Assembly: GCA_963816985.1 (NCBI GenBank)
Contig: CAWFMF010000004.1
Span: forward strand, 4,503,106-4,567,105
Length of the DNA stretch: 64,000 nt
Source: an uncultured Acidobacteriota bacterium
Lineage (GTDB): Bacteria; Acidobacteriota; Blastocatellia; Pyrinomonadales; Pyrinomonadaceae
Direction of reading: 5' to 3'
Part shown: piece by piece, positions 1-64,000 of the stretch
Position numbering within the stretch: the first letter of the stretch is position 1
How the letters are laid out: every line of letters starts with the position of its first letter
Position numbers and translations under genes: made by a program
The notes under the pieces: model-generated
Told to the model about the DNA's origin: nothing
The model's input: the letters and a program-made list of their open reading frames with translations, nothing else
Database searches by the model: none

Positions 1-449
1 TTCACTTCGGAGCCGAAGATGTCTTCGTTCTCGATGACGAGAATCTCGCCGAAGCCGATGCCGTACTCGCCGTGCATGTCCAGCTCGTCCGGCAGGAGCG
101 TGTTCGCGGCGTCCAAGCCCTTCTGGATTCCGACGGCGGCCTCGACCGCGTTCGCCACGTTGCCGAAGACGGCGTAGATGTTGTCGGCTTCGAGTTTGAC
201 GATTGCGCCCTCGCGGGCTTCGACTAAGGGGACGGCGATGGAGTGCATGCGTTGGATTTTGGCGAGGAAGTGGATGATGCCGTGGCGGACGGTCTGGCGC
301 GAGAACCCCGACATGTCCATCACCATAATCGCGAGCGTCTCGCCGAAGACCTCGCGGATGCGCCCGTCAATCTCGGCGCAACGCTCCGGCTCCTCGTTCC
401 GCTCGCGCAGGAACTTGTAGAGCCTCTCCCTCGTCCGCTGGTTAATCAT
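1..449 (-). CDS. class III adenylate/guanylate cyclase domain protein (N-terminal part; C-terminus lies beyond window start)
   Basis: Reverse-strand translation from ATG at 449 reads MINQRTRERL...AIMVMDMSGFS...NIYAVFG...GIGFGEILVIE. This resembles the FADIVGFT, AVFG and IGIHTGE-like motifs of class III nucleotidyl cyclases. Absent from the ORF track because it is truncated at the window edge. Confidence 0.5.
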   Translation of the reverse strand, partial: MINQRTRERLYKFLRERNEEPERCAEIDGRIREVFGETLAIMVMDMSGFSRQTVRHGIIHFLAKIQRMHSIAVPLVEAREGAIVKLEADNIYAVFGNVANAVEAAVGIQKGLDAANTLLPDELDMHGEYGIGFGEILVIENEDIFGSEV

Positions 450-1499
450 TTAAGACTTTGACCCCGCCGCGCGCTCGACCATCTCGTTGTTGCGCACCGC
501 CGCGCGGTCGCTGAGCGTCGTCAGAATCGAGGGCGCGAGCGCCGACTCGCTGTCGCGGCCCTTGGCGCGCTTGCGACCGATGCCGCCGGGCGCGGGCAGG
601 AGCCGGTTGACGAGCGCGAGCACATCGGCGGAGGCTTCCGGAAAGAGCTGGTGGAATTTGATGGCGGCGACGGCCTGCGTCGTGATGATGAGTTCGGCCT
701 CTCCGCGCTTGCAGGCGGCGACTATCTGTCGCGCGGCGCGCTCGGCCTGAATCGAAGTCACGGGCAGCGCGTCGCTGATGGCGAACCAGGCGTATTCGGC
801 GCGGTGCTGCCCTTTGAAGGTCGCGTTGCGCGGGCTGCCCGTCCGCATCAAGCCCGGACAGACGGTGGTGACGACGATGCCGTCCTTCGCCAGCTCCGCC
901 CTCATCCCTTCGGAGAGCCCCGCGAGCGCGAACTTGCTCGCGCTGTATGGAACGAGGTGCGGGACGGAGATTTTGCCGCCGACGGAGGAGATGTTGACGA
1001 TGCGCCCCTCGCCTCGCTCGCGCATTTGCGGCACGACGGCGAGCATCAAGTAAAGCGGCCCCCAGAAGTGGACGGCCATCGCCTGCTCGTAGTCTTCTAA
1101 GGTCATCACCTCGACTGGGCCGACCTGAATCACCCCGGCGTTGTTGACCAGAACGTCAATCCGCCCGAAGTGGCCCGTCACGACCTCGACCAGCTCTTTG
1201 ACCTGCGACCTGTCCGTCACGTCGCACGGGACGGCGAGGACGTGCGCGCCCTGCGCCGAGAGTTCGGCCTGCGCTCTTTCAAGCTCCTCGCGGTCGCGCG
1301 CGCAGATGGCGACGCTCGCGCCCTCGCGCGCGAACTCTCGCGCCATCACGAGGCCGAGCCCGCGCGAGCCGCCCGTGATGAGGACGGTCTTGCCGCGCAG
1401 TTCATACGACTGACTGCGTTTGAAAAACGCGCGCGCCGCGAAGAGCGCGCCCGCGCCGACCGCCGCCAACATCAGAGCCTTCTTCTCTTTCTCCTTCAT
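450..1499 (-). CDS. SDR family oxidoreductase with N-terminal membrane anchor
   Basis: 349-aa ORF with TGxxxGxG (LITGGSRGLG), NNAG and YxxxK (YSASK) motifs typical of short-chain dehydrogenases. Hydrophobic N-terminus. Confidence 0.85.
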   Translation of the reverse strand: MKEKEKKALMLAAVGAGALFAARAFFKRSQSYELRGKTVLITGGSRGLGLVMAREFAREGASVAICARDREELERAQAELSAQGAHVLAVPCDVTDRSQVKELVEVVTGHFGRIDVLVNNAGVIQVGPVEVMTLEDYEQAMAVHFWGPLYLMLAVVPQMRERGEGRIVNISSVGGKISVPHLVPYSASKFALAGLSEGMRAELAKDGIVVTTVCPGLMRTGSPRNATFKGQHRAEYAWFAISDALPVTSIQAERAARQIVAACKRGEAELIITTQAVAAIKFHQLFPEASADVLALVNRLLPAPGGIGRKRAKGRDSESALAPSILTTLSDRAAVRNNEMVERAAGSKS

Positions 1500-1530
1500 C
1501 TCACTTTCTCCAACGTCACAAGGGGGACGT

Positions 1531-1782
1531 TCACAGCATCAGCGCCAACAGCACGGCGACGCTGACCGCAACGACGATGGCCGCGAGGATTCTCGAAAGC
1601 TTAAGGCGGATTTTGGGGAAGAACCAGTAGGCGACGAGCGCGACCGCGAGGAACGAGAGGCCGCCCGCCGTCGGCGCGGGCAGTCGCAAACGGTGGAGCA
1701 ACGTGTACATCACCACCACGACGGACGGCAAAAGCATCGCCGCCCAACCCAACCAAGCGCCATTCTTGCTTTCGTACTGCAT
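1531..1782 (-). CDS. small hypothetical membrane protein (2 predicted TM helices)
   Basis: Internal start MQYESKNGAWLGW... of the 1531..1938 ORF has an ATG at 1782. The upstream part of that ORF is Gly/Ala/Arg-rich wrong-frame-like. Two hydrophobic helices. Confidence 0.4.
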   Translation of the reverse strand: MQYESKNGAWLGWAAMLLPSVVVVMYTLLHRLRLPAPTAGGLSFLAVALVAYWFFPKIRLKLSRILAAIVVAVSVAVLLALML

Positions 1783-1826
1783 GACAACTTCCCTCCGTGT
1801 TCCCAAAAAAAACCTTGATCCCCTCT

Positions 1827-2594
1827 TCACGAAAAATCGGCCACCACCGGCGTGTGATCCGAAGGCCGCTCCCAGCCGCGCGGCTCCTTGTCTATCCAGC
1901 TCCGGCGGCAGCGCGCCGCCAGCGGCTCCGAGACCCACACGTGGTCAATCCTCAAACCCGTGTTGCGCTGGAACGAGCCCGCGCGGTAGTCCCACCACGA
2001 AAAGTGCCCGCCCTCCGTGACGTGCTGCCGGAAGGCGTCGGTGAAGCCCCACTCTTTGATTGTCTCAAGCGCCTCGCGTTCGGGGCGGCTGAAGAGAATC
2101 CGCCCGCGCCAAAGGGCCGGGTCGTGCACGTCCCTCTCTTCGGGCGCGACGTTGAAGTCGCCGCACAGCAGCGCCTCGTCGTCCGTCCAGTATTCGTCGT
2201 CGAGGAAGGCGCGCAGCCGCCGCATCCATTCGAGCTTGAACTTGTACTTGTCAGTCCCGACCGCCTGCCCGTTCGGGACGTAGACGTTGACGATGCGGAC
2301 GCCCTCGACCGTCGCGGCCAGAAGGCGCGCGTGCGCCCCCTCTTCGTCGTCGGGGAGTCCGCGCCGCACGTCCTCGGCGGGCGCGCGCGACAAGATAGCG
2401 ACGCCGTTATAGGTCGGCTGGCCGAAGACCTCGGAGCGGTAGCCGAGCGCGGCGAACTCAGCCGCCGGGAAGCGTTCGTCCGTGCACTTCACCTCCTGCA
2501 AACACAGGACGTCGGGCCGCGCCTCTTCGAGCCAGCGCGAGACGAGCGGCAGCCGCGCCAGCACCGAGTTCACATTCCATGTCGCGATTTTCAC
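1827..2594 (-). CDS. xthA: exodeoxyribonuclease III
   Basis: 255 aa. [10 protein letters not shown]...LCLQE...GDFN...SDH, the classic Xth/APE1 EEP-fold signature. Confidence 0.9.
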
Positions 2595-2736
2595 CTGCCG
2601 CCATCATAGCTCCTGCCGCGAAGATTTTGTAGGGGTTCGACTGCGTGTGCCGTAAATGTGAGACTCCCGCAACAATTTGTGACGCGCAGCCGTCGGCGTT
2701 AAGATTCGGGCTGACGAATCAAGACGAAGGGAAGAC

Positions 2737-3198
2737 GTGTTTGAAATGACTCTCAGACTCTGCGGCCAACGCGCCGCGCTGTTCGCCTGTGCGCTCCTCC
2801 TCGCCGGAAGCTCTTCCGCCGCCCCGAACTTCAACCGCGCCGACGCGCCGCAACGCGAAGGGCGGCTCGCGACGCCGGACGATTTGAGATGCCCGCGCGA
2901 CAACACGACCTCGTTCACGGGCCGCGTGCTGGCTTACAGCCGTGGGCGCGGTCGCGTCCTTATCCGCGTGCGGACGGACGAGGAGACGACCGAGCAGTTC
3001 ACCTTGAGCTACGGGCGGCGCGGCGACCCTTCGAGCCTCTTCCGCCTGAGGGGCGAGCGGTTCGGAAGTCTCGACTGGCGGAAGATAGAGACGCGCAACG
3101 GGAGACTGAGGCCGGGGATGCGCGCGACCGTCTGGGCCTGCTATGCGGGAGATAAGCTGACGGCGGAGAGGATTAACTGGATGCCGCCGGAGAGCTGA
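2737..3198 (+). CDS. hypothetical secreted protein
   Basis: 153-aa ORF with an N-terminal signal peptide (LFACALLLAGSSSA). No recognisable domain. Confidence 0.5.
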   Translation: MFEMTLRLCGQRAALFACALLLAGSSSAAPNFNRADAPQREGRLATPDDLRCPRDNTTSFTGRVLAYSRGRGRVLIRVRTDEETTEQFTLSYGRRGDPSSLFRLRGERFGSLDWRKIETRNGRLRPGMRATVWACYAGDKLTAERINWMPPES

Positions 3199-3225
3199 CA
3201 CAGAGACAGACAAAAAGCTGTTTGG

Positions 3226-3436
3226 TAGCCCCTGCAAGGGGCGAAAGAATTTAGCCGACGGGCGTCAGCCGTGGGAACAAGAATCGGTAAAACGTCGAAG
3301 CCCCTGAAGGGGGCGAAAGACATCAGACGTTGAATGTCTTTCGCCCCTTTCAGGGGCTCACAAATTATGTCGCCACGTCATTCCCCACGGCTTGCGCCCC
3401 TCGTCTAAATTCTTTCGCCCCCTCCGGGGGCTTTTT
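3226..3436. repeat. composite palindromic hairpin-cluster element (copy A1)
   Basis: Nested inverted repeats:
- a small CCCCTGCAAGGGG hairpin at 3229..3241
- a central near-perfect palindrome gcccctgaagggggcgaaagacat...atgtctttcgcccctttcaggggc at 3300..3357
- a terminal gccccctccgggggc hairpin at 3417..3431
- flanking imperfect IR ggcgaaagaatttag.../...ctaaattctttcgcc
Sits at a convergent gene junction. Confidence 0.6.
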
Positions 3437-3447
3437 CAAAAGTTTGC

Positions 3448-3960
3448 TTACTGCTTCCGCGCGCCGCTTCCCTTTTCGACGCGCAGGCCGACGGCCTTCC
3501 ACGCGTCGAAGCCGCCGAGTAAGGCGGCGGTCTCTTTGATTCCTTTGTGCTTGAGGAAGGACGCCACACGGGCGCTCGCGTGTTCGGCGGGTCAAGAGCA
3601 GTAGGCGACGACGAGCTTACCTTTCGGCAACTCGACGGCGTGCGCCGCCCAGTCGTCTTCGGGGACGGAGAACGCGCCCGCGATGTGCTCCGCTTCGTAA
3701 GCCTCGGACGGGCGCACGTCGGCCACGACGGCGCGGCCTTCGTCCAGAGCCTTCTTCAACTCCTCTACCGTCATCCTCGGAATCCGCGCGAAGGGGTCTG
3801 AAGACTTCTCGACGGAAACATCCGGCGCTTCCGTCTTCTTCGACTGCGCGCCCGCGTCGCCGGTCTCGACGCCGCCGCTCTTACGGCAGGTCGCGGCGGA
3901 AAACAGAGAGAGCGTGACGAAGAGCGCGCAGACGTAAGCGGCGTGGCGCATCGGATTCAT
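3448..3960 (-). CDS. rhodanese-domain sulfurtransferase lipoprotein interrupted by an in-frame TGA (3592..3594)
   Basis: The 3592..3960 ORF has a lipobox (LFSAATC) and a rhodanese fold ending VVAYCS-stop. The same frame continues directly as PAEHASARVASFLKHKGIKETAALLGGFDAWKAVGLRVEKG to a TAA at 3448..3450, which is a classic rhodanese C-terminal half. Confidence 0.6.
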
Positions 3961-4038
3961 CCTTCTTTAAAAAATAGGGAGCGCCCGGCGTGGGGCGCTC
4001 CCTTCGTGTTCGACGGGCAAGGGGCGAGACGGCTCGCC

Positions 4039-5115
4039 TTACTTGCCCTGCCGGTAAGTCGCCCACATGCTGTCGGAGCGCGTGGACTGGCCCGCCGTGA
4101 ACTTGTACATGCAGAAGTCGTCGGTGTAGTCCATGAAGTTCTCGATGGGGTCGTTGCCGGGGTACTGACCGCCCTTGCAGGTGTTGCGGCCCGCCGGGCA
4201 GCCGAAGGCGTTGGAACGCTCGGCGGGAGTGTCGCTCACGCCGTCGTTGGTGGCGGTGCAGCCGCCCTGAAACGTGTGGTAGAGGCCGAGCCAGTGGCCG
4301 ACCTCGTGCGTCGCGGTGTCGCCGAGGTTGTAGGGCGTGTAGTTGCTGCCCGGCAGAGAGGCCCAGTAGCAGACCACGCCGTCCATCAAAGGCCGCGCCG
4401 TGTACTCGTTCGGGAAGGTCGCCCAGCCGAGGTAGCCGCCGCCGCTGTTGGTGTAGAAGTTGAGGTCGTCGGCGGTTCCCTGATGAAGCGCGTTCTTCAT
4501 CGCCGTCTCCGCCGCCGTGCCCGGCCCGGCGGAGTACCAAGACGAACTGACCGTGTAGTTGACCCCGGCGAGGACGAAGCGGAACGGGGTGTTCGCGCCG
4601 ATGCCGGGCGTGAGGACGCCACTCTGATTCGGGCCGAGACCGGCGTAGGCGTTGTTCATGACATTGATCTGACTTTGGAGCGACGAGGTCGGGACGAAGC
4701 CCGTGCCGGAACTGCCGGCGACACCGTTCTGCTGGACGACGTGGAAGTAGACGTTGATGCTGATGGAGCCGGGCGCGGCCAGCGCGCTCACGTCGCCGCC
4801 GTCACCGCCCGTGCCGCCGCCGCCGCCGGGAGCCTTGCCGTTGGCCTTCGCCGCTTCTTTATCAATCTTTGCGACCTCGAACTCATCGAGGTGCTTGACG
4901 GCGCAGCGGCGACCGTTCTCGGCGAAGTCCTTCTTCGAAGCGAAGACCACCCCGTCGGGAGCGACGACCGTGCCGTCTTCCTGCTCCGCCGGGCGATGGC
5001 CGGGGTCCTGCTTGTCGCCCTTCGAGGCGAGCGTCTGGACGGTCGGCATCATCGAGAGGACGAGCGCCAGTCCGAGGGTGAAGATCGCTGCTGCGGCGAG
5101 TAACTTACGTTTCAT
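4039..5115 (-). CDS. zinc metallopeptidase, M43 (pappalysin/ulilysin-like) family, secreted
   Basis: 358 aa with a signal peptide. HEVGHWLGLYHTF zinc-binding motif plus DPIENFMDYTDD, characteristic of the M43B family. Confidence 0.85.
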   Translation of the reverse strand: MKRKLLAAAAIFTLGLALVLSMMPTVQTLASKGDKQDPGHRPAEQEDGTVVAPDGVVFASKKDFAENGRRCAVKHLDEFEVAKIDKEAAKANGKAPGGGGGTGGDGGDVSALAAPGSISINVYFHVVQQNGVAGSSGTGFVPTSSLQSQINVMNNAYAGLGPNQSGVLTPGIGANTPFRFVLAGVNYTVSSSWYSAGPGTAAETAMKNALHQGTADDLNFYTNSGGGYLGWATFPNEYTARPLMDGVVCYWASLPGSNYTPYNLGDTATHEVGHWLGLYHTFQGGCTATNDGVSDTPAERSNAFGCPAGRNTCKGGQYPGNDPIENFMDYTDDFCMYKFTAGQSTRSDSMWATYRQGK

Positions 5116-5467
5116 TCAATTCCTCCAAAAAGTCTCTGAGTGGATGGTGGTGGGCATGGACGCCGGCCTGTCGGGGAGACCGGCCAAAACCCCGTGGTCG
5201 TTTTTCGCGCATCGGCTGAAAGATGCCACTTAAGAATGAAAACCGCCTGCGAAGCGAACACACACTTCCCCCGGCGAGGGGCTCGGCGCTGGTTCGCGTT
5301 TAAAACAAAGAGCTGTGAGGTGAGCAGCTATAAGAGAAATTTGGGGTCAAGGGCGAGTTGCACTTATAAATGGATTCGCGCCGGGTGTCAACCGCCGCGA
5401 GCCCGCCCGCCGTTCCGGGGTCGAAACGTCCGAGGCCGTAGCGGACGGACACACCACACGCGCTTCT

Positions 5468-6274
5468 TCAGAAACGCTTTTCGAGGAGCGTGCGCGCCTC
5501 GGCCACGACCTGTTTGTATTCGGGCACGTAGTCGGGGTGCGGCTTGAGCTTGAAGATGGCGTCCAACTGCTTGCGCGCGTCCGGGGCGCGCTTCACGTCG
5601 AGGTACGCCTCGGCCAGCCGCAGACGCAGCATCGCGTTGTCCTCGCCGAACCGTAAGCCCTTCTCCAGATTCTCGACGGCCCGCTCGCGGCTGCCGCCGA
5701 ACATCTCCGGCAGCTCAAGGTCAATCTGTCCGAGGGCGAGGTACGCGCTCCCTCCCTGAAAGCCCTCGTCGAGTCGAATCACCGTCTCCATCTCCTTCCG
5801 GATGTCGGGCAGCGAGGCGAGGGCGTAGAGCGGCCCTTCGAGGCGCGCGCGCCCGCCCAGATTCGCGCCGAGCCAGAAATGGCCTTCGGGCTTATTCGCT
5901 TCGAGCCGCACGGCGGCCTCACCCGCCGCGATGCCCTCGCGGAAGGCCTCGGCCCGCCGCGTCTTCTCGTCCTCCTTCTCGTGCTCGCCGAGGTAGTAGC
6001 TGAACTTCGAAAGCTTCCACGCCGCCTCGTAGTTGCCGGTGTCCGCGAAGCGCGCGCGGCGCATGACGGCGACGGCCTCGCGCACCCGCTCGACGGATTC
6101 GCGCTGCGCGTAGAGCTGTTCGGCCTGCGCGAAAAGTTCTGAGAGGTTGACCCTCTCGGCGTTCGCTTCGGGTGGCCGCGCCTCCTCCGACGAGCACGAG
6201 AGCGCGAGCCCGGCGAGGGTGGCGAGGGCGAGAAACGTGAGCGTCTGAAAGTGTCGGCGCGGGGGACGCGGCAT
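5468..6274 (-). CDS. TPR-like repeat lipoprotein
   Basis: Internal start MPRPPRRHFQTLTFLALATLAGLALSCSS (lipobox) within the 5468..6385 ORF. Helical TPR-like repeats (AEAYL, YALASL, AWKLSKFSYYLGE). Confidence 0.55.
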   Translation of the reverse strand: MPRPPRRHFQTLTFLALATLAGLALSCSSEEARPPEANAERVNLSELFAQAEQLYAQRESVERVREAVAVMRRARFADTGNYEAAWKLSKFSYYLGEHEKEDEKTRRAEAFREGIAAGEAAVRLEANKPEGHFWLGANLGGRARLEGPLYALASLPDIRKEMETVIRLDEGFQGGSAYLALGQIDLELPEMFGGSRERAVENLEKGLRFGEDNAMLRLRLAEAYLDVKRAPDARKQLDAIFKLKPHPDYVPEYKQVVAEARTLLEKRF

Positions 6275-6500
6275 GGGCTTTAATCCTTTTTTCGGGGCAA
6301 ATGCGGGGCGCACGGGCGCGAAGTATAGCACCCCGGCGGCGGGCGAGGCGACGATTGCCGCCGAACGCCCGGAGCCCGGAGGCACTTGGCGGCTTACGCA
6401 AACGTGGCCGGATGGGTTAATATTTTTTCCCTACAGATATAAACGAAGTCCGAAGAATTTAAGCACCATCTCTGACTTTCGCAAACGACTCGTTGGAGGA

Positions 6501-7169
6501 GTGGCCGTGGCCGCCGCCGCATTTTACGACTTGGAAGGGACGCTCGTGAGCACGAACCTCGTGCACACGCTCGGCTTCTATTCGCGCAACCAGCAGGGGC
6601 TCCTGCGCAGCATCCGCAAGAGCGCCTCGACGCTCCTCAGCATCCCCGTCTTCGCCGTCACCGACCAGTACAGCCGGATGGTCTTCAACGACATCTTCTT
6701 CAAGCGTTACAAGGGCGAGTCGGAAGACCGCCTCCGCTTCTTCGCCGAAGAACTCTTCGAGGACGTTTTGAAGCCCGCCGTCTTCCCCGGCGCGTTCTCG
6801 CTCATCGAGAAGTCCAAGAGCCTCGGCCTCCGGCAAGTCGTCGTCACCGGCGCGCTCGACATGTCGGTCAAGCCTTTGATGGACTACCTCGGCATTGACG
6901 ACTACGTGGCGAACCAGCTCGAATTCGTCAACGGCGTGGCGACGGGCCGTCTCGTCCCGCCCGTCCTCGCCTCGGCGACGAAGGCTTCGTGGATACGCAC
7001 CTTCGCCGAGCGCGAAGGCATCAACCTCAGCGCGTCCTTCGCCTACAGCGACAGCATGAGCGACCTGCCCATGCTCTCCGTCGTCGGCCACCCGGCGGCG
7101 GTCAACCCCGACATGCGCCTCCGCCAGACGGCGCTGCACCACGACTGGCCGATTCTTAATTTGAAATAG
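6501..7169 (+). CDS. HAD-IB family hydrolase (phosphoserine-phosphatase-like)
   Basis: Motif I FYDLEGTLVS (DxDGT-like) and a C-terminal SDSxxDLPML (motif IV). The start is uncertain: GTG at 6501 lies directly after a GGAGGA. The ORF-track start at 6273 overlaps the opposite-strand gene and is unlikely. Confidence 0.7.
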   Translation: MAVAAAAFYDLEGTLVSTNLVHTLGFYSRNQQGLLRSIRKSASTLLSIPVFAVTDQYSRMVFNDIFFKRYKGESEDRLRFFAEELFEDVLKPAVFPGAFSLIEKSKSLGLRQVVVTGALDMSVKPLMDYLGIDDYVANQLEFVNGVATGRLVPPVLASATKASWIRTFAEREGINLSASFAYSDSMSDLPMLSVVGHPAAVNPDMRLRQTALHHDWPILNLK

Positions 7170-7247
7170 TTCAAGGTTCAAAGTTCAAGGTTCAAAGTTA
7201 AGAACCTGTCTTTCGACTTTGAACTTTGAACTTTAAACTTTGAACTG
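7168..7247. terminator. AT-rich hairpin built from 7-nt tandem repeats (ggttcaa/agttcaa versus ctttgaa)
   Basis: agttcaaggttcaaagttcaaggttcaaagtt ... actttgaactttgaactttaaactttgaact. The two arms are reverse complements. Located between the HAD stop and the LarA-like start. Confidence 0.5.
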
Positions 7248-7253
7248 ATAAAG

Positions 7254-8853
7254 ATGAGCCTACAACTACGAAGAAAAGTTCACGAGTCCGTGGTCTACAT
7301 TGACCGCGACAGCGCGCCGCGCATCATCTCTTCGGGCGTGGATTTCGTGCTGGAAGATTTGCCGGTGGGGACGCGCGTCATCTACCCGAACCAGCCGATT
7401 AAGGGCTTGCCGAACCGCGAGGCGGCAATCCGTTACGCCCTCAACCACCCGCACGACTGCGACCCGCTCTTCGCGCAGTTGGAGCCGGGCATGAGGGTGA
7501 CGATTGCGATTGACGACCTGAGTATGCCCCTGCCGCCGATGAAGGCCCCGGACATCCGCCAGACCGCGCTCGAAATCCTCGTTGACATGCTCCACGGGCA
7601 CGGCGTGGACGACATCCATCTCATCATCGCCATCTCGCTCCACCGGCGGATGACCGAAGGCGAGATTAAGCGCATGGTCGGCAAGCGCGTCTTCGACGCC
7701 TTCTACCCCGACCGCCTCTACAACCACGACGCCGAGGAGCCGGACGGGCTCGTCTCGCTCGGCGAGACGCGGCACAAAGAGCCCCTGCGCATCAACCGTC
7801 GCGCCGCCGAGAGCGACCTGCTTAATTTATCTTAACTACAACTTCGTCCCGATGAACGGCGGACACAAGTCGGTCGCCGTGGGCCTGTGCGACTACGAGT
7901 CGCTCCGCCCGCACCACGACCCGCAGACCATCCGCGACTCCGACAGCTACATGGACCCCGGCAACTCGGAGCTGACGCGCAAGATTAACCGCCTCGGCAA
8001 ACTCGTGGACGAGCACCTCAACGTCTTCCACATCGAGACGACCGTCAACAACCGCATGTTCGCGGGCGAGATGAGCTTCCTCACCAAGAACGAGGACAAC
8101 TTCTCGGCCTACGAGCGGATGAAGTACGAGGCCGTGCGCTTCACGATGAGCAAGATGCCGCGCCCCGCGCGCCTCAAGCTCTTCAACTCGCTGCAAGCCG
8201 ACTACGAGATGATTGCCTGCGAGGCGGGCCGCACCGAACCCGTCCACGACCGCATCATCGAGAAGAGCATGCAGCAGTACGTCGTCCCCATCGAGGGCCA
8301 GTGCGACATCCTCATCTGCCCCGTGCCGGAGATTTCGCCCTACAACGTCTACACGAACTTGAACCCCCTGCTCGTCCAGACGATGGCGCTCGGCTACCAC
8401 TTCAACATGTACCGGGGCAAGCCGCTGTTGAAGAAGGGCGGCACTCTCATCGTCCATCACCCCTGTTACGACGAGTTCGACCACGTGCAGCACCCCAGCT
8501 ACATCGAGTTCTTCAACCGCCTCCTGCCGGAGACGCGCGACGCCTTCGAGCTGATGAACAAGTACGAGCGCGAGTTCGCCACCAACCCCAGCTACATCGA
8601 GATGTACCGGCGCGGCAACGCCTACCATGGCGCGCACCCGTTTTACATGTGGTACTGGGGCGAGAACGGTCGCCAGCACGTGGGCCGCGTCATCGCCGCC
8701 GGGGCCGAGAACGCGCACGTCCCCGCACGCATGGGCTGGGAGCGCGCCGACAACCTGACCGAAGCCATCGCCATGGCCCGCAGCTACATGGGCCGCTCCG
8801 CCGAAATCACGATGCTCCACCAGCCGGTCATCGCCATCTGCGATATGAGCTAG
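7254..8853 (+). CDS. LarA-like (DUF2088, lactate racemase N-terminal domain family) protein, split by an apparent frameshift near 7820..7835
   Basis: ORF 7254..7835 reads ...AIRYALNHP...[13 protein letters not shown]...IAISLHR...[15 protein letters not shown]...[11 protein letters not shown], the LarA N-domain pattern. ORF 7852..8853 is in the +1 frame; its upstream extension reads [22 protein letters not shown], matching the LarA DLVI...EPH...GFSGG(R)KS block. The junction lies in the AT-rich tract cttaatttatcttaac. Confidence 0.6.
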
Positions 8854-8877
8854 ACAGAGCGCGAGTGAGGAGTTGTT

Positions 8878-9456
8878 ATGAGCAGTACAGACGCCAAGTT
8901 GATGACCGCTGACGAGCTGCTTGCGTTGCCCAATTACGTGGACGGGAGCGACCGCCGGTATGAGTTGATAAGAGGGGAGCTGCGAACAATGTCTCCGACT
9001 AAGCCGCTGCACGGCGTGATGTGTGGCCGCCTCACGGTTAAGGTAGGAAATTTTGTGGAAGAGCGCGAGTTGGGCGAAGTCTTCGGCGCGGAAACAGGGT
9101 TCCTCGTTCAAACAGACCCTGATTCGATTATCGCCGCGGATATGGCTTTTGTCAGTAGAGAGCGTTTGGCGACGGCTGAGACTTTGGAAAAGTTCTTTCC
9201 GTTCGCGCCCGATTTAGCGGTGGAAGTTTTAAGTCCCTCAAATACGGTCAACGAGATTGACGAGAAGATTGCTTTCTACTTCGCCGCAGGGGCGCGATTA
9301 GTCTGGATAGTCAACCCGAAAAGGCGTACCGTTGCGGTCTACAGCTCCGAGGTCGAAGTCCGCATCCTCGGCGAAGCCGAGACGCTCGAAGGCGGCGACG
9401 TGCTGCCCGGTTTCAGCTACGAGCTTTCGCGGCTGTTCGCCTCCGTCAAGCGTTGA
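8878..9456 (+). CDS. Uma2 family endonuclease (DUF820, restriction-endonuclease-like fold)
   Basis: 192 aa. YELIRGEL...ETGF...PDLAVEVLSPSN...YF..G...VWIV is the typical Uma2 pattern. Locally reduced GC and atypical codons (ata, aga, tta). Confidence 0.8.
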   Translation: MSSTDAKLMTADELLALPNYVDGSDRRYELIRGELRTMSPTKPLHGVMCGRLTVKVGNFVEERELGEVFGAETGFLVQTDPDSIIAADMAFVSRERLATAETLEKFFPFAPDLAVEVLSPSNTVNEIDEKIAFYFAAGARLVWIVNPKRRTVAVYSSEVEVRILGEAETLEGGDVLPGFSYELSRLFASVKR

Positions 9457-9504
9457 CCGAGAGGAGTCGAGAGAGGACGACGAGAGCTTTTCTTTAACTT
9501 GAAT

Positions 9505-12500
9505 ATGCAGCTATCGCCCACAGAGATTTATAACGGCAGGAACGTCTTCATCATCGGGGCCACCGGGTTCCTCGGCAAGGTCACGCTCTCGATGCTCCTG
9601 ACGCGCTTCCCCGGCGTGGGGCGCGTGTACGTGACGGTGCGCGCGCGCTCGAAGGAGGAGTCCGAGACGCGCTTCTGGAATAACGTCATCACCGCGCCGC
9701 CCTTCGACCCGTTGCGCGAGCTTTACGGCGACGCCTTCGAGGACTTCGTCCGCGACAAGGTGCGGATCGTGGGCGGCGACATCGGCGAAGACAACCTCGG
9801 CATGACCGAGGAGGACGCCGCCGCCGTCGCCTCCGACATAGACATCCTCATCAACAGCGCCGGGAACGTCACCTTCAACCCGACGTTGGAGAGCGCGCTG
9901 CGCACCAACGTCGTCGGCACGCAGAACGTCATCGCTTTCACTAAGCGGATGAAGCGGCCCGCGCTCGTCCACGTCTCGACCTGCTTCGTCGCGGGCAACC
10001 GTTCGGGGCCGGTCTGGGAGAGCGACCCCGTCCTCGGCTACTTCCCCCGCCGCGAAGAGATTCCCGGCGTCGAATTCTCCGTCGAGCAGGAGATACGCGA
10101 CTGCGCCCGGCTCGCCGAGCGAGTCCGCGAGGAGGCCCGCGACGCACTTCAAGCCGCACGCTTCCGCGAGCAGGCGCGCAAGCGGCTCGTCGAAGAGGGG
10201 CGCGACCCCGACGACCTCGACGCCATGGGCCTCGCCGTCGCCCGCGAACGTAAGGTCTGGACGCGCGAGCGTTTGACCGAACTCGGCATGGAGCGTTCGG
10301 CCTTCTGGGGCTGGCCCAACATCTACACCTACACCAAGAGCCTCGGCGAGCAACTCGTCGCCGCCGAGGAGGGAGTGGTTCGCACCATCGTCCGCCCCTC
10401 CATCGTCGAGTCGGCGATGCGCTTCCCCTTCCCCGGCTGGAACGAGGGTTTTACGACGACCGCGCCGCTTATCTTCCTCACGCTCAAGGGGCAGACGCAG
10501 ATACCGGCGAACGACAAGCTCATCCTCGACATCACGCCCGTTGATCAGGTCGCGGCGGTGATGCTCGCCGTCGCCGCCGAGGCGATGGTCGGCGAGCCGC
10601 GCATGGTCTATCAGGCCGCGACCGGCGACAGCAACCCGAACAACATGAGCCGCATCGTCGGCCTCGTCGGGCTCTACAAGCGCAAGCATTTTCAGGAGAA
10701 GGAGTCGGGCTTCCGCGTCGTCAACGAACTCGCGGCCCGCATGGAGGCGAAGACCGTCTCCGAGAGCCGCTTCGAGAAGACCTCGACGCCGATGGTCAAC
10801 GCCGCCGCGAAGAAAGTCTCGTCTCTGCTCGACCGCGCGCGACCGCGTTGGGGCGGCGGTCGCTTCACCGACATCGTTGACCGCGCGAAGGAGACGATTG
10901 ATAGAGTTGAGGAGGTGACGCGCGAGACCAAAGAGGCGTTCGAGTTGTTCCGCCCCTTCACCATCGAGAACAGTTACGTCTTCCGCGCCGACAACGTGCG
11001 CTCGCTCTTCTCGAACATCCGCGAGGACGAGCAGGCGCTCCTGACGTGGAACCCCGAAAAATACGACTGGTACGACTACTGGATGAACGTCCACTTCCCC
11101 GGCCTCAAGAAGTGGGTCTTCCCGACGCTCGAAGAGGACATGCGCGCGCAGCCGAAGCGCGTTTATACGTACCGCGATTTACTCGAACTCTTCGAGACTT
11201 CTTCCAAGCGATTCTCCACGCGCGTCGCCATGCGCATCGAGCGCGACGGGCAGCAGGAGCAGTACACCTACGCCAACATCCACGAGCTGGCGACGCGCGC
11301 CGCCGCCTTCTTCGCCGCGCAGGGCGTCAAGCCCACAGACCGCGTGCTGCTCGTCAGTCACAACGCGCCCGAATGGGGCATCAGCTACTTCGGCGTCCTC
11401 AAGGCCGGTGCGACCTGCGTCCCGGTTGACCCCGAAAGCTCGACCGAAGAGCTTCTCAACTTCACGCGCGCGAGCGGCGCGGTCGGGGTCGTCGTCGGCG
11501 AGAAGGTCTTAGCGGAGCGACCGGACTTGCGCGAGCGGCTCGCCGACGCCGGGCTCGAAGCGAGCGTCTGGCGCTACGAGGAAATCTTCGAGCTGGTGGA
11601 CGAGCAGACCGAAGATGAAAGAATCGCCCTCTTGCCTCCGCGCGTGCAGGCGCAGACGGTGGCTTCGCTCATCTTCACTTCGGGGACGACGGGGACGCCG
11701 AAGGGCGTCATGCTCACGCACAAGAACCTGACGAACATGGTCTCGATGCTCTCGTCCGTCTTCGACATGGATACGGGCGACGGCGTGCTCTCGGTCTTGC
11801 CGCTCCATCACACCTTCGAGTTCTCGACCGGCTTCCTGACGCCCTTCAGCCGAGGGACGCAGATTACTTACCTGCAAGACTTGAACGGCGAAGAGCTGGC
11901 GCGCGCCATCAAGCAGAACTACGTCACCGGGATGGTCGGCGTGCCCGCGCTCTGGGAGCTTCTGCACCGCCGCATCATGAACCGCCTGCGCGAGAACGGC
12001 GAGTGGGTGGGCCGCTCCGCCGAGCTGATGATGCGCGCCAACAGTTGGCTCCGCGACCGCACGCCCCTGAACCTCGGACAAGTCCTCTTCCGCCCGATTC
12101 ACACCGGATTAGGCGGCAGCATCCGCTATCTCATCAGCGGCGGCTCGGCCTTGAACGAGAAGGTCAAGCGCGACATGCACGGCCTCGGCTTCACCATCCT
12201 CGAAGGCTACGGGCTGACGGAAGCCTCGCCCGTCCTGACCGTCACGCGCCCGCAGAACCAGCTCATCTCGGCGAGCGTCGGCAAGCCCCTGCCCGGCGTC
12301 GAGATAAAGATTGCGGACGCGGACGCCTCCGGCATCGGCGAGGTCCTGGCGCGCGGGCCGAACGTCATGTCCGGCTACTTCCGCAACGAGGAGGCGACCA
12401 AATCCGCCGTCGTCAACCGCTGGCTCCACACGGGCGACCTCGGTCGCATAGACGAAGACGGCAACCTCTACCTCGTCGGTCGCTCGAAAGAGATTATCGT

Positions 12501-13935
12501 TGACACGAACGGCAAGAACGTCTACCCGGACGAGATAGAAGAGCTGTACAAGGAGTCGCCCTACGTCAAAGAACTGGGCGTCGTCGGCCTCGCCGACGGC
12601 ATCGGCGAGAAGGTCGCGGCGCTCGTCTTCCCCGACTACGACCATGACATCACGCTCTCGCGCGAGGAGGTCGAGCGCCGCGTCGAGAATCACTTCCGCG
12701 ACGTGTCGTCGGCGCTCCCCTTCTACAAGCGCGTCAAGTCGGTCTACTTCACCGCGGAAGAGCTGCCGCGCACGGCGACGCGCAAGGTCAAGCGGCGCGA
12801 GGTCGTCCGCCTCATCCAGACGCTCGAAGAGAACCGCCGCGCCGGCATCAGCGAGAAGACGCAGCCGCGCGAGACGCACCACGACGCCTCCTGGCTGCTC
12901 GACATCGTCTCGACCGTTTCGAGCCGCCCGCGCGCGGAAGTCCGTCTCGACTCGCGCCTCGGCGAACTCGGCTTCGACAGCCTGATGTTCGTCGAGCTCG
13001 CCTCGGCCATCGAGCACGCGGGCGGGACGCTGCTTTCGCCCGACACGCTCAACGAGGTGGTGGACGTGCGCGAACTCTACGCCGTCGTCAAACGCCGCGC
13101 GAGCGCCGCCGCCAAGCGAGCCGCCGAGGCCCGCGCCGAAGAAGATAAGCGGCGCGAGGAGGACGAGATTTTCATCCCCTCCATCGTCCGCACGGTCGGC
13201 AACCGTGGGTTGGACGTGGTGCAGAAGCTTTTCTACGACCGCTTCCTCAACGCGACCATCGAGGGCGAGGGCAACATCCCCGCCCACACCAACTTCATCG
13301 CCGCCTCCAACCACGCCTCGCACCTCGACATCGGGCTCGTCAAAGTCGCGCTCGGCGAGTACGGGCGCGACATGGTGGCGCTCGCCGCCGCCGACTATTT
13401 CTTCGACAACAAGTACAAGCGCGCCTACATGAACAACTTCACGAACCTCGTCCCCATCGAGCGTTCGGGGAGCTTGCGACAGTCCTTGCGTCACGCGCGC
13501 TCGTTCCTCGAACGCGGCCACAACGCGCTCATCTTCCCCGAAGGCACGCGCTCGCAGACGGGCGAGATGGCCGAGTTCAAGTCCGGCTTCGCCTACCTCG
13601 CGCTCTCCACGCGCACGGGCATCCTGCCCGTCTACATCTACGGCACTTACGAGGCCTTCCCTAAAGGCTCGACCGTGCTCAAGGGCCGCGAGGTCGGCGC
13701 GCGCGTCGGGCGCTTCCTCGACATCGAACGTTTGGAAGAGCTGACGAAGGGGATGCCGAAGTCCGAGGCCTACCGCCTCGTCGCCGCGCTCGTCCGCCAC
13801 GAGATTGAGAACCTGCGCGACGGCACGCGCCGCGACTTCGACGCCCAGACGCTCCGCCGCCGCTGGAAGGCCGAACGCCGCCACGCGCCGGAAGAGACGC
13901 CGGAGGAGAGCGAGCTGGCGACGACGGGAGATTGA
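9505..13935 (+). CDS. multifunctional lipid-biosynthesis protein: fatty acyl-CoA reductase (FAR), AMP-dependent fatty-acid ligase, ACP (phosphopantetheine site) and AGPAT/LPLAT acyltransferase domains (ElbD-like)
   Basis: Domains along the 1476-aa protein:
- N-terminal FAR: GATGFLGK Rossmann motif, YTYTKSLGE YxxxK, male-sterility-type tail
- central adenylate-forming ligase: IFTSGTTGTPKGVMLTHKNL, GYGLTEASP, WLHTGDLG, and GRSKEI IVDTNGKNVYPDEIE
- carrier domain: LGELGFDSLMFVELA
- C-terminal AGPAT: NHASHLD (HxxxxD) and FPEGTRS
The ORF track begins at a TTG at 9499; ATG at 9505 is more plausible. Confidence 0.85.
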   Translation: MQLSPTEIYNGRNVFIIGATGFLGKVTLSMLLTRFPGVGRVYVTVRARSKEESETRFWNNVITAPPFDPLRELYGDAFEDFVRDKVRIVGGDIGEDNLGMTEEDAAAVASDIDILINSAGNVTFNPTLESALRTNVVGTQNVIAFTKRMKRPALVHVSTCFVAGNRSGPVWESDPVLGYFPRREEIPGVEFSVEQEIRDCARLAERVREEARDALQAARFREQARKRLVEEGRDPDDLDAMGLAVARERKVWTRERLTELGMERSAFWGWPNIYTYTKSLGEQLVAAEEGVVRTIVRPSIVESAMRFPFPGWNEGFTTTAPLIFLTLKGQTQIPANDKLILDITPVDQVAAVMLAVAAEAMVGEPRMVYQAATGDSNPNNMSRIVGLVGLYKRKHFQEKESGFRVVNELAARMEAKTVSESRFEKTSTPMVNAAAKKVSSLLDRARPRWGGGRFTDIVDRAKETIDRVEEVTRETKEAFELFRPFTIENSYVFRADNVRSLFSNIREDEQALLTWNPEKYDWYDYWMNVHFPGLKKWVFPTLEEDMRAQPKRVYTYRDLLELFETSSKRFSTRVAMRIERDGQQEQYTYANIHELATRAAAFFAAQGVKPTDRVLLVSHNAPEWGISYFGVLKAGATCVPVDPESSTEELLNFTRASGAVGVVVGEKVLAERPDLRERLADAGLEASVWRYEEIFELVDEQTEDERIALLPPRVQAQTVASLIFTSGTTGTPKGVMLTHKNLTNMVSMLSSVFDMDTGDGVLSVLPLHHTFEFSTGFLTPFSRGTQITYLQDLNGEELARAIKQNYVTGMVGVPALWELLHRRIMNRLRENGEWVGRSAELMMRANSWLRDRTPLNLGQVLFRPIHTGLGGSIRYLISGGSALNEKVKRDMHGLGFTILEGYGLTEASPVLTVTRPQNQLISASVGKPLPGVEIKIADADASGIGEVLARGPNVMSGYFRNEEATKSAVVNRWLHTGDLGRIDEDGNLYLVGRSKEIIVDTNGKNVYPDEIEELYKESPYVKELGVVGLADGIGEKVAALVFPDYDHDITLSREEVERRVENHFRDVSSALPFYKRVKSVYFTAEELPRTATRKVKRREVVRLIQTLEENRRAGISEKTQPRETHHDASWLLDIVSTVSSRPRAEVRLDSRLGELGFDSLMFVELASAIEHAGGTLLSPDTLNEVVDVRELYAVVKRRASAAAKRAAEARAEEDKRREEDEIFIPSIVRTVGNRGLDVVQKLFYDRFLNATIEGEGNIPAHTNFIAASNHASHLDIGLVKVALGEYGRDMVALAAADYFFDNKYKRAYMNNFTNLVPIERSGSLRQSLRHARSFLERGHNALIFPEGTRSQTGEMAEFKSGFAYLALSTRTGILPVYIYGTYEAFPKGSTVLKGREVGARVGRFLDIERLEELTKGMPKSEAYRLVAALVRHEIENLRDGTRRDFDAQTLRRRWKAERRHAPEETPEESELATTGD

Positions 13936-13941
13936 AAGGAA

Positions 13942-14023
13942 GTCAGAAGTCAGAACGCTGAACGCTGAACTGAAAGACAGAAGGCAGTTGTTTTTCGTTC
14001 ATCGTTCAGCGTTCTGACTTCTG
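13942..14023. terminator. AT-rich hairpin built from 7-nt tandem repeats (gtcagaa / cgctgaa)
   Basis: gtcagaagtcagaacgctgaacgctgaac ... gttcatcgttcagcgttctgacttctg. The arms are reverse complements. Lies between the ElbD-like stop (13935) and the epimerase start (14034). Confidence 0.5.
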
Positions 14024-14033
14024 CGTTTCAAAC

Positions 14034-15143
14034 ATGGCTACTAAGAGACCGACCGCGCGGAAGGCCGCGGCGAAGAAGACGACGAAGGCCGCCACGACGA
14101 CAGGCAAGACTGCGCTGGCGAAGAGGCCGCCGTCCGTGACGCTCGTGACGGGCGGGACGGGGTTCCTCGGCTCGCACTTGGTCAGGCTGCTCGTCGCGGA
14201 GGGCGTGAAGAACCTGCGCGTGCTGAGCACGTCCGCGCCCGCGTGGCTCGAAGAGTTGGGCGTCGAGACCGTGACGGGCTCAATCACTTCGCCCGAAGCG
14301 GTGGCGCGGGCCGTCGAGGGCGCGGCGGAAATCTATCACCTCGCGGGCCGCGTCTCGCGCGACAAAAAGGACGCGCACGAGATGTACGCGCTGCACGTCG
14401 AGGGCACGCGCGGGCTGTGCGACGCGGCGACGGCGGCGGGCGTCAAATCAATCGTCATGGCCTCTTCGAGCGGGACGATTGCCGTCACCGAGGAGGGCGA
14501 CATCGTGCCCGACGAGGACTGGCCGACGCCGCTCGAAATCATCTCGCGTTGGCCCTACTACGCGAGCAAGCTCTATCAGGAACGGGTCGCGCTCCAACAC
14601 TTTTCGGGCAAGGGCCGCCGCCTCGTGATTATGAATCCGAGCCTTCTGCTCGGCCCCGGCGACGAGCGACTCAGCTCGACGAAAGTCGTCCTCGACTTCC
14701 TCGCGCGCAAGATTATGTCCGTCCCGAAGGGCGGCCTGAGCTTCGTGGACGCGCGCGACGCGGCGCAGTCCTTCCACGCCGCGATGAGCGCGGGCCAGCA
14801 CGGCGAGCGTTACCTGCTCGGCTCGGCCAACTGGACGTTCACGGAATTTTTCGGTCGCCTCGAACGCATCACCAAAGTCCCGGCCCCCTTCGTCTCGCTC
14901 CCCTCGAAGCTCGCCGTCGCGGGCGCGCGCGCCTTCGATTCGCTGCTCCGCCACTGGAACGTCACGCCGCCCGTCGAGCCTTCTGAGATTGAGATGGCCG
15001 AGCACTTCTGGTACTTGGACGACACCAAAGCCCGCCGCGAACTCGGCTTCTCGCCCCGCGACCCGTCCGAGACGCTCCTCGATACCGTCAAGTACGTCCG
15101 CGAAAACTTCCTCGGCAACTCGGCGTTTCAGAGCGCGGGCTAG
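14034..15143 (+). CDS. NAD-dependent epimerase/dehydratase family (extended SDR) protein with Lys/Ala/Thr-rich N-terminal tail
   Basis: 369 aa. VTGGTGFLGSHLV Rossmann motif and YYASK (YxxxK). First 30 residues are KAAAKKTTKAATTTGK (histone-H1-like, basic). Confidence 0.85.
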   Translation: MATKRPTARKAAAKKTTKAATTTGKTALAKRPPSVTLVTGGTGFLGSHLVRLLVAEGVKNLRVLSTSAPAWLEELGVETVTGSITSPEAVARAVEGAAEIYHLAGRVSRDKKDAHEMYALHVEGTRGLCDAATAAGVKSIVMASSSGTIAVTEEGDIVPDEDWPTPLEIISRWPYYASKLYQERVALQHFSGKGRRLVIMNPSLLLGPGDERLSSTKVVLDFLARKIMSVPKGGLSFVDARDAAQSFHAAMSAGQHGERYLLGSANWTFTEFFGRLERITKVPAPFVSLPSKLAVAGARAFDSLLRHWNVTPPVEPSEIEMAEHFWYLDDTKARRELGFSPRDPSETLLDTVKYVRENFLGNSAFQSAG

Positions 15144-15156
15144 CCGATGCAATACT

Positions 15157-15231
15157 TGTAGGGGCAGGGCTTGTCCCTGCCCGTCTTTTCCGTTAGCGAA
15201 AGACGGGCAGGGACAAGCCCTGCCCCTACAG
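15157..15231. repeat. long palindromic repeat, family C (copy C1)
   Basis: tgtaggggcagggcttgtccctgcccg-(loop)-cgggcagggacaagccctgcccctaca. A 27-bp perfect stem at the convergent junction between the epimerase and the lipid kinase. The same arms recur at 57545..57637. Confidence 0.7.
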
Positions 15232-15281
15232 TTCCATTCGGCGTTATGTGTTTTCGGTGTGACTTCTTCCGGTATGAATTC

Positions 15282-16217
15282 TTAAGGACAGCGGACGCGT
15301 AAAGCGCCGGGCAGGATTTCAAACTCGGCGGGCAATCTCCCCACCAGCTCGCCGTCAACTTCGAGCCTTATCACTTCATCGGAAACGGGCCGCGCACTGA
15401 CGCAGCGCGCGCGGGCGTGGCGCACTTCGCTGAGGCCGAGGTGCGCGCCGAGGTAGACGCGATAGGAGTTGGCGAGAATCGTCAAAGGGCTCATGTCGCC
15501 GACGGCGACCACGTCGAAGAGGCCGTCCGTGAGCTTCGCCTCCGGCGCGATCTTCATGCCGCCGCCGAAGAAGCGCGCGTTGGCGACGCAGAAGTTCGTG
15601 ACGACGAGCTGTGACTCCGGGCCTTCGTCGAGACGGATGCGGACGGACGGCTTCTTGAACTGGAACGTGGTCTGCAAGGCCGCCGCCGCGAACGTCACCT
15701 TGCCGCCGAGCACCTTCGACGCCCCGGCGGGCAGCCACGAGCCCTCCTTGACGCGCTCTATCACGTCGCCGCCCATCCCGAACGAGGCGACGTTGACGAA
15801 GTACCTCGACTCCTCCGCGCCCGCTTCGTTCAGGAAGGTCACGCGGCCCGCGTCCATCCTACGCGTCGCGCCGTCGCGGAGGATACGCGCGGCCCCGGCG
15901 GCGCGCAGCGGCACGTCGAGCGTCCGGCGGAAGTCGCCGCCCGTGCCGCTCGGCAGCAGCCCCAACTCGGCGTCCGCGCCGGAGCGCAGGATGCCGTTCG
16001 CCACTTCCGAGACCGTGCCGTCGCCCCCGCACGCGACGACGAGACGGCGGCCCGCACGCGCTTCACTTTCGGCAATCTCGGCGGCCTCGCCGTGCCTCCC
16101 GGTGAACGCGCAGTTGAACGGGCCGAAGTGGCGACCGAGTTCACTCGCGATTCCCGGCCACGCCGCGCGCGTCGCGCCTCCGGCGGAAGCAGGATTGACG
16201 ATGATGAGAGGCAGCAT
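15282..16217 (-). CDS. diacylglycerol-kinase catalytic-domain family lipid kinase (YegS/DagK-like)
   Basis: 311 aa. LIIVNPASAGG...VVACGGDGTVSEVANGI...GLLPSGTGGDF is the DAGK_cat signature. Confidence 0.85.
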   Translation of the reverse strand: MLPLIIVNPASAGGATRAAWPGIASELGRHFGPFNCAFTGRHGEAAEIAESEARAGRRLVVACGGDGTVSEVANGILRSGADAELGLLPSGTGGDFRRTLDVPLRAAGAARILRDGATRRMDAGRVTFLNEAGAEESRYFVNVASFGMGGDVIERVKEGSWLPAGASKVLGGKVTFAAAALQTTFQFKKPSVRIRLDEGPESQLVVTNFCVANARFFGGGMKIAPEAKLTDGLFDVVAVGDMSPLTILANSYRVYLGAHLGLSEVRHARARCVSARPVSDEVIRLEVDGELVGRLPAEFEILPGALRVRCP

Positions 16218-16218
16218 G

Positions 16219-16346
16219 CAGTTTTCAGTTTTCAGTTTTGAGTTTTCAGTTTGTGGCCTTCAGATTTGAGATTTGAATGTTTCAGAGTTGAGATTCCGAA
16301 TCTGAAAACTGAAAACTCAAAACTGAAAACTGTCTACTGAAAACTG
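16219..16346. repeat. AT-rich nested hairpin built from cagtttt/ctgaaaa 7-nt tandem repeats
   Basis: cagttttcagttttcagttttgagttttcagtt ... aactgaaaactcaaaactgaaaactg are exact reverse complements. An inner cagatttgagatt/aatctgaaa palindrome is nested inside. Fills the whole gap between the AGPAT stop and the lipid-kinase start. Confidence 0.6.
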
Positions 16347-17251
16347 GCTTCCCCTTGTTGGGCGCGTTGTTCACGGTCTCGCTCGGCGAGTTCGGCGATT
16401 TTGGTCATGACGAAGTCGGCGATCTCCTTGTAAGTCCGCACGGAGTCGCGGCGGTCTTGGAAGTCCGTGAAGTCAATCGCCGGGCCGAAGTGGATGCGGA
16501 CGGGCTCGCCGCCGCGCCAGTTGCCGAGCACCTGCCGCGTAAGGTCGTTGCCGAGGCCCGCGATGAAGACGGGGACGACCTGCGGGCGCGCGTCCTTAAT
16601 GAGTCGGCCCACGCCGGGCTGCGGGCGGAGGAAAGAGTAAGGGTCTTCGTTCCTGTTGCGCGTGCCTTCGGGGTGGAAGCCGACGACGTTGCCCGCGCCC
16701 TCCTGACAGAGCGCCGTCAGCACGCGCATCGAATACTTGTCGAAGGCCCGCTTGTCCACGAGCGGGTTCTCGCCCCCGGCGAAGAACGGCGGGAACATTG
16801 ACCACCAGCCCATCACGAAGTTGACCAGCAGGCCGAGCGGCGAGTCGTAGAAGAAGCGTCCGCGCACGGGGAAGAAGAGCTGCTTGCGCCAGCGCGTCCG
16901 GCGGAAGAGGACGCTTGAGACGGCGTACATGTCGAAGAAGGAGCGGTGGTTGGCGACGAGCAGGATGGGCCGTTCGTGCGACGCGGCTTCGAGGTGTTCG
17001 AGCCCGTAGACGCGCATCAGGTTATAAGTCGCCAGATGTATCCACCCCGCGCCGACCATGCGCTGGCAGAAAGTCCAGAACCGCTTCCAGCGTCCGCGAT
17101 TCATCCGCCGCGTGAGGCCGAAGGCGAACCACTCCATCGGCGATAGCACGGCCAGCTCGTCGGGCGCGGGCTCCAAGCCCCACCCCTCGGCCTCGCGCAC
17201 GGCCCCGGCCTGCTCGCGCGTCTGAACTGTTTGGCTGTCGGTTGCTGACAT
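16334..17251 (-). CDS. 1-acyl-sn-glycerol-3-phosphate acyltransferase family (LPLAT/PlsC-like)
   Basis: 305 aa. NHRSFFD (HxxxxD) and HPEGTRN motifs. Confidence 0.85.
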   Translation of the reverse strand: MSATDSQTVQTREQAGAVREAEGWGLEPAPDELAVLSPMEWFAFGLTRRMNRGRWKRFWTFCQRMVGAGWIHLATYNLMRVYGLEHLEAASHERPILLVANHRSFFDMYAVSSVLFRRTRWRKQLFFPVRGRFFYDSPLGLLVNFVMGWWSMFPPFFAGGENPLVDKRAFDKYSMRVLTALCQEGAGNVVGFHPEGTRNRNEDPYSFLRPQPGVGRLIKDARPQVVPVFIAGLGNDLTRQVLGNWRGGEPVRIHFGPAIDFTDFQDRRDSVRTYKEIADFVMTKIAELAERDREQRAQQGEASFQ

Positions 17252-17268
17252 CCCCTGTCTCGGCGCAC

Positions 17269-17330
17269 AAAAAAAGTGACAAGCGAAAGAGAAAGCTTAA
17301 AGCTTTCCCCGCCCACTTGTCACCCCTCGA
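17269..17330 (-). terminator. intrinsic terminator of metH (hairpin plus U-run on the minus strand)
   Basis: gtgacaagcgaaagagaaagcttaaagctttccccgcccacttgtcac is flanked by aaaaaaa on the plus strand, i.e. a T-run after the hairpin when read in the metH direction. Confidence 0.55.
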
Positions 17331-17343
17331 CCGCCGGAGGTTT

Positions 17344-20300
17344 TTAGTCTATCGAGAAATACTTCGACTCTTCGTGGTGGACGACGATGGCCGAAGTTGA
17401 TTGTTCGGGGACGAGCTGAAACTCCTCGCTCAGCTCGACGCCGATGCGCGCCGGGTCGAGCAGCTCGAAGAGTTTTACCTGGTCTTCCAAGTTCGGGCAC
17501 GCCGGGTAGCCGAAGCTGAAGCGCGAGCCCTGATAGCCCTGATGGAAGAGCTTCGCCAACTCCTTCGCGTCTCTCTCGGCTATCCCTAACTCCTCGCGCA
17601 CGCGCCTGTGCCAGAGTTCGGCGAGCGCCTCCGCCGACTCGACGCTCAGGCCGTGGAAGTAGAGGTAGTCGGCGTAGTTGTCCGACTTGAAAAGCTCCTG
17701 CGCGTACTCGCTCGCGCGCTGCCCGACGGTGACGAGGTGGAAGGCGGCCACGTCCACGCGCCCCGAATCCTTCGACGCGAAGAAGTCGGCGAGGCACAGA
17801 CGCTTGCCCGCAGGCTGTCGCGGGAAGGTGAAGCGGACGCGCTCCGTTCGTTCGTCGTCCTGATAGATGATGAGGTCGTTGCCCTCGGACTGGCAGGGGA
17901 AATAGCCGTAGACGACCTTCGGACTGAGTAGTCCTTCGCGCTCCGAACGTTCCTTCAGCTCTTCGTAGACGGGCCGCACCTTCCCGGCGACGAGCGCGCG
18001 GTACTCCTCCGCAGACCGTCGGCCCTGCTTGAACTGCCACTGGCCTTTGAAGAGCGCGGTCTCATTGACGAAGGCGAACACGTCCGCGAGCGGGATGTCT
18101 TCCACGACCTTCGAGCCGTAGAAGGGCGCGCGCGGAATCGGGGCGTTCGGGTTCACGTCCGAGCGCGCGGTGTGCGTCGTGTCGCCCGCAATCGCTTTCG
18201 CGGCGCGCGGGCGCGCGGGCTTGCGGATGCCGAGCTTGGCGTCCTCGCCGACAAGGTCTTCCGCGTCGTCCGCCGACGAAGCATCGGTCTCGGCAGCCGC
18301 GCCGTTTCCGTTGCCAGCGGCGGCGGCCTTCGCGCTCTTCGCCTCTTCCGACTGTCCGCCGCTGCCCGTCAGACTGTCCATCGTGTAGAGGCCGTCGAAG
18401 GCGTCGCGCGCGTAGAAGAGATCGCCCTTGTAAATCTCCTTCAAGTCTTCTTCGACGTAGCGGCGCGTGAGGGCCGCGCCGCCGAGCACGACGGGCACAC
18501 GGATTCCGCGCTCGTTCAGGATTTCGAGGTTGTCGCGCATGACGAGCGTTGACTTGACGAGCAGCCCGCTCATCCCGATGGCGTCGGCCCCGTGCTCCTC
18601 GAAGGCGTTGATGATGCCCTCGATGGTCTGCTTGATGCCGAGGTTGACGACGCGGTAGCCGTTGTTGGTGAGGATGATGTCCACGAGGTTCTTGCCGATG
18701 TCGTGAACGTCGCCCTTCACCGTGGCGAGCACCATCGTCCCCTTCGCCGTCGCCCCGCCCTTCTTCTCCATGAAGGGTTCGAGGAAGCGCACCGCCGCCT
18801 TCATCACCTCCGCCGACTGGAGGACGAAGGGCAACTGCATCTGCCCGCTGCCGAAGAGGTCGCCGACCGTCTTCATGCCGTCCAAAAGGATGGTGTTGAT
18901 GATGTCGAGCGCCGGATAATTTTCGAGCGCGCGATTCAACTGCTCTTCGAGCCCTATCTTCTCGCCGTCAATGATGTGCCGCTTCAGGCGTTCCTCGACG
19001 GGCAGGCTCTCCGTCTCCGCCTTCGTGGCCTTCGTCGTCACGCCCTCGAAGAGCTTCGTGAACTCGCCGAGCGGGTCGTAGGTGCAGACTTCGCCTTCGA
19101 ACTTCCGCCGGTCGTAGATGAGGTCGCGCGCCACTTCCAATTCGCGCTCGCCGATGCGGTTCAAGGGGACGATCTTGCTCGCGTTGACGATGGCGGCGTC
19201 GAGCCCCGCTTCCACTGCGTCGTGGAGGAAGACCGAGTTCAAGACGACGCGCGACGCCGGGTTGAGGCCGAAGGAGATGTTCGAGACGCCGAGGATGGTG
19301 AAGCAGCCCGGCAACTCCTCCTTGATGCGGCGGATGCCTTCGAGCGTTTCGAGCGCGTTGCGGCGGTCTTCCTCGATGCCGGTCGAGATGGGCAGCGCCA
19401 GCGGGTCGAAGAAAATGTCCGTCGCCGGGAAGCCCAGCTCTTGGGTCGCCTGCTCGTAGGCGCGGCGCGCGATTTTGAGCTTGCCGTCGGCGGTGCGCGC
19501 CATCCCTTCTTCGTCAATCGTGCCGACGACGACACTCCCGGCGAAGTCCTGCGCCAGCTCGAAGACCTTCTTGAAGCGCGGCTCGCCATCCTCGTAGTTC
19601 GTCGAGTTGAGGATGCACTTGCCGCCCGCGTGTTGGAGGCCCGCCTCCATCTTCTCCCACTCGGTCGAGTCGAACATCAAGGGGATGCGGATGTCGGTCG
19701 CCAGACGCGAGGCGAGCCGGTGCATGTCGGCTACGCCGTCGCGGCCCACGTAGTCCACGTTCACGTCGAGGACGTGCGCGCCCTCGCGCTCCTGCTCGCG
19801 CGCTAAGGAGACGAGGCCGTCCCAGTCCTCTTCCTTGAGCAAGTCCCTCATCTTCTTCGAGCCGGAGGCGTTGACGCGCTCGCCGACGATGAGGAAAGAG
19901 GCGTCCTGCACGTAGGGCTGCTGCGTGTAGATGGAAGAGGCCGAGGGCACGAGACGCGCGTCGCGGGCCTTGGGCGTGACGCGCTGCATCGTCTCGACGA
20001 CCATCCTCAGATGTTCGGGCGTCGTCCCGCAGCAGCCGCCGACGACGTTGACGCCGAAGTCGCGCGCGAAGTGCTCGATCTGCGCGACGAAGGATTCGGG
20101 CGTCTCGTCGTAGTGCGTCTCGCCGTTCTTGATTTCGGGCAGCCCCGCGTTGGGCAGAACAGAGACGGGCAGCGGCGAGTTCTCGCTGAGGTAACGGATA
20201 CTCTCGGCCATGTGCTTCGGCCCCGTCCCGCAGTTCATCCCGATGATGTCAATCGCGAAGGGTTCGAGCGCCGTCAAGGCCGCGCCGATCTCCGTCCCGT

Positions 20301-20901
20301 TGAGCATCGTCCCGAAGACCTCAATCGTCACCTGCGCGATGACGGGGCGACGGTCTTTCACCTTCTTGAAGTGGTCGAAGACGGCGGCCAGCGCGGCTTT
20401 GGTCTGGAGCAAGTCCTGGCACGTCTCGACGATGAAGAGGTCAACGCCGCCGTCCCAGAGGCCCCGCACCTGCTCGGCGTAAGAAGCCTTGAGGTCGTTG
20501 TAGGTGATGTGTCCGAGCGTCGGCAGCTTCGTCCCCGGCCCCATCGAGCCCGCAACCCAGCGGGGCTGCGCCTTCGTCGAGAAGTCCGACGCGAGGCGCT
20601 TCGCCATCCGCGCGGCGGAGACGTTCAGGTCGTAGGCCATGTGCGCGATGCCGAACTCCGCGAGGACGTGCGGCATCCCGCCGAAGGTGTTCGTCTCGAC
20701 CACGTCGCAGCCGACTTCGAGGAAAGCGGCGTGCACGTTCTCGACCGCGTCCGGGCGCGTGACGAGCAGGTGCTCGCTGCAATTCTCGAACTCCGGCCCG
20801 CCGAAGTCCTCGATGGTCAACTCCTGCGCGTGGAGGCTCGTCCCCATCGCCCCGTCGAAGACCACGACGCGCTCTTTCAATGTCTCAAGAAATTTGCTCA
20901 T
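17344..20901 (-). CDS. metH: methionine synthase, cobalamin-dependent
   Basis: Hcy-binding, pterin-binding, B12-binding (DVHDIGKNLV) and AdoMet-activation domains. The true start MSKFLETLKERVVVFDGAMGT is at ATG 20901; the ORF track extends 15 codons further, to 20946. Confidence 0.95.
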   Translation of the reverse strand: MSKFLETLKERVVVFDGAMGTSLHAQELTIEDFGGPEFENCSEHLLVTRPDAVENVHAAFLEVGCDVVETNTFGGMPHVLAEFGIAHMAYDLNVSAARMAKRLASDFSTKAQPRWVAGSMGPGTKLPTLGHITYNDLKASYAEQVRGLWDGGVDLFIVETCQDLLQTKAALAAVFDHFKKVKDRRPVIAQVTIEVFGTMLNGTEIGAALTALEPFAIDIIGMNCGTGPKHMAESIRYLSENSPLPVSVLPNAGLPEIKNGETHYDETPESFVAQIEHFARDFGVNVVGGCCGTTPEHLRMVVETMQRVTPKARDARLVPSASSIYTQQPYVQDASFLIVGERVNASGSKKMRDLLKEEDWDGLVSLAREQEREGAHVLDVNVDYVGRDGVADMHRLASRLATDIRIPLMFDSTEWEKMEAGLQHAGGKCILNSTNYEDGEPRFKKVFELAQDFAGSVVVGTIDEEGMARTADGKLKIARRAYEQATQELGFPATDIFFDPLALPISTGIEEDRRNALETLEGIRRIKEELPGCFTILGVSNISFGLNPASRVVLNSVFLHDAVEAGLDAAIVNASKIVPLNRIGERELEVARDLIYDRRKFEGEVCTYDPLGEFTKLFEGVTTKATKAETESLPVEERLKRHIIDGEKIGLEEQLNRALENYPALDIINTILLDGMKTVGDLFGSGQMQLPFVLQSAEVMKAAVRFLEPFMEKKGGATAKGTMVLATVKGDVHDIGKNLVDIILTNNGYRVVNLGIKQTIEGIINAFEEHGADAIGMSGLLVKSTLVMRDNLEILNERGIRVPVVLGGAALTRRYVEEDLKEIYKGDLFYARDAFDGLYTMDSLTGSGGQSEEAKSAKAAAAGNGNGAAAETDASSADDAEDLVGEDAKLGIRKPARPRAAKAIAGDTTHTARSDVNPNAPIPRAPFYGSKVVEDIPLADVFAFVNETALFKGQWQFKQGRRSAEEYRALVAGKVRPVYEELKERSEREGLLSPKVVYGYFPCQSEGNDLIIYQDDERTERVRFTFPRQPAGKRLCLADFFASKDSGRVDVAAFHLVTVGQRASEYAQELFKSDNYADYLYFHGLSVESAEALAELWHRRVREELGIAERDAKELAKLFHQGYQGSRFSFGYPACPNLEDQVKLFELLDPARIGVELSEEFQLVPEQSTSAIVVHHEESKYFSID

Positions 20902-21211
20902 GTAATCAAAAGCCGTGTGCTGTTTACGAAAGAAGCCCCGCGCCAAACAACGCGGGGCTTCTTGGTGAAAGCCTTTTCAGACGTGCCCTTTTTCGGGAGG
21001 CCCGCCGAGCTGTTTAGCGGTTATTTTACGTGGCCGCAAGTCGCCTTAACTCACCACGCTTCGACACATATTGAAACATCAGGTCTGAGCCATGTCAAGC
21101 CACACGCCTGCGCGAGATTAAGACTTCTATTGTCCGGTGCCCTGTGCTGTGATAACTTCCCTGCCGGTTCTTCCGTCCTTATCCACATCAAAGCGTTGAA
21201 GAGGTTTCGGT

Positions 21212-21706
21212 ATGCGCCGCGCCATCTACCCCGGCTCCTTCGACCCCGTGACCAACGGCCACCTCGACATCATCGAGCGCGGCTGCAAGCTCTTCGACGA
21301 AATCATCATCGCCATCCTCGTCAACCCTGAGAAGAAGGCGCTGTTCACGATTGACGACCGGCGCGAGATGATTGAGGAGGCCGTCGCCGAACTCGACAAA
21401 CGCGGCTGCATTCTCCGCGTTGACTCCTTTCAAGGGCTCCTGGTCAAGTACGCCGTCGAGCGGCAGGCCGAGACCATCGTGCGCGGCATCCGCGCCGTCT
21501 CCGACTACGAGTACGAATTGCAGATGGCCTTGATGAACCGCCGTCTTGAGCCGCGCATCGAGACCGTCTTCATGATGGCGGCGGAGGCTTACTCCTACGT
21601 CAGCTCGCGCCTCGTCAAGGAAATCTACCACCTCGGCGGGGCCATCGAAGGGCTCGTCCCGCACACGGTCGAGGCGCGCATGAGACGCAAGTTCGACCCG
21701 CAGTGA
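21212..21706 (+). CDS. coaD: phosphopantetheine adenylyltransferase
   Basis: 164 aa. AIYPGSFDPVTNGHLDII and VRGIRAVSDYEYE motifs. Confidence 0.95.
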   Translation: MRRAIYPGSFDPVTNGHLDIIERGCKLFDEIIIAILVNPEKKALFTIDDRREMIEEAVAELDKRGCILRVDSFQGLLVKYAVERQAETIVRGIRAVSDYEYELQMALMNRRLEPRIETVFMMAAEAYSYVSSRLVKEIYHLGGAIEGLVPHTVEARMRRKFDPQ

Positions 21707-21803
21707 GAAGTCCGAAGCCACGAGCCCCGGCTTGCGCGCGGCAGACATGCGCGGTTAACATCGTCCGTCAAGCACACCAACAACGAGAAGAAAAAGAAGG
21801 AAG

Positions 21804-23021
21804 ATGTCCAGTTCAACTCGAAGCACGACGGATGGGGTCTTTCCCGTCTCGGAGAACGTCTCGCGGATGCAGCCCTCGTCCACTCTGGCCGCGATGCAGG
21901 CCGCGCTCGCGATGAAGGCGGCGGGGGTGGACGTGGTTGACTTCGGCGCGGGCGAGCCTGACTTCGACACGCCCGAACATATCAAAGAGGCCGCCGCCGA
22001 GGCCATGCGCGCCGGGCAGACCAAGTACACGCCGACCGCCGGGACGCGCAGACTCCAAGAGGCCATCATCGGCTACTACGAGCGCGAGTTCGGCGCGAGC
22101 TTCGAGCCCTCGCAGGTGATGGCGACCGCCGGTGGCAAGCAGGCCATCTTCAACGCGGTCGTGACGCTCACGGGCCCCGGCGACGAAGTGCTCATCCCGA
22201 AGCCTTACTGGGTCACGTTCCCCGAAATCGTGACCTTCGCGGGCGCGACCCCCGTCTTCATCGAGACTGAGGAGACCGGCTTCCAGTTGAACGCCGAGCA
22301 GGTCGAGCGCGCCATCACTCCGCGCACGCGGCTCATCATCATCAACTCGCCCTCGAACCCTTCGGGCCGCGTCATCCCGCCCGCCGAGTTCGAGAGAATC
22401 ATGGAGCTGCTCGCCGAACGCGGCATCTACGCCGTCTCCGACGAGTGTTACCTGCGCTTCGTCTACGCCCCTTCGGAAGTCTTCAGCGCGGCCACGCTCT
22501 CGGAAGAGGTGCGCTCGCGTCTGTGTATCGCGGGCTCTTTCTCCAAGACTTACGCGATGACGGGCTGGCGCATCGGCTACGCGCTCGCGCCCGCCGCGTG
22601 GACGAAAGAGATGCTCAAGGTGCAGAGCCACTCGACGAGCAACCCAAGCTCGATAGCGCAGGCGGCAGCGGCGGCGGCCTTCAACTCTCAGCAGGACTGC
22701 GTCGCCGAGATGCTCGCCGAATACCGTCGGCGGCGCGACTGGCTCATCAATGCGCTCGGCGAAATCCCCGGCTTCAAGTGCAACGAGCCGGAGGGCGCGT
22801 TCTACGCTTTCCCGGACGTGCGCGGCTGCCTCGGCGGCGACGAGGTGAAGACCTCCGGCGACTTCGCCGACCGTCTTCTGAGCGAAGCGCAGACGGTCGT
22901 CACCGACGGCGCGGGCTTCGGCTCCGAGGGCTTCGTCCGCATCTCCTACGCGACTTCGATGGACAGACTCGAAGAAGGCGTCGAGCGCATCCGCCGCGTC
23001 GCCTCGCAACTCGCACGTTAG
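21804..23021 (+). CDS. pyridoxal-phosphate-dependent aminotransferase class I (aspartate aminotransferase-like)
   Basis: 405 aa. GAGEPDFDTP and INSPSNPSG motifs, lysine-containing SFSKTYAMTGWRIGY. AAGGAAG RBS. Confidence 0.9.
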   Translation: MSSSTRSTTDGVFPVSENVSRMQPSSTLAAMQAALAMKAAGVDVVDFGAGEPDFDTPEHIKEAAAEAMRAGQTKYTPTAGTRRLQEAIIGYYEREFGASFEPSQVMATAGGKQAIFNAVVTLTGPGDEVLIPKPYWVTFPEIVTFAGATPVFIETEETGFQLNAEQVERAITPRTRLIIINSPSNPSGRVIPPAEFERIMELLAERGIYAVSDECYLRFVYAPSEVFSAATLSEEVRSRLCIAGSFSKTYAMTGWRIGYALAPAAWTKEMLKVQSHSTSNPSSIAQAAAAAAFNSQQDCVAEMLAEYRRRRDWLINALGEIPGFKCNEPEGAFYAFPDVRGCLGGDEVKTSGDFADRLLSEAQTVVTDGAGFGSEGFVRISYATSMDRLEEGVERIRRVASQLAR

Positions 23022-23063
23022 GGACAAGGCGGAAGCTCGACCGTGAGGGAGGGCGTGTCTTAA

Positions 23064-23140
23064 ACAGTACCGCGAGCGGTAGCGAGCGGGTTGGCGATGA
23101 CTAAGCCAACCCGCTCGCTACCGCTCGCGGTACTGTTTTT
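23064..23140. repeat. REP-like palindromic element, family B (copy B1); probable bidirectional terminator
   Basis: cagtaccgcgagcggtagcgagcgggttggc-gatgactaa-gccaacccgctcgctaccgctcgcggtactg followed by ttttt. A 31-bp perfect stem. Confidence 0.75.
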
Positions 23141-23156
23141 AGTAGCGGTACTGCTT

Positions 23157-24563
23157 TTAGTAGATGTTGAAGTTGTATTCGAGGATGACGAACTGCGAGA
23201 CCGTCCGCCCGTCCTTCTGCGCCGGCTGGAAGCGGATGTTCCGAGCCGCCGAGATCGCCTTCTCCGTCAGACCGTCCGGCAAACCCTTCACCACCGAGAT
23301 GCTCGTCACCGCGCCCGACGAAGAGAGTACCGCCCGCAACCGGACGATGCCCGTCACGTTGTTCTTCCTCGCTTCTTCCGTGAACCCCGGCTCCGGCTTC
23401 GAGACGATCAAAGCCTTCCTCGTCACCTCGTTCTGCCGGAAGGTGCGGTCGTAGTCCACGGGCGTCCCGCCGCCTCCGCCGCCCGCTCCGCCGCCGCCCT
23501 CGTTGCGGTCGCCGCCTCCGGTGTTCCCGCCTCTGCCGGGGCCGACGCCGCCGCCGTCGCCTGAGCCGACGCCGCCGCCCGTCCCAGTCCCGATGCCTCC
23601 GCCTGTGCCGGGGCCGCTGGAGATTTCCGTGGACTTAGACTTCGGGTCGCCGAAGGGAATGGGGCGAGTGTCCGGAGGAAAGAGCGCCGGGTCGGCATCT
23701 ATCGTCGGGGCCACCGCGAGACTCGGATTCTTAATGGCCGGGGGCCGTGGGTTGGGAGGCAGAATCTGCGGCTGCAACTGCGCCGCCGGGAGCTTGCCGA
23801 AGGAGGCCGGCGTCTGCTCTTCGCGCCCGCCGCCGCCGCCGCCCTGCGCCTTCTCCTGCTTGGGCTTGGAGCCGCCGCCCGTGCCCTTCGCCATGCCCGC
23901 CGTTCCTTCGTCCGGCTTCTCCTGCTCCTTCGGGATTTCGTTTATGTCAACCATCCCGACCAGTTCGAGGTCTTCGTTGACGGCGGCCATCTGCGACGCG
24001 TTCCCGCGAAAACGGTCGAGCGCGTAGAGCGAGCCGAGCATCACGGAGACGATGAAGAAAGCGGCGAACGTGGCGAGGGCGACGTTGCGCTGCGAGAAGA
24101 ACTTCCAACCGGCGCGCGTGTAAGCAGTCGCCGAGCGTCCGGTGAATCCCAGAGGGTCTTTCTTAAATTCGGGCCACGTCAGTTGCGACTCGTGCGCCAC
24201 GGCTTGAAGCTCGCGCGTCAGGCGGCGCGTCAGCCCCTCGTCCTCGATGAAGGTCAGACTGTACTCGCCGCGCATGAAGGGGGGGAGCGTTGCGGCGGCG
24301 GCCTGTGGCCACATGTCGGGTCGGATTTCCTGTGCCATACGTTGACGGAGCCTTTCTTCGTAGCCCGGCCAGAAGTCCTCAGCCGGGAGAGTTGCCTCGG
24401 CGGCCTGCCCGAAGACTTGGAGGGTCTCGGACAGAGAGCGGAACTGCGCGCGGCAGGCGGCGCAGTGTTCCAGCTCTTCGAGCAGCGGGCCGCGCCGCGC
24501 GGCGTCCAGCTCGTCGAAGAGCAGGTCAACAAAATTCTCTCTGGTAACGTTGCAGTCGTGCAT
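23157..24563 (-). CDS. anti-sigma factor (zf-HC2-type N-terminus, one TM helix) fused to a TonB C-terminal domain
   Basis: 468 aa. Regions along the protein:
- LEHCAACRAQF zinc-finger-like motif
- TM helix VALATFAAFFIVSVMLGSLYAL
- Pro- and Gly-rich linker
- C-terminal VTGIVRLRAVLSSSGAVTSISVVKGL...RFQP, a TonB_C-like fold
Sits 20 bp downstream of the ECF sigma gene. Confidence 0.7.
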   Translation of the reverse strand: MHDCNVTRENFVDLLFDELDAARRGPLLEELEHCAACRAQFRSLSETLQVFGQAAEATLPAEDFWPGYEERLRQRMAQEIRPDMWPQAAAATLPPFMRGEYSLTFIEDEGLTRRLTRELQAVAHESQLTWPEFKKDPLGFTGRSATAYTRAGWKFFSQRNVALATFAAFFIVSVMLGSLYALDRFRGNASQMAAVNEDLELVGMVDINEIPKEQEKPDEGTAGMAKGTGGGSKPKQEKAQGGGGGGREEQTPASFGKLPAAQLQPQILPPNPRPPAIKNPSLAVAPTIDADPALFPPDTRPIPFGDPKSKSTEISSGPGTGGGIGTGTGGGVGSGDGGGVGPGRGGNTGGGDRNEGGGGAGGGGGGTPVDYDRTFRQNEVTRKALIVSKPEPGFTEEARKNNVTGIVRLRAVLSSSGAVTSISVVKGLPDGLTEKAISAARNIRFQPAQKDGRTVSQFVILEYNFNIY

Positions 24564-24582
24564 GGGACGATTCCCCGAAACC

Positions 24583-25206
24583 TTAGCGGCGCTCGGCGGC
24601 GGACAGCGGAGCGCCTTCGCCCGCGCCGACGACGCCCAGTCCGAGCGCGCCGCGCAGCTTTAGAAGCGAGCGGAACAATGATTTCTTAACGGCCCCGGTC
24701 GAGCACTCGCAGGCGACGGCGATCTCTTGATACGTCATCCCCTCGCGGTGCTTGAGCAGGAAGATGAGGCGCTGCGGCGGCGTCAACTCGCCCAGAGCCC
24801 CCATCACGCGCTCGACCATGATCTTCCGCACCAGCCCGTCCTCGGCCTCGCCGTGCGCCACGGAGGCGAAGTCGCGCGACTCCTCGTTCAGCCCGTCGAG
24901 GCTGTCGAAGCGGATGACCGTCCTCTCGTTGTCGCGCGTCGTGGTCATGGCACGTCGGTGGTTGAGAAAAGAGTTGATCGTAATCTGGCGCAGCCAGGTG
25001 TAGAACGAAGACTCTGCGCGGAAGCCCTTCAAGGATTTGAAAGCCTTCAGCCAGACCTCCTGCGAAAGGTCTTCGGCGTCGTGCGGGTCACGACAGTAGT
25101 GCATGGCGAGCGAGTAGAGGCGGCGTTCGTAATTCTTCGCGAGGAGGCAGAAGGCCTCCACGTCGCCCGCCTGCGCAAGCCCGATCAGTTGATCTTCGGT
25201 GGTCAA
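24583..25206 (-). CDS. RNA polymerase ECF-type sigma-70 factor
   Basis: 207 aa. Region 2 (AEDLSQEVWLKAF) and region 4 (MTYQEIAVACECSTGAVKKSLFRSL). Confidence 0.9.
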   Translation of the reverse strand: MTTEDQLIGLAQAGDVEAFCLLAKNYERRLYSLAMHYCRDPHDAEDLSQEVWLKAFKSLKGFRAESSFYTWLRQITINSFLNHRRAMTTTRDNERTVIRFDSLDGLNEESRDFASVAHGEAEDGLVRKIMVERVMGALGELTPPQRLIFLLKHREGMTYQEIAVACECSTGAVKKSLFRSLLKLRGALGLGVVGAGEGAPLSAAERR

Positions 25207-25310
25207 ACTCGAAAGTTCCCTTCGCGCTGGGTCGTTCCAATAGACTCAGCTTTCGGGGAATTGGTTGGCGGGGGGCCGGAGAAATTTTTCAACTGCCGGG
25301 ACTAAAAGCA

Positions 25311-25359
25311 AAAGCCGTGGGCAGGGAGAACTTAAACTCTCCCCGCCCACGGCTTTTTG
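25311..25359. terminator. bidirectional intrinsic terminator
   Basis: aaaagccgtgggcagggagaacttaaactctccccgcccacggcttttt. A GC-rich stem flanked by A- and T-runs, downstream of the DUF3352 gene. Confidence 0.6.
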
Positions 25360-25384
25360 ACTTGAGCCTTTTTGGACTCGACTA

Positions 25385-27103
25385 TTACTCGTCCGCCGTC
25401 ACCTTCTTCGGCTCTTCCGTCTTCGACTCCTCCTTTTTCGGCTCCTGACCTAACTTCGAGGTCACGGCTGCGAGCAGGCGCGGGAAGGTGCCGAGCGGGG
25501 TGCGGCTCTCGACGAAGAGCCCTTCGGGTTTCGAGACGCCGAAGGCGTAGCTCGGCTTGAGCGTCGTGGCGCGGCCAGAAGATTTGAACTCCTGTTCGCC
25601 GTTCTTGAGGACGTGGCCGAGGCGGTCGAGGTAGTCGGCGTTGGTGTTGAAGTAGACGAACTGCGGGTTGCTCACGCCCGCGCCGGCCTCGCGGAAGGTC
25701 GCGTTCTGTGCGAGCGACGGCCCGCCCTGCGCCGTGTCAATCACGCGCTCGACCATCCGCCCCTTGCTGCTCGCGATGAGGTTCCCGCCCACGAACGCGT
25801 ACTCAAGCCCGCGCCCATTCTCGCCCGCGATGTTTCGGACGACGACGCCCTTGTACTCGCGTGAAGAGACGACCACCTTCTTGTGCTCGGCTAATTTTTC
25901 GAGCGTCCGCGCGAACGCCTGCTCATCCTTCACGTTGAGGATGATGACGCCGCCACGGTCGTCGCCGTCCGCCAGTTGCGCGACGCAGACCTCCGCGCCG
26001 AGCTGGCCTACCAGGTCGTTGCGCAAGTCGAGCCCGGTCTTATTCGACACCTCCGTGAAGATGTCTTGCGGGTTCTTCTTCCCCGCCTGCACGGCGACCT
26101 GACTGACGAGCGTCAAGAGTTGGTCGAAGGTCTGCGGCGCTCCGGCAATCGAGGCGTCGAAGGCTTGCAGCGCGTCTCCGGGGACGAGCGCCAGCAGAGC
26201 CTGCGAGGTCGGCGGGTTCGTCGCAATCGTGCCGAGCACGCCTTCCTTGCTCGAAGCGTTGACGACGATGCGCTCGACCACACGACCGCCGTCGAACGCG
26301 CTCGTGAAGGAGGCCGATTGGACGGAACTCGCGCCCACGCCGTGGAAGAGTTGGCGGAAGGCCGCCACGCCCGCGTTGCCTTCGGACGACGGGCCGCTCT
26401 CGATCAGACGCGTCAGCGCCGCGCCGTCGAGGTAGCCGAACATCCCGTCGTTGACCGTGGAGCGCGTGCGCGCCTGCGCGAAAGTCTCGCTCGTCTCAAG
26501 CGACTTGGCCTTCCCCGCGCGCACGTCCAGGACTTTCTTAAGCGCGCCCACGGAGTTAGAGAGGTAGAGCGTCTCGTCCTTCCGCGCGAAGGTCACGTCC
26601 TCGCGCCCGTCAGAGGTGACGACGTGGATGGTCGTGTCGGCGTACTCCTCCTCTTTGATGCTCACGCCCTTCTTGGAAGACTCGCGCAGGGAACGCAGCA
26701 CGCGGTTGTCGAAGTTGCGGCGCGAGTCCCAGCTCCCGAATTCGCCGACGAGCACGAACTGCGGCTGCGGCTTCGCGTCGCCACCCGCCGCCTCCATCCC
26801 GACGAGCGCCAGAGCGTAACTCGCGTCGAGCGCGCCCGTGTGGTTCGCCGCCATCATAAAGAGCGAGCTGGCCGACTGGTTCTCCTTCGAGAGTTCACGC
26901 CACGCGTCGCTCTCGATGATCTTGAGGGCCTGCTCGCGGAGGTTGTTGACCTGCACGAAGCCGACCGTCTCCGCGGGCAGCATCCTTTCGAGCCGCGGGG
27001 CCTCCGCCTTCGAAGGGCTCGCGAACATCCACGCCGCCGCGACGAGCACCAGCACCGCCGCCACACCGCCGAACAAAAATGGTTTGCGCTTCAATCTATT
27101 CAC
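25385..27103 (-). CDS. hypothetical membrane-anchored protein (DUF3352-like)
   Basis: 572 aa with an N-terminal TM anchor. Globular remainder with a Lys/Glu-rich tail. Last gene of the GntR/ABC operon. Confidence 0.55.
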   Translation of the reverse strand: MNRLKRKPFLFGGVAAVLVLVAAAWMFASPSKAEAPRLERMLPAETVGFVQVNNLREQALKIIESDAWRELSKENQSASSLFMMAANHTGALDASYALALVGMEAAGGDAKPQPQFVLVGEFGSWDSRRNFDNRVLRSLRESSKKGVSIKEEEYADTTIHVVTSDGREDVTFARKDETLYLSNSVGALKKVLDVRAGKAKSLETSETFAQARTRSTVNDGMFGYLDGAALTRLIESGPSSEGNAGVAAFRQLFHGVGASSVQSASFTSAFDGGRVVERIVVNASSKEGVLGTIATNPPTSQALLALVPGDALQAFDASIAGAPQTFDQLLTLVSQVAVQAGKKNPQDIFTEVSNKTGLDLRNDLVGQLGAEVCVAQLADGDDRGGVIILNVKDEQAFARTLEKLAEHKKVVVSSREYKGVVVRNIAGENGRGLEYAFVGGNLIASSKGRMVERVIDTAQGGPSLAQNATFREAGAGVSNPQFVYFNTNADYLDRLGHVLKNGEQEFKSSGRATTLKPSYAFGVSKPEGLFVESRTPLGTFPRLLAAVTSKLGQEPKKEESKTEEPKKVTADE

Positions 27104-27175
27104 ACCACACCTCCAGTCAATGAAAACGAGCGAGGGTAAAATTTTAAGCAGCCGTGACCGACTTCAGTCTAACGA

Positions 27176-27979
27176 CTACTTCATCTCCTTCCGCGCGAAG
27201 ACGTACTGCGCGGTGAAGTAGAGACCCGTCGAGACCACCAGCATGATGAGGATGGGCACGGGGTCGAGCCGTCCGTAGAGCGAGAGGTCAATGTCGCCCT
27301 CCCCGCTGCGCGTCGCGGCGCTGATGATCATGTCGAAGAGATTCCCGCCGAAGTAGTAGAACATTCCGAGGAGCGAGACGGCCCCGGCGATGACCGCGAT
27401 CCACCACTTCTCGAAGAGCACGGAGAAGAGGAACGTCGCCGAGTAGACCATCAGGCCGATGACCATCGTCCACACCGTCCCGCGCGTCGCGTTGGCGACG
27501 ACGTTAGTAAACGCGCCCCACGAGCCTTCGAACGTCACGTGCGTCGAGCCCGCGACTATCACGCAGTAGACGAATGTCAGCGACGAAAGTATCGAGAGCC
27601 CGACGCACGTCATCGTCTGCACCGCGCCGAGCAGGTACTTGATGAGCAGGACGTGGCCGCGCCTGACGGGCCGCTCGAAGAGGAAAAAGATGCTGCGGTT
27701 GTCCAGTTCCGCCCCGACCGAGCCGACCGCGAAGAAGGCGAGCAGGAAGAGCCCCGCCGTAATCAGGAAGACCGACTGCGCGATGAGCGCGAATTCCAGA
27801 ACTTGCCCCGCAATCGCGTCGCTCATCGCCCGGAGGTCGAACTGCACGCTGTCCTCCAAAGTGATGACGAGCCCCGCGAGGAAGAGCGGGCCGTGGAAGG
27901 CCACGGCGAAGGCCAGCCACTTCCAGCGCGTCTCGCGCCATTCCTTCCAGAGCATCGCTTTAATCATCTCTCGGTTCAC
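27176..27979 (-). CDS. ABC-2 type transporter permease
   Basis: 267 aa with 6 hydrophobic helices. Overlaps the ATPase gene by 4 nt. Confidence 0.8.
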   Translation of the reverse strand: MNREMIKAMLWKEWRETRWKWLAFAVAFHGPLFLAGLVITLEDSVQFDLRAMSDAIAGQVLEFALIAQSVFLITAGLFLLAFFAVGSVGAELDNRSIFFLFERPVRRGHVLLIKYLLGAVQTMTCVGLSILSSLTFVYCVIVAGSTHVTFEGSWGAFTNVVANATRGTVWTMVIGLMVYSATFLFSVLFEKWWIAVIAGAVSLLGMFYYFGGNLFDMIISAATRSGEGDIDLSLYGRLDPVPILIMLVVSTGLYFTAQYVFARKEMK

Positions 27980-28944
27980 TGGTTCGCCCTCCGCTCCCGT
28001 TCCGCCCGGACGGTGCTCACGAAAATCTCTTCGAGCGAGATCGGCAGAACCTCCGGCTCGCTCACGCCGCGCACGCCCAAAGCGCGCATCGTCTCGTCGC
28101 CCCAGCCCTTCACGGTTAGGACCTGCTCGTGCCGCCCGTTCTCGACGCCGAGCAGGCCGGGCACGCCCGCCAGCTCCGGCCTCGTCCCGTTCGTCGCGTA
28201 GCGGATGCGCTTGTAGGAAGCCTTGATGTCGTCAATCGAGGAAGTCAGGAGCAGCTCGCCGTCGTTGATGATGCCGACGTAATCGGCGACCCGCTCGACC
28301 TCCTCGACGATGTGCGACGAGAAGAGCACGGTCTTCCCTTCTTCGCTGATCTCCGAGACGATGTTCTCGATGAAGTCGCGGCGCACGATGGGGTCGAGCC
28401 CGGAAGTCGGCTCGTCGAGGATGATGAGTTCCGGGTTGTACGAAAGCGCCAGCAGCAGGCACACGCGCGCGCGGTTGCCGCGAGACAGTTGCTTGATTTT
28501 TTTGTCCGGCGGGAGGCTGAAGCGCTTCACAAGGTGCTCGGCCTTCTCGTCGTCCCACGTCGAGTGGAAGGCGCGCGTGAACTTGATGGCCTCCGCCACG
28601 GTCATCCACTCGTAGAGGTAGCGGTTCTCGGAGACGTAGGCGACGCGCTGGCGTATCTCGATGAGGTCTTCCGCGAGCGTGCGGCCAAGGACGCGCACGA
28701 CGCCGGTGGTCGGGCGGAGGTGGCCGACGATCATCTTGATGATGGTGGATTTGCCCGCCCCGTTGATGCCGAGGAGGCCGAAGACCGTGCCCCTCTGAAC
28801 GTTTAAGTTGACGCCCCGCACGGCGTCGAATGTGCCGAACATGCGACCGAGGTTCTCGGTCTCGATGGCGTTGTCGCCGAATTCAAAGTTGTCGTTCGCG
28901 CTCATAATTTTCTCTGGCCTTCGAAAGCCCCTCGCCGGTCTCAC
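27976..28944 (-). CDS. ABC transporter ATP-binding protein
   Basis: Walker A GINGAGKST, signature LSRGNRARV, Walker B ILDEPTSGLD. Confidence 0.9.
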   Translation of the reverse strand: MRPARGFRRPEKIMSANDNFEFGDNAIETENLGRMFGTFDAVRGVNLNVQRGTVFGLLGINGAGKSTIIKMIVGHLRPTTGVVRVLGRTLAEDLIEIRQRVAYVSENRYLYEWMTVAEAIKFTRAFHSTWDDEKAEHLVKRFSLPPDKKIKQLSRGNRARVCLLLALSYNPELIILDEPTSGLDPIVRRDFIENIVSEISEEGKTVLFSSHIVEEVERVADYVGIINDGELLLTSSIDDIKASYKRIRYATNGTRPELAGVPGLLGVENGRHEQVLTVKGWGDETMRALGVRGVSEPEVLPISLEEIFVSTVRAERERRANQ

Positions 28945-29348
28945 TTGCCGACGGGCTCGGCCTCCCGCGACTGGATGATTCTGTCGAGCACGCGCTCGAA
29001 CGTCTCGCGCAGCTCGTCCTCTCTGAGGCCGAGGTTGACGCCCTCGACCAAAGCTTTTTCAATCAACTCGCTCAAGACCTTGCGGCGTTCGTTCTTCGAC
29101 ATCTCCACTCCCTGACTCGAAACGAACGTCCCCGCGCCCTGCCGCTTGTAGATGATGCCGTCGTATTCGAGGTCGAGGTACGCGCGCGCCACCGTGTTCG
29201 GGTTGACCGTCAACTCCAAGGCCAACTGCCGCACCGAGGGCAGAGGGTCTTCCGGCAGCAGCCGCCCCATGGCGATGCTGGTCTTTATCTGATTGACGAT
29301 CTGCACGTAAATCGGCAGGCCGCTCGCCGGGTCAATCGAAATGAACAA
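28941..29348 (-). CDS. GntR family transcriptional regulator (YtrA-like, short)
   Basis: 135 aa. wHTH LPSVRQLALELTVNPNTVARAY. TTG start preceded by GGGAAGAG. Overlaps the ABC ATPase gene by 4 nt. Confidence 0.85.
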   Translation of the reverse strand: MFISIDPASGLPIYVQIVNQIKTSIAMGRLLPEDPLPSVRQLALELTVNPNTVARAYLDLEYDGIIYKRQGAGTFVSSQGVEMSKNERRKVLSELIEKALVEGVNLGLREDELRETFERVLDRIIQSREAEPVGK

Positions 29349-29367
29349 GCTCTTCCCTCACCGCCGC

Positions 29368-29391
29368 ACTGTATCAGTCAATTAATACAGT
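29368..29391. promoter_or_regulatory. candidate GntR operator palindrome
   Basis: ACTGTAT-cagtcaatta-ATACAGT. A perfect 7-bp inverted repeat 20 bp upstream of the gntR start. Confidence 0.4.
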
Positions 29392-29503
29392 AAACACAGA
29401 TACGGGGCAAGTCAAGAGAGGGTTTCAAAAAAATTTCGGAGCCAAAAAAAGGGCTGGGGCGAGGCCGGGGGGTGGAAAAGCACGCCCCAGATGGCATTTT
29501 CCA

Positions 29504-29532
29504 TTGACATTCGGGGCGGTTTGAAATAAAAT
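29504..29532 (+). promoter_or_regulatory. near-consensus sigma-70 promoter for the S1 protease gene
   Basis: TTGACA, 17 nt, TAAAAT, in a locally AT-rich stretch about 150 nt upstream of the 29687 start. Confidence 0.4.
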
Positions 29533-29686
29533 GTCGCGCTTGCCCAGATACTAATAGCCTCACAAATAAACCCTGAACGGTCATGCGGTCGAAAGAAAAT
29601 TCGGCCCATCCTCGCGATGACCTTGGATACGCGCGCCTTTGAGCGGCACAAGTCAACGCAACTTCCTCGGATTAAGGAGCCCACCT

Positions 29687-30805
29687 ATGCTCAAACGGAA
29701 ACTGTTTTGGGTCACGATGATCACTCTGGCGGCGCTCGTCTGCGCCCCCTCCTTCACCATCCCCAGCCGGGCCGACAACGGTCCCAACCACCGGGTCAGG
29801 AATCTGAACTTCGGCGTCTCAGGCGGTAACGTCAACGATAGCACCCGGCGCTTCTGTTGCAGTGGCACGCTCGGCGCGCTCCTCGTTGACAACACCGGGA
29901 CGCAGTACATCCTCAGCAACAATCACGTCCTCGGCCTCAGCGGGTCAGCCGTTGCAGGTCAGGACATTTCGCAGCCGGGCCTGATTGACAGCAACTGCCA
30001 GATCGCGACCGTCGTCGCCGACTTCACGCTGGCCCCGGCGCTCGAACCCTCGAACGTGGACGCCGGCATCGCTCAACTCCGCATCGGCACGATGAATCCG
30101 ACCGGCTTCATCGAGGATATCGGCGTGCCGAGCGGCACGACCGTCAACCCGGCGGTCGGCATGAGCGTCGCCAAGAGCGGGCGCACTACGGGGTTCACGA
30201 CCGGCTCCATCGGCTCGGTCAACACCACCGTCAACGTGCAATACACGGCGAGCTGCGGCGGCGGCAAGAAGTTCACCGTCAACTACACGAATCAGGTGAT
30301 CATCAACAGCAGCACCTTCAGCGCGGGCGGCGACTCAGGCTCCCTCATCGTGACCAACAACAGCGCGCACAACCCGGTCGCGCTGCTCTACGCGGGGAGC
30401 AGCAGCACGACCATCGCCAACCCCATTAACGAAGTCCTCACGCGGCTCAGCAGCGCGCTCAGCCGTCCGCTTAGCTTCGTCGGCTCAGGCGGTGGCGCTT
30501 TTGCCGAGGTCTTCGACACTTCATCCGAGGGTCTCCGGCCCTTCCTGCCGGAGGTGGCACAGATGGCTGAACTACCCGAACAGGCGGTCGAGCACGCGGG
30601 CCAAGTGCTCGATATGCACCGCAACGATCTGATGTCGCGCCCGTCGGTGCTCGGCGTCGGCGTCGGTCGCTCGGACTCGAATGAGGCCGAGGCGGCCATC
30701 ATCATTTATGTGGACAAGACGGCGGGCGCTCGGCAGCCGTTGCCGAAGAGCCTCGACGGTCTGCGCGTACAGGTCGTCCACACCGATCCTTTCGTCGCCT
30801 TCTAG
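29687..30805 (+). CDS. secreted trypsin-like serine protease (S1 family)
   Basis: Signal peptide MLKRKLFWVTMITLAALVCAPS, His in NNHVLG, catalytic GGDSGS. AGGAGC RBS. The ORF-track start at 29639 is unlikely. Confidence 0.65.
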   Translation: MLKRKLFWVTMITLAALVCAPSFTIPSRADNGPNHRVRNLNFGVSGGNVNDSTRRFCCSGTLGALLVDNTGTQYILSNNHVLGLSGSAVAGQDISQPGLIDSNCQIATVVADFTLAPALEPSNVDAGIAQLRIGTMNPTGFIEDIGVPSGTTVNPAVGMSVAKSGRTTGFTTGSIGSVNTTVNVQYTASCGGGKKFTVNYTNQVIINSSTFSAGGDSGSLIVTNNSAHNPVALLYAGSSSTTIANPINEVLTRLSSALSRPLSFVGSGGGAFAEVFDTSSEGLRPFLPEVAQMAELPEQAVEHAGQVLDMHRNDLMSRPSVLGVGVGRSDSNEAEAAIIIYVDKTAGARQPLPKSLDGLRVQVVHTDPFVAF

Positions 30806-30840
30806 CCCACGCGCGCCGCGCGCATGAACATGAAAAAGGC

Positions 30841-30886
30841 GGGCCTGACTCTAAGTGTCAGGCCCGCCTTTTTTTGTCGCTCGCCG
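30841..30886. terminator. bidirectional intrinsic terminator
   Basis: aaaaaggcgggcctgac-tctaag-tgtcaggcccgcctttttttg, between the convergent protease and flotillin genes. Confidence 0.85.
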
Positions 30887-30904
30887 GTTCGAGTGGGCTC
30901 TCCG

Positions 30905-33103
30905 TCAGACGCCCGTCTTCGTGCCGTTGCCGGCTGGCTGCTCGACGCCGAGCCGTTCGCGGAAGAGGTTGAGCAGGAGGAGCGTGCCGATGTTGCCCGC
31001 CCCGTCGCCCGTGCCGCCGGAGGACATCACGTCGGGCGTGATGCGGACGCCCTTCTCGCCGATGACCCTTAAGGTCTCGACGAGCGCGACGCCCTGCTGG
31101 CCGAGCGCGTTGACCTGCTCGTGGTAGGCGACGCCCTGCGCCTCGCCCATCAGACGCACCTTCTCGGCCTCGGCCTTACCCGTGGCGAGGATGTAGTGCG
31201 CCTCGCCGTCAGCCTCGGCCTTACGCTGCTCGGAGCGTTTTCCTGCAATCTCAACGCCGACCGTCGCCGCCATCAGGTCTTTCTGGTTGTCGGCGTGCGC
31301 CCTCGTCCTTTCGAGTTGGATGCGCTTGTCCTCGGCCTCGCGCTGCGCGTTGTACATGCTCTGGCGCTGCTCGGCGAGGATTTTCTCGGTCTGCGTCTTC
31401 ATCAGCTCTTCGGGCAGGTGGATGTGGCAGATGAGGACGTTGACGACATCAACGTGGTACTTCAGGAGGTGCATGCGGACGCGGGCCTCGGCGCGCTCCT
31501 GCTCTTCGTGGCGGTTTTGGAGGTAGGCCATCGCCGAAGACTCCGACGCCTGATTGCGGAAGATGGAGTCAATCAGCGGGTGCATGACGTTCTGGATGAG
31601 CTTGTCGGTGTTGCCGATCTTGGCGACCATGAAGGGCGCGTCTTCGGGCTTGACGCGGAAGACGACGCGGACTTCGAGCTTCATGGTGAAGCCGTCCTTC
31701 GAGATGACCTCGAAGGGGTCGAAGGTGTTGTCCACGTCCTCCGCCGTCCACTCGACCGTCATGTTGGTGGTCGGGATGACGATGGGCGTCATCGCTAAGG
31801 TGTTGATGTAGTACTTGCCGGGGCCGACGACCGACTCCTGTATGCCGCGGAAGCCTTCGGGGACGACGTAGGCCTCGTGCGCGCCCTGATCGAGCCTTTG
31901 GTCGGCGGGGTCGTTGGCGATGAGTTCTTCCTGAATCTCGTTGAGGCGGCGGTTCTCGCCTTCGAGCTTGTCGAGCCGCGCGGCGGCTTTCGAGACCTGA
32001 TCCCTCTCCTCTTGTTCGAGCCGCTCGCGCACCTTATTCGCCATCTCGCGGCGGATGTCTTCGGTCGGGTCTTTGCCGATGTTCGAGACGATAACGGCGA
32101 CCTCGCCGGGCTTCACCTCGCGCGCCGTTTCGGGGATGAGCTTGAAGACGAGCGGGTTGATGTAGTAAGTGCCGGGCAGGAGGATGTCCTTCTGCGGCCC
32201 GCGCTGCCCGCCCTTGCTGATGAACTCGTTGCAGTCCTGAAAGTTGTCGTGCCCTTCGATTGGCATGGCGACGTAGTCGCGCGGGTCGAGCGGTGCGCCG
32301 TCGAGCGCTTCGACGAGCCCAATCTGGTTCTCGTCAATCACCGTCGCGTCGTAGAGGCGGATGAAGAAGAGCCCCGGCTTCGGGTCGCCGCCCTCGACGG
32401 GCAAGGACTGCGTGTGGATGCGGTAGGTGCCGGGCGTCAGGATTTCGACCTGCGGCCCCTTCTGGCCCTTGTTGGCGATGAATTGCTCGGCGTCCTGATA
32501 GTTGCGGTGGCCTTCGACGGCCTTGCCGTGCAAACGCCCGGCGTCGAGCTGGTCGCCGTCGGACGCGGTGATGATGCCGACTTTGCCCGGAGGCACAACC
32601 GTCGTCTTGGTAATCGAGATGCGGAAGAGGTACGGGTGAATCGGCCACAGGCCCGGCGGCAGCGTCCGCAGTTGCATGCCCTTGACGCCCCCCTGCTTGA
32701 TGAAGGCGATGGGGTCTTGGAAATTGTTGTGCGCGTTCTGCGCGCGGTCGGGCGCGAAGTTTCTTCCGGGCGGCATCGGCTCGCCGTCCACAGCATCAAC
32801 GATGCCCAGCTCGTCGGGGCCGATCTCGATGAGCGGCACTTTGCGGACGACGCTCTCGAAGGGCCACTTGATGAAGTGGAGTCCGGGCTTGAGCACGTCG
32901 GCCTGAATGCCGACCTCGCCTTCGGTGGCGACGACGCGTCCGGGCGGCATCTTCGCGCCGAGGTAGCGCCGCTCCTTGATGGCGATCTCGCGCGCGCCGA
33001 CGTTGGCGAAGATGCGATTCAGCACGATCAGGAGGAAGACGAGCAGGACGACCCCTACGACGAGGTACGGAAGCGAATCTGTCAGCATTTCGTTCATGGT
33101 CAA
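30905..33103 (-). CDS. SPFH/band-7 flotillin-like protein with N-terminal tandem repeats
   Basis: 732 aa.
- N-terminal TM helix
- three to four repeats of about 75 aa sharing DG.P...G.H.NFQD...FI.KGGQ.GPQ...L.PGTY.I
- C-terminal SPFH plus a coiled-coil flotillin region (RQSMYNAQREAEDKRIQLERTRAHA...). Confidence 0.8.
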   Translation of the reverse strand: MTMNEMLTDSLPYLVVGVVLLVFLLIVLNRIFANVGAREIAIKERRYLGAKMPPGRVVATEGEVGIQADVLKPGLHFIKWPFESVVRKVPLIEIGPDELGIVDAVDGEPMPPGRNFAPDRAQNAHNNFQDPIAFIKQGGVKGMQLRTLPPGLWPIHPYLFRISITKTTVVPPGKVGIITASDGDQLDAGRLHGKAVEGHRNYQDAEQFIANKGQKGPQVEILTPGTYRIHTQSLPVEGGDPKPGLFFIRLYDATVIDENQIGLVEALDGAPLDPRDYVAMPIEGHDNFQDCNEFISKGGQRGPQKDILLPGTYYINPLVFKLIPETAREVKPGEVAVIVSNIGKDPTEDIRREMANKVRERLEQEERDQVSKAAARLDKLEGENRRLNEIQEELIANDPADQRLDQGAHEAYVVPEGFRGIQESVVGPGKYYINTLAMTPIVIPTTNMTVEWTAEDVDNTFDPFEVISKDGFTMKLEVRVVFRVKPEDAPFMVAKIGNTDKLIQNVMHPLIDSIFRNQASESSAMAYLQNRHEEQERAEARVRMHLLKYHVDVVNVLICHIHLPEELMKTQTEKILAEQRQSMYNAQREAEDKRIQLERTRAHADNQKDLMAATVGVEIAGKRSEQRKAEADGEAHYILATGKAEAEKVRLMGEAQGVAYHEQVNALGQQGVALVETLRVIGEKGVRITPDVMSSGGTGDGAGNIGTLLLLNLFRERLGVEQPAGNGTKTGV

Positions 33104-33105
33104 CC

Positions 33106-33901
33106 TCAGTGAGAAGCCTTCTCTCGGTCGGCTTCTGCGGATGGTGGGATTTCGCGCCGGGCCGTTTCTTTCAGCCCACGGCGCAAGTCGGCGAGCGTTC
33201 CTTTAAGGACGAAGCCCGTCCCCGAACGCCTCGCGTCGGATGAGAGCAGCCAGTATTCCCCCTCGAAGAGTGCGTCGAGCGCGGCGGCGTCGAGCCCTTG
33301 CAGACGCCCTTCCGTCCAGACGTGGAAGATTGTTTCGACCGCCGTTTGAAACGTCGCGGCGTCATCTGAAAGAGCAGCGACGCGCAGAAGCTCCGGCACG
33401 GATGAGCCCTTCGGGTCTGCGGCCCAGACTTCCGTGAGCTTCGCGGCGAGCGCGGGGCTAGAGCGCAGTTGGTCGCTGCGGGCGATGAGACTCGAAAGGT
33501 CGCGCAGGGCTTTGTCTTCTCCGGCCCCGGCGCGCGCGGCGAGCGCGTCTAAAATTTCGCGGTAGAGCGCGGCGTCGCCCGTCGGCGTGCGCGTCCGAGA
33601 GCGCGGTCAGGTCGCCTCCGGCGGCTCGCGCCAGAAGGCCCGCGCGGTGCGCTTCCGCCGCTTCTCTCGCGGCCTCGGCTTCGGCGGCCCGGCGTCCGGC
33701 CTCGGTCTCGGCGAAGAGACCTTGATACTGTGGCTCCGGCGGAAGGCGTTCGGCCTCTCGGAAAGACGGCGAGCGTTTCGAGCGGAGGATGCTGAGAGAA
33801 GCTGCGACGAGTAGGAAAATCGAGATGATAAGAATGGCGCTCAACATTACGCCTCTGCGCCCGGCGTCTCCGGTTTCGGGGGAAACGGGCTTTAAAATCA
33901 T
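33106..33901 (-). CDS. hypothetical membrane-anchored Ala/Leu-rich protein, apparently frameshifted near 33590
   Basis: Frame A (33458..33901) gives a TM helix then ...TALSDAHADG and then turns Arg-rich junk. Frame B continues seamlessly as DAALYREILDALAARAG...ELLRVAALSDD... to the stop at 33106. Confidence 0.4.
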
Positions 33902-34011
33902 CCCGGCCCCGAACCGCGCTCCCGAACGCTGTCCGAGGATATTATACGCGGCCCGGATTTGAAAGTTCTGCGGGCAGGTCGGGGCGGGCCGAGGGCGGAT
34001 TTCCGGTTTTT

Positions 34012-34086
34012 AAAACAGTACCGCGAGCGGTAGCGAGCGGGTTGACGATAACTAAGCTCAACCCGCTCGCTACCGCTCGCGGTACG
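34012..34086. repeat. REP-like palindromic element, family B (copy B2)
   Basis: cagtaccgcgagcggtagcgagcgggttgacgataactaagctcaacccgctcgctaccgctcgcggtacg. Same arms as B1. Confidence 0.75.
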
Positions 34087-34097
34087 TCTGTGCGGTC

Positions 34098-36790
34098 TCA
34101 GAAACTCTTGCGGAACAGATAAGAGGCTTTGATGAAGAACGTCCGCTCGTAGCGTTGGAGGCCGTCGTCGAACCTGCCGTTGAAGCGGTGGAAGCCGCTG
34201 ACGGTCACGTCGTCGTTGTAGCCGACGTAGAAGGAGGTGCCGGGGTTCGGCGTCCAACCGAGGAGGAACTGGCCGCGCGCGCGCTTCGGGAGCGTCTCGT
34301 AGTCCACCCGCGCCCGCGCGAAGAGGAAGCGCGTGAACTGGTAGGTCGAGCGCAGGGAGATGAGGTTCACGTCGAAGGCGACGCGCTCCGTGTCGTAGCG
34401 GCGCAAGCGGTTCTTCGTGTAGTCGAGCTGCACGTTCAACTCGTTCTTCGGCTGGTAGACGAACGTCGAGCGGAACTCCCAGAGGCCGCCGGGGCCGGGG
34501 TCGAGCGGCGCGCCCTGTCCGAGCAGGAGCGCGGCGGGGCTCACGCGCGGGAAGCGTCGGCCCGCACCGAAGTCGTAGTCGAGGTGGCCGTCGCGGTAGA
34601 CGAGCCGGGCCGAGAGGTTGTACTTCTTCGAAGGGCGGACGCCGCCGTAGAGGAAGTAATGATTCTTCGTCGAGGAGCGTTCGTCGTCGCCGCCGAAGAA
34701 GGTGCAGACGGGGATACGTCGCTCCTCGTCTTCGTCGGTCGAAGGGTCGTCGGGGACGAGCGGCGGAAGCGTGCCCGTCTGGTCGCACTGCGGAAGAAGA
34801 GCGGCCCTCTCCGCGCCGACGATTCCGGCGACCGTCCGAGAGTTCGCGCCGCGCGTCGCGCCGAACTCCTCCTCGAAGACGCGCTCGTAGGCGTACTCGT
34901 AGCCGCCGCCGATGTAGGAGTTGCGCTGGAAGCCGATCTCCGTGTTGAACTCGCTCTCCCAGATTTGCATCCGCCGTTGGAAGTCGTAATCAATGTGCGT
35001 GAAGTTGTGGAAGTGCTTACGGACGATCTTCGCCTTCTGGTTCGGGTCGGAGTTGTAGCCGAGGAAGACGCTGTTGAAGTTGGTGTTGGTGCGCCCGTAG
35101 AAGCCCACGTCCACGGCGTAGCCGCGCGTCTGGCCTTCGCCGTAAAGCTCGAAAGACCAGTTGCGCCCCTGACGGTAAAGCGTCGCGACGTAGCCGAGCC
35201 CGGCGCGCTGCTCGTCCACGTCGGCCCCGCGTTCGGGGTCGAAGAAGGGCGTGTGCGAGTTCGTGCCGAGCAGTTGGAAGGTGAGGGTCGTCATCTTGTC
35301 GAGGCGGAAGCGACCGTCAACCCCGGCGGTGTGATTGTAATGGTCAACGAAGTTGTAGGTCGTGGCGATGAGCCCGATGCTGTGCTCGCGCCCCACGTCG
35401 CGCTTGAGGCGCAAGACGCCGATGGTCGCGTTCTTGTCCAAGACCTTCGTCAACTGCTCGCGCCTTGATGTGGAGCCGCCCACGTCGTTGAGGAAGGCGC
35501 GGTCGTCGAAGTTGAGGTTGCCGGGGCCGTTGTCGGAGGCGAACATCACGCCGTAGGTGTTGCGTCCGCGTTTGCCTGAGAGCTTCAAGGCGAGGTCTGG
35601 GTCAACGATGGCGCGCGTGTGGACGACCGTCAGCGGCGTGTTGAAGATTTCGATGCCTTCGAGGAAGAAGGGCCGCTTCTCGGCGAAGAAGATGGGGAAG
35701 CGTTGGTTGGTGGTGACGACGAGCGAGTCGGCCTCGACCTGCGCGAAGTCGGGGTTGACGGCGAGGTCGAGCGTCATCGCCGAGGAGACGACGAGCTTCG
35801 CCGTCAGTCCGGGGTCGAGCGCGACGGGCTCGTTGACGAAGGCCCCGGCGTCCACGATGCCGCGCCCGCGCGAGGGGTCTGTGCGGACGAGTCGCCCGGT
35901 CTCCGAGACGGTCAGGCTCGGAATGAGTTCGAGCGTGCGCTCGGTCGAGATGCCTTCGAGCCCGGTGAGGCGACCGGCCTGATTCATCGTCCCCGATTCC
36001 GCGCGCGACATGGGCATCCAAGAGTCTATCTCGTCGCTGTTGCGGTCAATGTTGCGCCACGCGTGGATGCCCCAGAATTTGCCCTTGCCCGCCTCGTAGC
36101 GCAGAGACTTGAAGGGCACGGCGACCTCGACGATGTAGCCGTCGCTCGTCAGCATCCCCTTCGACTCCATCACGATGTCAACGCTGTAGTCCACGCCGCC
36201 GCTTTCGGTGTGAATCCCGTCCTGCTGCACGCCGAGCGGGTTGAAGCCGAGGACGTATGCCTTGCGCTGGTCGTTGAAGGTGTCGAGCAGGACGCGGACG
36301 TTGTCTTCGCCGAAGACGTTGTCGCGCCGCGCGACCGTGGCGCGCACCTTCGAGGGGTCGTCGAAGGCGCGGAAGGCCATGTAGAGGAACTTGCTGTCGT
36401 AGCCGATGAGGAATTCCGTGGGGGCCGTCGGCGCGATGTTGTCGCCGGGGTTGGTCTGGTAGAAGTCCTTCAAGACGGCGGCCTGCTTCCAGACCTCTTC
36501 GTCGAGCTTGCCGTCAATGACCGGCGGGGCGTCGAAGCGCGGGACGCGGACGGGCTGCGCCTTTTCGGGCGGCAGGGTCACGCCGCCCCTGACCTCTGTC
36601 TTGGGCGCGGGAGCGGCGGCGTTCGCGGGGGCGGCAGCGGTCACGGGCGCGGCGTTCGCCGGCGCGGGCGTCGGCGAGACCGAAGCGAGCTGCGCGTGGG
36701 CCGGGGCGGCGCAGGCGAGGAGACACAGAGAGCGCAGCAGCGAACGCGCTCCGGCATTGACGAGTTGTTTTTTCAAGGCGGCTCTTATCA
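34098..36790 (-). CDS. DUF5916 / carbohydrate-binding-family-9-like domain protein (secreted)
   Basis: About 900 aa with a signal peptide (LLRSLCLLACAAPAHAQ). Long beta-rich body. Start ambiguous (TTG at 36777, GTG at 36790, ATG at 36833). Confidence 0.65.
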
Positions 36791-37034
36791 CTTTGCAGCG
36801 AGGTATGGGGTCGGCCTCTCCGAACTTCACCATCGGGGTTAAGGGTTCGGAGAGGCCGACTCCTTATGAAAGGAGTATGTAATTAACATGAGCGACTGAA
36901 CGGGGAGGAAAGTTATGACTTGAATGAGCCCGAACTTCGGGCCGACTTTATGAAAGCCGACGGCCCCGGAGAAAACCAACCAGCCTTGTACGGCTCAGGC
37001 GGCGCGAAGGTTGCGAGGAATTTCGGCGAGGCGT

Positions 37035-37880
37035 CTATTCGCCCGCGGCGGCGAGTGCGTCCGCGCGGCTCAGCTCTAAGGCGAGGCAGGCCAACTGCTT
37101 CGCCTGCGTCGTCGAGAGGGCGACCGGGGCCGTCACGGTCGTCGCCTGCTGGCGCTTGACCTTCGTGACCTTGCCCTTCGGCGCGGCGGGGGCGAGCGGA
37201 ATCGCCACGCCGTCTTTCAAAGAGTTATTGAACTGGAACCGCATCACGTCGCCGACCTTCCTGAACTCCACGCCCCGCTCGTTGAACGCCGTGGCGATGT
37301 AGTTGACGCGCGCTTCCGTCTCGAACCGCTTCGAGCGCGCCCGCGCCGCTTTCGCCTCGGTCTCCGCCGCCACGATGCGGGTCGGTATCGGGTCAGCGCC
37401 CTCGCCCGGCGGGATGATCATCGCCATCTCCTGCACGGGGAGGGGCGCGCGGGTCGGGGCCTTCAAGACTCTCCCCAGACCCAACTCCCTCAAATCTTCC
37501 ACGTATTCGATTTCCATCTTCTCTTCGACGTTCTCGGTGGGCGGCGTGAGCATCATCGCCAGCTCGTCGGCTGCGATGGGATTCACGGCTTCGACTCCTG
37601 CCGTCGTCTCGACCCGCGCCGTCGCTCGCGACGAGGCGCTCGCACGCTTCGCGCCCGGATTCGCCGGGGCGTTGCAGGAGGCCAGAGTGTGCTGCGTGCT
37701 CTGCGGCGCTGTCTGAGCGGCCCCGCCCCGACCGTTGAGGCTCAGGAAGGCGTGCCAGATTTCGCTGCGGACTCGCCCGACCAGCGCACCCTTCAGCTCC
37801 AACAGGTCTTGCGAGGCCTGCGGGACAGCGGCAAAAGTGGCCGCGAGGAGAACGAATGCGATGACTGATCTGTGTTTCAT
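37035..37880 (-). CDS. hypothetical secreted protein
   Basis: Internal start MKHRSVIAFVLLAATFAAVPQASQ (signal peptide) of the 37035..37958 ORF. No known domain. Confidence 0.45.
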   Translation of the reverse strand: MKHRSVIAFVLLAATFAAVPQASQDLLELKGALVGRVRSEIWHAFLSLNGRGGAAQTAPQSTQHTLASCNAPANPGAKRASASSRATARVETTAGVEAVNPIAADELAMMLTPPTENVEEKMEIEYVEDLRELGLGRVLKAPTRAPLPVQEMAMIIPPGEGADPIPTRIVAAETEAKAARARSKRFETEARVNYIATAFNERGVEFRKVGDVMRFQFNNSLKDGVAIPLAPAAPKGKVTKVKRQQATTVTAPVALSTTQAKQLACLALELSRADALAAAGE

Positions 37881-38350
37881 TTTCTTAACCTGCCTGCTCT
37901 TAGGCGACCGGGTTCGTTTTCGAACGGGCTGCCGGAGTGCTCTCGGTTCGGATTTCAACGAGTAGGTGTCGCGCCCGCGTCCGAGGTTTCAACTTTTCGC
38001 GTCCGGGGCGTCCCAGCGGCCCTCGAACTGCCCTCGGCTACCTCTTTCTACTGGCAAAACACCACGTGCGCGTATTTCGTGGCAATAAATTTTTCGCTTA
38101 CAATGACGCCCGTCGCCTCGAAATTGTTAACACGCCGGAGTCGGCGGCGGCTCGAAGGCTTCCCCGTCTCGCCGTGTCGGAGGCCGAAAATGCCGACTCA
38201 CGTGCAGTTAGTGCCGACGGGTATGATTCCGTTTCAAAATAATTTAGGTTCCAAAACTTCGCGCTCCGCGCGAGGCGGCGTCGTACTTCGGCGGGCCGGG
38301 CGGGCGTGCCGGGTCAAACTTTTGAGCTGGATTTTCATGGAGGAGGGCGG

Positions 38351-39325
38351 ATGAAACATCGTCGCTTCGGGCGCACGGGCTGGTCTGTCAGCGAGATCGG
38401 CTACGGGATGTGGGGCATGGGCAGTTGGAGCGGTTCGAGCGACGAGGAGTCGCTTGGGTCGCTTCAGCACGCCGTTGACCTTGGGTGCAACTTCTTCGAC
38501 ACGGCTTGGGCTTACGGCGAGGGGCGGAGCGAAGGGCTGCTCGGACAACTCGTCCGCGCCAATCCGGGGAAGCGGCTCTACACGGCCTCGAAAATCCCGC
38601 CCAAGAATTTGAAGTGGCCGAGCCGTCGTGAGTTCACGCTCGACGAATGCTTCCCGCCCGAACACATCGAGGAGTACGTCCAACGCAGCTTACAAAACGC
38701 GGGCCTCGAAAGTTTCGACCTCATGCAGTTCCACGTCTGGGAGGACTCATGGGTCGAGGACGACCGCTGGGCGAAGAAGATGGACGAGCTTCGCCGTCAG
38801 GGCTTAATCAACGCCGTCGGCATCAGCATCAACCGCTGGGAGCCCTGGAACGGCGTCCGCACCGTGCGGAGCGGGATGATTGACGCCGTGCAGGTCATCT
38901 ACAACGTCTTCGACCAGAACCCGGAGGACGACCTTTTCCCCGCGTGCGCCGAAAAGGACGTGGCCGTCATCGCGCGCGTCCCGTTCGACGAAGGCACTCT
39001 GACCGGCACTCTCACCAAAGAGAGCACGTGGCCCGAAGGCGACTGGCGCAACACGTACTTCGTGGCGTCGAATTTGATTCCGAGCGTCGAGCGCGCCGAC
39101 GCACTCAAGCCAATCGTCTCAGACGCCGGGGTCTCCATGCCGGAGGCGGCGCTCCGCTTCATCCTCAATCACCCGTCGGTGAGCACAATCATCCCCGGCA
39201 TGCGCAAGCTCTCGCACGTCGAGTCGAACATCAAGGCGAGCGACGCCGGACCGCTCGACGACGACTTGCTCGAAGAGCTGCGCTTTCATCGTTGGGATCG
39301 CCAGCCGTCCGAGTGGTCACAGTAA
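38351..39325 (+). CDS. aldo/keto reductase
   Basis: GGAGGAGGG RBS, then MKHRRFGRTGWSVSEIGYGMWG...FDTAWAYGEG, the classic AKR pattern. Confidence 0.9.
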   Translation: MKHRRFGRTGWSVSEIGYGMWGMGSWSGSSDEESLGSLQHAVDLGCNFFDTAWAYGEGRSEGLLGQLVRANPGKRLYTASKIPPKNLKWPSRREFTLDECFPPEHIEEYVQRSLQNAGLESFDLMQFHVWEDSWVEDDRWAKKMDELRRQGLINAVGISINRWEPWNGVRTVRSGMIDAVQVIYNVFDQNPEDDLFPACAEKDVAVIARVPFDEGTLTGTLTKESTWPEGDWRNTYFVASNLIPSVERADALKPIVSDAGVSMPEAALRFILNHPSVSTIIPGMRKLSHVESNIKASDAGPLDDDLLEELRFHRWDRQPSEWSQ

Positions 39326-39402
39326 AAATCAGTACCGCGAGCGGTAACGAGCGGGTTGACGTTAGTGATGCTCAACCCGCCCGAAAGACCGCTCGCGGTT
39401 CT
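39326..39402. repeat. REP-like palindromic element, family B (copy B3, right arm degenerate)
   Basis: cagtaccgcgagcggtaacgagcgggttgacgttagtgatgctcaacccgc-ccgaaagaccgctcgcggttctg, immediately after the AKR stop. Confidence 0.65.
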
Positions 39403-39418
39403 GTTCTTCACTTGCTCC

Positions 39419-40386
39419 CTACAGGCAGGGATTCACGCCGGGGACGAGCGGGCGGACGTATGCGCCCTGCAACTCGGCGGCGGTGTAAGGCAGCAGGCGG
39501 TTGGTGACGAGTGTGTCCACGCGGAATCCGTCGGGGACGTTGACGAAGCTGTACGCGCCCGACACGACCATCGGGTTGAACTGCGAGAGTGCGAAGCCCG
39601 CGGGCTTCGGGTTGGGCTCGACCGTCGTGTCGAGCCCGAATCCGGGGGCCGCGAGGAAGTCGTCGAAGGTGAGCGCGCCCGATGCGGGGACGACCTTCGA
39701 CGTGACGAGGCTCAACTCGCCCGCGTTCCGCAGGTTGGTCGGGCCGAAGGCCGCCTCGCTCCCGGCGTTGCCTGCGCCGTCGAGGATGCGGTCGTAGCGT
39801 TGTGTCCAGAGGTAGTCGAGGACGCCGCCGGTCGTCGGCTCGACGAGCCGCGTGGGGACGATGCGGACGACCGGGAGTGCGAGCACCAGCGCGTCTTCGG
39901 GTGGGTCGGCGAGGTCGTTGCCGATGAGGTCGAAGGTCTGCCGGTCGTAGTAGAAGACGCCGAGGTTCGCATTGACCGCGATGAGCCAGAACTGATAGGC
40001 GGCGTCCGTGACGGTCTCCGGGTAGGCGGGCGTGAAGGGGTTCGTCGGGTTCGTGCCGGGGACGCGTTGGACGGTCGGGCGGTACGGCAGGTTCTCGTAG
40101 TGGAACCTGAGCGTCACCTTGTTGGCCGACTTGTTCCACTTCACTTCGGCGAAGGCGTTGCGCGTCTCGCGCGCGAAGTCCACGACCATGTCGCCGGGGG
40201 GCGGGCCGAAGCCGGGGACGAAGGGCAGGCGAAGCTCGCCGTGGGTGTTGGCCGGAGCGGCGGTCGCGCCGAGCGCCGGAGAGCCGCCCGCGAGCGGCAG
40301 CGCCGCGAGAGCGCCAGCCGAGAGCGCGGCGGTCTTGAGGAAGTTCGCGTCGGGGTGAGGGTTGGGGTTTCCGCACGTGTTCGTTC
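39419..40386 (-). CDS. hypothetical Tat-exported protein (apparent frameshift inside the signal peptide)
   Basis: ATG at 40386 gives MNEHVRKPQPSPRR. The next frame gives NFLKTAALSAGALAALPLAGGSPALGA...MVVDFARET..., the body of the 39419..40189 ORF. Together they form a canonical twin-arginine signal, S-P-R-R-N-F-L-K. Confidence 0.5.
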
Positions 40387-40456
40387 ATAACTAAACTCCT
40401 TTCAAAAATCCGAGTTGGCGTGGTGGGGGATATTGAAAGAGATCGTCTGCCGGGCG

Positions 40457-42199
40457 TCAGACGTTGACGGTCGTGCCGTCGTACTTCGTCAGGGAGAAGC
40501 CGTCGAAGTCTTCGTTGTAAGTCACGCGCTGCTCCCTGAGCAGTTGGATGGCGACCTGCTCGCCGAGTTCGATGGACTCCCTGCTGTCCGAGCGCCAGTG
40601 GACGCCCGCCATGTTGCGCCCGTTGGCGACGTTGTAGGCCATCTTGTTCAGCTCGCCGCCGACGGTCATCTGCCCCGCGTCCGCGCCCAAGTAGGGCACG
40701 AGCGCGAGCCCGTCGGGCGTCGGCTGCACGGGCTGCGTGAGGCTCGCGATGGGCGTCGAATCTTTGAACCAGGCTTTGAGGATGGTGGTGCACGCGCCCG
40801 CGACCGTCGCGTGGCCCGCGCCGTATGAGGGGTGCGTCGGGCAGCCTTCGGGGAAGGCCGACGGCAAAAGGTACGTGCCCTGCCCCGCGCCGTTGAACTG
40901 CTCGTTGTGCTGCTTGACGGCGGCGAGCACCGTCGAGCTGTTCATCGAAGGATGCACGTCGAACCTGCCGGGGTGTGTGCGGTTGTACTCGACGCGCGAG
41001 GCGAACTCTTCGGGCCGCAGACGCCGGTGCACCATCCACTTCTGATACCAGACGGCGTGGAGCGCGCGGGTCGAGACTTCGCACAGGAGCGTGGCGATGT
41101 GCGGGCCGCCGAAGGAGGCGAAGCCCTCCTGCGTCGGGCTGCCGTTGTAGGGGTTCCCGTCGTCGAAGGGCGCGCCGAGCCCCGCGAGACAGAGGAACGC
41201 CTGAAAGTACCCCTGGAAGAGCACGTCAATGTGCACCCACTGGGCGATGTCGCGGCCCATCCGCATGTAACGGCGTGCGGGGTCGAGGATGTCCGCGCCC
41301 GTCGCCGCTCCGTTCTGCACGTTGAGATAATCGGCGAAGGTCGTGAGGTAGTCGCTGCCGCCCCCTGCGCTTCCGTTGCCTGCGGTCGAGACCGGGGCGG
41401 CGGTCACTATCTGCTGGTCTATCTCGTTCGCGCCGAAGAAGCAGGGCAAGTAGAAATACTGCGAGAGGAGCGGGCCGACGCGGTCGCCCGCCGTGATGCC
41501 GCGGAAGAGTAGTTGCGGCGTGACGACGCCCGCATTGTTCTTCGCGCCTTTGAAGTCCGCGCCGAAGTTGGACAGGTCGGAGGCGGCGGCGTTGGCCGTC
41601 GGGTGCGCGGCGTAGTCGCTGAAAGGCACGTCGCGGAGGAGCGCCATCCAGTAGTTCTCGGCGATCTCGGCGCACTCCTCGCGGCTGGCGAAGGCAGGCG
41701 CGGGCGGCTGCACGAAGCTCTGCGGGTCGCCGCCTTCCATCTCGTAAGTGAATCCAGACTGCGGGCTGGTGAGCTTGCGACCGCCGCCGAGCTGGATAGA
41801 GTCGAAGAGGGCGGGATTGCCCTCGCCGTTCGCGAGCGCGTTGACGAGCGATTGATAAGCTCCGAGGACGACCGTGCCGTCCGCGTTGTGCGGCAACCCC
41901 TTCGAGTAACTGCCGCGCTTGTCGGCGTAGAGGTCGTCGTCCGGGTTGGTCGCGTGCTGGAGGTTCGGGCCGGTGGCGTTCTTGTTATCAACCGCCATCT
42001 GCTGCCGCTTGTTGAAGGCGCGGTTGCGCCGTGTGTTGCCGGAGGTGCCGACCGCGCTCGCCCGCGCCGTCGCCTTGGGAGAGCCGAAGAGGGGTTCGAA
42101 TCCGACGGCCCCGGCGGCGAGAGTGGCGGCCACGCCCGCGCCCGCCGTGCCTAAGAATTTACGCCTCGCGGTGGAGGTTTCGCGTCTGTTCCTTGTCAT
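40457..42199 (-). CDS. vanadium-dependent haloperoxidase-like protein (PAP2 superfamily), Tat-exported
   Basis: Internal start MTRNRRETSTARRKFLGTAGAG (Tat motif). C-terminal motifs RLRP, THPSYGAGHA and GVHWRSDSRESIELGEQVA match the three conserved vanadate-binding blocks of bromoperoxidases and acid phosphatases. Confidence 0.7.
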   Translation of the reverse strand: MTRNRRETSTARRKFLGTAGAGVAATLAAGAVGFEPLFGSPKATARASAVGTSGNTRRNRAFNKRQQMAVDNKNATGPNLQHATNPDDDLYADKRGSYSKGLPHNADGTVVLGAYQSLVNALANGEGNPALFDSIQLGGGRKLTSPQSGFTYEMEGGDPQSFVQPPAPAFASREECAEIAENYWMALLRDVPFSDYAAHPTANAAASDLSNFGADFKGAKNNAGVVTPQLLFRGITAGDRVGPLLSQYFYLPCFFGANEIDQQIVTAAPVSTAGNGSAGGGSDYLTTFADYLNVQNGAATGADILDPARRYMRMGRDIAQWVHIDVLFQGYFQAFLCLAGLGAPFDDGNPYNGSPTQEGFASFGGPHIATLLCEVSTRALHAVWYQKWMVHRRLRPEEFASRVEYNRTHPGRFDVHPSMNSSTVLAAVKQHNEQFNGAGQGTYLLPSAFPEGCPTHPSYGAGHATVAGACTTILKAWFKDSTPIASLTQPVQPTPDGLALVPYLGADAGQMTVGGELNKMAYNVANGRNMAGVHWRSDSRESIELGEQVAIQLLREQRVTYNEDFDGFSLTKYDGTTVNV

Positions 42200-42850
42200 G
42201 GGGTTTGACTTCCTTTCTCGTCCGAAGGGTCTGCCGCGTGGAGAGGTTTCGGCAGACGGGTAGACAGTCTCCGACCTCTGCGCCGAACGTCGAGCCCGGC
42301 GCGAAGGCAGGCGTGAATGGAGCAAGTGTGTCCGAGCCGGGTGATGTCCGGCGTTAGGCTGAGAGGGGGTTTCTTCGGGGCCGAAACGGGAGTCGCGGAG
42401 AGGTTAAGGGCAAAGGTTAAGCTCGGAGTCGGGATAAGACTTTGGGCGTTTGAGCGTTCACGCGTGGCAAGAGGTTTCGTGAACGTGGTACATCGTCAGT
42501 AAGGTTGCGCGGACGATACAACTGACCTTCAACGTTGTCAATGGAAAATAATTCATAGCCCGCAGCACTTCGCTTTCGACCCGGCAAGAATGGACTTCAC
42601 ACGAAATAGTGCTTGCCCTGCACCATCTGGCATAGGCGGTTTTTTTGAGATTCCACTAATTTCATGATAATTGCCCGCCCAACCCTCATCCGCGCCCCGC
42701 GCCCGCGCGACGGGCACACGCCTTGCTCAAGCCGTCGCTAAAGGACAAGGACCCTCGCAAGTGCTTGACCTTCCCTCGGCACCTCTTTGTCTATGCACGC
42801 GACTGCCCCCGCGCAGCCCCGTAGTTTCACAACCGAAGGAGCGTCCGTCC

Positions 42851-45193
42851 ATGCGTACAGGCAAGAATCTGTTCGTCGCATTGCTTCTCTCTCTCTGCAC
42901 CACACTACTGCTGACCACCACCAGCGCCCTCGCCGCCGAAGACGTTAACGACACCGGGGACGATTACGAAGAGCACGCGCGCGTGATGCGCGTCACGCTG
43001 ATGAAAGGCGAGGCCAGTCTGCGCCGCGCCGGAGCCGCCGACTGGGAGGACGCGAAGATCAACCTCCCGCTCGTCGAAGGCGACACGCTGGCGACGGGCC
43101 GCGACTCGCACTTGGAGATTCAGGTGGACGCGCGCAACTTCGTCCGCCTCGGCCCCGACTCGGTCTTGAAGATCATCACGCTGCGCGACGAAGGCATCGC
43201 CGTCAGCCTCTCCGAAGGCACGGCCACGCTCCGCCTCGCGCGCTTCGATCCCGACAAGGAGTACTTCGAGATTGACGCGCCGAAGACGACGATGGCCGCC
43301 GAGAAGCACGGCCTCTATCGTCTCGACGTTTCATCGGACGGGAGCGTCCGCGTCACCGTCCGCGACGACGGGCGCGCGCGCATCTACAACGAGACCTCCG
43401 GCTTCGTCCTTCGCAACAACCGCTCGGCCCGCCTCTCCTACGACCCGCAGGGCGAAGGCGACTGGGAGCTGAGCGCCGCCGCGTCGTTCGACAACTGGGA
43501 CAACTGGAACGACGAGCGCGAGCGTTACCTCGCCACGCGCCTGCGCTACGAGGGGCGCGACCGCTACTACGACCCCGAAGTCTGGGGCGCGGAAGAACTC
43601 GACTCCTACGGCGACTGGAGCTACACGCGCGATTACGGCTACGTGTGGCGTCCGCACGGCAACGTCATCAGCCGCTATCAGGACTGGGCTCCCTACCGCT
43701 ACGGCCACTGGCGCTGGTGCCCGCCCTACGGCTGGACGTGGATACCGGACGAGGACTGGGGTTGGGCTCCTTATCACTACGGTCGTTGGGTCTACGTCAA
43801 TGGCTACTGGTGCTGGGCTCCGCGCGGCTACGGCTACCCCTACAAACGCCCCTGGTGGCGGCCCGCCCTCGTCGCCTTCGTCTACGTCAACACCTCCTAC
43901 GGCCACGACGTATGCTGGTATCCGCTCCGCCACGGCCAGCGCGACCCGCGCGGTCGCTTCTGGAGGAGGAACTTTGAGAGGCTTGAGCCTTTGCGCCGCA
44001 ACGACGCGCGGAACCTGCGCCGCACAGACCCCGCACGACTACGCGCCGTCTCGACGGCTTCATCGAGGGAGTTCGGCACATCAACACTCCGCGCGCGCCC
44101 GGCCTCGGCTGACATCGCGCAGAGAGCTTTGACGGAAGAGCCGGTGCGCGGTCGTCTGCCGGTCACGCCCCGCGTCGGGACGCCCGGCGCGCTCGAAGGC
44201 GAAGGCCGCGACCGTCGCACCGTGACTTCGGGCTCGATGTCCGGCAACAGCAACATGCGCGGCGGCGGCCTGACCATCGCCCGCCCCGCGCCCATCGGCC
44301 CGGCGCGCTCTCTGCCGGATAGAGAGACGGGCGCGGCCCCGCGCACAGCCGGTGTTCCGCTCGACGCCGAGTTAAGAAGGATGCGCATCTTCAACGGACG
44401 AGAGCCTCGACAGCCCGCGCCCTCTTCGGTCGGCACGACTCCGTCCGTCGTCAACCCGAACCCGTCTGCTTCGGGCGACGCAGGCACGGGCGCGGTCTTG
44501 CGTCCCAACCGGACGGACAGGCGTCCGCCCTCGACGAACGAAGGCACGGGCGGCGTTGCGCCCGACGCGGGCGCGGCGAACCCCGCGCGCGTGCGGCCCA
44601 CACGTCCCGCGCAGCCGAATGAAGATAGCAACGGCGGCGCGAGCAGCAGCCCCGAAGTCGTCGTCCCCAGAGCGCGCAGGCCCGACGAAGGCTCGCGCGA
44701 CAACTCCGACTCGCCGCGCGTGAGGCGCGAGCGCCCGACGGAGGACGCGCCTTCGAGCGCGCCGCCCACCGTGGAGAAGTACGAGCCGCGCGTGCGCCCG
44801 AACGCGCCCGAATCGCGACCGGCTCCCGAATCAAGACCGGAGCCTTCGCGCCGCGAAGAGTCGTCCCGGCCCGAACGCTCCGCGCCGAGGGAGGAGCGTT
44901 CCGCGCCGCGCTACGAGCCTCCGGCCCGCGAGGAGCGGCCTGCGCCGCGCAACGACCCGCCACCCCGCAACGACCCACCGCCCTCGCGGCAGGAGTCGCC
45001 GCGCAACGATCCTCCTCCGCAGAGGAATGACCCGCCGCCGCAGCGGAACGACCCTCCGCCGTCGCGTTCGGAGCCTTCCCCTTCGCGTGAGGAGAGGTCT
45101 TCGCCACCCGCGCGTGATTCGGAGTCTTCGCGGCCCTCGCGCTCGGAGGACAGCGACCGACCGGCGCGGGTGAAGCCCGACAACCGGCGTTGA
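42851..45193 (+). CDS. large secreted protein: FecR-like beta-domain, Trp/Tyr-rich domain and low-complexity Pro/Arg/Ser/Glu-rich tail
   Basis: - signal peptide MRTGKNLFVALLLSLCTTLLL
- FecR-like segment (LVEGDTLATGRDSHLEIQ)
- dense W/Y segment (WDNWNDERE...YGHWRWCPPYGWTWIPDEDWGWAPYHYGRWVYVNGYWCWAPRGYGYPYKRPWWRPA)
- C-terminal repeats of RNDPPP
AGGAGCG RBS. Confidence 0.6.
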   Translation: MRTGKNLFVALLLSLCTTLLLTTTSALAAEDVNDTGDDYEEHARVMRVTLMKGEASLRRAGAADWEDAKINLPLVEGDTLATGRDSHLEIQVDARNFVRLGPDSVLKIITLRDEGIAVSLSEGTATLRLARFDPDKEYFEIDAPKTTMAAEKHGLYRLDVSSDGSVRVTVRDDGRARIYNETSGFVLRNNRSARLSYDPQGEGDWELSAAASFDNWDNWNDERERYLATRLRYEGRDRYYDPEVWGAEELDSYGDWSYTRDYGYVWRPHGNVISRYQDWAPYRYGHWRWCPPYGWTWIPDEDWGWAPYHYGRWVYVNGYWCWAPRGYGYPYKRPWWRPALVAFVYVNTSYGHDVCWYPLRHGQRDPRGRFWRRNFERLEPLRRNDARNLRRTDPARLRAVSTASSREFGTSTLRARPASADIAQRALTEEPVRGRLPVTPRVGTPGALEGEGRDRRTVTSGSMSGNSNMRGGGLTIARPAPIGPARSLPDRETGAAPRTAGVPLDAELRRMRIFNGREPRQPAPSSVGTTPSVVNPNPSASGDAGTGAVLRPNRTDRRPPSTNEGTGGVAPDAGAANPARVRPTRPAQPNEDSNGGASSSPEVVVPRARRPDEGSRDNSDSPRVRRERPTEDAPSSAPPTVEKYEPRVRPNAPESRPAPESRPEPSRREESSRPERSAPREERSAPRYEPPAREERPAPRNDPPPRNDPPPSRQESPRNDPPPQRNDPPPQRNDPPPSRSEPSPSREERSSPPARDSESSRPSRSEDSDRPARVKPDNRR

Positions 45194-45335
45194 GGAAGCG
45201 AGACGGGGCCTCGCTTCCTCTTCCGAGGCGGCGGTTGAAGAAACGCGCGTTCACGACCAACGCAACACGTCGCGCGTCTCTTCAGCCGCCGCCGCTCATC
45301 CACCTCGCTCTCCCGACCCGAAAGGATCGTGTCAG

Positions 45336-47420
45336 ATGAACGCCCGCACTCGCCGCTCTCTGCTCCCGCACATGCTCGCCCTCGTCCTCTGCCTCTGCGG
45401 CGCAGCCCCTTTGCGCAACGGGCAGGCGCAAAAGAACACAGGGAAGTCTTACCGCCCGGACATCCGCCGCGCCCTCAAGTCTCGACAGAAGAGCGCGAAC
45501 TTCCCCGCCCGCTCCGGCTCATACGCGCCGCGACGTGCGCGCAAGTCACCGGCCCGGCTCGCGCGCACGTCGCGCCCGGCCACGAGTGACGCGCGGCAAA
45601 GGCCGACCGCCCGTCCCGCGATTGTGCGCCGCGACGCTGCGAAACGAATCGAGCGCAAAGCCGAAGCCGCCGCCCTCCCGAACATCACGCCGGGCACGCC
45701 GCTCAGCCGCGTCTTGCACACCTCGCAACTGAGCCTCGTCAGCTCCGCCGGTACTCACGAGCAGTTCGTTGACGTGGACGGCGACCTCCTCGCCGACCAG
45801 CGCACGACGTTCGACTCCGACGGCGGCTCCTTCGACATCGCCGTCGGGCGCACGGGCGACCGCTACGAAGTCTTCACGGCGATTGACGACCGTGGGACGG
45901 GGACAATCAACGACGACGTTTCGACGGGCATCCTCGTCCTCGCGCGCGACTCTAACGGCAACTACCAGCGCGACCTCTCGGCCACCTTCGACCTCGGCAG
46001 GGACTTCGGCTTCCCCTCGGCGGTCTCGGTCGTCTCCGGCACCTCGGCGACGGGCCGCGAGTTCGTCGTCGTCTCCTCCAGCGGCTTCTTCAACAGCGAC
46101 GACCCCGACGACCCGAACAACGAAGAGTCGCCCGGCGTCGTCCTCCTCGTCCGCGACCCCTCGACCGGCGGCTTCGACGACTCGCGCACGCGCGAACTCA
46201 TCAGCGTCGGCGACGACCGCATCTTCAACGCCAACGCTCTCGCGCTCCTCCCGTCCGGCGACCTCGTCATCGCCGACTTCCAGTCGAACGAGCTGCGCGT
46301 CGTCCACGACACCAACGGCGACCGCATCCCCGACGTGCTCTCGCCCGACCCCTACTGGGACTTCCCCTTCTCCGCCAACGCCGAGGACGCGCCGCTCGAC
46401 ATCGCCTCGAACTCGCGCGGCGTCGTCTTCACGCACACCGTCGGCAACGACACGCAGATGCTCGCCGTCTACGACGACAACGCCGACGGCTTCGCCGACA
46501 CCGACGAGATACGCGCCGAGGGACTCTCGATAGACAACAACCTCGTCCTCCACGGCCTGACCGTGGGCCGCGACGGCACGGTCTACATCATCGAAGACGC
46601 GACGGGCGAGAGCGACCTGCCAGCCGACGGCGGCAACGGCGGTATCCCGCGCATTGACGCCTTCCCCGACCCGGCCTTGAACGGCGTGCTGCGCGACGGC
46701 GCGATCTTCGAGTTCGCCGACGACGAATTCACGCAGGCGCTCTCCGGCCTCTCCTTCGGCGTCGAAACCGTCCTCAACCCGGTCGCGCATCTTTCGATGA
46801 CCAACAGCGCGAGCCAGCAGGGCGACGCGCCGCGAGGCGGACTGGCGACCATCAAAGGCACGGGCCTCACGCGCGGCGCGACGGGCGCAACTCGCGCCGA
46901 AGCGATTGCTCAAGGCGTCGCCGTCACCATCGAAGGCTTCAACGTCCCCGTCCTCTCCTTCGACGACACGCGGATACACATTCAGGTTCCGCAGGAGTTG
47001 GGCGCGGGCGTCGGCTCGGTCATCGTCAACGTGCAGGGCAACATCATCGCCGCCGACGACGCCTTCATCGTCCAGGCCAATCCCGGCGTCTTCACCGTCC
47101 CGCAGACCGGCGCGGGCGAAGCGGTCGCGCTCCTCGCCTCCGGCATGAGCTACACGCAAGCGCCCTTCCCCGCGCGGACGAACAACCAGCCCTCCGTCGT
47201 CTCGCTCCTCGGCACAGGCTGGCGCAACTCTCTGCCCGTCACCGTGAAGATCGGCGGGCAGAACGCCGCCGTCCAGTACGCCGGAGTCGCGGGCGGCTTC
47301 GAAGGGCTCGAACAGATAAACGTCGAGATACCGAACGGCGTGAACGGCGCGGCCACCGTCGTCGTCACCACCGCCTCCGGCGCGACGAGCCGGGGCGACG
47401 TTTTCATCACCGTCCAATGA
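45336..47420 (+). CDS. large secreted protein with C-terminal Solibacter-type uncharacterised domain (TIGR03437-like)
   Basis: Signal peptide. The C-terminal two tandem segments (NPGVFTVPQTGAGEAVALLASG...GGQNAAVQYAGVAGGFEGLEQINVEIPNGV) resemble the TIGR03437 family, which is abundant in Acidobacteria. Confidence 0.6.
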   Translation: MNARTRRSLLPHMLALVLCLCGAAPLRNGQAQKNTGKSYRPDIRRALKSRQKSANFPARSGSYAPRRARKSPARLARTSRPATSDARQRPTARPAIVRRDAAKRIERKAEAAALPNITPGTPLSRVLHTSQLSLVSSAGTHEQFVDVDGDLLADQRTTFDSDGGSFDIAVGRTGDRYEVFTAIDDRGTGTINDDVSTGILVLARDSNGNYQRDLSATFDLGRDFGFPSAVSVVSGTSATGREFVVVSSSGFFNSDDPDDPNNEESPGVVLLVRDPSTGGFDDSRTRELISVGDDRIFNANALALLPSGDLVIADFQSNELRVVHDTNGDRIPDVLSPDPYWDFPFSANAEDAPLDIASNSRGVVFTHTVGNDTQMLAVYDDNADGFADTDEIRAEGLSIDNNLVLHGLTVGRDGTVYIIEDATGESDLPADGGNGGIPRIDAFPDPALNGVLRDGAIFEFADDEFTQALSGLSFGVETVLNPVAHLSMTNSASQQGDAPRGGLATIKGTGLTRGATGATRAEAIAQGVAVTIEGFNVPVLSFDDTRIHIQVPQELGAGVGSVIVNVQGNIIAADDAFIVQANPGVFTVPQTGAGEAVALLASGMSYTQAPFPARTNNQPSVVSLLGTGWRNSLPVTVKIGGQNAAVQYAGVAGGFEGLEQINVEIPNGVNGAATVVVTTASGATSRGDVFITVQ

Positions 47421-47430
47421 AGCCGAACAG

Positions 47431-47540
47431 GTCAGAACCGCGAGCGGTAGCGAGCGGGTGACGATTGACGTTAAGACTCACCCATGAGAGGCGCGTGTCT
47501 GCATAGTTGAGACCCGCCCGCTACCGCAGGCGGTTCTGAC
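47431..47540. repeat. REP-like palindromic element, long subtype D (copy D1)
   Basis: Arms gtcagaaccgcgagcggtagcgagcgggtg / gacccgcccgctaccgcaggcggttctgac around a roughly 50-nt insert containing gttaagac. The core accgcgagcggtagcgagcgggt is shared with family B. Confidence 0.7.
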
Positions 47541-47587
47541 TGGATGCTCTTGCCTGTCAAACGAAAGATGTGTGAAGCTTCCTCCTC

Positions 47588-48709
47588 ATGGAGCTTCAAG
47601 ACCTCAAGACCCCTTCTCTCATCCTCGACGCCACCCGCGTCCGCAGCAACGCCGAGAGGATGTCCGCGCGCGTGCGAGAGTTCGGCGCGGACTTGCGCCC
47701 GCACGTCAAGACGCACAAGTGTGTGGAAGTCGCGCGCCTTCAGACCGAAGGGCACGGCGGCGGCATCACCGTCTCGACGCTCGCCGAAGCGCGCGCCTTC
47801 GCCGCCGAGGGTTTTCGGGACATCACCTACGCCGTCCCCGTCGAGCCCGGCAAGTTCGGCGAAGCAGTAGAACTCGCACGGACGTGCGACCGCTTCGCCC
47901 TCATCACCGACGACGAAAGCATCCCCGGCCCGCTCAATGATGCGGCGCGACGCGGCGGCGTGACCCTCGATGTCTTCCTCAAAGTTGACTGCGGCTATCA
48001 CCGCTGCGGCGTCGAGCCGAACCTGCCCGAAGCGAGAAGCATCCCCCGCCTCATTCAAGACTCGCCTTCGTTGCGCTTCGCCGGAATCCTCACGCACGCG
48101 GGCCACTCGTACCACGCGCGCTCGCGCGAAGAGCTGCTCGCCCTCGCCCGTCACGAGCGCGACTTGATGACCGGCTTCGCCGCCGACCTCCGCGCCGAAG
48201 GCGTCGAAGTCCCCGTTGTGAGCATCGGCTCGACGCCGACCATCACGCACGTTGACCACCTCGAAGGCGTGGACGAAGTGCGCCCCGGCAACTACATCTT
48301 CTTCGACGCCTTTCAGGCCACGCTCGGCAGTTGCGGCTTCGACGACTGCGCTCTGACCGTCCTCACGTCAGTCGTCCACCGCGACCGCACGCGCCGCAAA
48401 ATCGTCCTCGACGCGGGGGCCGTCGCGCTCTCGAAAGACCGTGGTGCGATTGAGTTCGACGAGAGTTGCGGCTACGGTCGCGTCCTCGACCTCGAAGGCC
48501 GGGACACGGGCCTCCGTGTCGAGTCTCTCTCACAAGAACACGGCGCGGTGCTCGTCCCCGACGAAAAGCTCTTCGACTCGCTGCGCGTCGGCACGCGCGT
48601 CCGCGTGCTCGCCAATCACTCGTGCCTCACGGCGGCGCAGCACTCTCATTATCACGTCCTCGAAGGCGAGCGCGTCGTTGACCGTTGGAAGATACACGGC
48701 GGGTGGTGA
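47588..48709 (+). CDS. alanine racemase N-terminal-domain (D-TA / D-serine deaminase-like) PLP enzyme
   Basis: 373 aa. PSLILD...HVKTHKC (PLP lysine) and FLKVDCGYHRCG, typical of the DSD1/low-specificity D-threonine aldolase family. Confidence 0.8.
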   Translation: MELQDLKTPSLILDATRVRSNAERMSARVREFGADLRPHVKTHKCVEVARLQTEGHGGGITVSTLAEARAFAAEGFRDITYAVPVEPGKFGEAVELARTCDRFALITDDESIPGPLNDAARRGGVTLDVFLKVDCGYHRCGVEPNLPEARSIPRLIQDSPSLRFAGILTHAGHSYHARSREELLALARHERDLMTGFAADLRAEGVEVPVVSIGSTPTITHVDHLEGVDEVRPGNYIFFDAFQATLGSCGFDDCALTVLTSVVHRDRTRRKIVLDAGAVALSKDRGAIEFDESCGYGRVLDLEGRDTGLRVESLSQEHGAVLVPDEKLFDSLRVGTRVRVLANHSCLTAAQHSHYHVLEGERVVDRWKIHGGW

Positions 48710-48735
48710 AGCGTGGTGAAATTCCTTTTTGAGAC

Positions 48736-51360
48736 TCACGCGCGCGGCGGGTCTGCGAGCGGGTTTTCGGGCCACGCGTGGCGCGGGTAGCGGCGGCTGA
48801 GTTCCTGACGGACGCGCGGGTAATGACGCGTCCAAAAACCTTCGAGGTCGGTCGTCACCTGCACGGGCCGCTGGTTCGGCGCGAGCAGTTGGAGCACGAG
48901 CGGCGTGCGACCGCCCGCAATCTTCGGCCCCTCGTTCATGCCGAAGAAGTCCTGCAAACGCGAGGCGACGTAAGGCGGTCGCTGCGGCTCGTACTGCACG
49001 CGCACCTGCCGACCGCGCGCGAGCACGACGCGCTCCGGGGCCATCGTCGCCAAAAGTCGCGCGCCTGTCCTGCCGACTTTAGCGCGCAGAAACTCTTGCA
49101 ACTCGCCCGCGCGCACGGCCTCGCGCAACTCCGCGAAGCTTCGCCTGCCTTCACACATCTGTGTGAAGCATTCGCGCACTTCCTCTTCGCCCGGCGCGAC
49201 AAGCTCCGCTTCGGGGAACGTCCGCGCCACAAACTCGACGCGCGCGAGGAAGCGTTCGAGTGTTTCGCGTTCGGCGAACGCATAAACTCCCGCCGAGAGC
49301 GCGGCCCCGGCGAGCACGGACGAAACCTCCTCGCCCGTCGCCTCGTTCGCGCGCCACTCTTCAATCACGAGTTGGTCGTAGACCAGACGCCGCACGGCCT
49401 CGACGCGCTCACCTTGCGCGTTCCAGCGAGCCTCGGTCGTCTCCTTGATTCGCTCGGCAAACAAGTCGAGCAGCCAGTCGGGCTCAATCGCGCTCGCGAG
49501 CCGCACCTGCGTCCTCTGCCCGCGTGCGCTCCCGCCGCCGCGCCCCGCCTGCCTTCGCTCCTCCGCGTCAATCGCCACCATGAACTCCGCCCGCCGCACC
49601 ACGCTCTCCGGCGCGAGCCGCGCACCCCCGCCGCCCGACAATAACAACTCTGCTCCCTCGCCGTCCGCCCCGCCGCCCGAAGCACGACGGCGCGCGACTC
49701 TATCCGGGTAGCCCGCGAGGATGGAAATCAAAAGCTCTCGCTCCTCCTCGTCCGTCAGCGACGCGGGCCGACGCCCGCCGCGCTTCGCTTCCCTCTCGGC
49801 CCCGATGAGACGTTGCAGTTGCCGCCTCACTTTCTCCACCGCGCGCACAGCGTTCGGGTTCAACTCCGCCCTCCGCGAGTGTTCGGGCGAGAAGTCAGAC
49901 TTCGCCGCGCTCTCGAAGAGGTCGAGAAGCTCAAGCAGGTCTGACGTGCCGCTGCTCCGCGCGCGAGGCGTCTGTCTTTCGCGTGAGTCTTGCATGACGC
50001 GGCCCGCGCGGATGTCGCGCTCGCTGACGAGCGCGGCCACGGCGCACGCCTCGCGCGCGACGCCACGGCCTTCGGCCTCGACCACGATGCGCGCCAGACG
50101 AGGGTGCAGCGGCAGGCGCAACATTCGCCGCCCCGTCGGACTCAACTCGCCCGCGTCGTCGAGCGCGCCGAGCCCGCGCAGAAGCTCCCGCGCGGATTCA
50201 AGCGAGGGCTCGGACGGCGGCTCGAACCAGTCGAAGCGTCGGAGGTCGCCGACGCCCGACGCGCTCAGCTCAAGCACCGCCTCCGAGAGATCGAGACGCT
50301 GAATCTCCGGCGCTTCGTGCGCGGGCCGCGCGTTGAAATCCTGCGCCGTGTAGAGACGAAGGCAACGTCCTTCGCGCGTCCTCCCTGCGCGGCCCGCGCG
50401 TTGAATCGCCGAAGCCTTGCTCACGCGCTCGACGTTCAAGACCGGCAGCCCCGACCACGGCGAATGGCCCGCGACGCGCGCGAGCCCGGAGTCTATGACG
50501 GCGGCGACGCCTTCAATCGTCACGGATGATTCGGCGACGTTGGTCGAGAGAATCAACTTGCGTTTCGACGCCGGAGCTACGGCCCGGTCTTGCTCGGCGG
50601 CGGGCATCTCGCCGTGTAAAGGGAGCACGAGCAGGTCGGCTTCGGCGGCGACCGCCGAGCAAGCCGCTTGCGCGCGCCGAATCTCCGCCGCGCCGGGGAG
50701 AAAGACGAGCACGTCGCCCTCCAAGCCTTCCTTCAACAGACGCCTCACAGCGCTCTCGACGAGAAGCTCAAGCGGGCGCTCGTCGTGCCGCGCGAGATGT
50801 TCTATCTCGACCTCGAAGCGTCGGCCCTCGGAGCGCAGCACGGGACAACCTCCGAGGTATCGCGCGAGCGGCGCGGCGTCGAGCGTCGCCGACATCGCCA
50901 CGACGCGCAAATCCTTCCGCCCGCTTTGCCGCAAGCGTTTCAGTAAGGCGAGCGCGAGGTCTGATTGAAGGTGTCGCTCGTGGAATTCATCAAGCACGAC
51001 TATGCTGGCGCGCGCCAGTTGCGGGTCAGAGAGCAAACGGCGTGTGAGCACGCCTTCGGTGAGAAAACGCAGGCGCGTGCGCGGCCCGGACACCTCTTCG
51101 AACCGCACTTGATAGCCGACCGTCTCGCCCAAAGGTTCGCCACGCTCTTCGGCGACGCGCCGCGCCGCGAGCCTCGCCGCTAAACGTCTGGGCTCAAGCA
51201 CCCACACCTCGCCGCCGCCCGCGAGTCCTGCTTCGAGCAGTGCGGCGGGCACGCGCGTCGTCTTCCCCGCGCCGGGCGGGGCCTCGATGACGAGATACGG
51301 CTCTTGCCTCAGAGACTCGATTATCTCCGGCACGAGCGCGTCCACGGGCAAAGGCTGCAT
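48736..51360 (-). CDS. hrpB: ATP-dependent RNA helicase HrpB
   Basis: 874 aa. Walker A EAPPGAGKTT, DEFH box, HA2 and the HrpB C-terminal domain. Confidence 0.9.
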   Translation of the reverse strand: MQPLPVDALVPEIIESLRQEPYLVIEAPPGAGKTTRVPAALLEAGLAGGGEVWVLEPRRLAARLAARRVAEERGEPLGETVGYQVRFEEVSGPRTRLRFLTEGVLTRRLLSDPQLARASIVVLDEFHERHLQSDLALALLKRLRQSGRKDLRVVAMSATLDAAPLARYLGGCPVLRSEGRRFEVEIEHLARHDERPLELLVESAVRRLLKEGLEGDVLVFLPGAAEIRRAQAACSAVAAEADLLVLPLHGEMPAAEQDRAVAPASKRKLILSTNVAESSVTIEGVAAVIDSGLARVAGHSPWSGLPVLNVERVSKASAIQRAGRAGRTREGRCLRLYTAQDFNARPAHEAPEIQRLDLSEAVLELSASGVGDLRRFDWFEPPSEPSLESARELLRGLGALDDAGELSPTGRRMLRLPLHPRLARIVVEAEGRGVAREACAVAALVSERDIRAGRVMQDSRERQTPRARSSGTSDLLELLDLFESAAKSDFSPEHSRRAELNPNAVRAVEKVRRQLQRLIGAEREAKRGGRRPASLTDEEERELLISILAGYPDRVARRRASGGGADGEGAELLLSGGGGARLAPESVVRRAEFMVAIDAEERRQAGRGGGSARGQRTQVRLASAIEPDWLLDLFAERIKETTEARWNAQGERVEAVRRLVYDQLVIEEWRANEATGEEVSSVLAGAALSAGVYAFAERETLERFLARVEFVARTFPEAELVAPGEEEVRECFTQMCEGRRSFAELREAVRAGELQEFLRAKVGRTGARLLATMAPERVVLARGRQVRVQYEPQRPPYVASRLQDFFGMNEGPKIAGGRTPLVLQLLAPNQRPVQVTTDLEGFWTRHYPRVRQELSRRYPRHAWPENPLADPPRA

Positions 51361-51568
51361 GTTGATTTCTTAAAGCAGGCGCGGGCGTTTAGCAAGCATA
51401 GGCGCACCCGAAGGACGCGCCGCTGTTGTCCGGCAAATTAAAGTCCGACAAACTAATGTGAGCTTTCAGACAGCGGCCTTCATCACGTCCGGCGTACAGT
51501 GATTTCAAACCGCTTCCAGCTTTGAAGTTATATTACCGGCATCCCAATTTTAACGAACGAGGGTTTTC

Positions 51569-53089
<1,521 letters not shown>

Positions 53090-53119
53090 CTCACGGCAGA
53101 AGCCCGACCGTGAGGGAGG

Positions 53120-53395
53120 GCGCACGGACTTGGCAGCTTCATGTCCTGCCCTGAAAGGGCAGAAGATAATAGCCGGGGGCAAGCAAACGTAGTTTGCGCC
53201 GCCCCCGGTTGCCCGCAGGTTTATGACTCCGACCCTGAAGGGGTCGCGGCTCAACGTTGAGGTGCGACCCCTTCAGGGTCGGAATTCTTTCTCTGCTGGT
53301 TCCGGGGGCGGCGCTCAGTCGCTGACGCTCCTTCACTCTGCCCCCGGCTATTGTCTGAATCCCCTTCGGGGATATTTGATGAATGCTTTACGCCC
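53120..53395. repeat. composite palindromic hairpin-cluster element (copy A2)
   Basis: Hairpins ctgccctgaaagggcag and atagccggggg...cccccggctat (terminal IR, positions about 53175 and 53345). Central palindrome ccgaccctgaaggggtcgcggctcaacgttgaggtgcgaccccttcagggtcgg, and atccccttcggggat. Same CCCC-NNNN-GGGG architecture and caacgttga core as A1. Sits at a convergent junction. Confidence 0.6.
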
Positions 53396-53399
53396 TCCC

Positions 53400-55565
<2,166 letters not shown>

Positions 55566-55573
55566 CCTTTCCC

Positions 55574-57502
55574 TCACACCTCCGTATGTTCGTTCGTGTA
55601 GAGCGCCGCGCCCCATCCTTCGAGACGGACGCCCGCGCCTTCTTCAACTTCAAAATCATCCGGCGGCCTGACGGCTTCGGCGTCACCGCCGTACTCCTTC
55701 GCCCCCGCCCACAGAGATAGACGCCAACTCCCTTTGCCTGCGGGCGCGGGAATCTTTTGCGTCTCGCCGGAGAGGTTGCAGAAGATGAGGGCCGCGCTCC
55801 CGCCCTCGTCCCCGCGTTCGACGACGAGCCACTGCCGCGACTCGTCGAACGCGACGCGCGTCCGCGTCTTGTCACAGTTTGAGAGAGACGCGTGTCCTTT
55901 GCGTGTCTCAATCAGCTCTCGATAGAAACGGAAGACTTCGGCGTGGGGCGTCTCCTTCATCTTCGACCAGACGAGCTTCGACTGCTCGAACGTCGAAGGG
56001 TCTTGCGGGTCGGCGAAGCCGCCGAGCGCTGAGACGGTCTCGCCCTCCTCTTTAACGAACGAGGCGTACTCCGCCCGCCGCCCTTCGCGCACAGCGCGGC
56101 CCAGAGCCTCGTCGGTGTGGCTCGTGAAGTAGAGGAAGGGCGCGGTCTCGCCCCACTCCTGACCCATGAAGAGCATCGGCACGTTCGGCGCGCAGAGGAG
56201 CAAGATGGCGGCGGCGAGTTTCTGTTGTTCGAGGTTGAGGAGACTGCCGAGCCGGTCGCCCCAGTAGCCGTTGGCTATCTGGTCGTGGTTCTGGACGCAG
56301 ACGACGAGCTGCTCGCCCGGACTGCTCGTCGAAGAGTTGCCGTGCCGCTTGCGCCGGAACGCCGAGCGGCGACCGTCGTAGACGAAGCCTTCACGGATTG
56401 CCTTCGCGAGGTCTGCCAACTGCCCGAAGTCCGCGAAGTAGCCGCGCTCGTTCTTCGTCAGCAGCGCATGAAGCGAATGATGAAAGTCGTCGCTCCACTG
56501 CGCGTCTAAGCCGTAGCCGCCCTCTCCGGCGGGCCGGATGACGCGCACGTCGTTGAGGTCGCTCTCGGCAATCGTCCACGCCTGCCGCCCCAGAGCTTCG
56601 CCTTGCGCGCGGAACTCTTCGGCCAACTCTTCGAGCAGGTGGCGCGGCCCCGTGTCAACGATGCGGTGGACGGCGTCGAGGCGGAGCCCATCAACGTGAA
56701 ACTCCGTCAGCCAGTAGAGCGCGTTCTCGACGAAGTAGCGGCGCACGCCGTCGGATTCGGCGTCGTCGAAGTTGAGCGCGTCGCCCCACGGCGTCCGGTA
56801 GCTGTCGGTGAAGATAGGCGCGTACTCGCCGAGGTAGTTGCCTTCGGGGCCGAGGTGGTTGTAGACGACATCGAGCACGACCGCTAAGCCTTCGCGGTGA
56901 CACGCATCAACGAGCCGCTTCAAGCCTTCGGGGCCGCCGTAGGTGGACTGCGGCGCGTAGAGGTGCGCGCCGTCGTAACCCCAGTTGCGCCCGCCGGGGA
57001 ACTCCGCCACGGGCATCAGCTCGACGGCGTTGACGCCGAGACTCTTCAAGTGCGCGAGCTTCTGGATAACAGCGTCGAATGTGCCTTCGGGCGTGAACGT
57101 CCCGGTGTGCAGCTCGTAGATAATTAAGTCTCGGAGCGCGATTCCCTTCCACTCGTCGTCAGTCCACGCGAACGCATCGGCGTCAACGACGCGCGAGGGG
57201 CCGTGGACGCCTTGGGGCTGATGGCGCGAGACCGGGTCGGGCCGCTCGCGCTCGCCGTTGACGAGATAAAAGTAGTCCGCGCCCGCGCCGACGCCTTTGA
57301 CGTTCGCTGCAAAAACGTCTTCGTCCCCGCGCTCAAGCGCAAACGTTCGCGGCTCCGCACCGACGACCTTGACCGAAAGCGTCTCGGCGCGCGGAGCCCA
57401 CACGCGGAACGTAGTGCTGCCGTCCGTTTGCGGGTGCGCGCCGAAGCGCAGCCGCCAGGGCTTCCGGCTCGACTCGTCTTTTTTAATGTGTGCGGGCTTC
57501 AT
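55574..57502 (-). CDS. treZ: malto-oligosyltrehalose trehalohydrolase
   Basis: N-terminal [19 protein letters not shown], then a GH13 core. Internal start MKPAHIKK. Confidence 0.9.
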
Positions 57503-57544
57503 TAACTTCCCTTCGTTACTCAACGTCAAAGATGCGCGAAAGAA

Positions 57545-57637
57545 TTGTAGGGGCAGGGCTTGTCCCTGCCCGCAGCCTCCGCTGAATTAATGTCGAGTGT
57601 GCCGCGTCCGCGGGCAGGGACAAGCCCTGCCCCTACA
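57545..57637. repeat. long palindromic repeat, family C (copy C2)
   Basis: tgtaggggcagggcttgtccctgcccg-(39-nt loop)-cgggcagggacaagccctgcccctaca. Identical arms to C1. Lies between the treY stop and the treZ start. Confidence 0.7.
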
Positions 57638-57653
57638 GTTTTACCAGCAGTCT

Positions 57654-60596
57654 TCATTCATCACCCACGCGTTCGAGCAGCGCCACAGGCATCCGTTCGA
57701 GGACTCTGGCAATCGGCAGCGAGGCCGCTTCGTTTGCCCCGACGATAAATTCCGCGCCGGTGAAAACGTCGCGGTAAAGACCGCCGCCCGCCCCTTCGGG
57801 CAACATCAGCGCCGTGTCGCGCCACGTGTCCGCGCCGACCCAGCCGTTGATCGAGCGCGCGATGCCGTGGCGCGTGAAGAAGCGCGAGGCGACGACCAGG
57901 ACTTCTTCCGCGCCGCGTCTCCGCGCGAAGGCGATGACGTGATTCTCGCGCCCGCCCGTCGCGCGCAGGGGCACGTACTCGCCCTGCTCGAACAACTCGC
58001 GTCGCGCCTTGCGGAAGTTGAGCGCGCGCGTCGTGACGTAGAGCTTGATGCGACCGTCTTCGGGTTGGAGGATGAGTTTTTCGACCAACCCTGCGTCGCC
58101 GCCTTCTTCCTTGAGCGAGGCGAGCAGAGACTTGCGCAGCTCGTAGTCAACGGGGCGGCGGTTGTCCGGGTCAACGAGCGCAAAACTCCAAAGCTCCGTG
58201 CCCTGATAAAAGTCGGGCACGCCGGGCGCGGCGATCTTCAGCAGCGTCTGCGAGAGCGAGTTGAGGAGGCCCGCGCGCGTCGTCGTCTTCTGGAACTCGT
58301 TGAAGTCTTCGACGAACGGGTTGTCTTCGCCGGGCTCAAGAATCGCGCCGACGAACTCGCGGACGGCGCGCTCGTAGGCCTCGTTCTGGCTGATCCAGCT
58401 CGTGTGGAGCTTCGCTTCCTTGAGCGCCTTGTTCATGTACTCCTGAATGCGCCCGATGTACTCGCGCCGCGCGTCTCCGTCCAACGGCGTGAGCGGCCAC
58501 GTCCCGACGAGCGTTTGATAGAGCAGGTATTCCTCGTTGGCGTCGGGAACCTCCGCGCCTTCGAGCTGCGCCTTGCGCGGGCGGTTCATCTCGCGCCAGC
58601 GGTGGAGCGCGCGGTTCCACTCTTCGGGGATTTCGGAAAGGACGTTGATGCGCGCGCGCACGTCCTCGCTGCGCTTGCTGTCGTGCGTCGAGGTGGTCGA
58701 GAGCGAGTGCGGCCAAGTCTCTTGCCGGTCGCGGTTGCGCTCGTGGAAACGCTCGACGGGGATGCCGATGATGGCGGGCTCGCCGCCGACTTCGTTGAGA
58801 GACGCGAGCGGGTAGAAGCGATAGAAGGCCGTGTCTTCGAGCCCCTTCGCCGTCACGGGGCTCGTCAACTGCTGGAAGCGCAGCACGAAGTCGCGCCGCT
58901 CGGCGCGCTGCTCGCGCGTCACGCCTTTGGGGTCTTGGAGCAGAAGCAGCGACGCGATGAAGTCGAAGACGGAAGGGTCGGTCGCCGGGTTGCGCCGCTT
59001 GGCCAAGCGGACGGCGGTGTTGATGTGGAGGCGGTCGTCGGGGCTCACGCCCGTCTGTCGCGGGCGGATGTAGCTGCGGTAGACGGGGAAGCATGCGATC
59101 ACTTCGCCGAGGGCTTGCTGGAGGCTGTTCAAAGTGAAGTCGCGCGACCAGCGGTGCTGCTCGGCGATGCGCCCCAGACGGCGCGCGAGGACGTGCAGCT
59201 CGCTCGACATCACGACGCGCAGGACGAGCTTCTTGCAGCCGTAGAGGAGGTCGTCGAACTTCACTTCGAGGCCGGTGAAGTCCCTGTACAGCTCGCGCAT
59301 CGCGGGCGCGTTCGCGTGGTCAACGAAGACGCCGTTGAGGAGGTTGGCGAACTCATACCCGGTCGTCCCGTAGACGGGCCACTCGCGGCGCAGAAGCTCG
59401 TCGTGGCCGAGAATCTTTTCCACCACGACGTAGCACGGAGGACTCTGGGGAGCGCCGCTTTCGTCAACAACCTTCGCGCCGTCGCCCCCGGCGGGCGTGC
59501 GGCGGTTGGAGCCGAGCGCCGCCGCGCACTCGCGGCTGAGGTCTTGGAGATACTTCTCAGGGTCGTGCAGCCCGTCCACGTGGTCAACGCGGAGGCCCGT
59601 CACCAAGCCCTGCTTCATCAGACGGAAGACGACTTCGTGGACGGCCTGGAAGACCGTGCGTTCTTCGACGCGGACGGCGGCCAGCTCGTTGATGTCGAAG
59701 AAGCGCCGGTAGTTGATCTCGTCGGCGGCGACGCGCCAGAAGCTCAGGCGGTAAGCCTGCTGGCCGAGCAACTCTTCCAGGTAGTCGAAGCTCTGCTCGC
59801 GCCCCTTCGCGCCGTTGATTTTAATCAGCGCGTCGTGGACTGAGCCGCGCACTCCGCCGCTCTCCTTGACGAGCGTCGAGAGCCGTCGCTTGACGACTTC
59901 CTTCTCGCGCCGGCGTTCGCGGACGAGCGCGGGCTCCGTGTCGGTGCGCGGCGGCAAGTGCCTGAGCGCGGTGATGATGCTTTCGAGTTCGAGCACGTCC
60001 GGGTGCGACTCTCCGAGGCGCGCGCGCGCGACTTCGAGCGCGAGCGAGAGGACGAGCGTCGAGGTGCGCGGCGCGATGGGCAGAGAGCTTTCGTAGTAGT
60101 TGGCGAAGAACGCGCCGCCGCGGTACGAAATTTTAATCTCCTGATTGTCTAAGACGCGCCCGAACTGGTCGCCGAGGATGGGGAGCAGGACGCGGTTCGT
60201 GAGGTTCGGGTTGGGCGGGTTCCAGTCCACGTCGAAGAAGCGCGCGTAGGGCGAGCCCGGCCCGTTCTCTAAGAGGTCGAGCCACCAGCGGTTCTCCGAA
60301 CCGGCGATGCACATGTGGTTCGGCACCACGTCCATCAGCACCGACATCCCGCGCTCGTGCAAGGCGCGTGCGAACTCGGCGAACTGCTCTTCGGTTCCGA
60401 CCTCCGGGTTGATGAGCGTGTGGTCAACGATGTCGTAGCCGTGGACGCTGCCCGGTCGCGCCTTCAGAATCGGCGAGGAGTAGCAGTCGCCGACGCCGAG
60501 TTCGGAGAGGTACTCGACGAGCGCCGCGGCCTGCCCGAAGGTGAAGTGCCGGTTGAACTGGAGCCGGTAGGTGGAGAGAGGTATGCGCGCCTGCAC
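57654..60596 (-). CDS. treY: malto-oligosyltrehalose synthase
   Basis: 980 aa. TYRLQFN...GYDIVDH and the GH13 TreY architecture. GTG start. Confidence 0.95.
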   Translation of the reverse strand: MQARIPLSTYRLQFNRHFTFGQAAALVEYLSELGVGDCYSSPILKARPGSVHGYDIVDHTLINPEVGTEEQFAEFARALHERGMSVLMDVVPNHMCIAGSENRWWLDLLENGPGSPYARFFDVDWNPPNPNLTNRVLLPILGDQFGRVLDNQEIKISYRGGAFFANYYESSLPIAPRTSTLVLSLALEVARARLGESHPDVLELESIITALRHLPPRTDTEPALVRERRREKEVVKRRLSTLVKESGGVRGSVHDALIKINGAKGREQSFDYLEELLGQQAYRLSFWRVAADEINYRRFFDINELAAVRVEERTVFQAVHEVVFRLMKQGLVTGLRVDHVDGLHDPEKYLQDLSRECAAALGSNRRTPAGGDGAKVVDESGAPQSPPCYVVVEKILGHDELLRREWPVYGTTGYEFANLLNGVFVDHANAPAMRELYRDFTGLEVKFDDLLYGCKKLVLRVVMSSELHVLARRLGRIAEQHRWSRDFTLNSLQQALGEVIACFPVYRSYIRPRQTGVSPDDRLHINTAVRLAKRRNPATDPSVFDFIASLLLLQDPKGVTREQRAERRDFVLRFQQLTSPVTAKGLEDTAFYRFYPLASLNEVGGEPAIIGIPVERFHERNRDRQETWPHSLSTTSTHDSKRSEDVRARINVLSEIPEEWNRALHRWREMNRPRKAQLEGAEVPDANEEYLLYQTLVGTWPLTPLDGDARREYIGRIQEYMNKALKEAKLHTSWISQNEAYERAVREFVGAILEPGEDNPFVEDFNEFQKTTTRAGLLNSLSQTLLKIAAPGVPDFYQGTELWSFALVDPDNRRPVDYELRKSLLASLKEEGGDAGLVEKLILQPEDGRIKLYVTTRALNFRKARRELFEQGEYVPLRATGGRENHVIAFARRRGAEEVLVVASRFFTRHGIARSINGWVGADTWRDTALMLPEGAGGGLYRDVFTGAEFIVGANEAASLPIARVLERMPVALLERVGDE

Positions 60597-60992
60597 TTCT
60601 GTTCGTTCCCCGTCTGAAAAAGTCGCCGGTCGGGCTGCACGCCTTCGCGCCCGACTCCGAAGCGCCCGTCCTCAACCTGCGTCGAGTGCAGGAGCCGTAA
60701 AGGCTTTCCACTGTTGTCCGCGATGCCCTCTATCTTCACACTTCCGAGCCCGAAACGCCACGACGCGCAGAGCACTGCGGACACACCTTTCGCCGGACTG
60801 GAACGAAGGATAAAAGACTCTGTGTTGCGGGTGTGACGCCGATTTTATCGGACGGGTGGGTGACGGTCTGTTCGCTCCCGTACTCACGACGGACGCCCCC
60901 GATATCCTTCGCAGACTCCTCTTTTTGTTTTAAACTTCCGGCCTCAAGGGTTTCTTGCGGCCTACACATTTAAACCGAGGAGGAGCACGGAA

Positions 60993-61229
60993 ATGATTGA
61001 CAGCGACAGAGACGACGACGCGGCCAGTGGCGACAGCGTGAGCGAAGGCGGCGGCACGGGCTCGGAAGGCGTTGACAGCATCACGCCGCAGGCCGAAGTG
61101 TCGGGCGACGACCCCGCCGGTTTTGAAGTGAGCGACCCCGGCGAAGAAGACGGCGGCTCGGAATCCGAGGGCGGCGTCGGCGACTGGGACCCGGCGAGCG
61201 CGGGCGGCGGAGGCGGCGAAGTTTACTGA
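60993..61229 (+). CDS. small acidic Asp/Glu/Gly-rich hypothetical protein
   Basis: 78 aa preceded by GAGGAGGAGCACGGAA ATG. Composition is Asp/Glu/Gly/Ser-dominated (low complexity), so coding status is uncertain. Confidence 0.35.
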   Translation: MIDSDRDDDAASGDSVSEGGGTGSEGVDSITPQAEVSGDDPAGFEVSDPGEEDGGSESEGGVGDWDPASAGGGGGEVY

Positions 61230-61236
61230 GTCTTAA

Positions 61237-61348
61237 GTCAGAACCGCCTGCGGTAGCGGGCGGGTCTTGGTAATGTTAAGACTGACCCACGATGGTATGT
61301 GAGCGTCGGCGACGTTAAGACCCGCCCGCTACCGCAGGCGGTTCTGAC
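61237..61348. repeat. REP-like palindromic element, long subtype D (copy D2)
   Basis: Perfect arms gtcagaaccgcctgcggtagcgggcgggtc / gacccgcccgctaccgcaggcggttctgac around an insert with gttaagac at both ends. Lies between the convergent acidic ORF and the TBDR stop. Confidence 0.75.
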
Positions 61349-61357
61349 ACTGATGCT

Positions 61358-64000
61358 TTAGAAGGCGAAGCGCACCTGCAACTCGACGCGCCGGTTGCCC
61401 GCCGACTGGCTGCCGCCGCCCGCGCCGAATCTCCCCGCGCCTGAGAACGACTGGCCGAAGAGCGGCGAACTGAGGTTGCCGACGGGCGGGCCGAGGTTCG
61501 TGTTGTTCAGAAGGTTCTGCACGTTGACCGAGAAGGTCAGGTTATAACGCTGCGCGGTCTCACCTTCTCCGCCGCCACCGCCGCTCCTCCTCGACCTCCG
61601 CCGCCGCCTCCACGACGACCGCCGCCGCCGCCACCTCCACCCCCTCTCCCGCCGCGACCTCCGCCGCCGCCCTGCCCCGCGCTCGTAGCCGCCACGCCGC
61701 CGAAGCCGACGGTCTTACTCGCACGCAGATTGACGGCGAAGAAGGACGGGCCGGTTCCGAGGTTGCGCGGGATGATGGTCTGCCCGGCGGTCGGGTTCGG
61801 GTCGAACGCGCCGAACTCAGTGACGACGACGCCCGGCCTCGACGTGTCGGTGGCGAAAGCGGGCCGCTCGGTGAAGAGCGTGTCGCCGTTCAAGTCGCGC
61901 CCGATGGTGATGTTGAAGGGGCGGCCCGAATTGGCGACGAGCGTCGGGTTCAAGCGGATGCCCCACGGCAGCGCGTTGATCGAGCCGAAGAGGAAAAAGC
62001 GGTGGCGGATGTCCTGCAAAGAGCGTCCGTACTCGCCGCTCAGGTCATACTGGTTGACGGGGAAAGTGTTCGCGCCTTCGGCGTCGCCGTTCGCTCGGTT
62101 CAGAGTGTAGTTGGCCGACAACGTGTAGCGAGAGCTGAAGCGCGTGTTGAAGTTGACGATGAGCTGCTGCTGGTTAAAGCGACCGCTCGACTCGTACTGG
62201 AAGATGTTGCCTTGTCCGGGGAATGGACGCACGCCGCTCCCCTGCACGCCGGGGATGAACGTGCCGGGCAGGGGCGCGTTGACGTTGCGTGAGCGCAGGA
62301 CGTGGAGCGTGCGCGCGTTGATGAAGTTGACGGAGACGGTCGAGCGATAAGGTAACTGCCGTTCGATGCTGATGGCGGTCTGCATCGTGTAAGGGGTGCG
62401 GATGTCGTCTTCGATGCGCCGGACGGTCGGGGCGATTTGGAACGCCGTGAGCTGCGCCGTCGTCGGGACTGTCGGGAAGAGGTCGAGCGCGTCGAAGCCG
62501 CCGGGGGTCGAGCTTGTGACGAGAAACTGTTGCTGGTTGCTTCCGTCGAAGCGCGCGGCTTGCAAGGTCAGGTTCTCGCGAAAGCGTTCGTAGAAGAGTC
62601 CGAAGCCGCCACGGATGACGGTCTGCTGCGCGCGCCCGCCGGAGCCGCCCGCGCCGGGAGCCCACGCGAAGGCGACGCGCGGCGCGAGGTCGAGGTTGCC
62701 GCCGAGGTTCGTCTGCGTCTCGGCGCGGAGGCCCAGAGAGAGCGTCAGGTTCGGTCGCACGCGCCAGTCGTCTTGAATGAAGGGGCTGAAGTCCGTGCGC
62801 GAAACGCGCACTTCCGGGTTGCCGCCCGTCACCGAGAACTGCGTCGCGCCGCCGCCTCGCGCGCGTATCTCCGAAGGAGTCAGGCCCGCCGCCTGGAAGA
62901 CGCGCGTGCGGCGGAAGCGTTCGATGCTGTTGATGGAGACGATGACGGGGTTGCCGCCGCCGTCGAGCACTACCTGGTCGTTCGCGTCGAGCTGCGGGGC
63001 GAGGCCGCCGCCGAAGGTGAACGTGCCGCCGAAGTTCTGCAAGGACACGTCGCGCAGCCGCACCGAGCGCAGACGCCCTCCGGCCTTCAGCGAGTGATTG
63101 CCCGCCGTCCAAGAGGTGTAGTTCTGCAACTCAATGCGGTCTTCATCGGTCGCCGAGAGGCCCGCCTGCGCGCCGCCGCCTGTGAAGGCTTCGAGCACGC
63201 GGATGGTCGGCTCGGTCGTCCCGCCCTCCTGCCGTCGGCGCTCGCGGATGTACTGGAAGCGCGTCTCGTTGATGACCTTCTGGTTGATGATGGCGGTCTC
63301 GGTCAGTTGCAGTGTGTGCTGCGTGTTCGCGGTGTCGAAGGCGCGCTCCGGCAGAGAGAAGCCGCCGACGCCTTCGTTCACGTTGCTCCCGCGCTCGTAG
63401 GTGTAGCGCGCGACGAGCGTGTTGTTCGCATTAATCTGGTAGTCGAGCCGGGGGCTGAAGGTCGTCCGCTGCTGCGGCGTCAGAACCACGGCGTCGAAGC
63501 CGGTCGGCTCAAGCGTTACGGGGTCGAGGATGATGGCGTTGATGACTTCGTTCTCGTCCGTCTCACGCCGCTCGAAGTCGAAGAAGAAGGAAGCCTTGCC
63601 CTTGCTTATCGGCCCGCTCAAGTTCCCGCCGTAGCGGCGCGATTGATACGGCGCGCGCCTCGGCGCGTTCGGCAGACGCGAGTTGAGACTCTCGTCGTTG
63701 AAGTTGAAGAAGGCTTGGCCCCGGTACTTGTCCGTGCCGGGCTTGGTGAAAATCTCGACGCGCCCGTAGCCGAGCCGGTCGTACTCGGCGGAGAAGGGGT
63801 TGCGGTTGATGCGAATCTCGCGGATGGACTCCTTCGGCGGCAGACGCCCGCCCGTGAAGCCGTCGAGGAAGATTTCCGCGCCGCCCTCCGCGCCGACCGA
63901 AGGCCCGGCCAGAGCCTGCAAGGCTTCGGACAAGTCTTCGGGGTCGTCGGGCAGCGAGTCGAGGTCTTCGCCGCGCAAGATGACCGCGCCCGCCTGTCCT
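61358..64000 (-). CDS. TonB-dependent receptor (partial; N-terminus beyond window end) with Gly/Arg-rich insert and apparent frameshift near 61560..61600
   Basis: C-terminal frame reads ...ETAQRYNLTFSVNVQNLLNNTNLGPPVGNLSSPLFGQSFSGAGRFGAGGGSQSAGNRRVELQVRFAF then a stop, the classic TBDR terminal Phe. Upstream ORF 61537..63978 is in another frame and carries plug and barrel motifs. The two are joined within a (GGC/GCC)n tract encoding GQGGGGGRGGRGGGGGGGGG. Confidence 0.7.

Follow-up and report, generated by a model that had tools for sequence, protein, structure and literature searches.

Whether an in-frame TGA in a rhodanese-like gene is read as selenocysteine (Sec), ends the protein or marks a damaged gene is the question raised by positions 3448–3960 of the stretch of acidobacterial DNA analysed here (64 000 nucleotides, referred to below as the window). 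The minus-strand frame 3960..3448 was translated as MNPMRHAAYVCALFVTLSLFSAATC...KLVVAYCS-TGA-PAEHASARVASFLKHKGIKETAALLGGFDAWKAVGLRVEKGSGARKQ-TAA, which confirmed the VVAYCS-TGA reading of the first-pass annotation and placed the TGA at 3594..3592. The same annotation had recognized rhodanese sequence on both sides of the TGA, and this was borne out by Pfam: the read-through product matched the Rhodanese family PF00581 with E = 6.5e-17 and 62.3 bits (gathering threshold 22.2), the match covering profile positions 1–101 of 102 and running across the TGA. The gene was found to comprise the following parts.

3448..3960, minus strand: read-through open reading frame of the predicted rhodanese-like CxU selenoprotein gene, 170 codons from the ATG at 3960.
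3594..3592, minus strand: in-frame TGA, the predicted Sec codon, residue 123 in the 170-residue numbering.
3598..3600, minus strand: TGC codon of Cys121, the first residue of C-x-U, invariant in the alignments.
3448..3450, minus strand: true stop TAA, placed from the translation and the ends of homologues.
3493..3771, minus strand: rhodanese homology domain (PF00581), residues 64–156, spanning the TGA.
3960..3965, minus strand: Shine–Dalgarno-like GAAGGA, 8 nt 5' of the ATG at 3951, found by inspection of the sequence.
3886..3888, minus strand: invariant Cys that ends the signal sequence (...FSAAT-C), a putative lipidation site, compared in 18 homologues.

The orthologues end within a few codons of the window TAA and use TAA, TAG or TGA as their stop. 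At the other end of the gene the ATG at 3951 is the likelier start, because the majority of homologues begin with MRHA or MRQA; the predicted product would then contain 167 residues and begin with MRHAAY. Gene callers split the rhodanese gene into a fragment of 119–130 residues and a separate open reading frame of 39 residues, and the GTG start called for the latter is the Val codon of a conserved SARVA motif, within the conserved hairpin region described below. Genome-wide reassignment of UGA was considered and ruled out, as 15 of the 33 long coding-like open reading frames of the window end in TGA as an ordinary stop. UGA being a normal stop in the genome, any recoding at the rhodanese TGA must therefore be site-specific. 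A GC3-based scan of the window for other genes interrupted by TGA yielded no second convincing candidate.

DNA sequences of relatives were taken from genome and metagenome collections and through exact-protein look-up, giving a set of 23 distinct sequences that consisted of the window and 22 loci from independent metagenomes or metagenome-assembled genomes (MAGs). The 22 relatives share 38–84% protein identity with the window protein and include a Pyrinomonadaceae MAG in which the gene order is as in the window (L060; GCA_035941045.1) as well as Chloroflexota MAGs (L007 and L008). The first-pass annotation had proposed a comparison of orthologues as a check on the TGA; it was carried out on this set and answered in favour of a coding role: all 23 sequences have TGA at the corresponding codon and, in the ungapped alignment, all eight Cys-type homologues have Cys in that column. 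On the 3' side of the TGA the frame stays open for 27–83 codons in the 22 relatives (27 where the contig end was reached), with no further stop or frameshift, and encodes the conserved sequence U-P-A-E-[H/N]-x-S-A-R-[V/A]-A ... L-L-G-G-x-x-x-W, the C-terminus of a rhodanese. A search of 5.8 billion proteins gave 17 close homologues (59–75% identity), every one of which stops at ...VVxYC[A/S/T], exactly where the window fragment stops, and none of which is annotated as a selenoprotein in that database. More distant, full-length homologues read on through the stop column as YCSCPAEE[S/T]S and also as YCNCSHEE. When the window was compared with six orthologues, pN/pS was 0.14–0.42 over the 40 codons 3' of the TGA and 0.21–0.43 over the 68 codons 5' of it, values that point to purifying selection acting alike on both sides.

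An alignment of 63 nt around the TGA was prepared from the 23 sequences and analysed with RNAalifold, which returned a consensus of a single helix (columns 32–36 with 42–46). It corresponds to the first of the two elements below; the second is the stem-loop that had been singled out by the first-pass annotation.

3561..3575, minus strand: SECIS-like hairpin core, GCGCC at 3575–3571, loop CGUGU at 3570–3566 and GGCGU at 3565–3561.
3565..3582, minus strand: CACGCG/CGUGUG hairpin, -8.3 kcal/mol in the window.

In the core hairpin 99.1% of cells are paired, against 20–62% when the partners are slid by 1–3 columns. One core pair changes from C-G to U-A in two related Chloroflexota-type sequences, both substitutions being synonymous (AGC to AGU in a Ser codon, GCG to GCA in an Ala codon), and the closing pair is G-C in some sequences and G-U in others. 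The covariation thus consists of a single compensatory pair, and 4 of 500 column shuffles scored at least as high as the observed alignment, a figure that serves as a control and not as a probability. The core stem overlaps the conserved amino acids S-A-R-V/A-A, and the third positions of these codons (+6 to +10; Ser, Ala, Arg, Val/Ala, Ala) have an entropy of 0–0.43 bits compared with 1.2–1.7 bits at the invariant fourfold-degenerate Pro, Leu and Val codons immediately 5'. Judged from the alignment, the protein cannot account for this constraint on synonymous sites. Homologues with a Cys codon (TGT or TGC) lack the core hairpin and keep just 2–3 of its five pairs. The element at 3575..3561 is accordingly described here as a conserved, predicted bSECIS-like hairpin specific to the TGA forms.

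The bSECIS model specifies a loop of 3–9 nt, a stem of at least 4 bp, a distance of 16–37 nt from UGA to loop, a G within the first two loop positions (G then G/U) and a minimum free energy of -7.5 kcal/mol or lower (PMC13188914). The core hairpin agrees with it in loop (5 nt), stem (5 bp), loop G and spacing, its loop beginning 21 nt after the UGA; in the window its core folds at -6.9 kcal/mol, slightly weaker than the threshold of -7.5, and in six other members at -6.9 to -9.1 kcal/mol, with extended stems reaching -22.3 kcal/mol. In the clade of the window the core hairpin has a competitor, an alternative fold of greater stability (-11.0 kcal/mol). Folding of the 71-nt region as a single sequence was no better than that of shuffled sequences (z = -0.21), and in Rfam nothing near the rhodanese gene reached the gathering threshold, a permissive scan of 3500–3640 returning matches at chance level only.

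The CACGCG-AGCGCC-CGUGUG stem-loop that had been put forward as the SECIS does exist, at 3582..3565, and starts with the tenth nucleotide after the UGA rather than the eleventh. As a conserved signal it was rejected: 60.9% of cells are paired over the 23 sequences, the controls were not beaten and its energies in six other members are +5.4, +5.4, +4.8, +1.8, -1.2 and -3.7 kcal/mol. The nine-pair minimum-free-energy helix of the window, which occupies the same stretch in another register, was likewise rejected (76.3% of cells paired, controls not beaten). CACGCG/CGUGUG is a competing local fold limited to the clade of the window and stands outside the conserved signal; the role assigned to it passes to the overlapping hairpin at 3575..3561.

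Folding was also examined in 51 nt starting from the second Cys codon of Cys-type homologues with the sequence YCNCSHEED (L001, L026–L028 and L036). Several of these contain a 9-bp long-range stem, UCCCACGAGG...AUGUGGGA, of about -16 kcal/mol directly after the Cys codon.

That Sec-containing rhodaneses are a recognized bacterial family, as the first-pass annotation had noted, agrees with the literature and with the profile searches. The record of Sec-rhodaneses goes back to the Sargasso Sea survey (PMC1088965), and the CxU type appears in lists of selenoprotein families, designated `form 3' in one source (PMC13188914) and `COG0607 form 2, CxU' in a 2022 review (PMC9312934). With U replaced by C, the window protein scored 76.8 bits against its best NCBIfam match, NF041203 (rhodanese_LYCAU, rhodanese-related (seleno)protein), and 38 bits against the runner-up. 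As NF041203 has a curated cutoff of 115 bits, the window protein falls under it, together with its Pyrinomonadaceae-type orthologues (78–92 bits). The Chloroflexota protein L007 scored 122.9 bits, above the cutoff, and the N-terminally partial L055 scored 107.3 bits. L007 (VIYCT-U) and the window (VAYCS-U) agree in the column of the TGA and in the hairpin. By these matches the window gene is of a known kind and belongs to a divergent clade that is missed by the curated model and truncated in the database entries found.

A second clade containing the TGA was observed in soil metagenome contigs (L015–L017, L020, L021, L023–L025 and L037–L041). Its members have an N-terminal transmembrane helix, a low-complexity linker rich in Pro and Thr and the motif VVAYC[Q/A/S]-U-PAENESARVA, most of them with a long Pro/Thr-rich C-terminal tail, and score 72–85 bits against NF041203, below the cutoff.

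The position of the TGA within the active site was assessed by profile alignment and by modelling. With hhalign, Cys121 was paired with Cys65 of GlpE, and alignments to 3tp9 and BH2092 also placed Cys121 at the catalytic position; all three imply a loop that is two residues longer. In ungapped phmmer alignments to 1yt8 and 6mxv it is instead Sec that coincides with the catalytic Cys. For the Cys homologue P0019, DSSP of the AlphaFold model (pLDDT 86) assigned a strand at residues 83–87 (KLILY) and a helix from residue 94, enclosing the loop C88-S-C90-P-A-E93 with Cys88 as the first residue after the strand; the structures nearest to the model were BH2092 (3nhv, TM 0.71), GlpE (1gmx, TM 0.66) and YgaP. 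Because the model puts the first Cys at the strand end, it favours Cys121 as the canonical catalytic position that opens a six-residue cradle loop, with the Sec equivalent at loop position 3. The GlpE alignment and the P0019 model therefore agree with the earlier remark that the Cys is retained and that the UGA lies two residues further on in the catalytic loop.

Three explanations other than Sec were weighed. The first is that the TGA arose by nonsense mutation, by error in sequencing or assembly or by pseudogene decay. A point or indel error or a pseudogene had been called equally plausible in the first-pass annotation because the Cys at the catalytic position is retained, and one base change converts TGC or TGT to TGA; moreover, at least one gene in the assembly of the window has a frameshift, namely the Lar_N homologue at about 7254–8853. 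The same TGA nevertheless recurs in 22 other independent assemblies at the divergence given above, the downstream frame is kept intact under purifying selection, and only the TGA forms show the synonymous-site constraint and the RNA hairpin. The conservation of the TGA together with the selection downstream of it therefore effectively refutes mutation, error or pseudogene, to which we attach a negligible probability; the comparative data essentially exclude the equal standing formerly given to it. If instead the UGA were a true stop, the product would be a truncated lipoprotein of 119–122 residues and the following 47 codons would be untranslated or form the separate 39-residue frame. All automatic annotations in the database do end the protein at the UGA and call that frame, and TGA is a normal stop in the genome, but the fragment would be without the active-site loop and, beyond it, the next helix, the final strand and the GGxxxW motif. 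The codons beyond the UGA are conserved in the upstream frame (pN/pS as above), the GTG of the 39-residue frame is the Val of SARVA in the hairpin region and the Cys homologues are continuous through the column. We regard termination at this codon as very improbable.

Recoding of the UGA to Cys or another standard amino acid, by an opal-suppressing or tRNA-Sec-like tRNA, is a minor rival for which the candidate agents are selC*-type tRNA(Cys) of Deltaproteobacteria and the allo-tRNAs of Acidobacteria. Both tRNA-Sec-like tRNA(Cys) and the unusual acidobacterial allo-tRNAs may act as suppressors, of opal and of nonsense codons, respectively (PMC5389517); related proteins have Cys at the homologous position, and DNA sequence alone cannot separate Sec from Cys at a SECIS-guided UGA. 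Against this, TGA has been retained in MAGs from no fewer than two phylum-level groups, Acidobacteriota and Chloroflexota, even though one base change, to TGC or TGT, would suffice to encode Cys; the persistence of TGA argues that it encodes something that Cys cannot replace. In addition, the curated family NF041203 carries the (seleno)protein label, selC* tRNAs have been described in different phyla (PMC5389517) and the 64-kb window contains no such tRNA. Recoding to an amino acid other than Sec is on this balance judged improbable.

The reading that we prefer, with a probability of roughly 0.88, is that the UGA at 3594..3592 is a genuine Sec codon in a CxU rhodanese-like selenoprotein, because the TGA is conserved, its column holds either Cys or Sec, selection continues downstream, the hairpin is conserved and the protein matches NF041203. 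Sec insertion itself and the presence of sel genes in the genome are what we infer. With ARAGORN, the 64-kb window (roughly 1% of the genome) yielded no tRNA, and 14 related loci yielded no tRNA-Sec; searches of the window and of the related loci by tblastn with E. coli SelA, SelB and SelD found no selA, selB or selD. Sec-decoding species exist among Acidobacteria (PMC1794560).

The N-terminus of the rhodanese-like protein has a positive charge followed by a hydrophobic stretch and a Cys. When the lipobox pattern [LVI][ASTVI][GAS]-C was applied, residue -1 to the invariant N-terminal Cys was T, A, N or S, which is atypical for a lipobox; the protein is probably anchored by lipid, as suggested by this N-terminal sequence. 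Its rhodanese domain is probably extracytoplasmic, because a signal sequence is predicted in the clade of the window and an N-terminal transmembrane helix in the sister clade. The gene is accompanied by the following neighbours.

4039–5115: M43 peptidase.
2737–3198: hypothetical protein.
1827–2594: Exo_endo_phos nuclease.
450–1499: SDR.

This order of neighbours is common to Pyrinomonadaceae-type contigs, and no pathway hint for the rhodanese was obtained from these genes. Directly 3' of the M43 peptidase gene and ahead of the rhodanese gene there is a strong terminator-like hairpin at 3976–4003 (minus strand; 11 pairs including nine G-C, then a T-run), which suggests that the rhodanese gene is transcribed alone. 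The intergenic region 3229–3432, from the open reading frame 2737–3198 to the rhodanese stop, contains four copies of GGGGCGAAAG (3238+, 3310+, 3338- and 3412-) compared with 0.39 expected over the entire window. Each copy adjoins a GCCCC-N4-GGGGC hairpin, the whole forming nested inverted repeats, and the cluster may represent a REP- or MITE-like element or a bidirectional terminator set.

Two further features of the window were recorded. On the plus strand a Lar_N (lactate racemase-like) gene is present as two open reading frames in different frames, 7254–7835 and 7852–8853, and in a 94–96% identical orthologue (L010) as one gene encoding 532 amino acids; the frameshift near 7777–7824 may reflect either a real pseudogene or an assembly indel error. 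On the minus strand a SAM_alpha (SAM-II) riboswitch match at 20993–21067 scored 36.9 bits against an Rfam gathering score of 36 and lies directly 5' of the open reading frame 17344–20946 (minus strand), in which all five Pfam domains of the 1200-residue B12-dependent methionine synthase MetH were found. SAM_alpha is assigned by Rfam to Alphaproteobacteria, whereas the window looks acidobacterial.

With the UGA read as Sec, one gene would give an exported, probably lipid-anchored, single-domain rhodanese-like protein of 167–170 residues. At the UGA, SelB–GTP–Sec-tRNA(Sec) would bind the G+C-rich hairpin at 3575..3561 and so bring Sec to the ribosome in competition with release factor 2. The predicted product would carry the invariant Cys121-Ser-Sec123 (C-x-U) in the rhodanese active-site loop, where the pair would most likely undergo selenenylsulfide cycling or carry a persulfide or perselenide, the chemistry being sulfur transfer or thiol redox outside the cytoplasm. 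A further-reaching proposal, possible but on our estimate doubtful, is that the Pyrinomonadaceae-type proteins form a distinct and unannotated clade of extracytoplasmic selenoproteins, anchored by lipid or in the membrane, with the rhodanese loop turned into a Cys-x-Sec selenenylsulfide redox centre and with a minimal 5-bp SECIS, acting as periplasmic thiol/selenol oxidoreductases or S/Se carriers and not as classical sulfurtransferases. If this were true, the 5-bp hairpin would be an unusually small functional bacterial SECIS.

For annotation the locus illustrates systematic mis-calling, the close homologues being cut at the predicted Sec codon in 17 of 17 cases; a corrected annotation would give a lineage of soil Acidobacteriota akin to Pyrinomonadaceae a selenoprotein and with it evidence of Sec decoding. 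It also provides a case in which a bacterial SECIS may be recognized from frozen synonymous sites where thermodynamics alone is uninformative, and an exported Cys-x-Sec rhodanese would be a tractable system for asking what selenium contributes to rhodanese chemistry.

Compared with the SECIS of the E. coli fdhF type and the bSECISearch consensus, the predicted element is alike in being a hairpin in the coding region just 3' of the UGA, with a small apical loop containing G then U/G and a spacing within 16–37 nt. It differs from them in that the stem in the clade of the window is much shorter (5-bp core), a bulged U is not evident and the energy of the window core is just above the threshold of the bSECIS model.

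Among proteins, the Cys-type sulfurtransferases GlpE (1gmx), PspE, YgaP and BH2092 (3nhv) have the same fold at about 20–27% identity but contain neither Sec nor a second redox residue at +2, and their consensus loop is C-x-x-G-x-[R/S] as opposed to C-S-U-P-A-E in the window. The other Sec-rhodanese forms, predicted by Sec/Cys pairing and bSECIS (PMC1088965, PMC13188914), are listed with UxxS, UxxG or UxxxxU, whereas the predicted Sec of the window follows a retained Cys (CxU). Form 1 (UxxS; Geobacter WP_010941598.1) resembles the window protein in its rhodanese fold and in having Sec in or near the active-site loop, as do forms 2 and 4 (UxxG, `rhodanese-related sulfurtransferase', from the Sargasso Sea and GOS), which share the fold and the placement of Sec. 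TsoB (NF045694), also a Sec-rhodanese form, matches the window protein weakly (18 bits against a cutoff of 805). NF041203 shares with the window protein a single rhodanese domain and the Y-C-x-U motif, with Sec two residues past the strand-terminal Cys; the clade of the window differs from it in having an N-terminal signal or lipobox-like sequence, a variable linker and the loop U-PAEH-A/S-SAR.

Follow-up and report, generated by a model that had tools for sequence, protein, structure and literature searches.

A stretch of 64,000 nucleotides (hereafter the window) from the genome of an uncultured member of the Acidobacteriota carries five long palindromes, each lying just past a gene, and raises the question of what these palindromes are and how they came to stand where they do. 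The source genome belongs to the Pyrinomonadaceae. We propose, with considerable confidence, that the palindromes are inverted doublets of a REP-type hairpin which, as single-stranded DNA, is the recognition element of a transposase of about 170 aa resembling the class 3 TnpA-Y1 and RAYT proteins, and that the doublets of the window are the gene-less form of an element whose autonomous form, a transposase gene between two inverted units, is present in relatives.

Nine arms within the window were matched by the 23-mer ACCGCGAGCGGTAGCGAGCGGGT with up to 3 mismatches (0 expected from 100 shuffles), and a covariance model of the arm found exactly ten arms, i.e. five doublets, and none besides. The palindromic, REP-like family of five copies proposed in the preliminary description is thus confirmed (10 arms versus 0 by chance), its members being extragenic and consisting of a hairpin with a fixed 5' foot. 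Each of the five palindromes is an inverted doublet of this small hairpin unit with the feet pointing outward, similar to a REPIN. At gathering thresholds, an Rfam search of the whole window returned no family at any palindrome copy; the sole match in the window is a borderline SAM_alpha (20993-21067). A tRNA/tmRNA scan of the window found none, and megablast and dc-megablast of the window against all fetched loci yielded no overlap, a single stretch of 67% identity apart.

Doublet B1 (23062..23138; allele A1) is a perfect palindrome with a 34-bp stem and a 9-nt loop, composed of a left unit at 23063-23091 (+) and a right unit at 23109-23137 (-) with a 9-nt spacer core. Its feet read AACAGT...ACTGTT and are followed by TTTTT, its RNA fold reaches -78.6 kcal/mol (z -14.9), and its neighbours are an aminotransferase gene (21804-23021, +) and a TonB_C gene (23157-24563, -). 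Doublet B2 (34014..34085), likewise of allele A1, has a perfect palindrome at 34018-34085 with a 28-bp stem and a 12-nt loop, a spacer homologous to that of B1 and an RNA fold of -62.4 kcal/mol; its left unit lies at 34014-34042 (+), its right unit, with a degenerate outer foot, at 34061-34085 (-), and the whole is placed 12 nt past the stop of a DUF5916/CBM9 gene (34098-36833, -). The stems of B1 and B2 thus differ from the 29-31 bp first given for the B copies. Doublet B3 (39328..39405) is a decaying A1 copy directly 3' of the stop of an aldo/keto reductase gene (38306-39325, +) and convergent with a gene at 39419-40189 (-). Its decay in one arm, as had been noticed, is evident: the left unit (39328-39356, +) has a single substitution (GGTAACG), while the hairpin of the right unit (39375-39405, -) is disrupted, with CCCGAAAGA in place of CTCGCTAC, the covariance-model scores being 34.5 and 11.6 bits.

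Doublet D1 (47431..47540) is a chimera, in which the left unit (47431-47459, +) combines an A1-type stem with an A2-type GTCAGA foot and the right unit (47512-47540, -) is A2; the arms are 90% complementary, with 3 uncompensated mismatches, and are separated by a 52-nt spacer. It is found 10 nt past the stop of a gene at 45336-47420 (+) and 47 nt before the start of the next one (47588-48709, +). Doublet D2 (61237..61348; allele A2), found 9 nt past the stop of an outer-membrane barrel gene (-) whose end is at 61358, is made up of a unit at 61237-61265 (+) and one at 61320-61348 (-); its 32-bp stem is perfect, its spacer 48 nt long and its RNA fold -86.6 kcal/mol. Two features previously ascribed to both D copies hold for D2 only, namely the CCTGC/GGGCGG variant in both arms (D1 is B-type on the left and D-type on the right) and the insert bounded on both sides by gttaagac (in D1 the second copy reads gttgagac). 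The core, supposed to be common to both arms of all copies, is absent in its exact form from D2, each arm of which has 3 mismatches to it. The sequence GTTAAGACTSACCCA is common to the D1 and D2 spacers. The spacers of the window are homologous within the B copies and within the D copies, and a loose CAAYGTTGAG motif is common to short spacers of different genomes.

The unit is 29 nt long and consists, from its 5' end, of GT or AA, CAGW, an A, an 8-bp stem closed by a GNNA loop (GGTA in the window arms) and a terminal GT; the foot is the invariant C-A-G plus W, with a single A between it and the stem. None of the arms examined has the GT[AG]G foot that is canonical for REP units. The string GTAG was rejected as a foot because it is lost in sister variants with the loops GTAA, GTCA and GTGA; it spans the loop/stem boundary (the loop GGTA and the G that follows). 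That each arm is a conserved small hairpin is borne out by covariation: among 42 distinct arms bordering transposase genes, 88% of the stem cells pair (28-51% in slid controls), 4 of the 8 stem pairs vary on both sides, and 35 double-change cells were observed versus 11 +/- 4 in shuffles (0/500). Compensatory changes had been thought to preserve pairing between the arms of a copy; they do so within one arm, however not between arms, D1 being uncompensated.

Two arm alleles dominate across genomes, with 126 and 53 arms, and a third is distinguished by a swap at arm positions 5-18 that preserves pairing. In the D-type variant, C-G/T.G replaces the tandem G.A/A.G mismatches found at arm positions 6/17 and 7/16. 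The doublet behaves as one unit, since the same allele is present in both arms and the foot base W is complementary between them in 51 of 52 doublets, D1 being the sole heteroallelic one. Spacer lengths, in 53 doublets, cluster at 11-18 and 33-39 nt. The chimeric D1 suggests that two co-resident doublet populations in the genome of the window recombine.

The core recurs well outside the window. A pattern search found it in exact form in at least 56 species-level assemblies, almost all of them Pyrinomonadaceae/Blastocatellia (Acidobacteriota), and the family is therefore not lineage-specific in the sense first supposed. The 115 sequences examined contain 129 sites: 89 of these are unambiguously intergenic, and another 19 run into a called ORF, in most cases where its start had been extended too far. 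Arm matches occur at or near contig ends in L014, L025, L034 and L035, among others.

A tyrosine transposase associated with the repeats, which the preliminary description had supposed to be located elsewhere in the genome, was found in related Pyrinomonadaceae/Blastocatellia genomes and in soil metagenomes, bracketed by the same arms. All six distinct loci first examined (L012, L026, L115, L117, L119 and L120) have the gene between inverted arms, and of the 67 metagenome loci that extend 150 nt or more on each side of the gene, 61 have the GTC[AG]GWA anchor on both sides and 65 on at least one. The transposase genes of L026, L115, L117 and L120 stand between arms with the very sequence of the D2 arms. 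When the transposases are clustered at 70% identity each cluster has its own arm type, and this tracking of transposase clades by arm types, together with the bracketing, supports the arms as targets of the enzyme. No transposase gene with the exact A1 (B-type) arm and its AACAG foot on its flanks was encountered among the loci examined; cluster 14 comes nearest, with arm types that deviate at arm position 18 and whose foot is GTCAG. A tblastn search of the 64-kb window with the transposase gave no match. The genome of the window presumably encodes the enzyme outside this stretch, and its doublets would be mobilised in trans by a transposase active there.

The gene context in the window was established with our own codon-bias gene caller and Pfam. 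Every copy follows a stop codon (5/5, 0-40 nt after it), in agreement with the earlier account. Of the three convergent junctions counted there, those at B1 and B3 are certain and that at D2 is doubtful, being convergent only if a 78-aa ORF (60993-61229) is real; B2 and D1 lie between co-directional genes. The bias towards 3' gene ends extends to the whole family (median distance 26 nt to the nearest stop versus 84 nt to the next start), however the rule is not exclusive, as 11 of 89 classifiable sites family-wide are between divergent genes. B1 is absent, which fits insertion, at the orthologous junction of the four closest relatives (L203, L201, L202 and the P0124 contig). The aminotransferase identities to these four are 94%, 92%, 87% and 82%. 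At the B1 site, relatives have an ordinary terminator-like hairpin.

The positions past stop codons, the terminator-like hairpin at the B1 site, the hairpin folds of -49 to -87 kcal/mol and the T-runs after the A1 copies (CTGTTTTT, CTGTTTTA and CTGATTTTT; TTTTT on the + strand for B1, TTTT on the - strand for B2, TTTTT on the - strand for B3) would also suit elements that the host has selected chiefly as bidirectional intrinsic terminators or as stabilisers of mRNA 3' ends, with an incidental link to a transposase. We consider this very unlikely. Selection on an RNA hairpin keeps pairing, not an identical 23 nt across at least 56 species, and the covariation backs a small intra-arm hairpin for which a long terminator stem has no need; in L036, L039, L062 and L111 the two arms differ systematically within one genome, yet each keeps its own hairpin. 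The divergent sites are promoter-side, no T-runs accompany D1 and D2, and the elements bracket a transposase gene. As inverted doublets of a transposase-recognised hairpin, the copies probably act in addition as terminators or 3'-end stabilisers, because a 28-34-bp stem would give a very stable RNA hairpin and the A1 copies have a T-run after it; any such terminator activity more probably arose as a side effect or was co-opted later.

The transposase itself (L026 3751-4266) matches Pfam Y1_Tnp with 24.7 bits (cut-off 23) and NCBIfam NF047646 REP_Tyr_transpos with 23.2 bits, far under the cut-off of 80. It has 3273 homologues at E <= 1e-5, which JGI labels 'REP element-mobilizing transposase RayT'. 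The protein is 169-171 aa long, with a nearly invariant N-terminus (MWNDTDIPLAYLITFRxYGTWLHGDERGS), an invariant N94-H95-x-H97 motif and a Y156-V-I-N-[G/E]-Q motif, the fifth residue of which is usually G; no homologue departs from the HUH histidines or the tyrosine, either in a set of 26 or in one of 65. When the transposase alignment was run as a sequence profile against the PDB, nothing was returned at E <= 1. With the AlphaFold (AF2) model (pLDDT 81.4), Foldseek ranks 1-30 in the PDB are taken solely by IS200, ISDra2 and IS608 TnpA, a Sulfolobus transposase and TnpA-REP (4er8), at E-values of 6e-5 to 2e-3 and target-normalised TM-scores of 0.5-0.68.

The slight lead of the IS200, ISDra2 and IS608 TnpA proteins over TnpA-REP among these fold matches, the Y----Q tyrosine motif of IS200 type (Quentin et al. 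2018, BMC Genomics 19:475, PMC6006769) and the differing gene neighbourhoods of the transposase in different genomes lend some weight to another reading, according to which the arms are the ends of a conventional selfish, multi-copy insertion sequence of the IS200/IS605 type and the doublets its internally deleted, PATE- or MITE-like derivatives, and not products of a domesticated, single-copy RAYT-REPIN system. Quentin et al. likewise found class 3 akin to both insertion sequences and REPtrons, with three copies in S. usitatus. This reading, too, we consider very unlikely. One hairpin, in symmetric inverted copies, forms both ends, whereas the left and right hairpins of IS200/IS605 elements are distinct and lie on one strand; a tnpB gene is absent; each 90%-identity protein cluster was seen on 1-3 contigs only; the gene-less doublets appear far commoner than the gene; and in L012 and L115 arm arrays or doublets stand on each side of it, as in REPtrons.

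Four further candidates were rejected: integron attC sites (the stems are perfect, without extrahelical bases or cassette arrays, and the neighbours are housekeeping genes), a MITE derived from a DDE transposon (target-site duplications are lacking and the gene associated with the arms encodes a Y1 enzyme), a CRISPR-like array, an idea to which the directly repeated arms of L012 had given rise (the 'spacers' repeat with the unit at a period of 111 and flank the transposase), and an assembly artefact (the same arms are found in more than 100 independent assemblies).

As judged from sequence, a tyrosine transposase acting on single-stranded DNA most probably spreads the doublets. If it works like IS200/IS605 TnpA and the TnpA-REP of E. 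coli, it would bind the small hairpin in single-stranded form, as may arise at replication forks, use the adjoining foot to position cleavage, and excise and re-insert the doublet without target duplication; copies would then accumulate in tolerant places, mostly just past stop codons. No target-site duplication was detected: in 39 of 52 doublets no more than one of the 4 nt outside the feet matches directly, as expected by chance. It is also conceivable, though rather doubtful, that the doublets prefer native terminator hairpins as landing sites and replace them. Doublet spacers can enclose hairpins with tandem-repeat arms that otherwise occur alone after genes in these genomes. A broader proposal, which we put forward tentatively and regard as rather doubtful, is that a class 3 Y1/doublet partnership has been inherited vertically throughout the family, with the doublets serving as an exchangeable, mobile terminator module; the identical 23-mer in at least 56 species, the transposase clades with arm types of their own and the co-resident populations would fit a vertical partnership. 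If this is true, the doublets are more than junk repeats.

To our knowledge, nearly all work on REP/REPIN-RAYT systems concerns Proteobacteria, and we know of about two dozen described sequences of class 3 Y1 enzymes and of no biochemistry on them. The present family offers a clean structured substrate (foot CAGW-A, 8-bp stem, GNNA loop) and thousands of natural enzyme variants among its homologues, and the many matched enzyme/hairpin pairs are raw material for learning how a Y1 HUH enzyme reads a hairpin and its foot. It also explains conspicuous repeats that break the MAG assemblies of soil Acidobacteria.

Class 3 TnpA-Y1 proteins, known from Acidobacteria and Planctomycetes, have about 178 aa, NHVH and YV[VI][AENY]EQ motifs and cognate hairpins with a 5' foot CnGA, of which Solibacter usitatus has about 600 copies (PMC6006769). 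Set beside this published description, the enzyme and the foot appear to fit class 3 in size (about 170-178 aa), in the conserved N-terminal extension, in the NH[AVI]H HUH motif and the Y----Q motif (YVIN[GE]Q here), in the phylum Acidobacteria, and in dispersed, non-GTAG flanking hairpins with a CnGA foot (here CAGA in about half and CAGT in the rest). In contrast, our loci are from Blastocatellia/Pyrinomonadaceae, outside the sample of Quentin et al., and the hairpin is strong and regular (8 bp, GNNA loop) where the published ones are 'weak/atypical'; perfect doublets, two co-resident alleles and clade co-variation were not described by these authors. Similar to the REPIN-RAYT system of Pseudomonas fluorescens SBW25 (Bertels & Rainey 2011, PMC3116915), an inverted pair of units forms a long hairpin that is the replicating entity, the spacer is less conserved than the arms, copies are extragenic, and a cognate Y1 gene flanked by the same units co-evolves with the repeat; however, the foot is CAGW instead of GT[AG]G, the enzyme is of class 3 and not class 2, and the exact arm is common to dozens of species and not confined to one species group. 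With the E. coli REP/BIME elements and TnpA-REP (Ton-Hoang et al. 2012, PMC3333891; Messing et al. 2012, PMC3479197, 4er8) the family shares the HUH-Y1 fold, a small single-stranded DNA hairpin with an adjacent guide or foot as the substrate (here predicted from sequence) and the placement after genes of repeats, which in E. coli have known side effects on termination and mRNA stability, whereas identity in the structural alignment is about 10% and foot and hairpin differ. The IS200/IS605 elements IS608 and ISDra2 and the PATEs resemble it in giving the best structural matches, in single-stranded DNA hairpin ends, in the lack of target duplication and in the Y----Q motif, yet theirs are asymmetric one-strand ends, often with tnpB and in multiple autonomous copies, and here symmetric inverted copies of one unit are found and gene-less doublets seem to predominate. 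Compared by description, the TIRYT or 'TIRtron' proteins (Di Nocera et al. 2013, PMC3733652) are likewise acidobacterial tyrosine transposases, a sharply defined group with flanking inverted repeats that lack a GTAG foot and form families in some species; they are, however, from Acidobacteriia (Koribacter, Terriglobus, Acidobacterium, Granulicella), and there one moderate repeat family was reported and the hairpin nature of the unit was not established. The doublets and their transposase are a system of an already known type, here in a little-studied bacterial family, and do not constitute a new category.

We found nine occurrences of the 23-mer ACCGCGAGCGGTAGCGAGCGGGT (up to three mismatches allowed) in the 64-kb window, where none is expected (100 dinucleotide-preserving shuffles of the window), and each is a palindrome arm at one of five places. 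An unfiltered search of the same 64 kb with an arm covariance model returned the ten arms of five doublets and no further credible arm, bearing out the five-copy palindrome family of the preliminary description. The anatomy of the copies was established by an inverted-repeat scan and direct reading of the sequence. B1 (23062-23138) is a perfect stem of 34 bp with a loop of 9 nt and B2 (34018-34085) a perfect stem of 28 bp with a loop of 12 nt; B3 (~39328-39405) has one substitution in its left arm and a disrupted right arm; D1 (47431-47540) has 29-nt arms of 90% complementarity and a 52-nt spacer, and D2 (61237-61348) is a perfect 32-bp stem with a 48-nt spacer. The division into B and D subtypes holds in outline; the variant bases said to be present in both arms of the same copy are so in D2, but not in D1, where the three differences are uncompensated, since the left arm is B-type and the right arm is D-type. 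The long spacers of D1 (47460-47511) and D2 (61266-61319) have in common GTTAAGACTSACCCAYGA, a TGACT-containing motif; a TGACT-containing TTGACTCATG...TAATAC is also found in the spacer of a doublet just upstream of a transposase gene in another genome (L115, 2925-2961), and the motif might be promoter-like.

The core, with two variants allowed and one genome taken per species, is found in more than 114 stretches of at least 56 assemblies, 54 of them labelled Acidobacteriota, mostly Pyrinomonadaceae/Blastocatellia. Among the matches listed only two arm sequences are dominant, A2 (ACCGCCTGCGGTAGCGGGCGGGT, the D type of the window, 126 arms) and A1 (ACCGCGAGCGGTAGCGAGCGGGT, the B type, 53 arms), and the two alleles co-occur, among the same matches, in just one assembly besides that of the window. 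D1 combines an A1-type stem with an A2-type foot (the bases 5' to the stem) and an A2-type partner arm, a chimera that suggests recombination or conversion between two co-resident arm populations. On a contig labelled Clostridia with a GC content of 69%, a lone A1 arm lies within a long ORF (L079, 311-333).

Each arm folds on itself as CCGCCTGC-GGTA-GCGGGCGG, and in A1 the middle two pairs of this hairpin are a tandem G.A/A.G. The changes previously taken as compensatory between the arms are therefore intra-arm: positions 6, 7 and 17 convert G.A/A.G to C-G/T.G within one arm. Other pairs within an arm also vary on both sides: a groundwater genome (L036, L039, L062, L111), in which left and right arms differ systematically, has C5-G18 changed to G-C, and a single locus (L119) has G4-C19 changed to A-T and C3-G20 to G-C. 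In a set of 42 distinct arms gathered purely by their position beside transposase genes, 88% of the cells of the 8-bp helix are paired, compared to just 28-51% in slid controls (partner moved by 1-3 columns); double changes occur at four of the eight helix pairs, in 35 cells versus 11 ± 4 after shuffling (0/500 shuffles). The loop is GNNA (GGTA, GTAA, GTCA or GTGA), and the 5' foot consists of an invariant C-A-G, then W and a single A; the bases before it are GT in A2 and mostly AA in A1. Doublets are oriented with the feet outward, and their spacers group in length at 11-18 nt and at 33-39 nt, the window D copies having 52 and 54 nt by the same count. The two arms of a doublet are of the same allele and have complementary W bases in 51 of 52 cases, the lone exception being D1 of the window, and hence the doublet propagates as a unit. 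Asymmetric right-arm variants, ...CCCG-GCTTAA-GCAGGCGGT and ...GCT-TGCG-GCAGGCGGT, recur across genomes (L008, L023, L083, L112; L009, L030, L093); they replace the right unit's loop region and would leave the long hairpin with an internal loop, and they may be distinct sub-families.

A tyrosine transposase of the kind suggested earlier was found in relatives. In one of them (L026) a 171-aa ORF is enclosed by one plus-strand and two minus-strand arms; it matches Pfam Y1_Tnp with 24.7 bits (cut-off 23) and, weakly, the NCBIfam IS200 and REP_Tyr_transpos models. A transposase 62% identical to it (L012), found in a MAG with the label Acidimicrobiia on a contig of 635 kb, has an array of eight direct arms on one side and three inverted arms on the other, with a period of about 55/111 nt (1210-2320). 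The occurrences under Acidimicrobiia and Clostridia (L079) labels could be due to mis-binning, horizontal transfer or chance. A search for homologues yielded 3273 proteins at E ≤ 1e-5, the best from Acidobacteria, Blastocatellia, Pyrinomonadaceae, many carrying the JGI label "REP element-mobilizing transposase RayT". Bracketing of the gene (GTCAGW-arm ... arm'-WCTGAC) recurs in four other genomic contexts, the arms lying ~18 nt upstream of the ATG and 10-50 nt past the stop codon, and in one of these complete doublets are present on both sides of the gene. A metagenome scan added 80 transposase loci, 67 with at least 150 nt of flank on each side; an inverted anchor GTC[AG]GWA, with a hairpin built in the same way after it in nearly all cases, is found on both sides in 61 of the 67 and on at least one side in 65.

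When the transposases were clustered at 70% protein identity, every cluster proved to have its own arm type: cluster 15 has A2, cluster 14 has CCG[ACG]GAGC...GCGACCGG, which is closest to A1, and the arm types of other clusters include CCACC..., CCATC... with GTAA loops. Such co-variation of enzyme and repeat is expected for cognate partners. The exact A1/AACAG arm does not flank the transposase at any of the loci examined. Among the aligned homologues no variation occurs at the HUH histidines (N-H-x-H) or the tyrosine (D-Y-V-I-N-G-Q). A sequence profile search of the PDB gave no match; the top 30 PDB matches of the AlphaFold model (pLDDT 81) are exclusively Y1 transposases, namely IS200, ISDra2, IS608, a Sulfolobus enzyme and E. 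coli TnpA-REP (4er8).

The window itself belongs to a Pyrinomonadaceae genome. Its aminotransferase gene (21804-23021) upstream of B1 encodes a protein 94%, 92%, 87% and 82% identical to those of Pyrinomonadaceae MAGs and metagenomes in which the gene order is conserved and B1 is absent. At the aminotransferase/TonB_C junction the 94% and 92% relatives have an ordinary terminator-like hairpin, the 82% relative a different hairpin and the 87% relative a gap of just 5 nt; B1 is thus a lineage-specific gain where a terminator normally sits. No target-site duplication was found around the doublets, as is expected of Y1 enzymes. An 18-nt tandem duplication at 23127-23162 (CGGTACTGTTTTTAGTAG followed by CGGTACTGCTTTTAGTAG) covers the end of the B1 right arm, a T-run and the TonB_C stop codon, and may reflect slippage at the insertion junction.

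The location of the copies at 3' gene ends, as first described, applies to all five in the window (0-40 nt past a stop codon), but is not exclusive in the family. According to our own crude codon-bias gene caller, whose gene calls are rough, 129 sites comprise 58 between co-directional genes, 20 at convergent and 11 at divergent junctions, 19 that overlap an ORF call (in most cases an over-long start) and 21 at a locus edge. Since the classified sites lie nearer to a stop (median 26 nt) than to the next start (84 nt), there is a 3' bias, convergent junctions being somewhat enriched and divergent ones somewhat depleted. The genes adjoining the window copies are all ordinary (aminotransferase, TonB_C, CBM9/DUF5916, aldo/keto reductase, a TIG-domain protein, an alanine-racemase-like protein and an outer-membrane barrel). 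The barrel gene (Pfam OMP_b-brl_4, minus strand) is apparently split into 61358-61522 and 61537-63999, a 54-aa ORF with a typical C-terminal ...VELQVRFAF and an 820-aa ORF in a different frame; possible explanations are a frameshift, a pseudogene and a sequencing error.

The hairpin unit is structurally constrained, arranged in doublets, coupled physically and evolutionarily to a Y1 HUH transposase, and polymorphic in presence/absence. By analogy with IS200/IS605 TnpA and E. coli TnpA-REP (PMC3333891, PMC3479197, PMC6006769), we propose that the transposase would bind the small hairpin on single-stranded DNA and read the adjacent foot to position cleavage, and that doublets lacking the gene would be moved or copied by it in trans. 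The doublets are predicted to form very stable RNA hairpins (-49 to -87 kcal/mol; z-scores -8.5 to -15), and A1 copies have T-runs on the relevant strand, which makes a secondary role as terminator or 3'-end stabiliser plausible.

The window contains other repeats and elements. Doublets of GTAGGGGCAGGGCTTGTCCCTGCCC at 15157-15230 and 57543-57640, each unit having a GTAG foot and then a GC hairpin, constitute a second, canonical REP family (four exact arms in the window versus 0 expected; unit also in L007 and L011); a class-2 RAYT partner for it is presumably to be found in another part of the genome. At 3221-3433, four hairpins related to one another, (GT)AGCCCCTGNAAGGGGC then GAAAGA, alternate in orientation and look like a third REP family arrayed in BIME-like fashion; a separate palindrome around GACCCTGAAGGGGTCG lies at 53203-53308. 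Intergenic hairpins with short-tandem-repeat arms are found at 7168-7246, 13939-14023 and 16209-16349, and also at L009, L023, L028, L030, L037, L054, L089, L098 and L099 (repeat units CAGTTTT, GTTCAAG/GTTCAAA, GAACGCT/GAAGTCA, GAGGGAT and GCAAAAG); at no fewer than nine loci they are nested within REP doublet spacers. The hairpin at 16218-16333 is conserved at an orthologous site (L201), and in a second relative (L202) a GTTCAAG-type hairpin lies in the next intergenic region along. Upstream of a metH-like gene (17344-20946), a SAM_alpha riboswitch match (20993-21067, minus strand) scores 36.9 against a threshold of 36 bits; because the intergenic sequence around it shows good conservation in both relatives, it is a possible candidate for a real SAM-responsive leader outside Alphaproteobacteria.

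In canonical REPs the foot is GT[AG]G and the associated transposases are class-2 RAYTs. The acidobacterial arms lack this foot, their transposase is not a class-2 RAYT, and the two fit instead the class 3 TnpA-Y1 of Quentin et al. 2018, enzymes of about 178 aa with NHVH and YV[VI][AENY]EQ motifs, present in Planctomycetes, Acidobacteria and Proteobacteria, whose genes lie between hairpins carrying a CnGA foot on the 5' side (some 600 copies in Solibacter usitatus) and which were likened to both IS and REPtrons (PMC6006769). Tyrosine transposases with non-GTAG flanking inverted repeats, constituting a sharply delimited acidobacterial group, were also recognized by Di Nocera et al. 2013 (PMC3733652). 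We found no published description of such repeats in Blastocatellia/Pyrinomonadaceae; the family described here is thus a new, unusually clean and widespread case of a kind of system already known.

What the first reader, a model, noticed from the sequence alone, without database searches (positions are those of the whole stretch)
39419..47420. Cluster of four large secreted proteins including a Tat-exported vanadium-haloperoxidase-like enzyme
Consecutive genes encode:
- a Tat-signal protein of unknown fold
- a 580-aa Tat-signal PAP2-superfamily protein with all three vanadate-binding blocks (RLRP; HPSYGAGHA; GVHWRSDSRE) typical of bromoperoxidases
- a 780-aa secreted protein combining a FecR-like domain, an extremely Trp/Tyr-dense segment and RNDPPP tail repeats
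- a 694-aa TIGR03437-type protein

A periplasmic or extracellular haloperoxidase would generate hypohalous acid. The neighbouring aromatic-rich and unknown proteins could be partners, substrates or protectants. This is a plausible but undescribed extracellular oxidative or halogenating module.
Basis: partly seen in the sequence, partly recalled or inferred. Interest (0 to 1): 0.6.

Follow-up and report, generated by a model that had tools for sequence, protein, structure and literature searches.

The report
Exported vanadium haloperoxidase, no conserved cluster
One of the four genes is a convincing exported vanadium haloperoxidase of a type common in soil Acidobacteria and already named as such in databases, but the four genes do not travel together in other genomes, so the proposed four-gene "halogenating module" is not supported.

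Summary
The four genes exist, as two divergent pairs: B then A on the minus strand, C then D on the plus strand.

- **B (40457-42199, 580 aa)** is a full-length homologue of solved algal and cyanobacterial vanadium bromoperoxidases (E 1e-85). It keeps Lys, Arg, Arg and both His of the vanadate site. The vanadate-contacting Ser is Ala, as in all 85 relatives aligned. It has a twin-arginine leader. NCBI already names close homologues "vanadium-dependent haloperoxidase".
- **A** is a small beta-sandwich protein of a tiny family. Its Tat leader reads through only if one base (~40346) is removed.
- **C** is a secreted FecR + DUF6600 protein.
- **D** is a TIG/TIGR03437 protein.

Gene order holds only in close relatives, where housekeeping flanks are syntenic too. 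Of 80 species-level genomes with a B homologue, none has A or D nearby. Four of four C orthologues on long contigs have no haloperoxidase gene nearby. C-D is the conserved pair, and B behaves as a single-gene insertion or deletion.

Two weak links remain. A FecR/DUF6600 gene sits near the haloperoxidase gene in 24 of 87 loci. A follows two different haloperoxidase paralogues in one syntenic slot.

Verdict: a new member of a known kind, of low to moderate interest.

The parts
40457..42199 (-). Gene B: 580-aa vanadium-dependent haloperoxidase homologue (bromoperoxidase type) with a twin-arginine leader (ARRKFLGTAGAG...ARA/SA). Active-site residues are K387, R395, H456, A461-G462-H463, R528 and H534.
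   Evidence: phmmer against PDB gives E 1.4e-85 to Corallina V-BPO (7qvw, 1up8, 1qhb), 3e-77 to 5lpc/8q2x and 2e-65 to Ascophyllum 1qi9, over residues 144-579. The motifs are invariant in 16 and in 85 homologues. B is 100% identical to P0016, and close homologues are named 'vanadium-dependent haloperoxidase' by NCBI and carry PF22778.
39419..40388 (-). Gene A: about 322-aa exported beta-sandwich protein of unknown function. It is interrupted by a 1-nt insertion near 40346, inside its Tat leader. The uninterrupted ORF is only 39419-40189.
40444..40463 (-). Hairpin overlapping the stop codon of B, in front of A. A has its own AGGAG ribosome-binding site at 40400-40396.
   Evidence: The terminator-like count in the region is not above the shuffled expectation, so this is weak.
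42513..42541 (-). Promoter-like site (TTGACA-17-TATCGT) upstream of B, in the divergent B/C spacer.
   Evidence: 1 found against 0.3 expected. This is a consensus match only.
42851..45193 (+). Gene C: 780-aa secreted protein. It has a Sec leader, a FecR-like beta domain, a Trp/Tyr-rich DUF6600 region (four predicted beta-hairpins) and a long Pro/Arg/Glu low-complexity tail with RNDPPP repeats.
   Evidence: Pfam. In the model the FecR part has pLDDT 80-94 and the DUF6600 part about 50. Foldseek matches the periplasmic domain of the putative anti-sigma factor BDI_1681 (4m0h/4m0n, E 2e-5). There are 1232 homologues, and the 120 best listed, where a source names them, are Pyrinomonadaceae/Acidobacteriota.
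45336..47420 (+). Gene D: 694-aa secreted protein. It has a basic disordered N-terminus, a probable beta-propeller-like middle (only faint NHL/DUF7133 hits), and a C-terminal TIG + TIGR03437 (Soli_cterm) domain. It forms a conserved pair with C.
   Evidence: The co-directional C-D pair is seen in the window, L001, L088, L089, L092, L093 and L094.

Best explanation
The region holds three independent units that happen to be neighbours in this lineage.

1. **B.** B is a stand-alone, Tat-exported vanadium-dependent haloperoxidase of the algal/cyanobacterial bromoperoxidase type. It belongs to a very large clade of Pyrinomonadaceae/Blastocatellia (Acidobacteriota).
   - Inferred mechanism, from the family: the folded enzyme is exported by the Tat pathway. 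It binds vanadate through His534, held by Lys387, Arg395, Arg528 and the Gly462 backbone. It uses H2O2, with His463 as acid-base catalyst, to oxidise bromide or iodide (perhaps chloride) to hypohalous acid outside the cytoplasm.
   - The Trp384 and His456 configuration matches bromoperoxidases.
   - Ala461 replaces the Ser that normally hydrogen-bonds vanadate. This is a hallmark of the whole clade.
   - The physiological role (antagonism, peroxide removal, halogenation of organic matter or of signals) is not shown here.
2. **C-D.** C and D form a separate conserved gene pair of unknown function, found with or without a haloperoxidase gene.
3. **A.** A is a sporadic accessory gene. In this assembly its export signal is frameshifted, either by an assembly error or by real inactivation.

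B behaves as a single-gene insertion or deletion between C and the peptidase-M15 / aldo-keto-reductase flank.
For: **Shown for B**
- Full-length homology to solved V-BPOs.
- All catalytic motifs are invariant in 85 homologues.
- RR.F is invariant in the leaders of 16 homologues.
- More than 6800 homologues at E < 1e-20, and at least 572 tblastn-confirmed stretches in the species-representative genome collection.
- NCBI's name for close homologues is 'vanadium-dependent haloperoxidase'.

**Shown for context**
- A and D are near the B homologue in 0 of 80 loci.
- The commonest neighbours of B homologues recognisable by eye are housekeeping genes (CarB-, MurB-, HemQ-, Xth-like; these were not scanned against any HMM library), which points to plain synteny; a 920-aa no-Pfam protein and a lumped TPR-repeat cluster are commoner still.
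- L090 keeps C, peptidase M15, the 307-aa gene and CBM9, but lacks B, A and the aldo-keto reductase (AKR).
- L091-L093 have C without B.
- L092 and L093 have C-D.
- L086, L088 and L089 have B without A.

**From the literature**
- Secreted bacterial VHPOs with Sec and Tat signals, acting without a biosynthetic cluster and including an acidobacterial one, have been described (PMC11312541).
- The active-site residue set comes from PMC10278073.
Against: - A FecR/DUF6600 gene lies beside the haloperoxidase gene in 24 of 87 loci, in three arrangements and from two paralogue groups about 30% identical. That is more than a naive chance expectation.
- A sits directly behind a haloperoxidase gene in every Pyrinomonadaceae-type locus seen (window, L001/L002, L094). 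This holds although the haloperoxidases there are only about 41% identical to B while the flanks are 67-78% identical.
- A distant A-domain homologue is fused to a di-haem cytochrome c peroxidase.
- No activity, metal content or localisation was measured.
- The effect of Ser to Ala on catalysis is unknown.
Confidence: 0.65

Rival explanations
1. One reading: A, B, C and D together form an extracellular oxidative or halogenating module, with the haloperoxidase plus partner, substrate or protectant proteins.
For: The four genes are adjacent here, all with export signals. The whole arrangement recurs in L001, L002 and L094 (with a paralogous haloperoxidase), and three of the four genes (D, C, B) recur in L088 and L089.
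Against: - Those loci are close relatives in which the D-Ser-dehydratase-like (DSD), peptidase M15, aldo-keto reductase (AKR) and CBM9/DUF5916 flanks are conserved to the same degree.
- 0 of 80 more distant haloperoxidase loci have A or D.
- Four of four C orthologues lack a haloperoxidase gene.
- The genes lie on two strands.
- A is frameshifted.
Confidence: 0.05
2. B and A form a two-gene functional unit. A is a secreted accessory of peroxide-using enzymes, for example supplying or channelling H2O2, halide or substrate to the haloperoxidase.
For: - A is co-directional with B, 68 bp downstream, with its own ribosome-binding site.
- A follows a haloperoxidase gene in all three Pyrinomonadaceae-type loci, even though the haloperoxidase has been exchanged for a 41%-identical paralogue.
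- The A domain is fused to CCP_MauG in P0277 and accompanies other extracellular redox-type domains (FGE-sulfatase, CHRD, cytochrome c).
- The top fold matches are Cu,Zn-SOD-like sandwiches.
Against: - 0 of 80 B-family loci have A.
- A homologues at 53-59% identity instead sit next to a Trans_reg_C/TPR regulator with no haloperoxidase gene.
- Only one invariant His, so there is no SOD metal site.
- The leader is frameshifted in this genome.
- A hairpin lies between B and A.
Confidence: 0.15
3. B works with the FecR/DUF6600 protein C. The Trp/Tyr-rich secreted protein would be a substrate (halogenation or oxidative cross-linking into a matrix), or a sensor that controls the haloperoxidase.
For: A FecR+DUF6600 gene is within about 2 kb of the haloperoxidase gene in 22 of the 24 loci that have one, out of 87 loci. 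It is divergent in the window subclade. A roughly 30%-identical paralogue with the same architecture is co-directional, upstream or downstream, in about 19 loci of another subclade.
Against: - 63 of 87 haloperoxidase loci have none, including all ~35 loci of the largest subgroup (group 4).
- Four of four C orthologues on long contigs lack a haloperoxidase gene, and C instead pairs with D.
- Each arrangement is confined to one subclade, so it could be inherited synteny.
- There is no literature on DUF6600.
Confidence: 0.12
4. B is not a haloperoxidase in vivo. It would be a phosphatase-like or other oxyanion-binding enzyme, because the vanadate-contacting Ser is replaced by Ala throughout the clade.
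For: AGH replaces SGH in all 85 homologues. The VHPO and acid-phosphatase active sites are homologous (established knowledge). The L001 paralogue deviates further (PTGH, and His in place of the motif-3 Arg).
Against: Every other vanadate ligand is invariant, including the bromoperoxidase-specific second His. The overall similarity is to V-BPOs and not to PAP2 phosphatases: there is no PF01569 hit, and the PDB hits at E < 1e-59 are all V-BPOs.
Confidence: 0.08

Closest known systems
Red-algal vanadium bromoperoxidases (Corallina pilulifera/officinalis; PDB 1up8, 1qhb, 7qvw)
   Same: Homologous over residues 144-579 (E 1e-83 to 1e-85). Motifs are shared: K-x7-RP, HPSYG-x-GH, GR-x4-GVH-x-x-S-D. 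B carries Trp at the position mutated in 7qvw (WYQK), so it resembles the mutant and the Ascophyllum type here. This reading of the alignment rests partly on my own knowledge of the R397W work.
   Different: B has a bacterial Tat leader. Ala replaces the vanadate-contacting Ser (SGH to AGH). Several loops are shorter. No activity data exist.
Cyanobacterial V-BPO (PDB 5lpc, 8q20-22) and Ascophyllum nodosum V-BPO (1qi9)
   Same: Same family (E 3e-77 and 2e-65).
   Different: According to PMC11312541, characterised eukaryotic and cyanobacterial VHPOs lack signal peptides. B has one.
Secreted bacterial alkyl-quinolone-brominating VHPOs (PMC11312541)
   Same: Bacterial VHPOs that carry Sec or Tat signal peptides, lie outside biosynthetic gene clusters and act on exogenous molecules. 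One comes from an acidobacterium (Luteitalea).
   Different: Membership was not tested, because no sequences were available. B's nearest solved relatives are algal-type V-BPOs, and no substrate is known.
FecR-type anti-sigma factor periplasmic domains (PF04773; PDB 4m0h/4m0n)
   Same: Residues 45-210 of C fold like this domain (Pfam E 7e-8; Foldseek E 2e-5).
   Different: C starts with a cleavable signal peptide, so it has no cytoplasmic anti-sigma domain or membrane anchor. It continues into DUF6600 and a disordered tail. None of the six flanking ORFs scanned (34098-39325 and 47588-53089) is an ECF sigma factor.

Membership tests
Vanadium-dependent haloperoxidase (bromoperoxidase type) | Full-length sequence homology to solved VHPO structures | tested here: met
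   E 1.4e-85 to 2e-59 against ten V-BPO chains, covering residues 144-579 or 52-570.
Vanadium-dependent haloperoxidase (bromoperoxidase type) | Axial vanadate-binding His (His496 in C. inaequalis VCPO) within the R-x5-H-x3-D motif | tested here: met
   GRNMAGVH534WRSD aligns with GRNMAGVHYFSD of Corallina and is invariant in 85 homologues. The residue list comes from PMC10278073.
Vanadium-dependent haloperoxidase (bromoperoxidase type) | Catalytic acid-base His (His404 in VCPO) in the x-G-H motif | tested here: met
   G462-H463 is invariant.
Vanadium-dependent haloperoxidase (bromoperoxidase type) | Lys and two Arg that neutralise vanadate (Lys353, Arg360, Arg490 in VCPO) | tested here: met
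   K387, R395 (RLRP) and R528 are invariant.
Vanadium-dependent haloperoxidase (bromoperoxidase type) | Ser hydrogen-bonding vanadate (Ser402 in VCPO; S-G-H) | tested here: not met
   Ala461 (AGH) is found in B and in all close homologues, while Corallina has SGH. This is a substitution of one second-shell ligand. Its consequence is unknown.
Vanadium-dependent haloperoxidase (bromoperoxidase type) | Vanadate binding and H2O2-dependent halide oxidation | not testable with these tools
   This needs recombinant protein, vanadate, and a monochlorodimedone or thymol-blue assay.
Tat (twin-arginine) exported protein | S/T-R-R-x-F-L-K motif followed by a hydrophobic stretch and an AxA cleavage site | tested here: inconclusive
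   For B, ARRKFLGTAGAGVAATLAAGAVG...ARA/SA is visible, and R12, R13 and F15 are invariant in 16 homologues. However, the TAT_signal HMMs did not report B at E <= 0.01. For A, the HMM hits are below cutoff (16.3 against 22.7 bits; 16.5 against 16.7) and appear only after the frameshift is repaired.
PAP2 acid phosphatase (PF01569) | Match to the PAP2 profile | tested here: not met
   There is no hit even at E <= 10. Only 2 of the 120 listed homologues carry PF01569 in precomputed annotation.
Conserved gene cluster / operon A-B-C-D | Gene order conserved beyond closely related, generally syntenic genomes | tested here: not met
   A is near B in 0 of 80 loci, D in 0 of 80, and the C orthologue in 0 of 80 (only a ~30% paralogue, in 17-21). 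C orthologues occur without a haloperoxidase gene in 4 of 4 loci. A occurs without one in 4 of 7 distinct loci.
FecR-type transmembrane anti-sigma factor (for C) | N-terminal cytoplasmic anti-sigma domain, a membrane span, and a partner ECF sigma gene | tested here: not met
   C begins with a signal peptide, and the FecR domain starts at residue 78. None of the six flanking ORFs scanned (34098-39325 and 47588-53089) hits a sigma-70 family.
Cu,Zn superoxide dismutase (for A) | Greek-key beta-sandwich with six His and one Asp as metal ligands | tested here: not met
TIGR03437 Soli_cterm domain protein (for D) | Match above the curated cutoff | tested here: met
   93.7 bits against a cutoff of 29.05, over residues 489-694.

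The most novel reading that the evidence does not exclude
The A domain is an unrecognised extracellular beta-sandwich domain that accompanies peroxide-using enzymes. It has no Pfam model, forms about 79 clusters at 50% identity, and has a Cu,Zn-SOD-like topology without the metal site. It has stayed directly behind a Tat-exported haloperoxidase gene through a swap between two 41%-identical paralogues, and elsewhere it is fused to a di-haem cytochrome c peroxidase. It could therefore be a partner that delivers H2O2, halide or substrate to such enzymes. A parallel reading is that the Trp/Tyr-rich FecR/DUF6600 protein is a target that the haloperoxidase cross-links or halogenates.
Probability: 0.12. 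Interest if true: 0.6.

Novelty: new member of a known kind. Interest (0 to 1): 0.3.

Why it matters
Soil Acidobacteria of the Pyrinomonadaceae/Blastocatellia group carry a very large, well-conserved clade of exported bromoperoxidase-type vanadium enzymes. These enzymes could contribute to natural organohalogen formation and to microbial antagonism in soil. No member of this clade, with Ala in place of the vanadate-contacting Ser and a Tat leader, is reported as biochemically characterised in the papers read here; no dedicated search for characterised members was run. This gene is a reasonable candidate for expression.

The specific claim that made the finding attractive, a new four-gene extracellular halogenating system, does not hold. 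The finding is therefore mainly a correct annotation of a known enzyme type. Two small leads remain, the A domain and the DUF6600 adjacency.

Tried and rejected
- **Pfam and NCBIfam on B.** No family was reported, even at E <= 10, although precomputed tables list PF22778. I relied on the PDB sequence search instead.
- **A Trans_reg_C/TPR regulator as a common link between A and B.** The largest neighbour cluster (38 of 80 loci) turned out to be lumped by generic TPR repeats. The winged-helix N-terminus is present in only 4 of 80 haloperoxidase loci (L016, L020, L047, L083). Rejected as a general link.
- **A as a superoxide dismutase.** The fold hit is generic and the metal ligands are absent. 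Rejected.
- **A riboswitch or other RNA element in the B/C spacer.** Rfam at gathering threshold gave nothing in 39-48 kb.
- **Looking up the window's own contig through P0016.** It is not on record.
- **Metagenome scan for more A loci.** Only two were found.
- **Literature on DUF6600.** None.
- **Structure of DUF6600.** Low confidence (pLDDT about 50), with no informative fold match beyond the FecR part.
Full report
**What is in the sequence**

The window is about 65% G+C. The region contains four real-looking genes arranged as two divergent pairs.
- B (40457-42199) and then A (39419-40388) lie on the minus strand.
- C (42851-45193) and then D (45336-47420) lie on the plus strand.
- A 650-bp spacer separates the B and C starts. 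It holds one sigma-70-like site facing B, at 42541-42513.
- The flanks are ordinary genes: an aldo-keto reductase (38306-39325), a D-serine-dehydratase-like gene (47588-48709), hrpB, malQ and a CBM9/DUF5916 protein.

**Gene B**

The 580-aa product gave no hit in my Pfam or NCBIfam scans. A sequence search of the PDB returned only vanadium bromoperoxidases at strong E-values:
- Corallina enzymes at 1e-83 to 1e-85, over residues 144-579;
- the 666-aa cyanobacterial-type enzyme (5lpc, 8q20-22) at about 3e-77;
- Ascophyllum (1qi9) at 2e-65.

The alignment places B's WYQK387WMVHRRLR395P, H456PSYGA461G462H463A and GR528NMAGVH534WRSD on the three vanadate-site blocks. The defining residues of the family are the axial His plus Lys, two Arg, Ser and the catalytic His (PMC10278073). 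All are present except the Ser, which is Ala.

That Ala, and every other site residue, is invariant in 16 diverse homologues and in 85 homologues from genome loci. It is therefore a clade character and not decay.

The leader MTRNRRETSTARRKFLGTAGAGVAATLAAGAVG...ARA/SA has the twin-arginine pattern. RR.F is invariant in the homologues, although the Tat HMMs did not reach threshold for B.

B is 100% identical to a protein from a 5.04-Mb public contig. More than 6800 database proteins match at E < 1e-20. NCBI names the close ones "vanadium-dependent haloperoxidase", and they carry PF22778. At least 572 stretches in the species-representative genome collection encode relatives. The 80 best-matching loci come almost entirely from Pyrinomonadaceae, Blastocatellia and Chloracidobacterium.

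**Gene A**

As written in the window, the ORF starts at ATG 40189 and has no signal peptide. An upstream ATG at 40388, behind AGGAG, reads MNEHVRKPQPSPRR in another frame. The continuation NFLKTAALSAGALAALPLAGG joins the body only if one base near 40346 is dropped.

Intact homologues at over 90% identity read MNEHVRK..SPRRNFLKTA... The source assembly's own gene call is the truncated 256-aa product.

The family is tiny, with 15 proteins in the 5.8-billion-sequence search. A profile search of 1.84 billion representatives finds 79 clusters. In some of these the domain is fused to other domains:
- di-haem cytochrome c peroxidase;
- FGE-sulfatase;
- CHRD/Spondin_N;
- cytochrome c;
- SnoaL/RTX.

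**Genes C and D**

C has four parts:
- a Sec leader;
- a confidently modelled FecR-like beta domain, matching the periplasmic domain of a putative anti-sigma factor (4m0h, E 2e-5);
- the Trp/Tyr-rich DUF6600 region, predicted with low confidence as four beta-hairpins;
- a long low-complexity tail with RNDPPP repeats.

C has no cytoplasmic anti-sigma part. D has a TIG domain and a clear TIGR03437 C-terminal domain, with only faint propeller-type hints in the middle.

**Is it a module?**

I tested gene order in four ways.

1. *Close relatives.* B is 73-81% identical in L086, L088 and L089. In L001, L002 and L094, A is 74-77% identical. All these loci keep the DSD-D-C <-> haloperoxidase layout (L086 has C but no D). 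The DSD, peptidase M15, AKR, CBM9 and Band_7/GntR/ABC flanks are conserved to the same degree where the contig covers them. That is general synteny. A is absent from L086, L088 and L089.

2. *Species-representative genomes.* I took 80 genomes with a B homologue at 53-73% identity and up to 10 kb of flank each side where the contig allows.
   - tblastn finds A in 0 and D in 0.
   - Clustering all neighbours shows that the frequent ones recognisable by eye are housekeeping genes (CarB-, MurB-, HemQ-, exonuclease-III-like). A 920-aa protein with no Pfam match is also frequent.

3. *C orthologues on long contigs* (61-72% identity).
   - Four of four have no haloperoxidase gene within 8 kb.
   - Two of them keep D just downstream.
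   - One (L090) keeps C, peptidase M15, the 307-aa gene and CBM9, with B, A and the AKR simply missing.

4. *A homologues at 53-59% identity* (L003/4, L005, L095, L096). These sit beside a Trans_reg_C/TPR regulator, with no haloperoxidase gene.

C-D is the conserved pair, and B behaves as a single-gene insertion or deletion.

**What is left over**

Two observations argue against complete independence.

- *A FecR+DUF6600 gene near the haloperoxidase gene.* This occurs in 24 of 87 loci. It is divergent in the window's subclade. In a second subclade of about 19 loci it is a roughly 30%-identical paralogue with the same architecture, placed co-directionally upstream or downstream. None occurs in the largest subgroup (group 4, ~35 loci).

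- *A behind two different haloperoxidases.* In the window, A follows B. In L001 and L094 it follows a Tat-leader haloperoxidase paralogue only about 41% identical to B, with motifs HPCYPTGHG and GHGIHAGIHFRS. The flanking genes there are 67-78% identical to the window's. The A-haloperoxidase adjacency therefore survived a paralogue exchange in one slot.

With the cytochrome-c-peroxidase fusion, these observations keep a B-A or B-C functional link alive at low probability. I rate them 0.15 and 0.12.

**Comparison with what is known**

Secreted bacterial VHPOs with Sec or Tat signals, acting on exogenous molecules without an adjacent biosynthetic cluster, have been described, including one from an acidobacterium (PMC11312541). 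The closeness of acidobacterial and algal VHPOs has also been noted (PMC11765636). B is thus a new member of a known kind. Its distinguishing features are the clade-wide Ser-to-Ala change and the Tat leader. Activity, halide preference and physiological role remain inferred.

**Verdict**

Interest is 0.3.

Noticed in passing
window 20993-21067 (-): Rfam gathering-level match to the SAM-II riboswitch (RF00521 SAM_alpha, 36.9 bits against 36, full model). It lies immediately upstream of a 1200-aa ORF (17344-20946, -) that by eye looks like a cobalamin-dependent methionine synthase; the ORF was not scanned against any family library. The position fits a real riboswitch, in what appears to be an acidobacterium rather than an alphaproteobacterium.
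   Followed up: partly
window ~40346 (minus-strand gene A leader): A single extra base separates the ATG/RR part of the Tat leader from the rest of gene A. The public assembly's gene call is the truncated 256-aa product, and near-identical metagenome proteins are intact. This is either an assembly error or real inactivation.
   Followed up: partly
gene A domain (window 39419-40250); homologues P0260-P0337: The A domain has no Pfam model. It forms about 79 clusters at 50% identity and is fused in some proteins to CCP_MauG, FGE-sulfatase, CHRD+Spondin_N, cytochrome c, or SnoaL/RTX/beta-propeller modules. It looks like an undescribed extracellular domain.
   Followed up: partly
L001:8004-9782, L094:7991-9781: The haloperoxidase in the same syntenic slot of a close relative is a different paralogue, about 41% identical to B and also with a Tat leader. 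It has Thr in place of the Ser/Ala (PTGH) and His where the motif-3 Arg should be (GHGIHAGIHFRS). The oxyanion site may be altered.
   Followed up: no
L003, L004, L005, L095, L096; also L047, L083: A homologues in Blastocatellia are always divergent from a 680-690-aa Trans_reg_C + TPR regulator. A similar regulator (46-54% identical in the N-terminal domain) lies next to the haloperoxidase gene in two Chloracidobacterium loci.
   Followed up: partly
L007-L044 (e.g. L036:11668-14487, -): A protein of about 920-950 aa with no Pfam match lies convergent with, and almost abutting, the haloperoxidase gene in 25 of 80 genome loci. A Gln/Arg-rich low-complexity protein lies divergent from the FecR/DUF6600 paralogue in 20 loci. 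Neither is present in the window.
   Followed up: partly
window 42851-47420; L092, L093: C (FecR/DUF6600) followed by D (TIG/TIGR03437) is a conserved co-directional pair in Pyrinomonadaceae, independent of the haloperoxidase gene. In L092 and L093 a 157-173-aa ORF with no Pfam match lies between them.
   Followed up: partly
gene B, window 40457-42199: The local Pfam-A scan reports nothing for B even at E <= 10, whereas precomputed tables assign PF22778 (VCPO_2nd) to B itself (P0016) and its homologues. This is a tool or library discrepancy worth knowing about.
   Followed up: no
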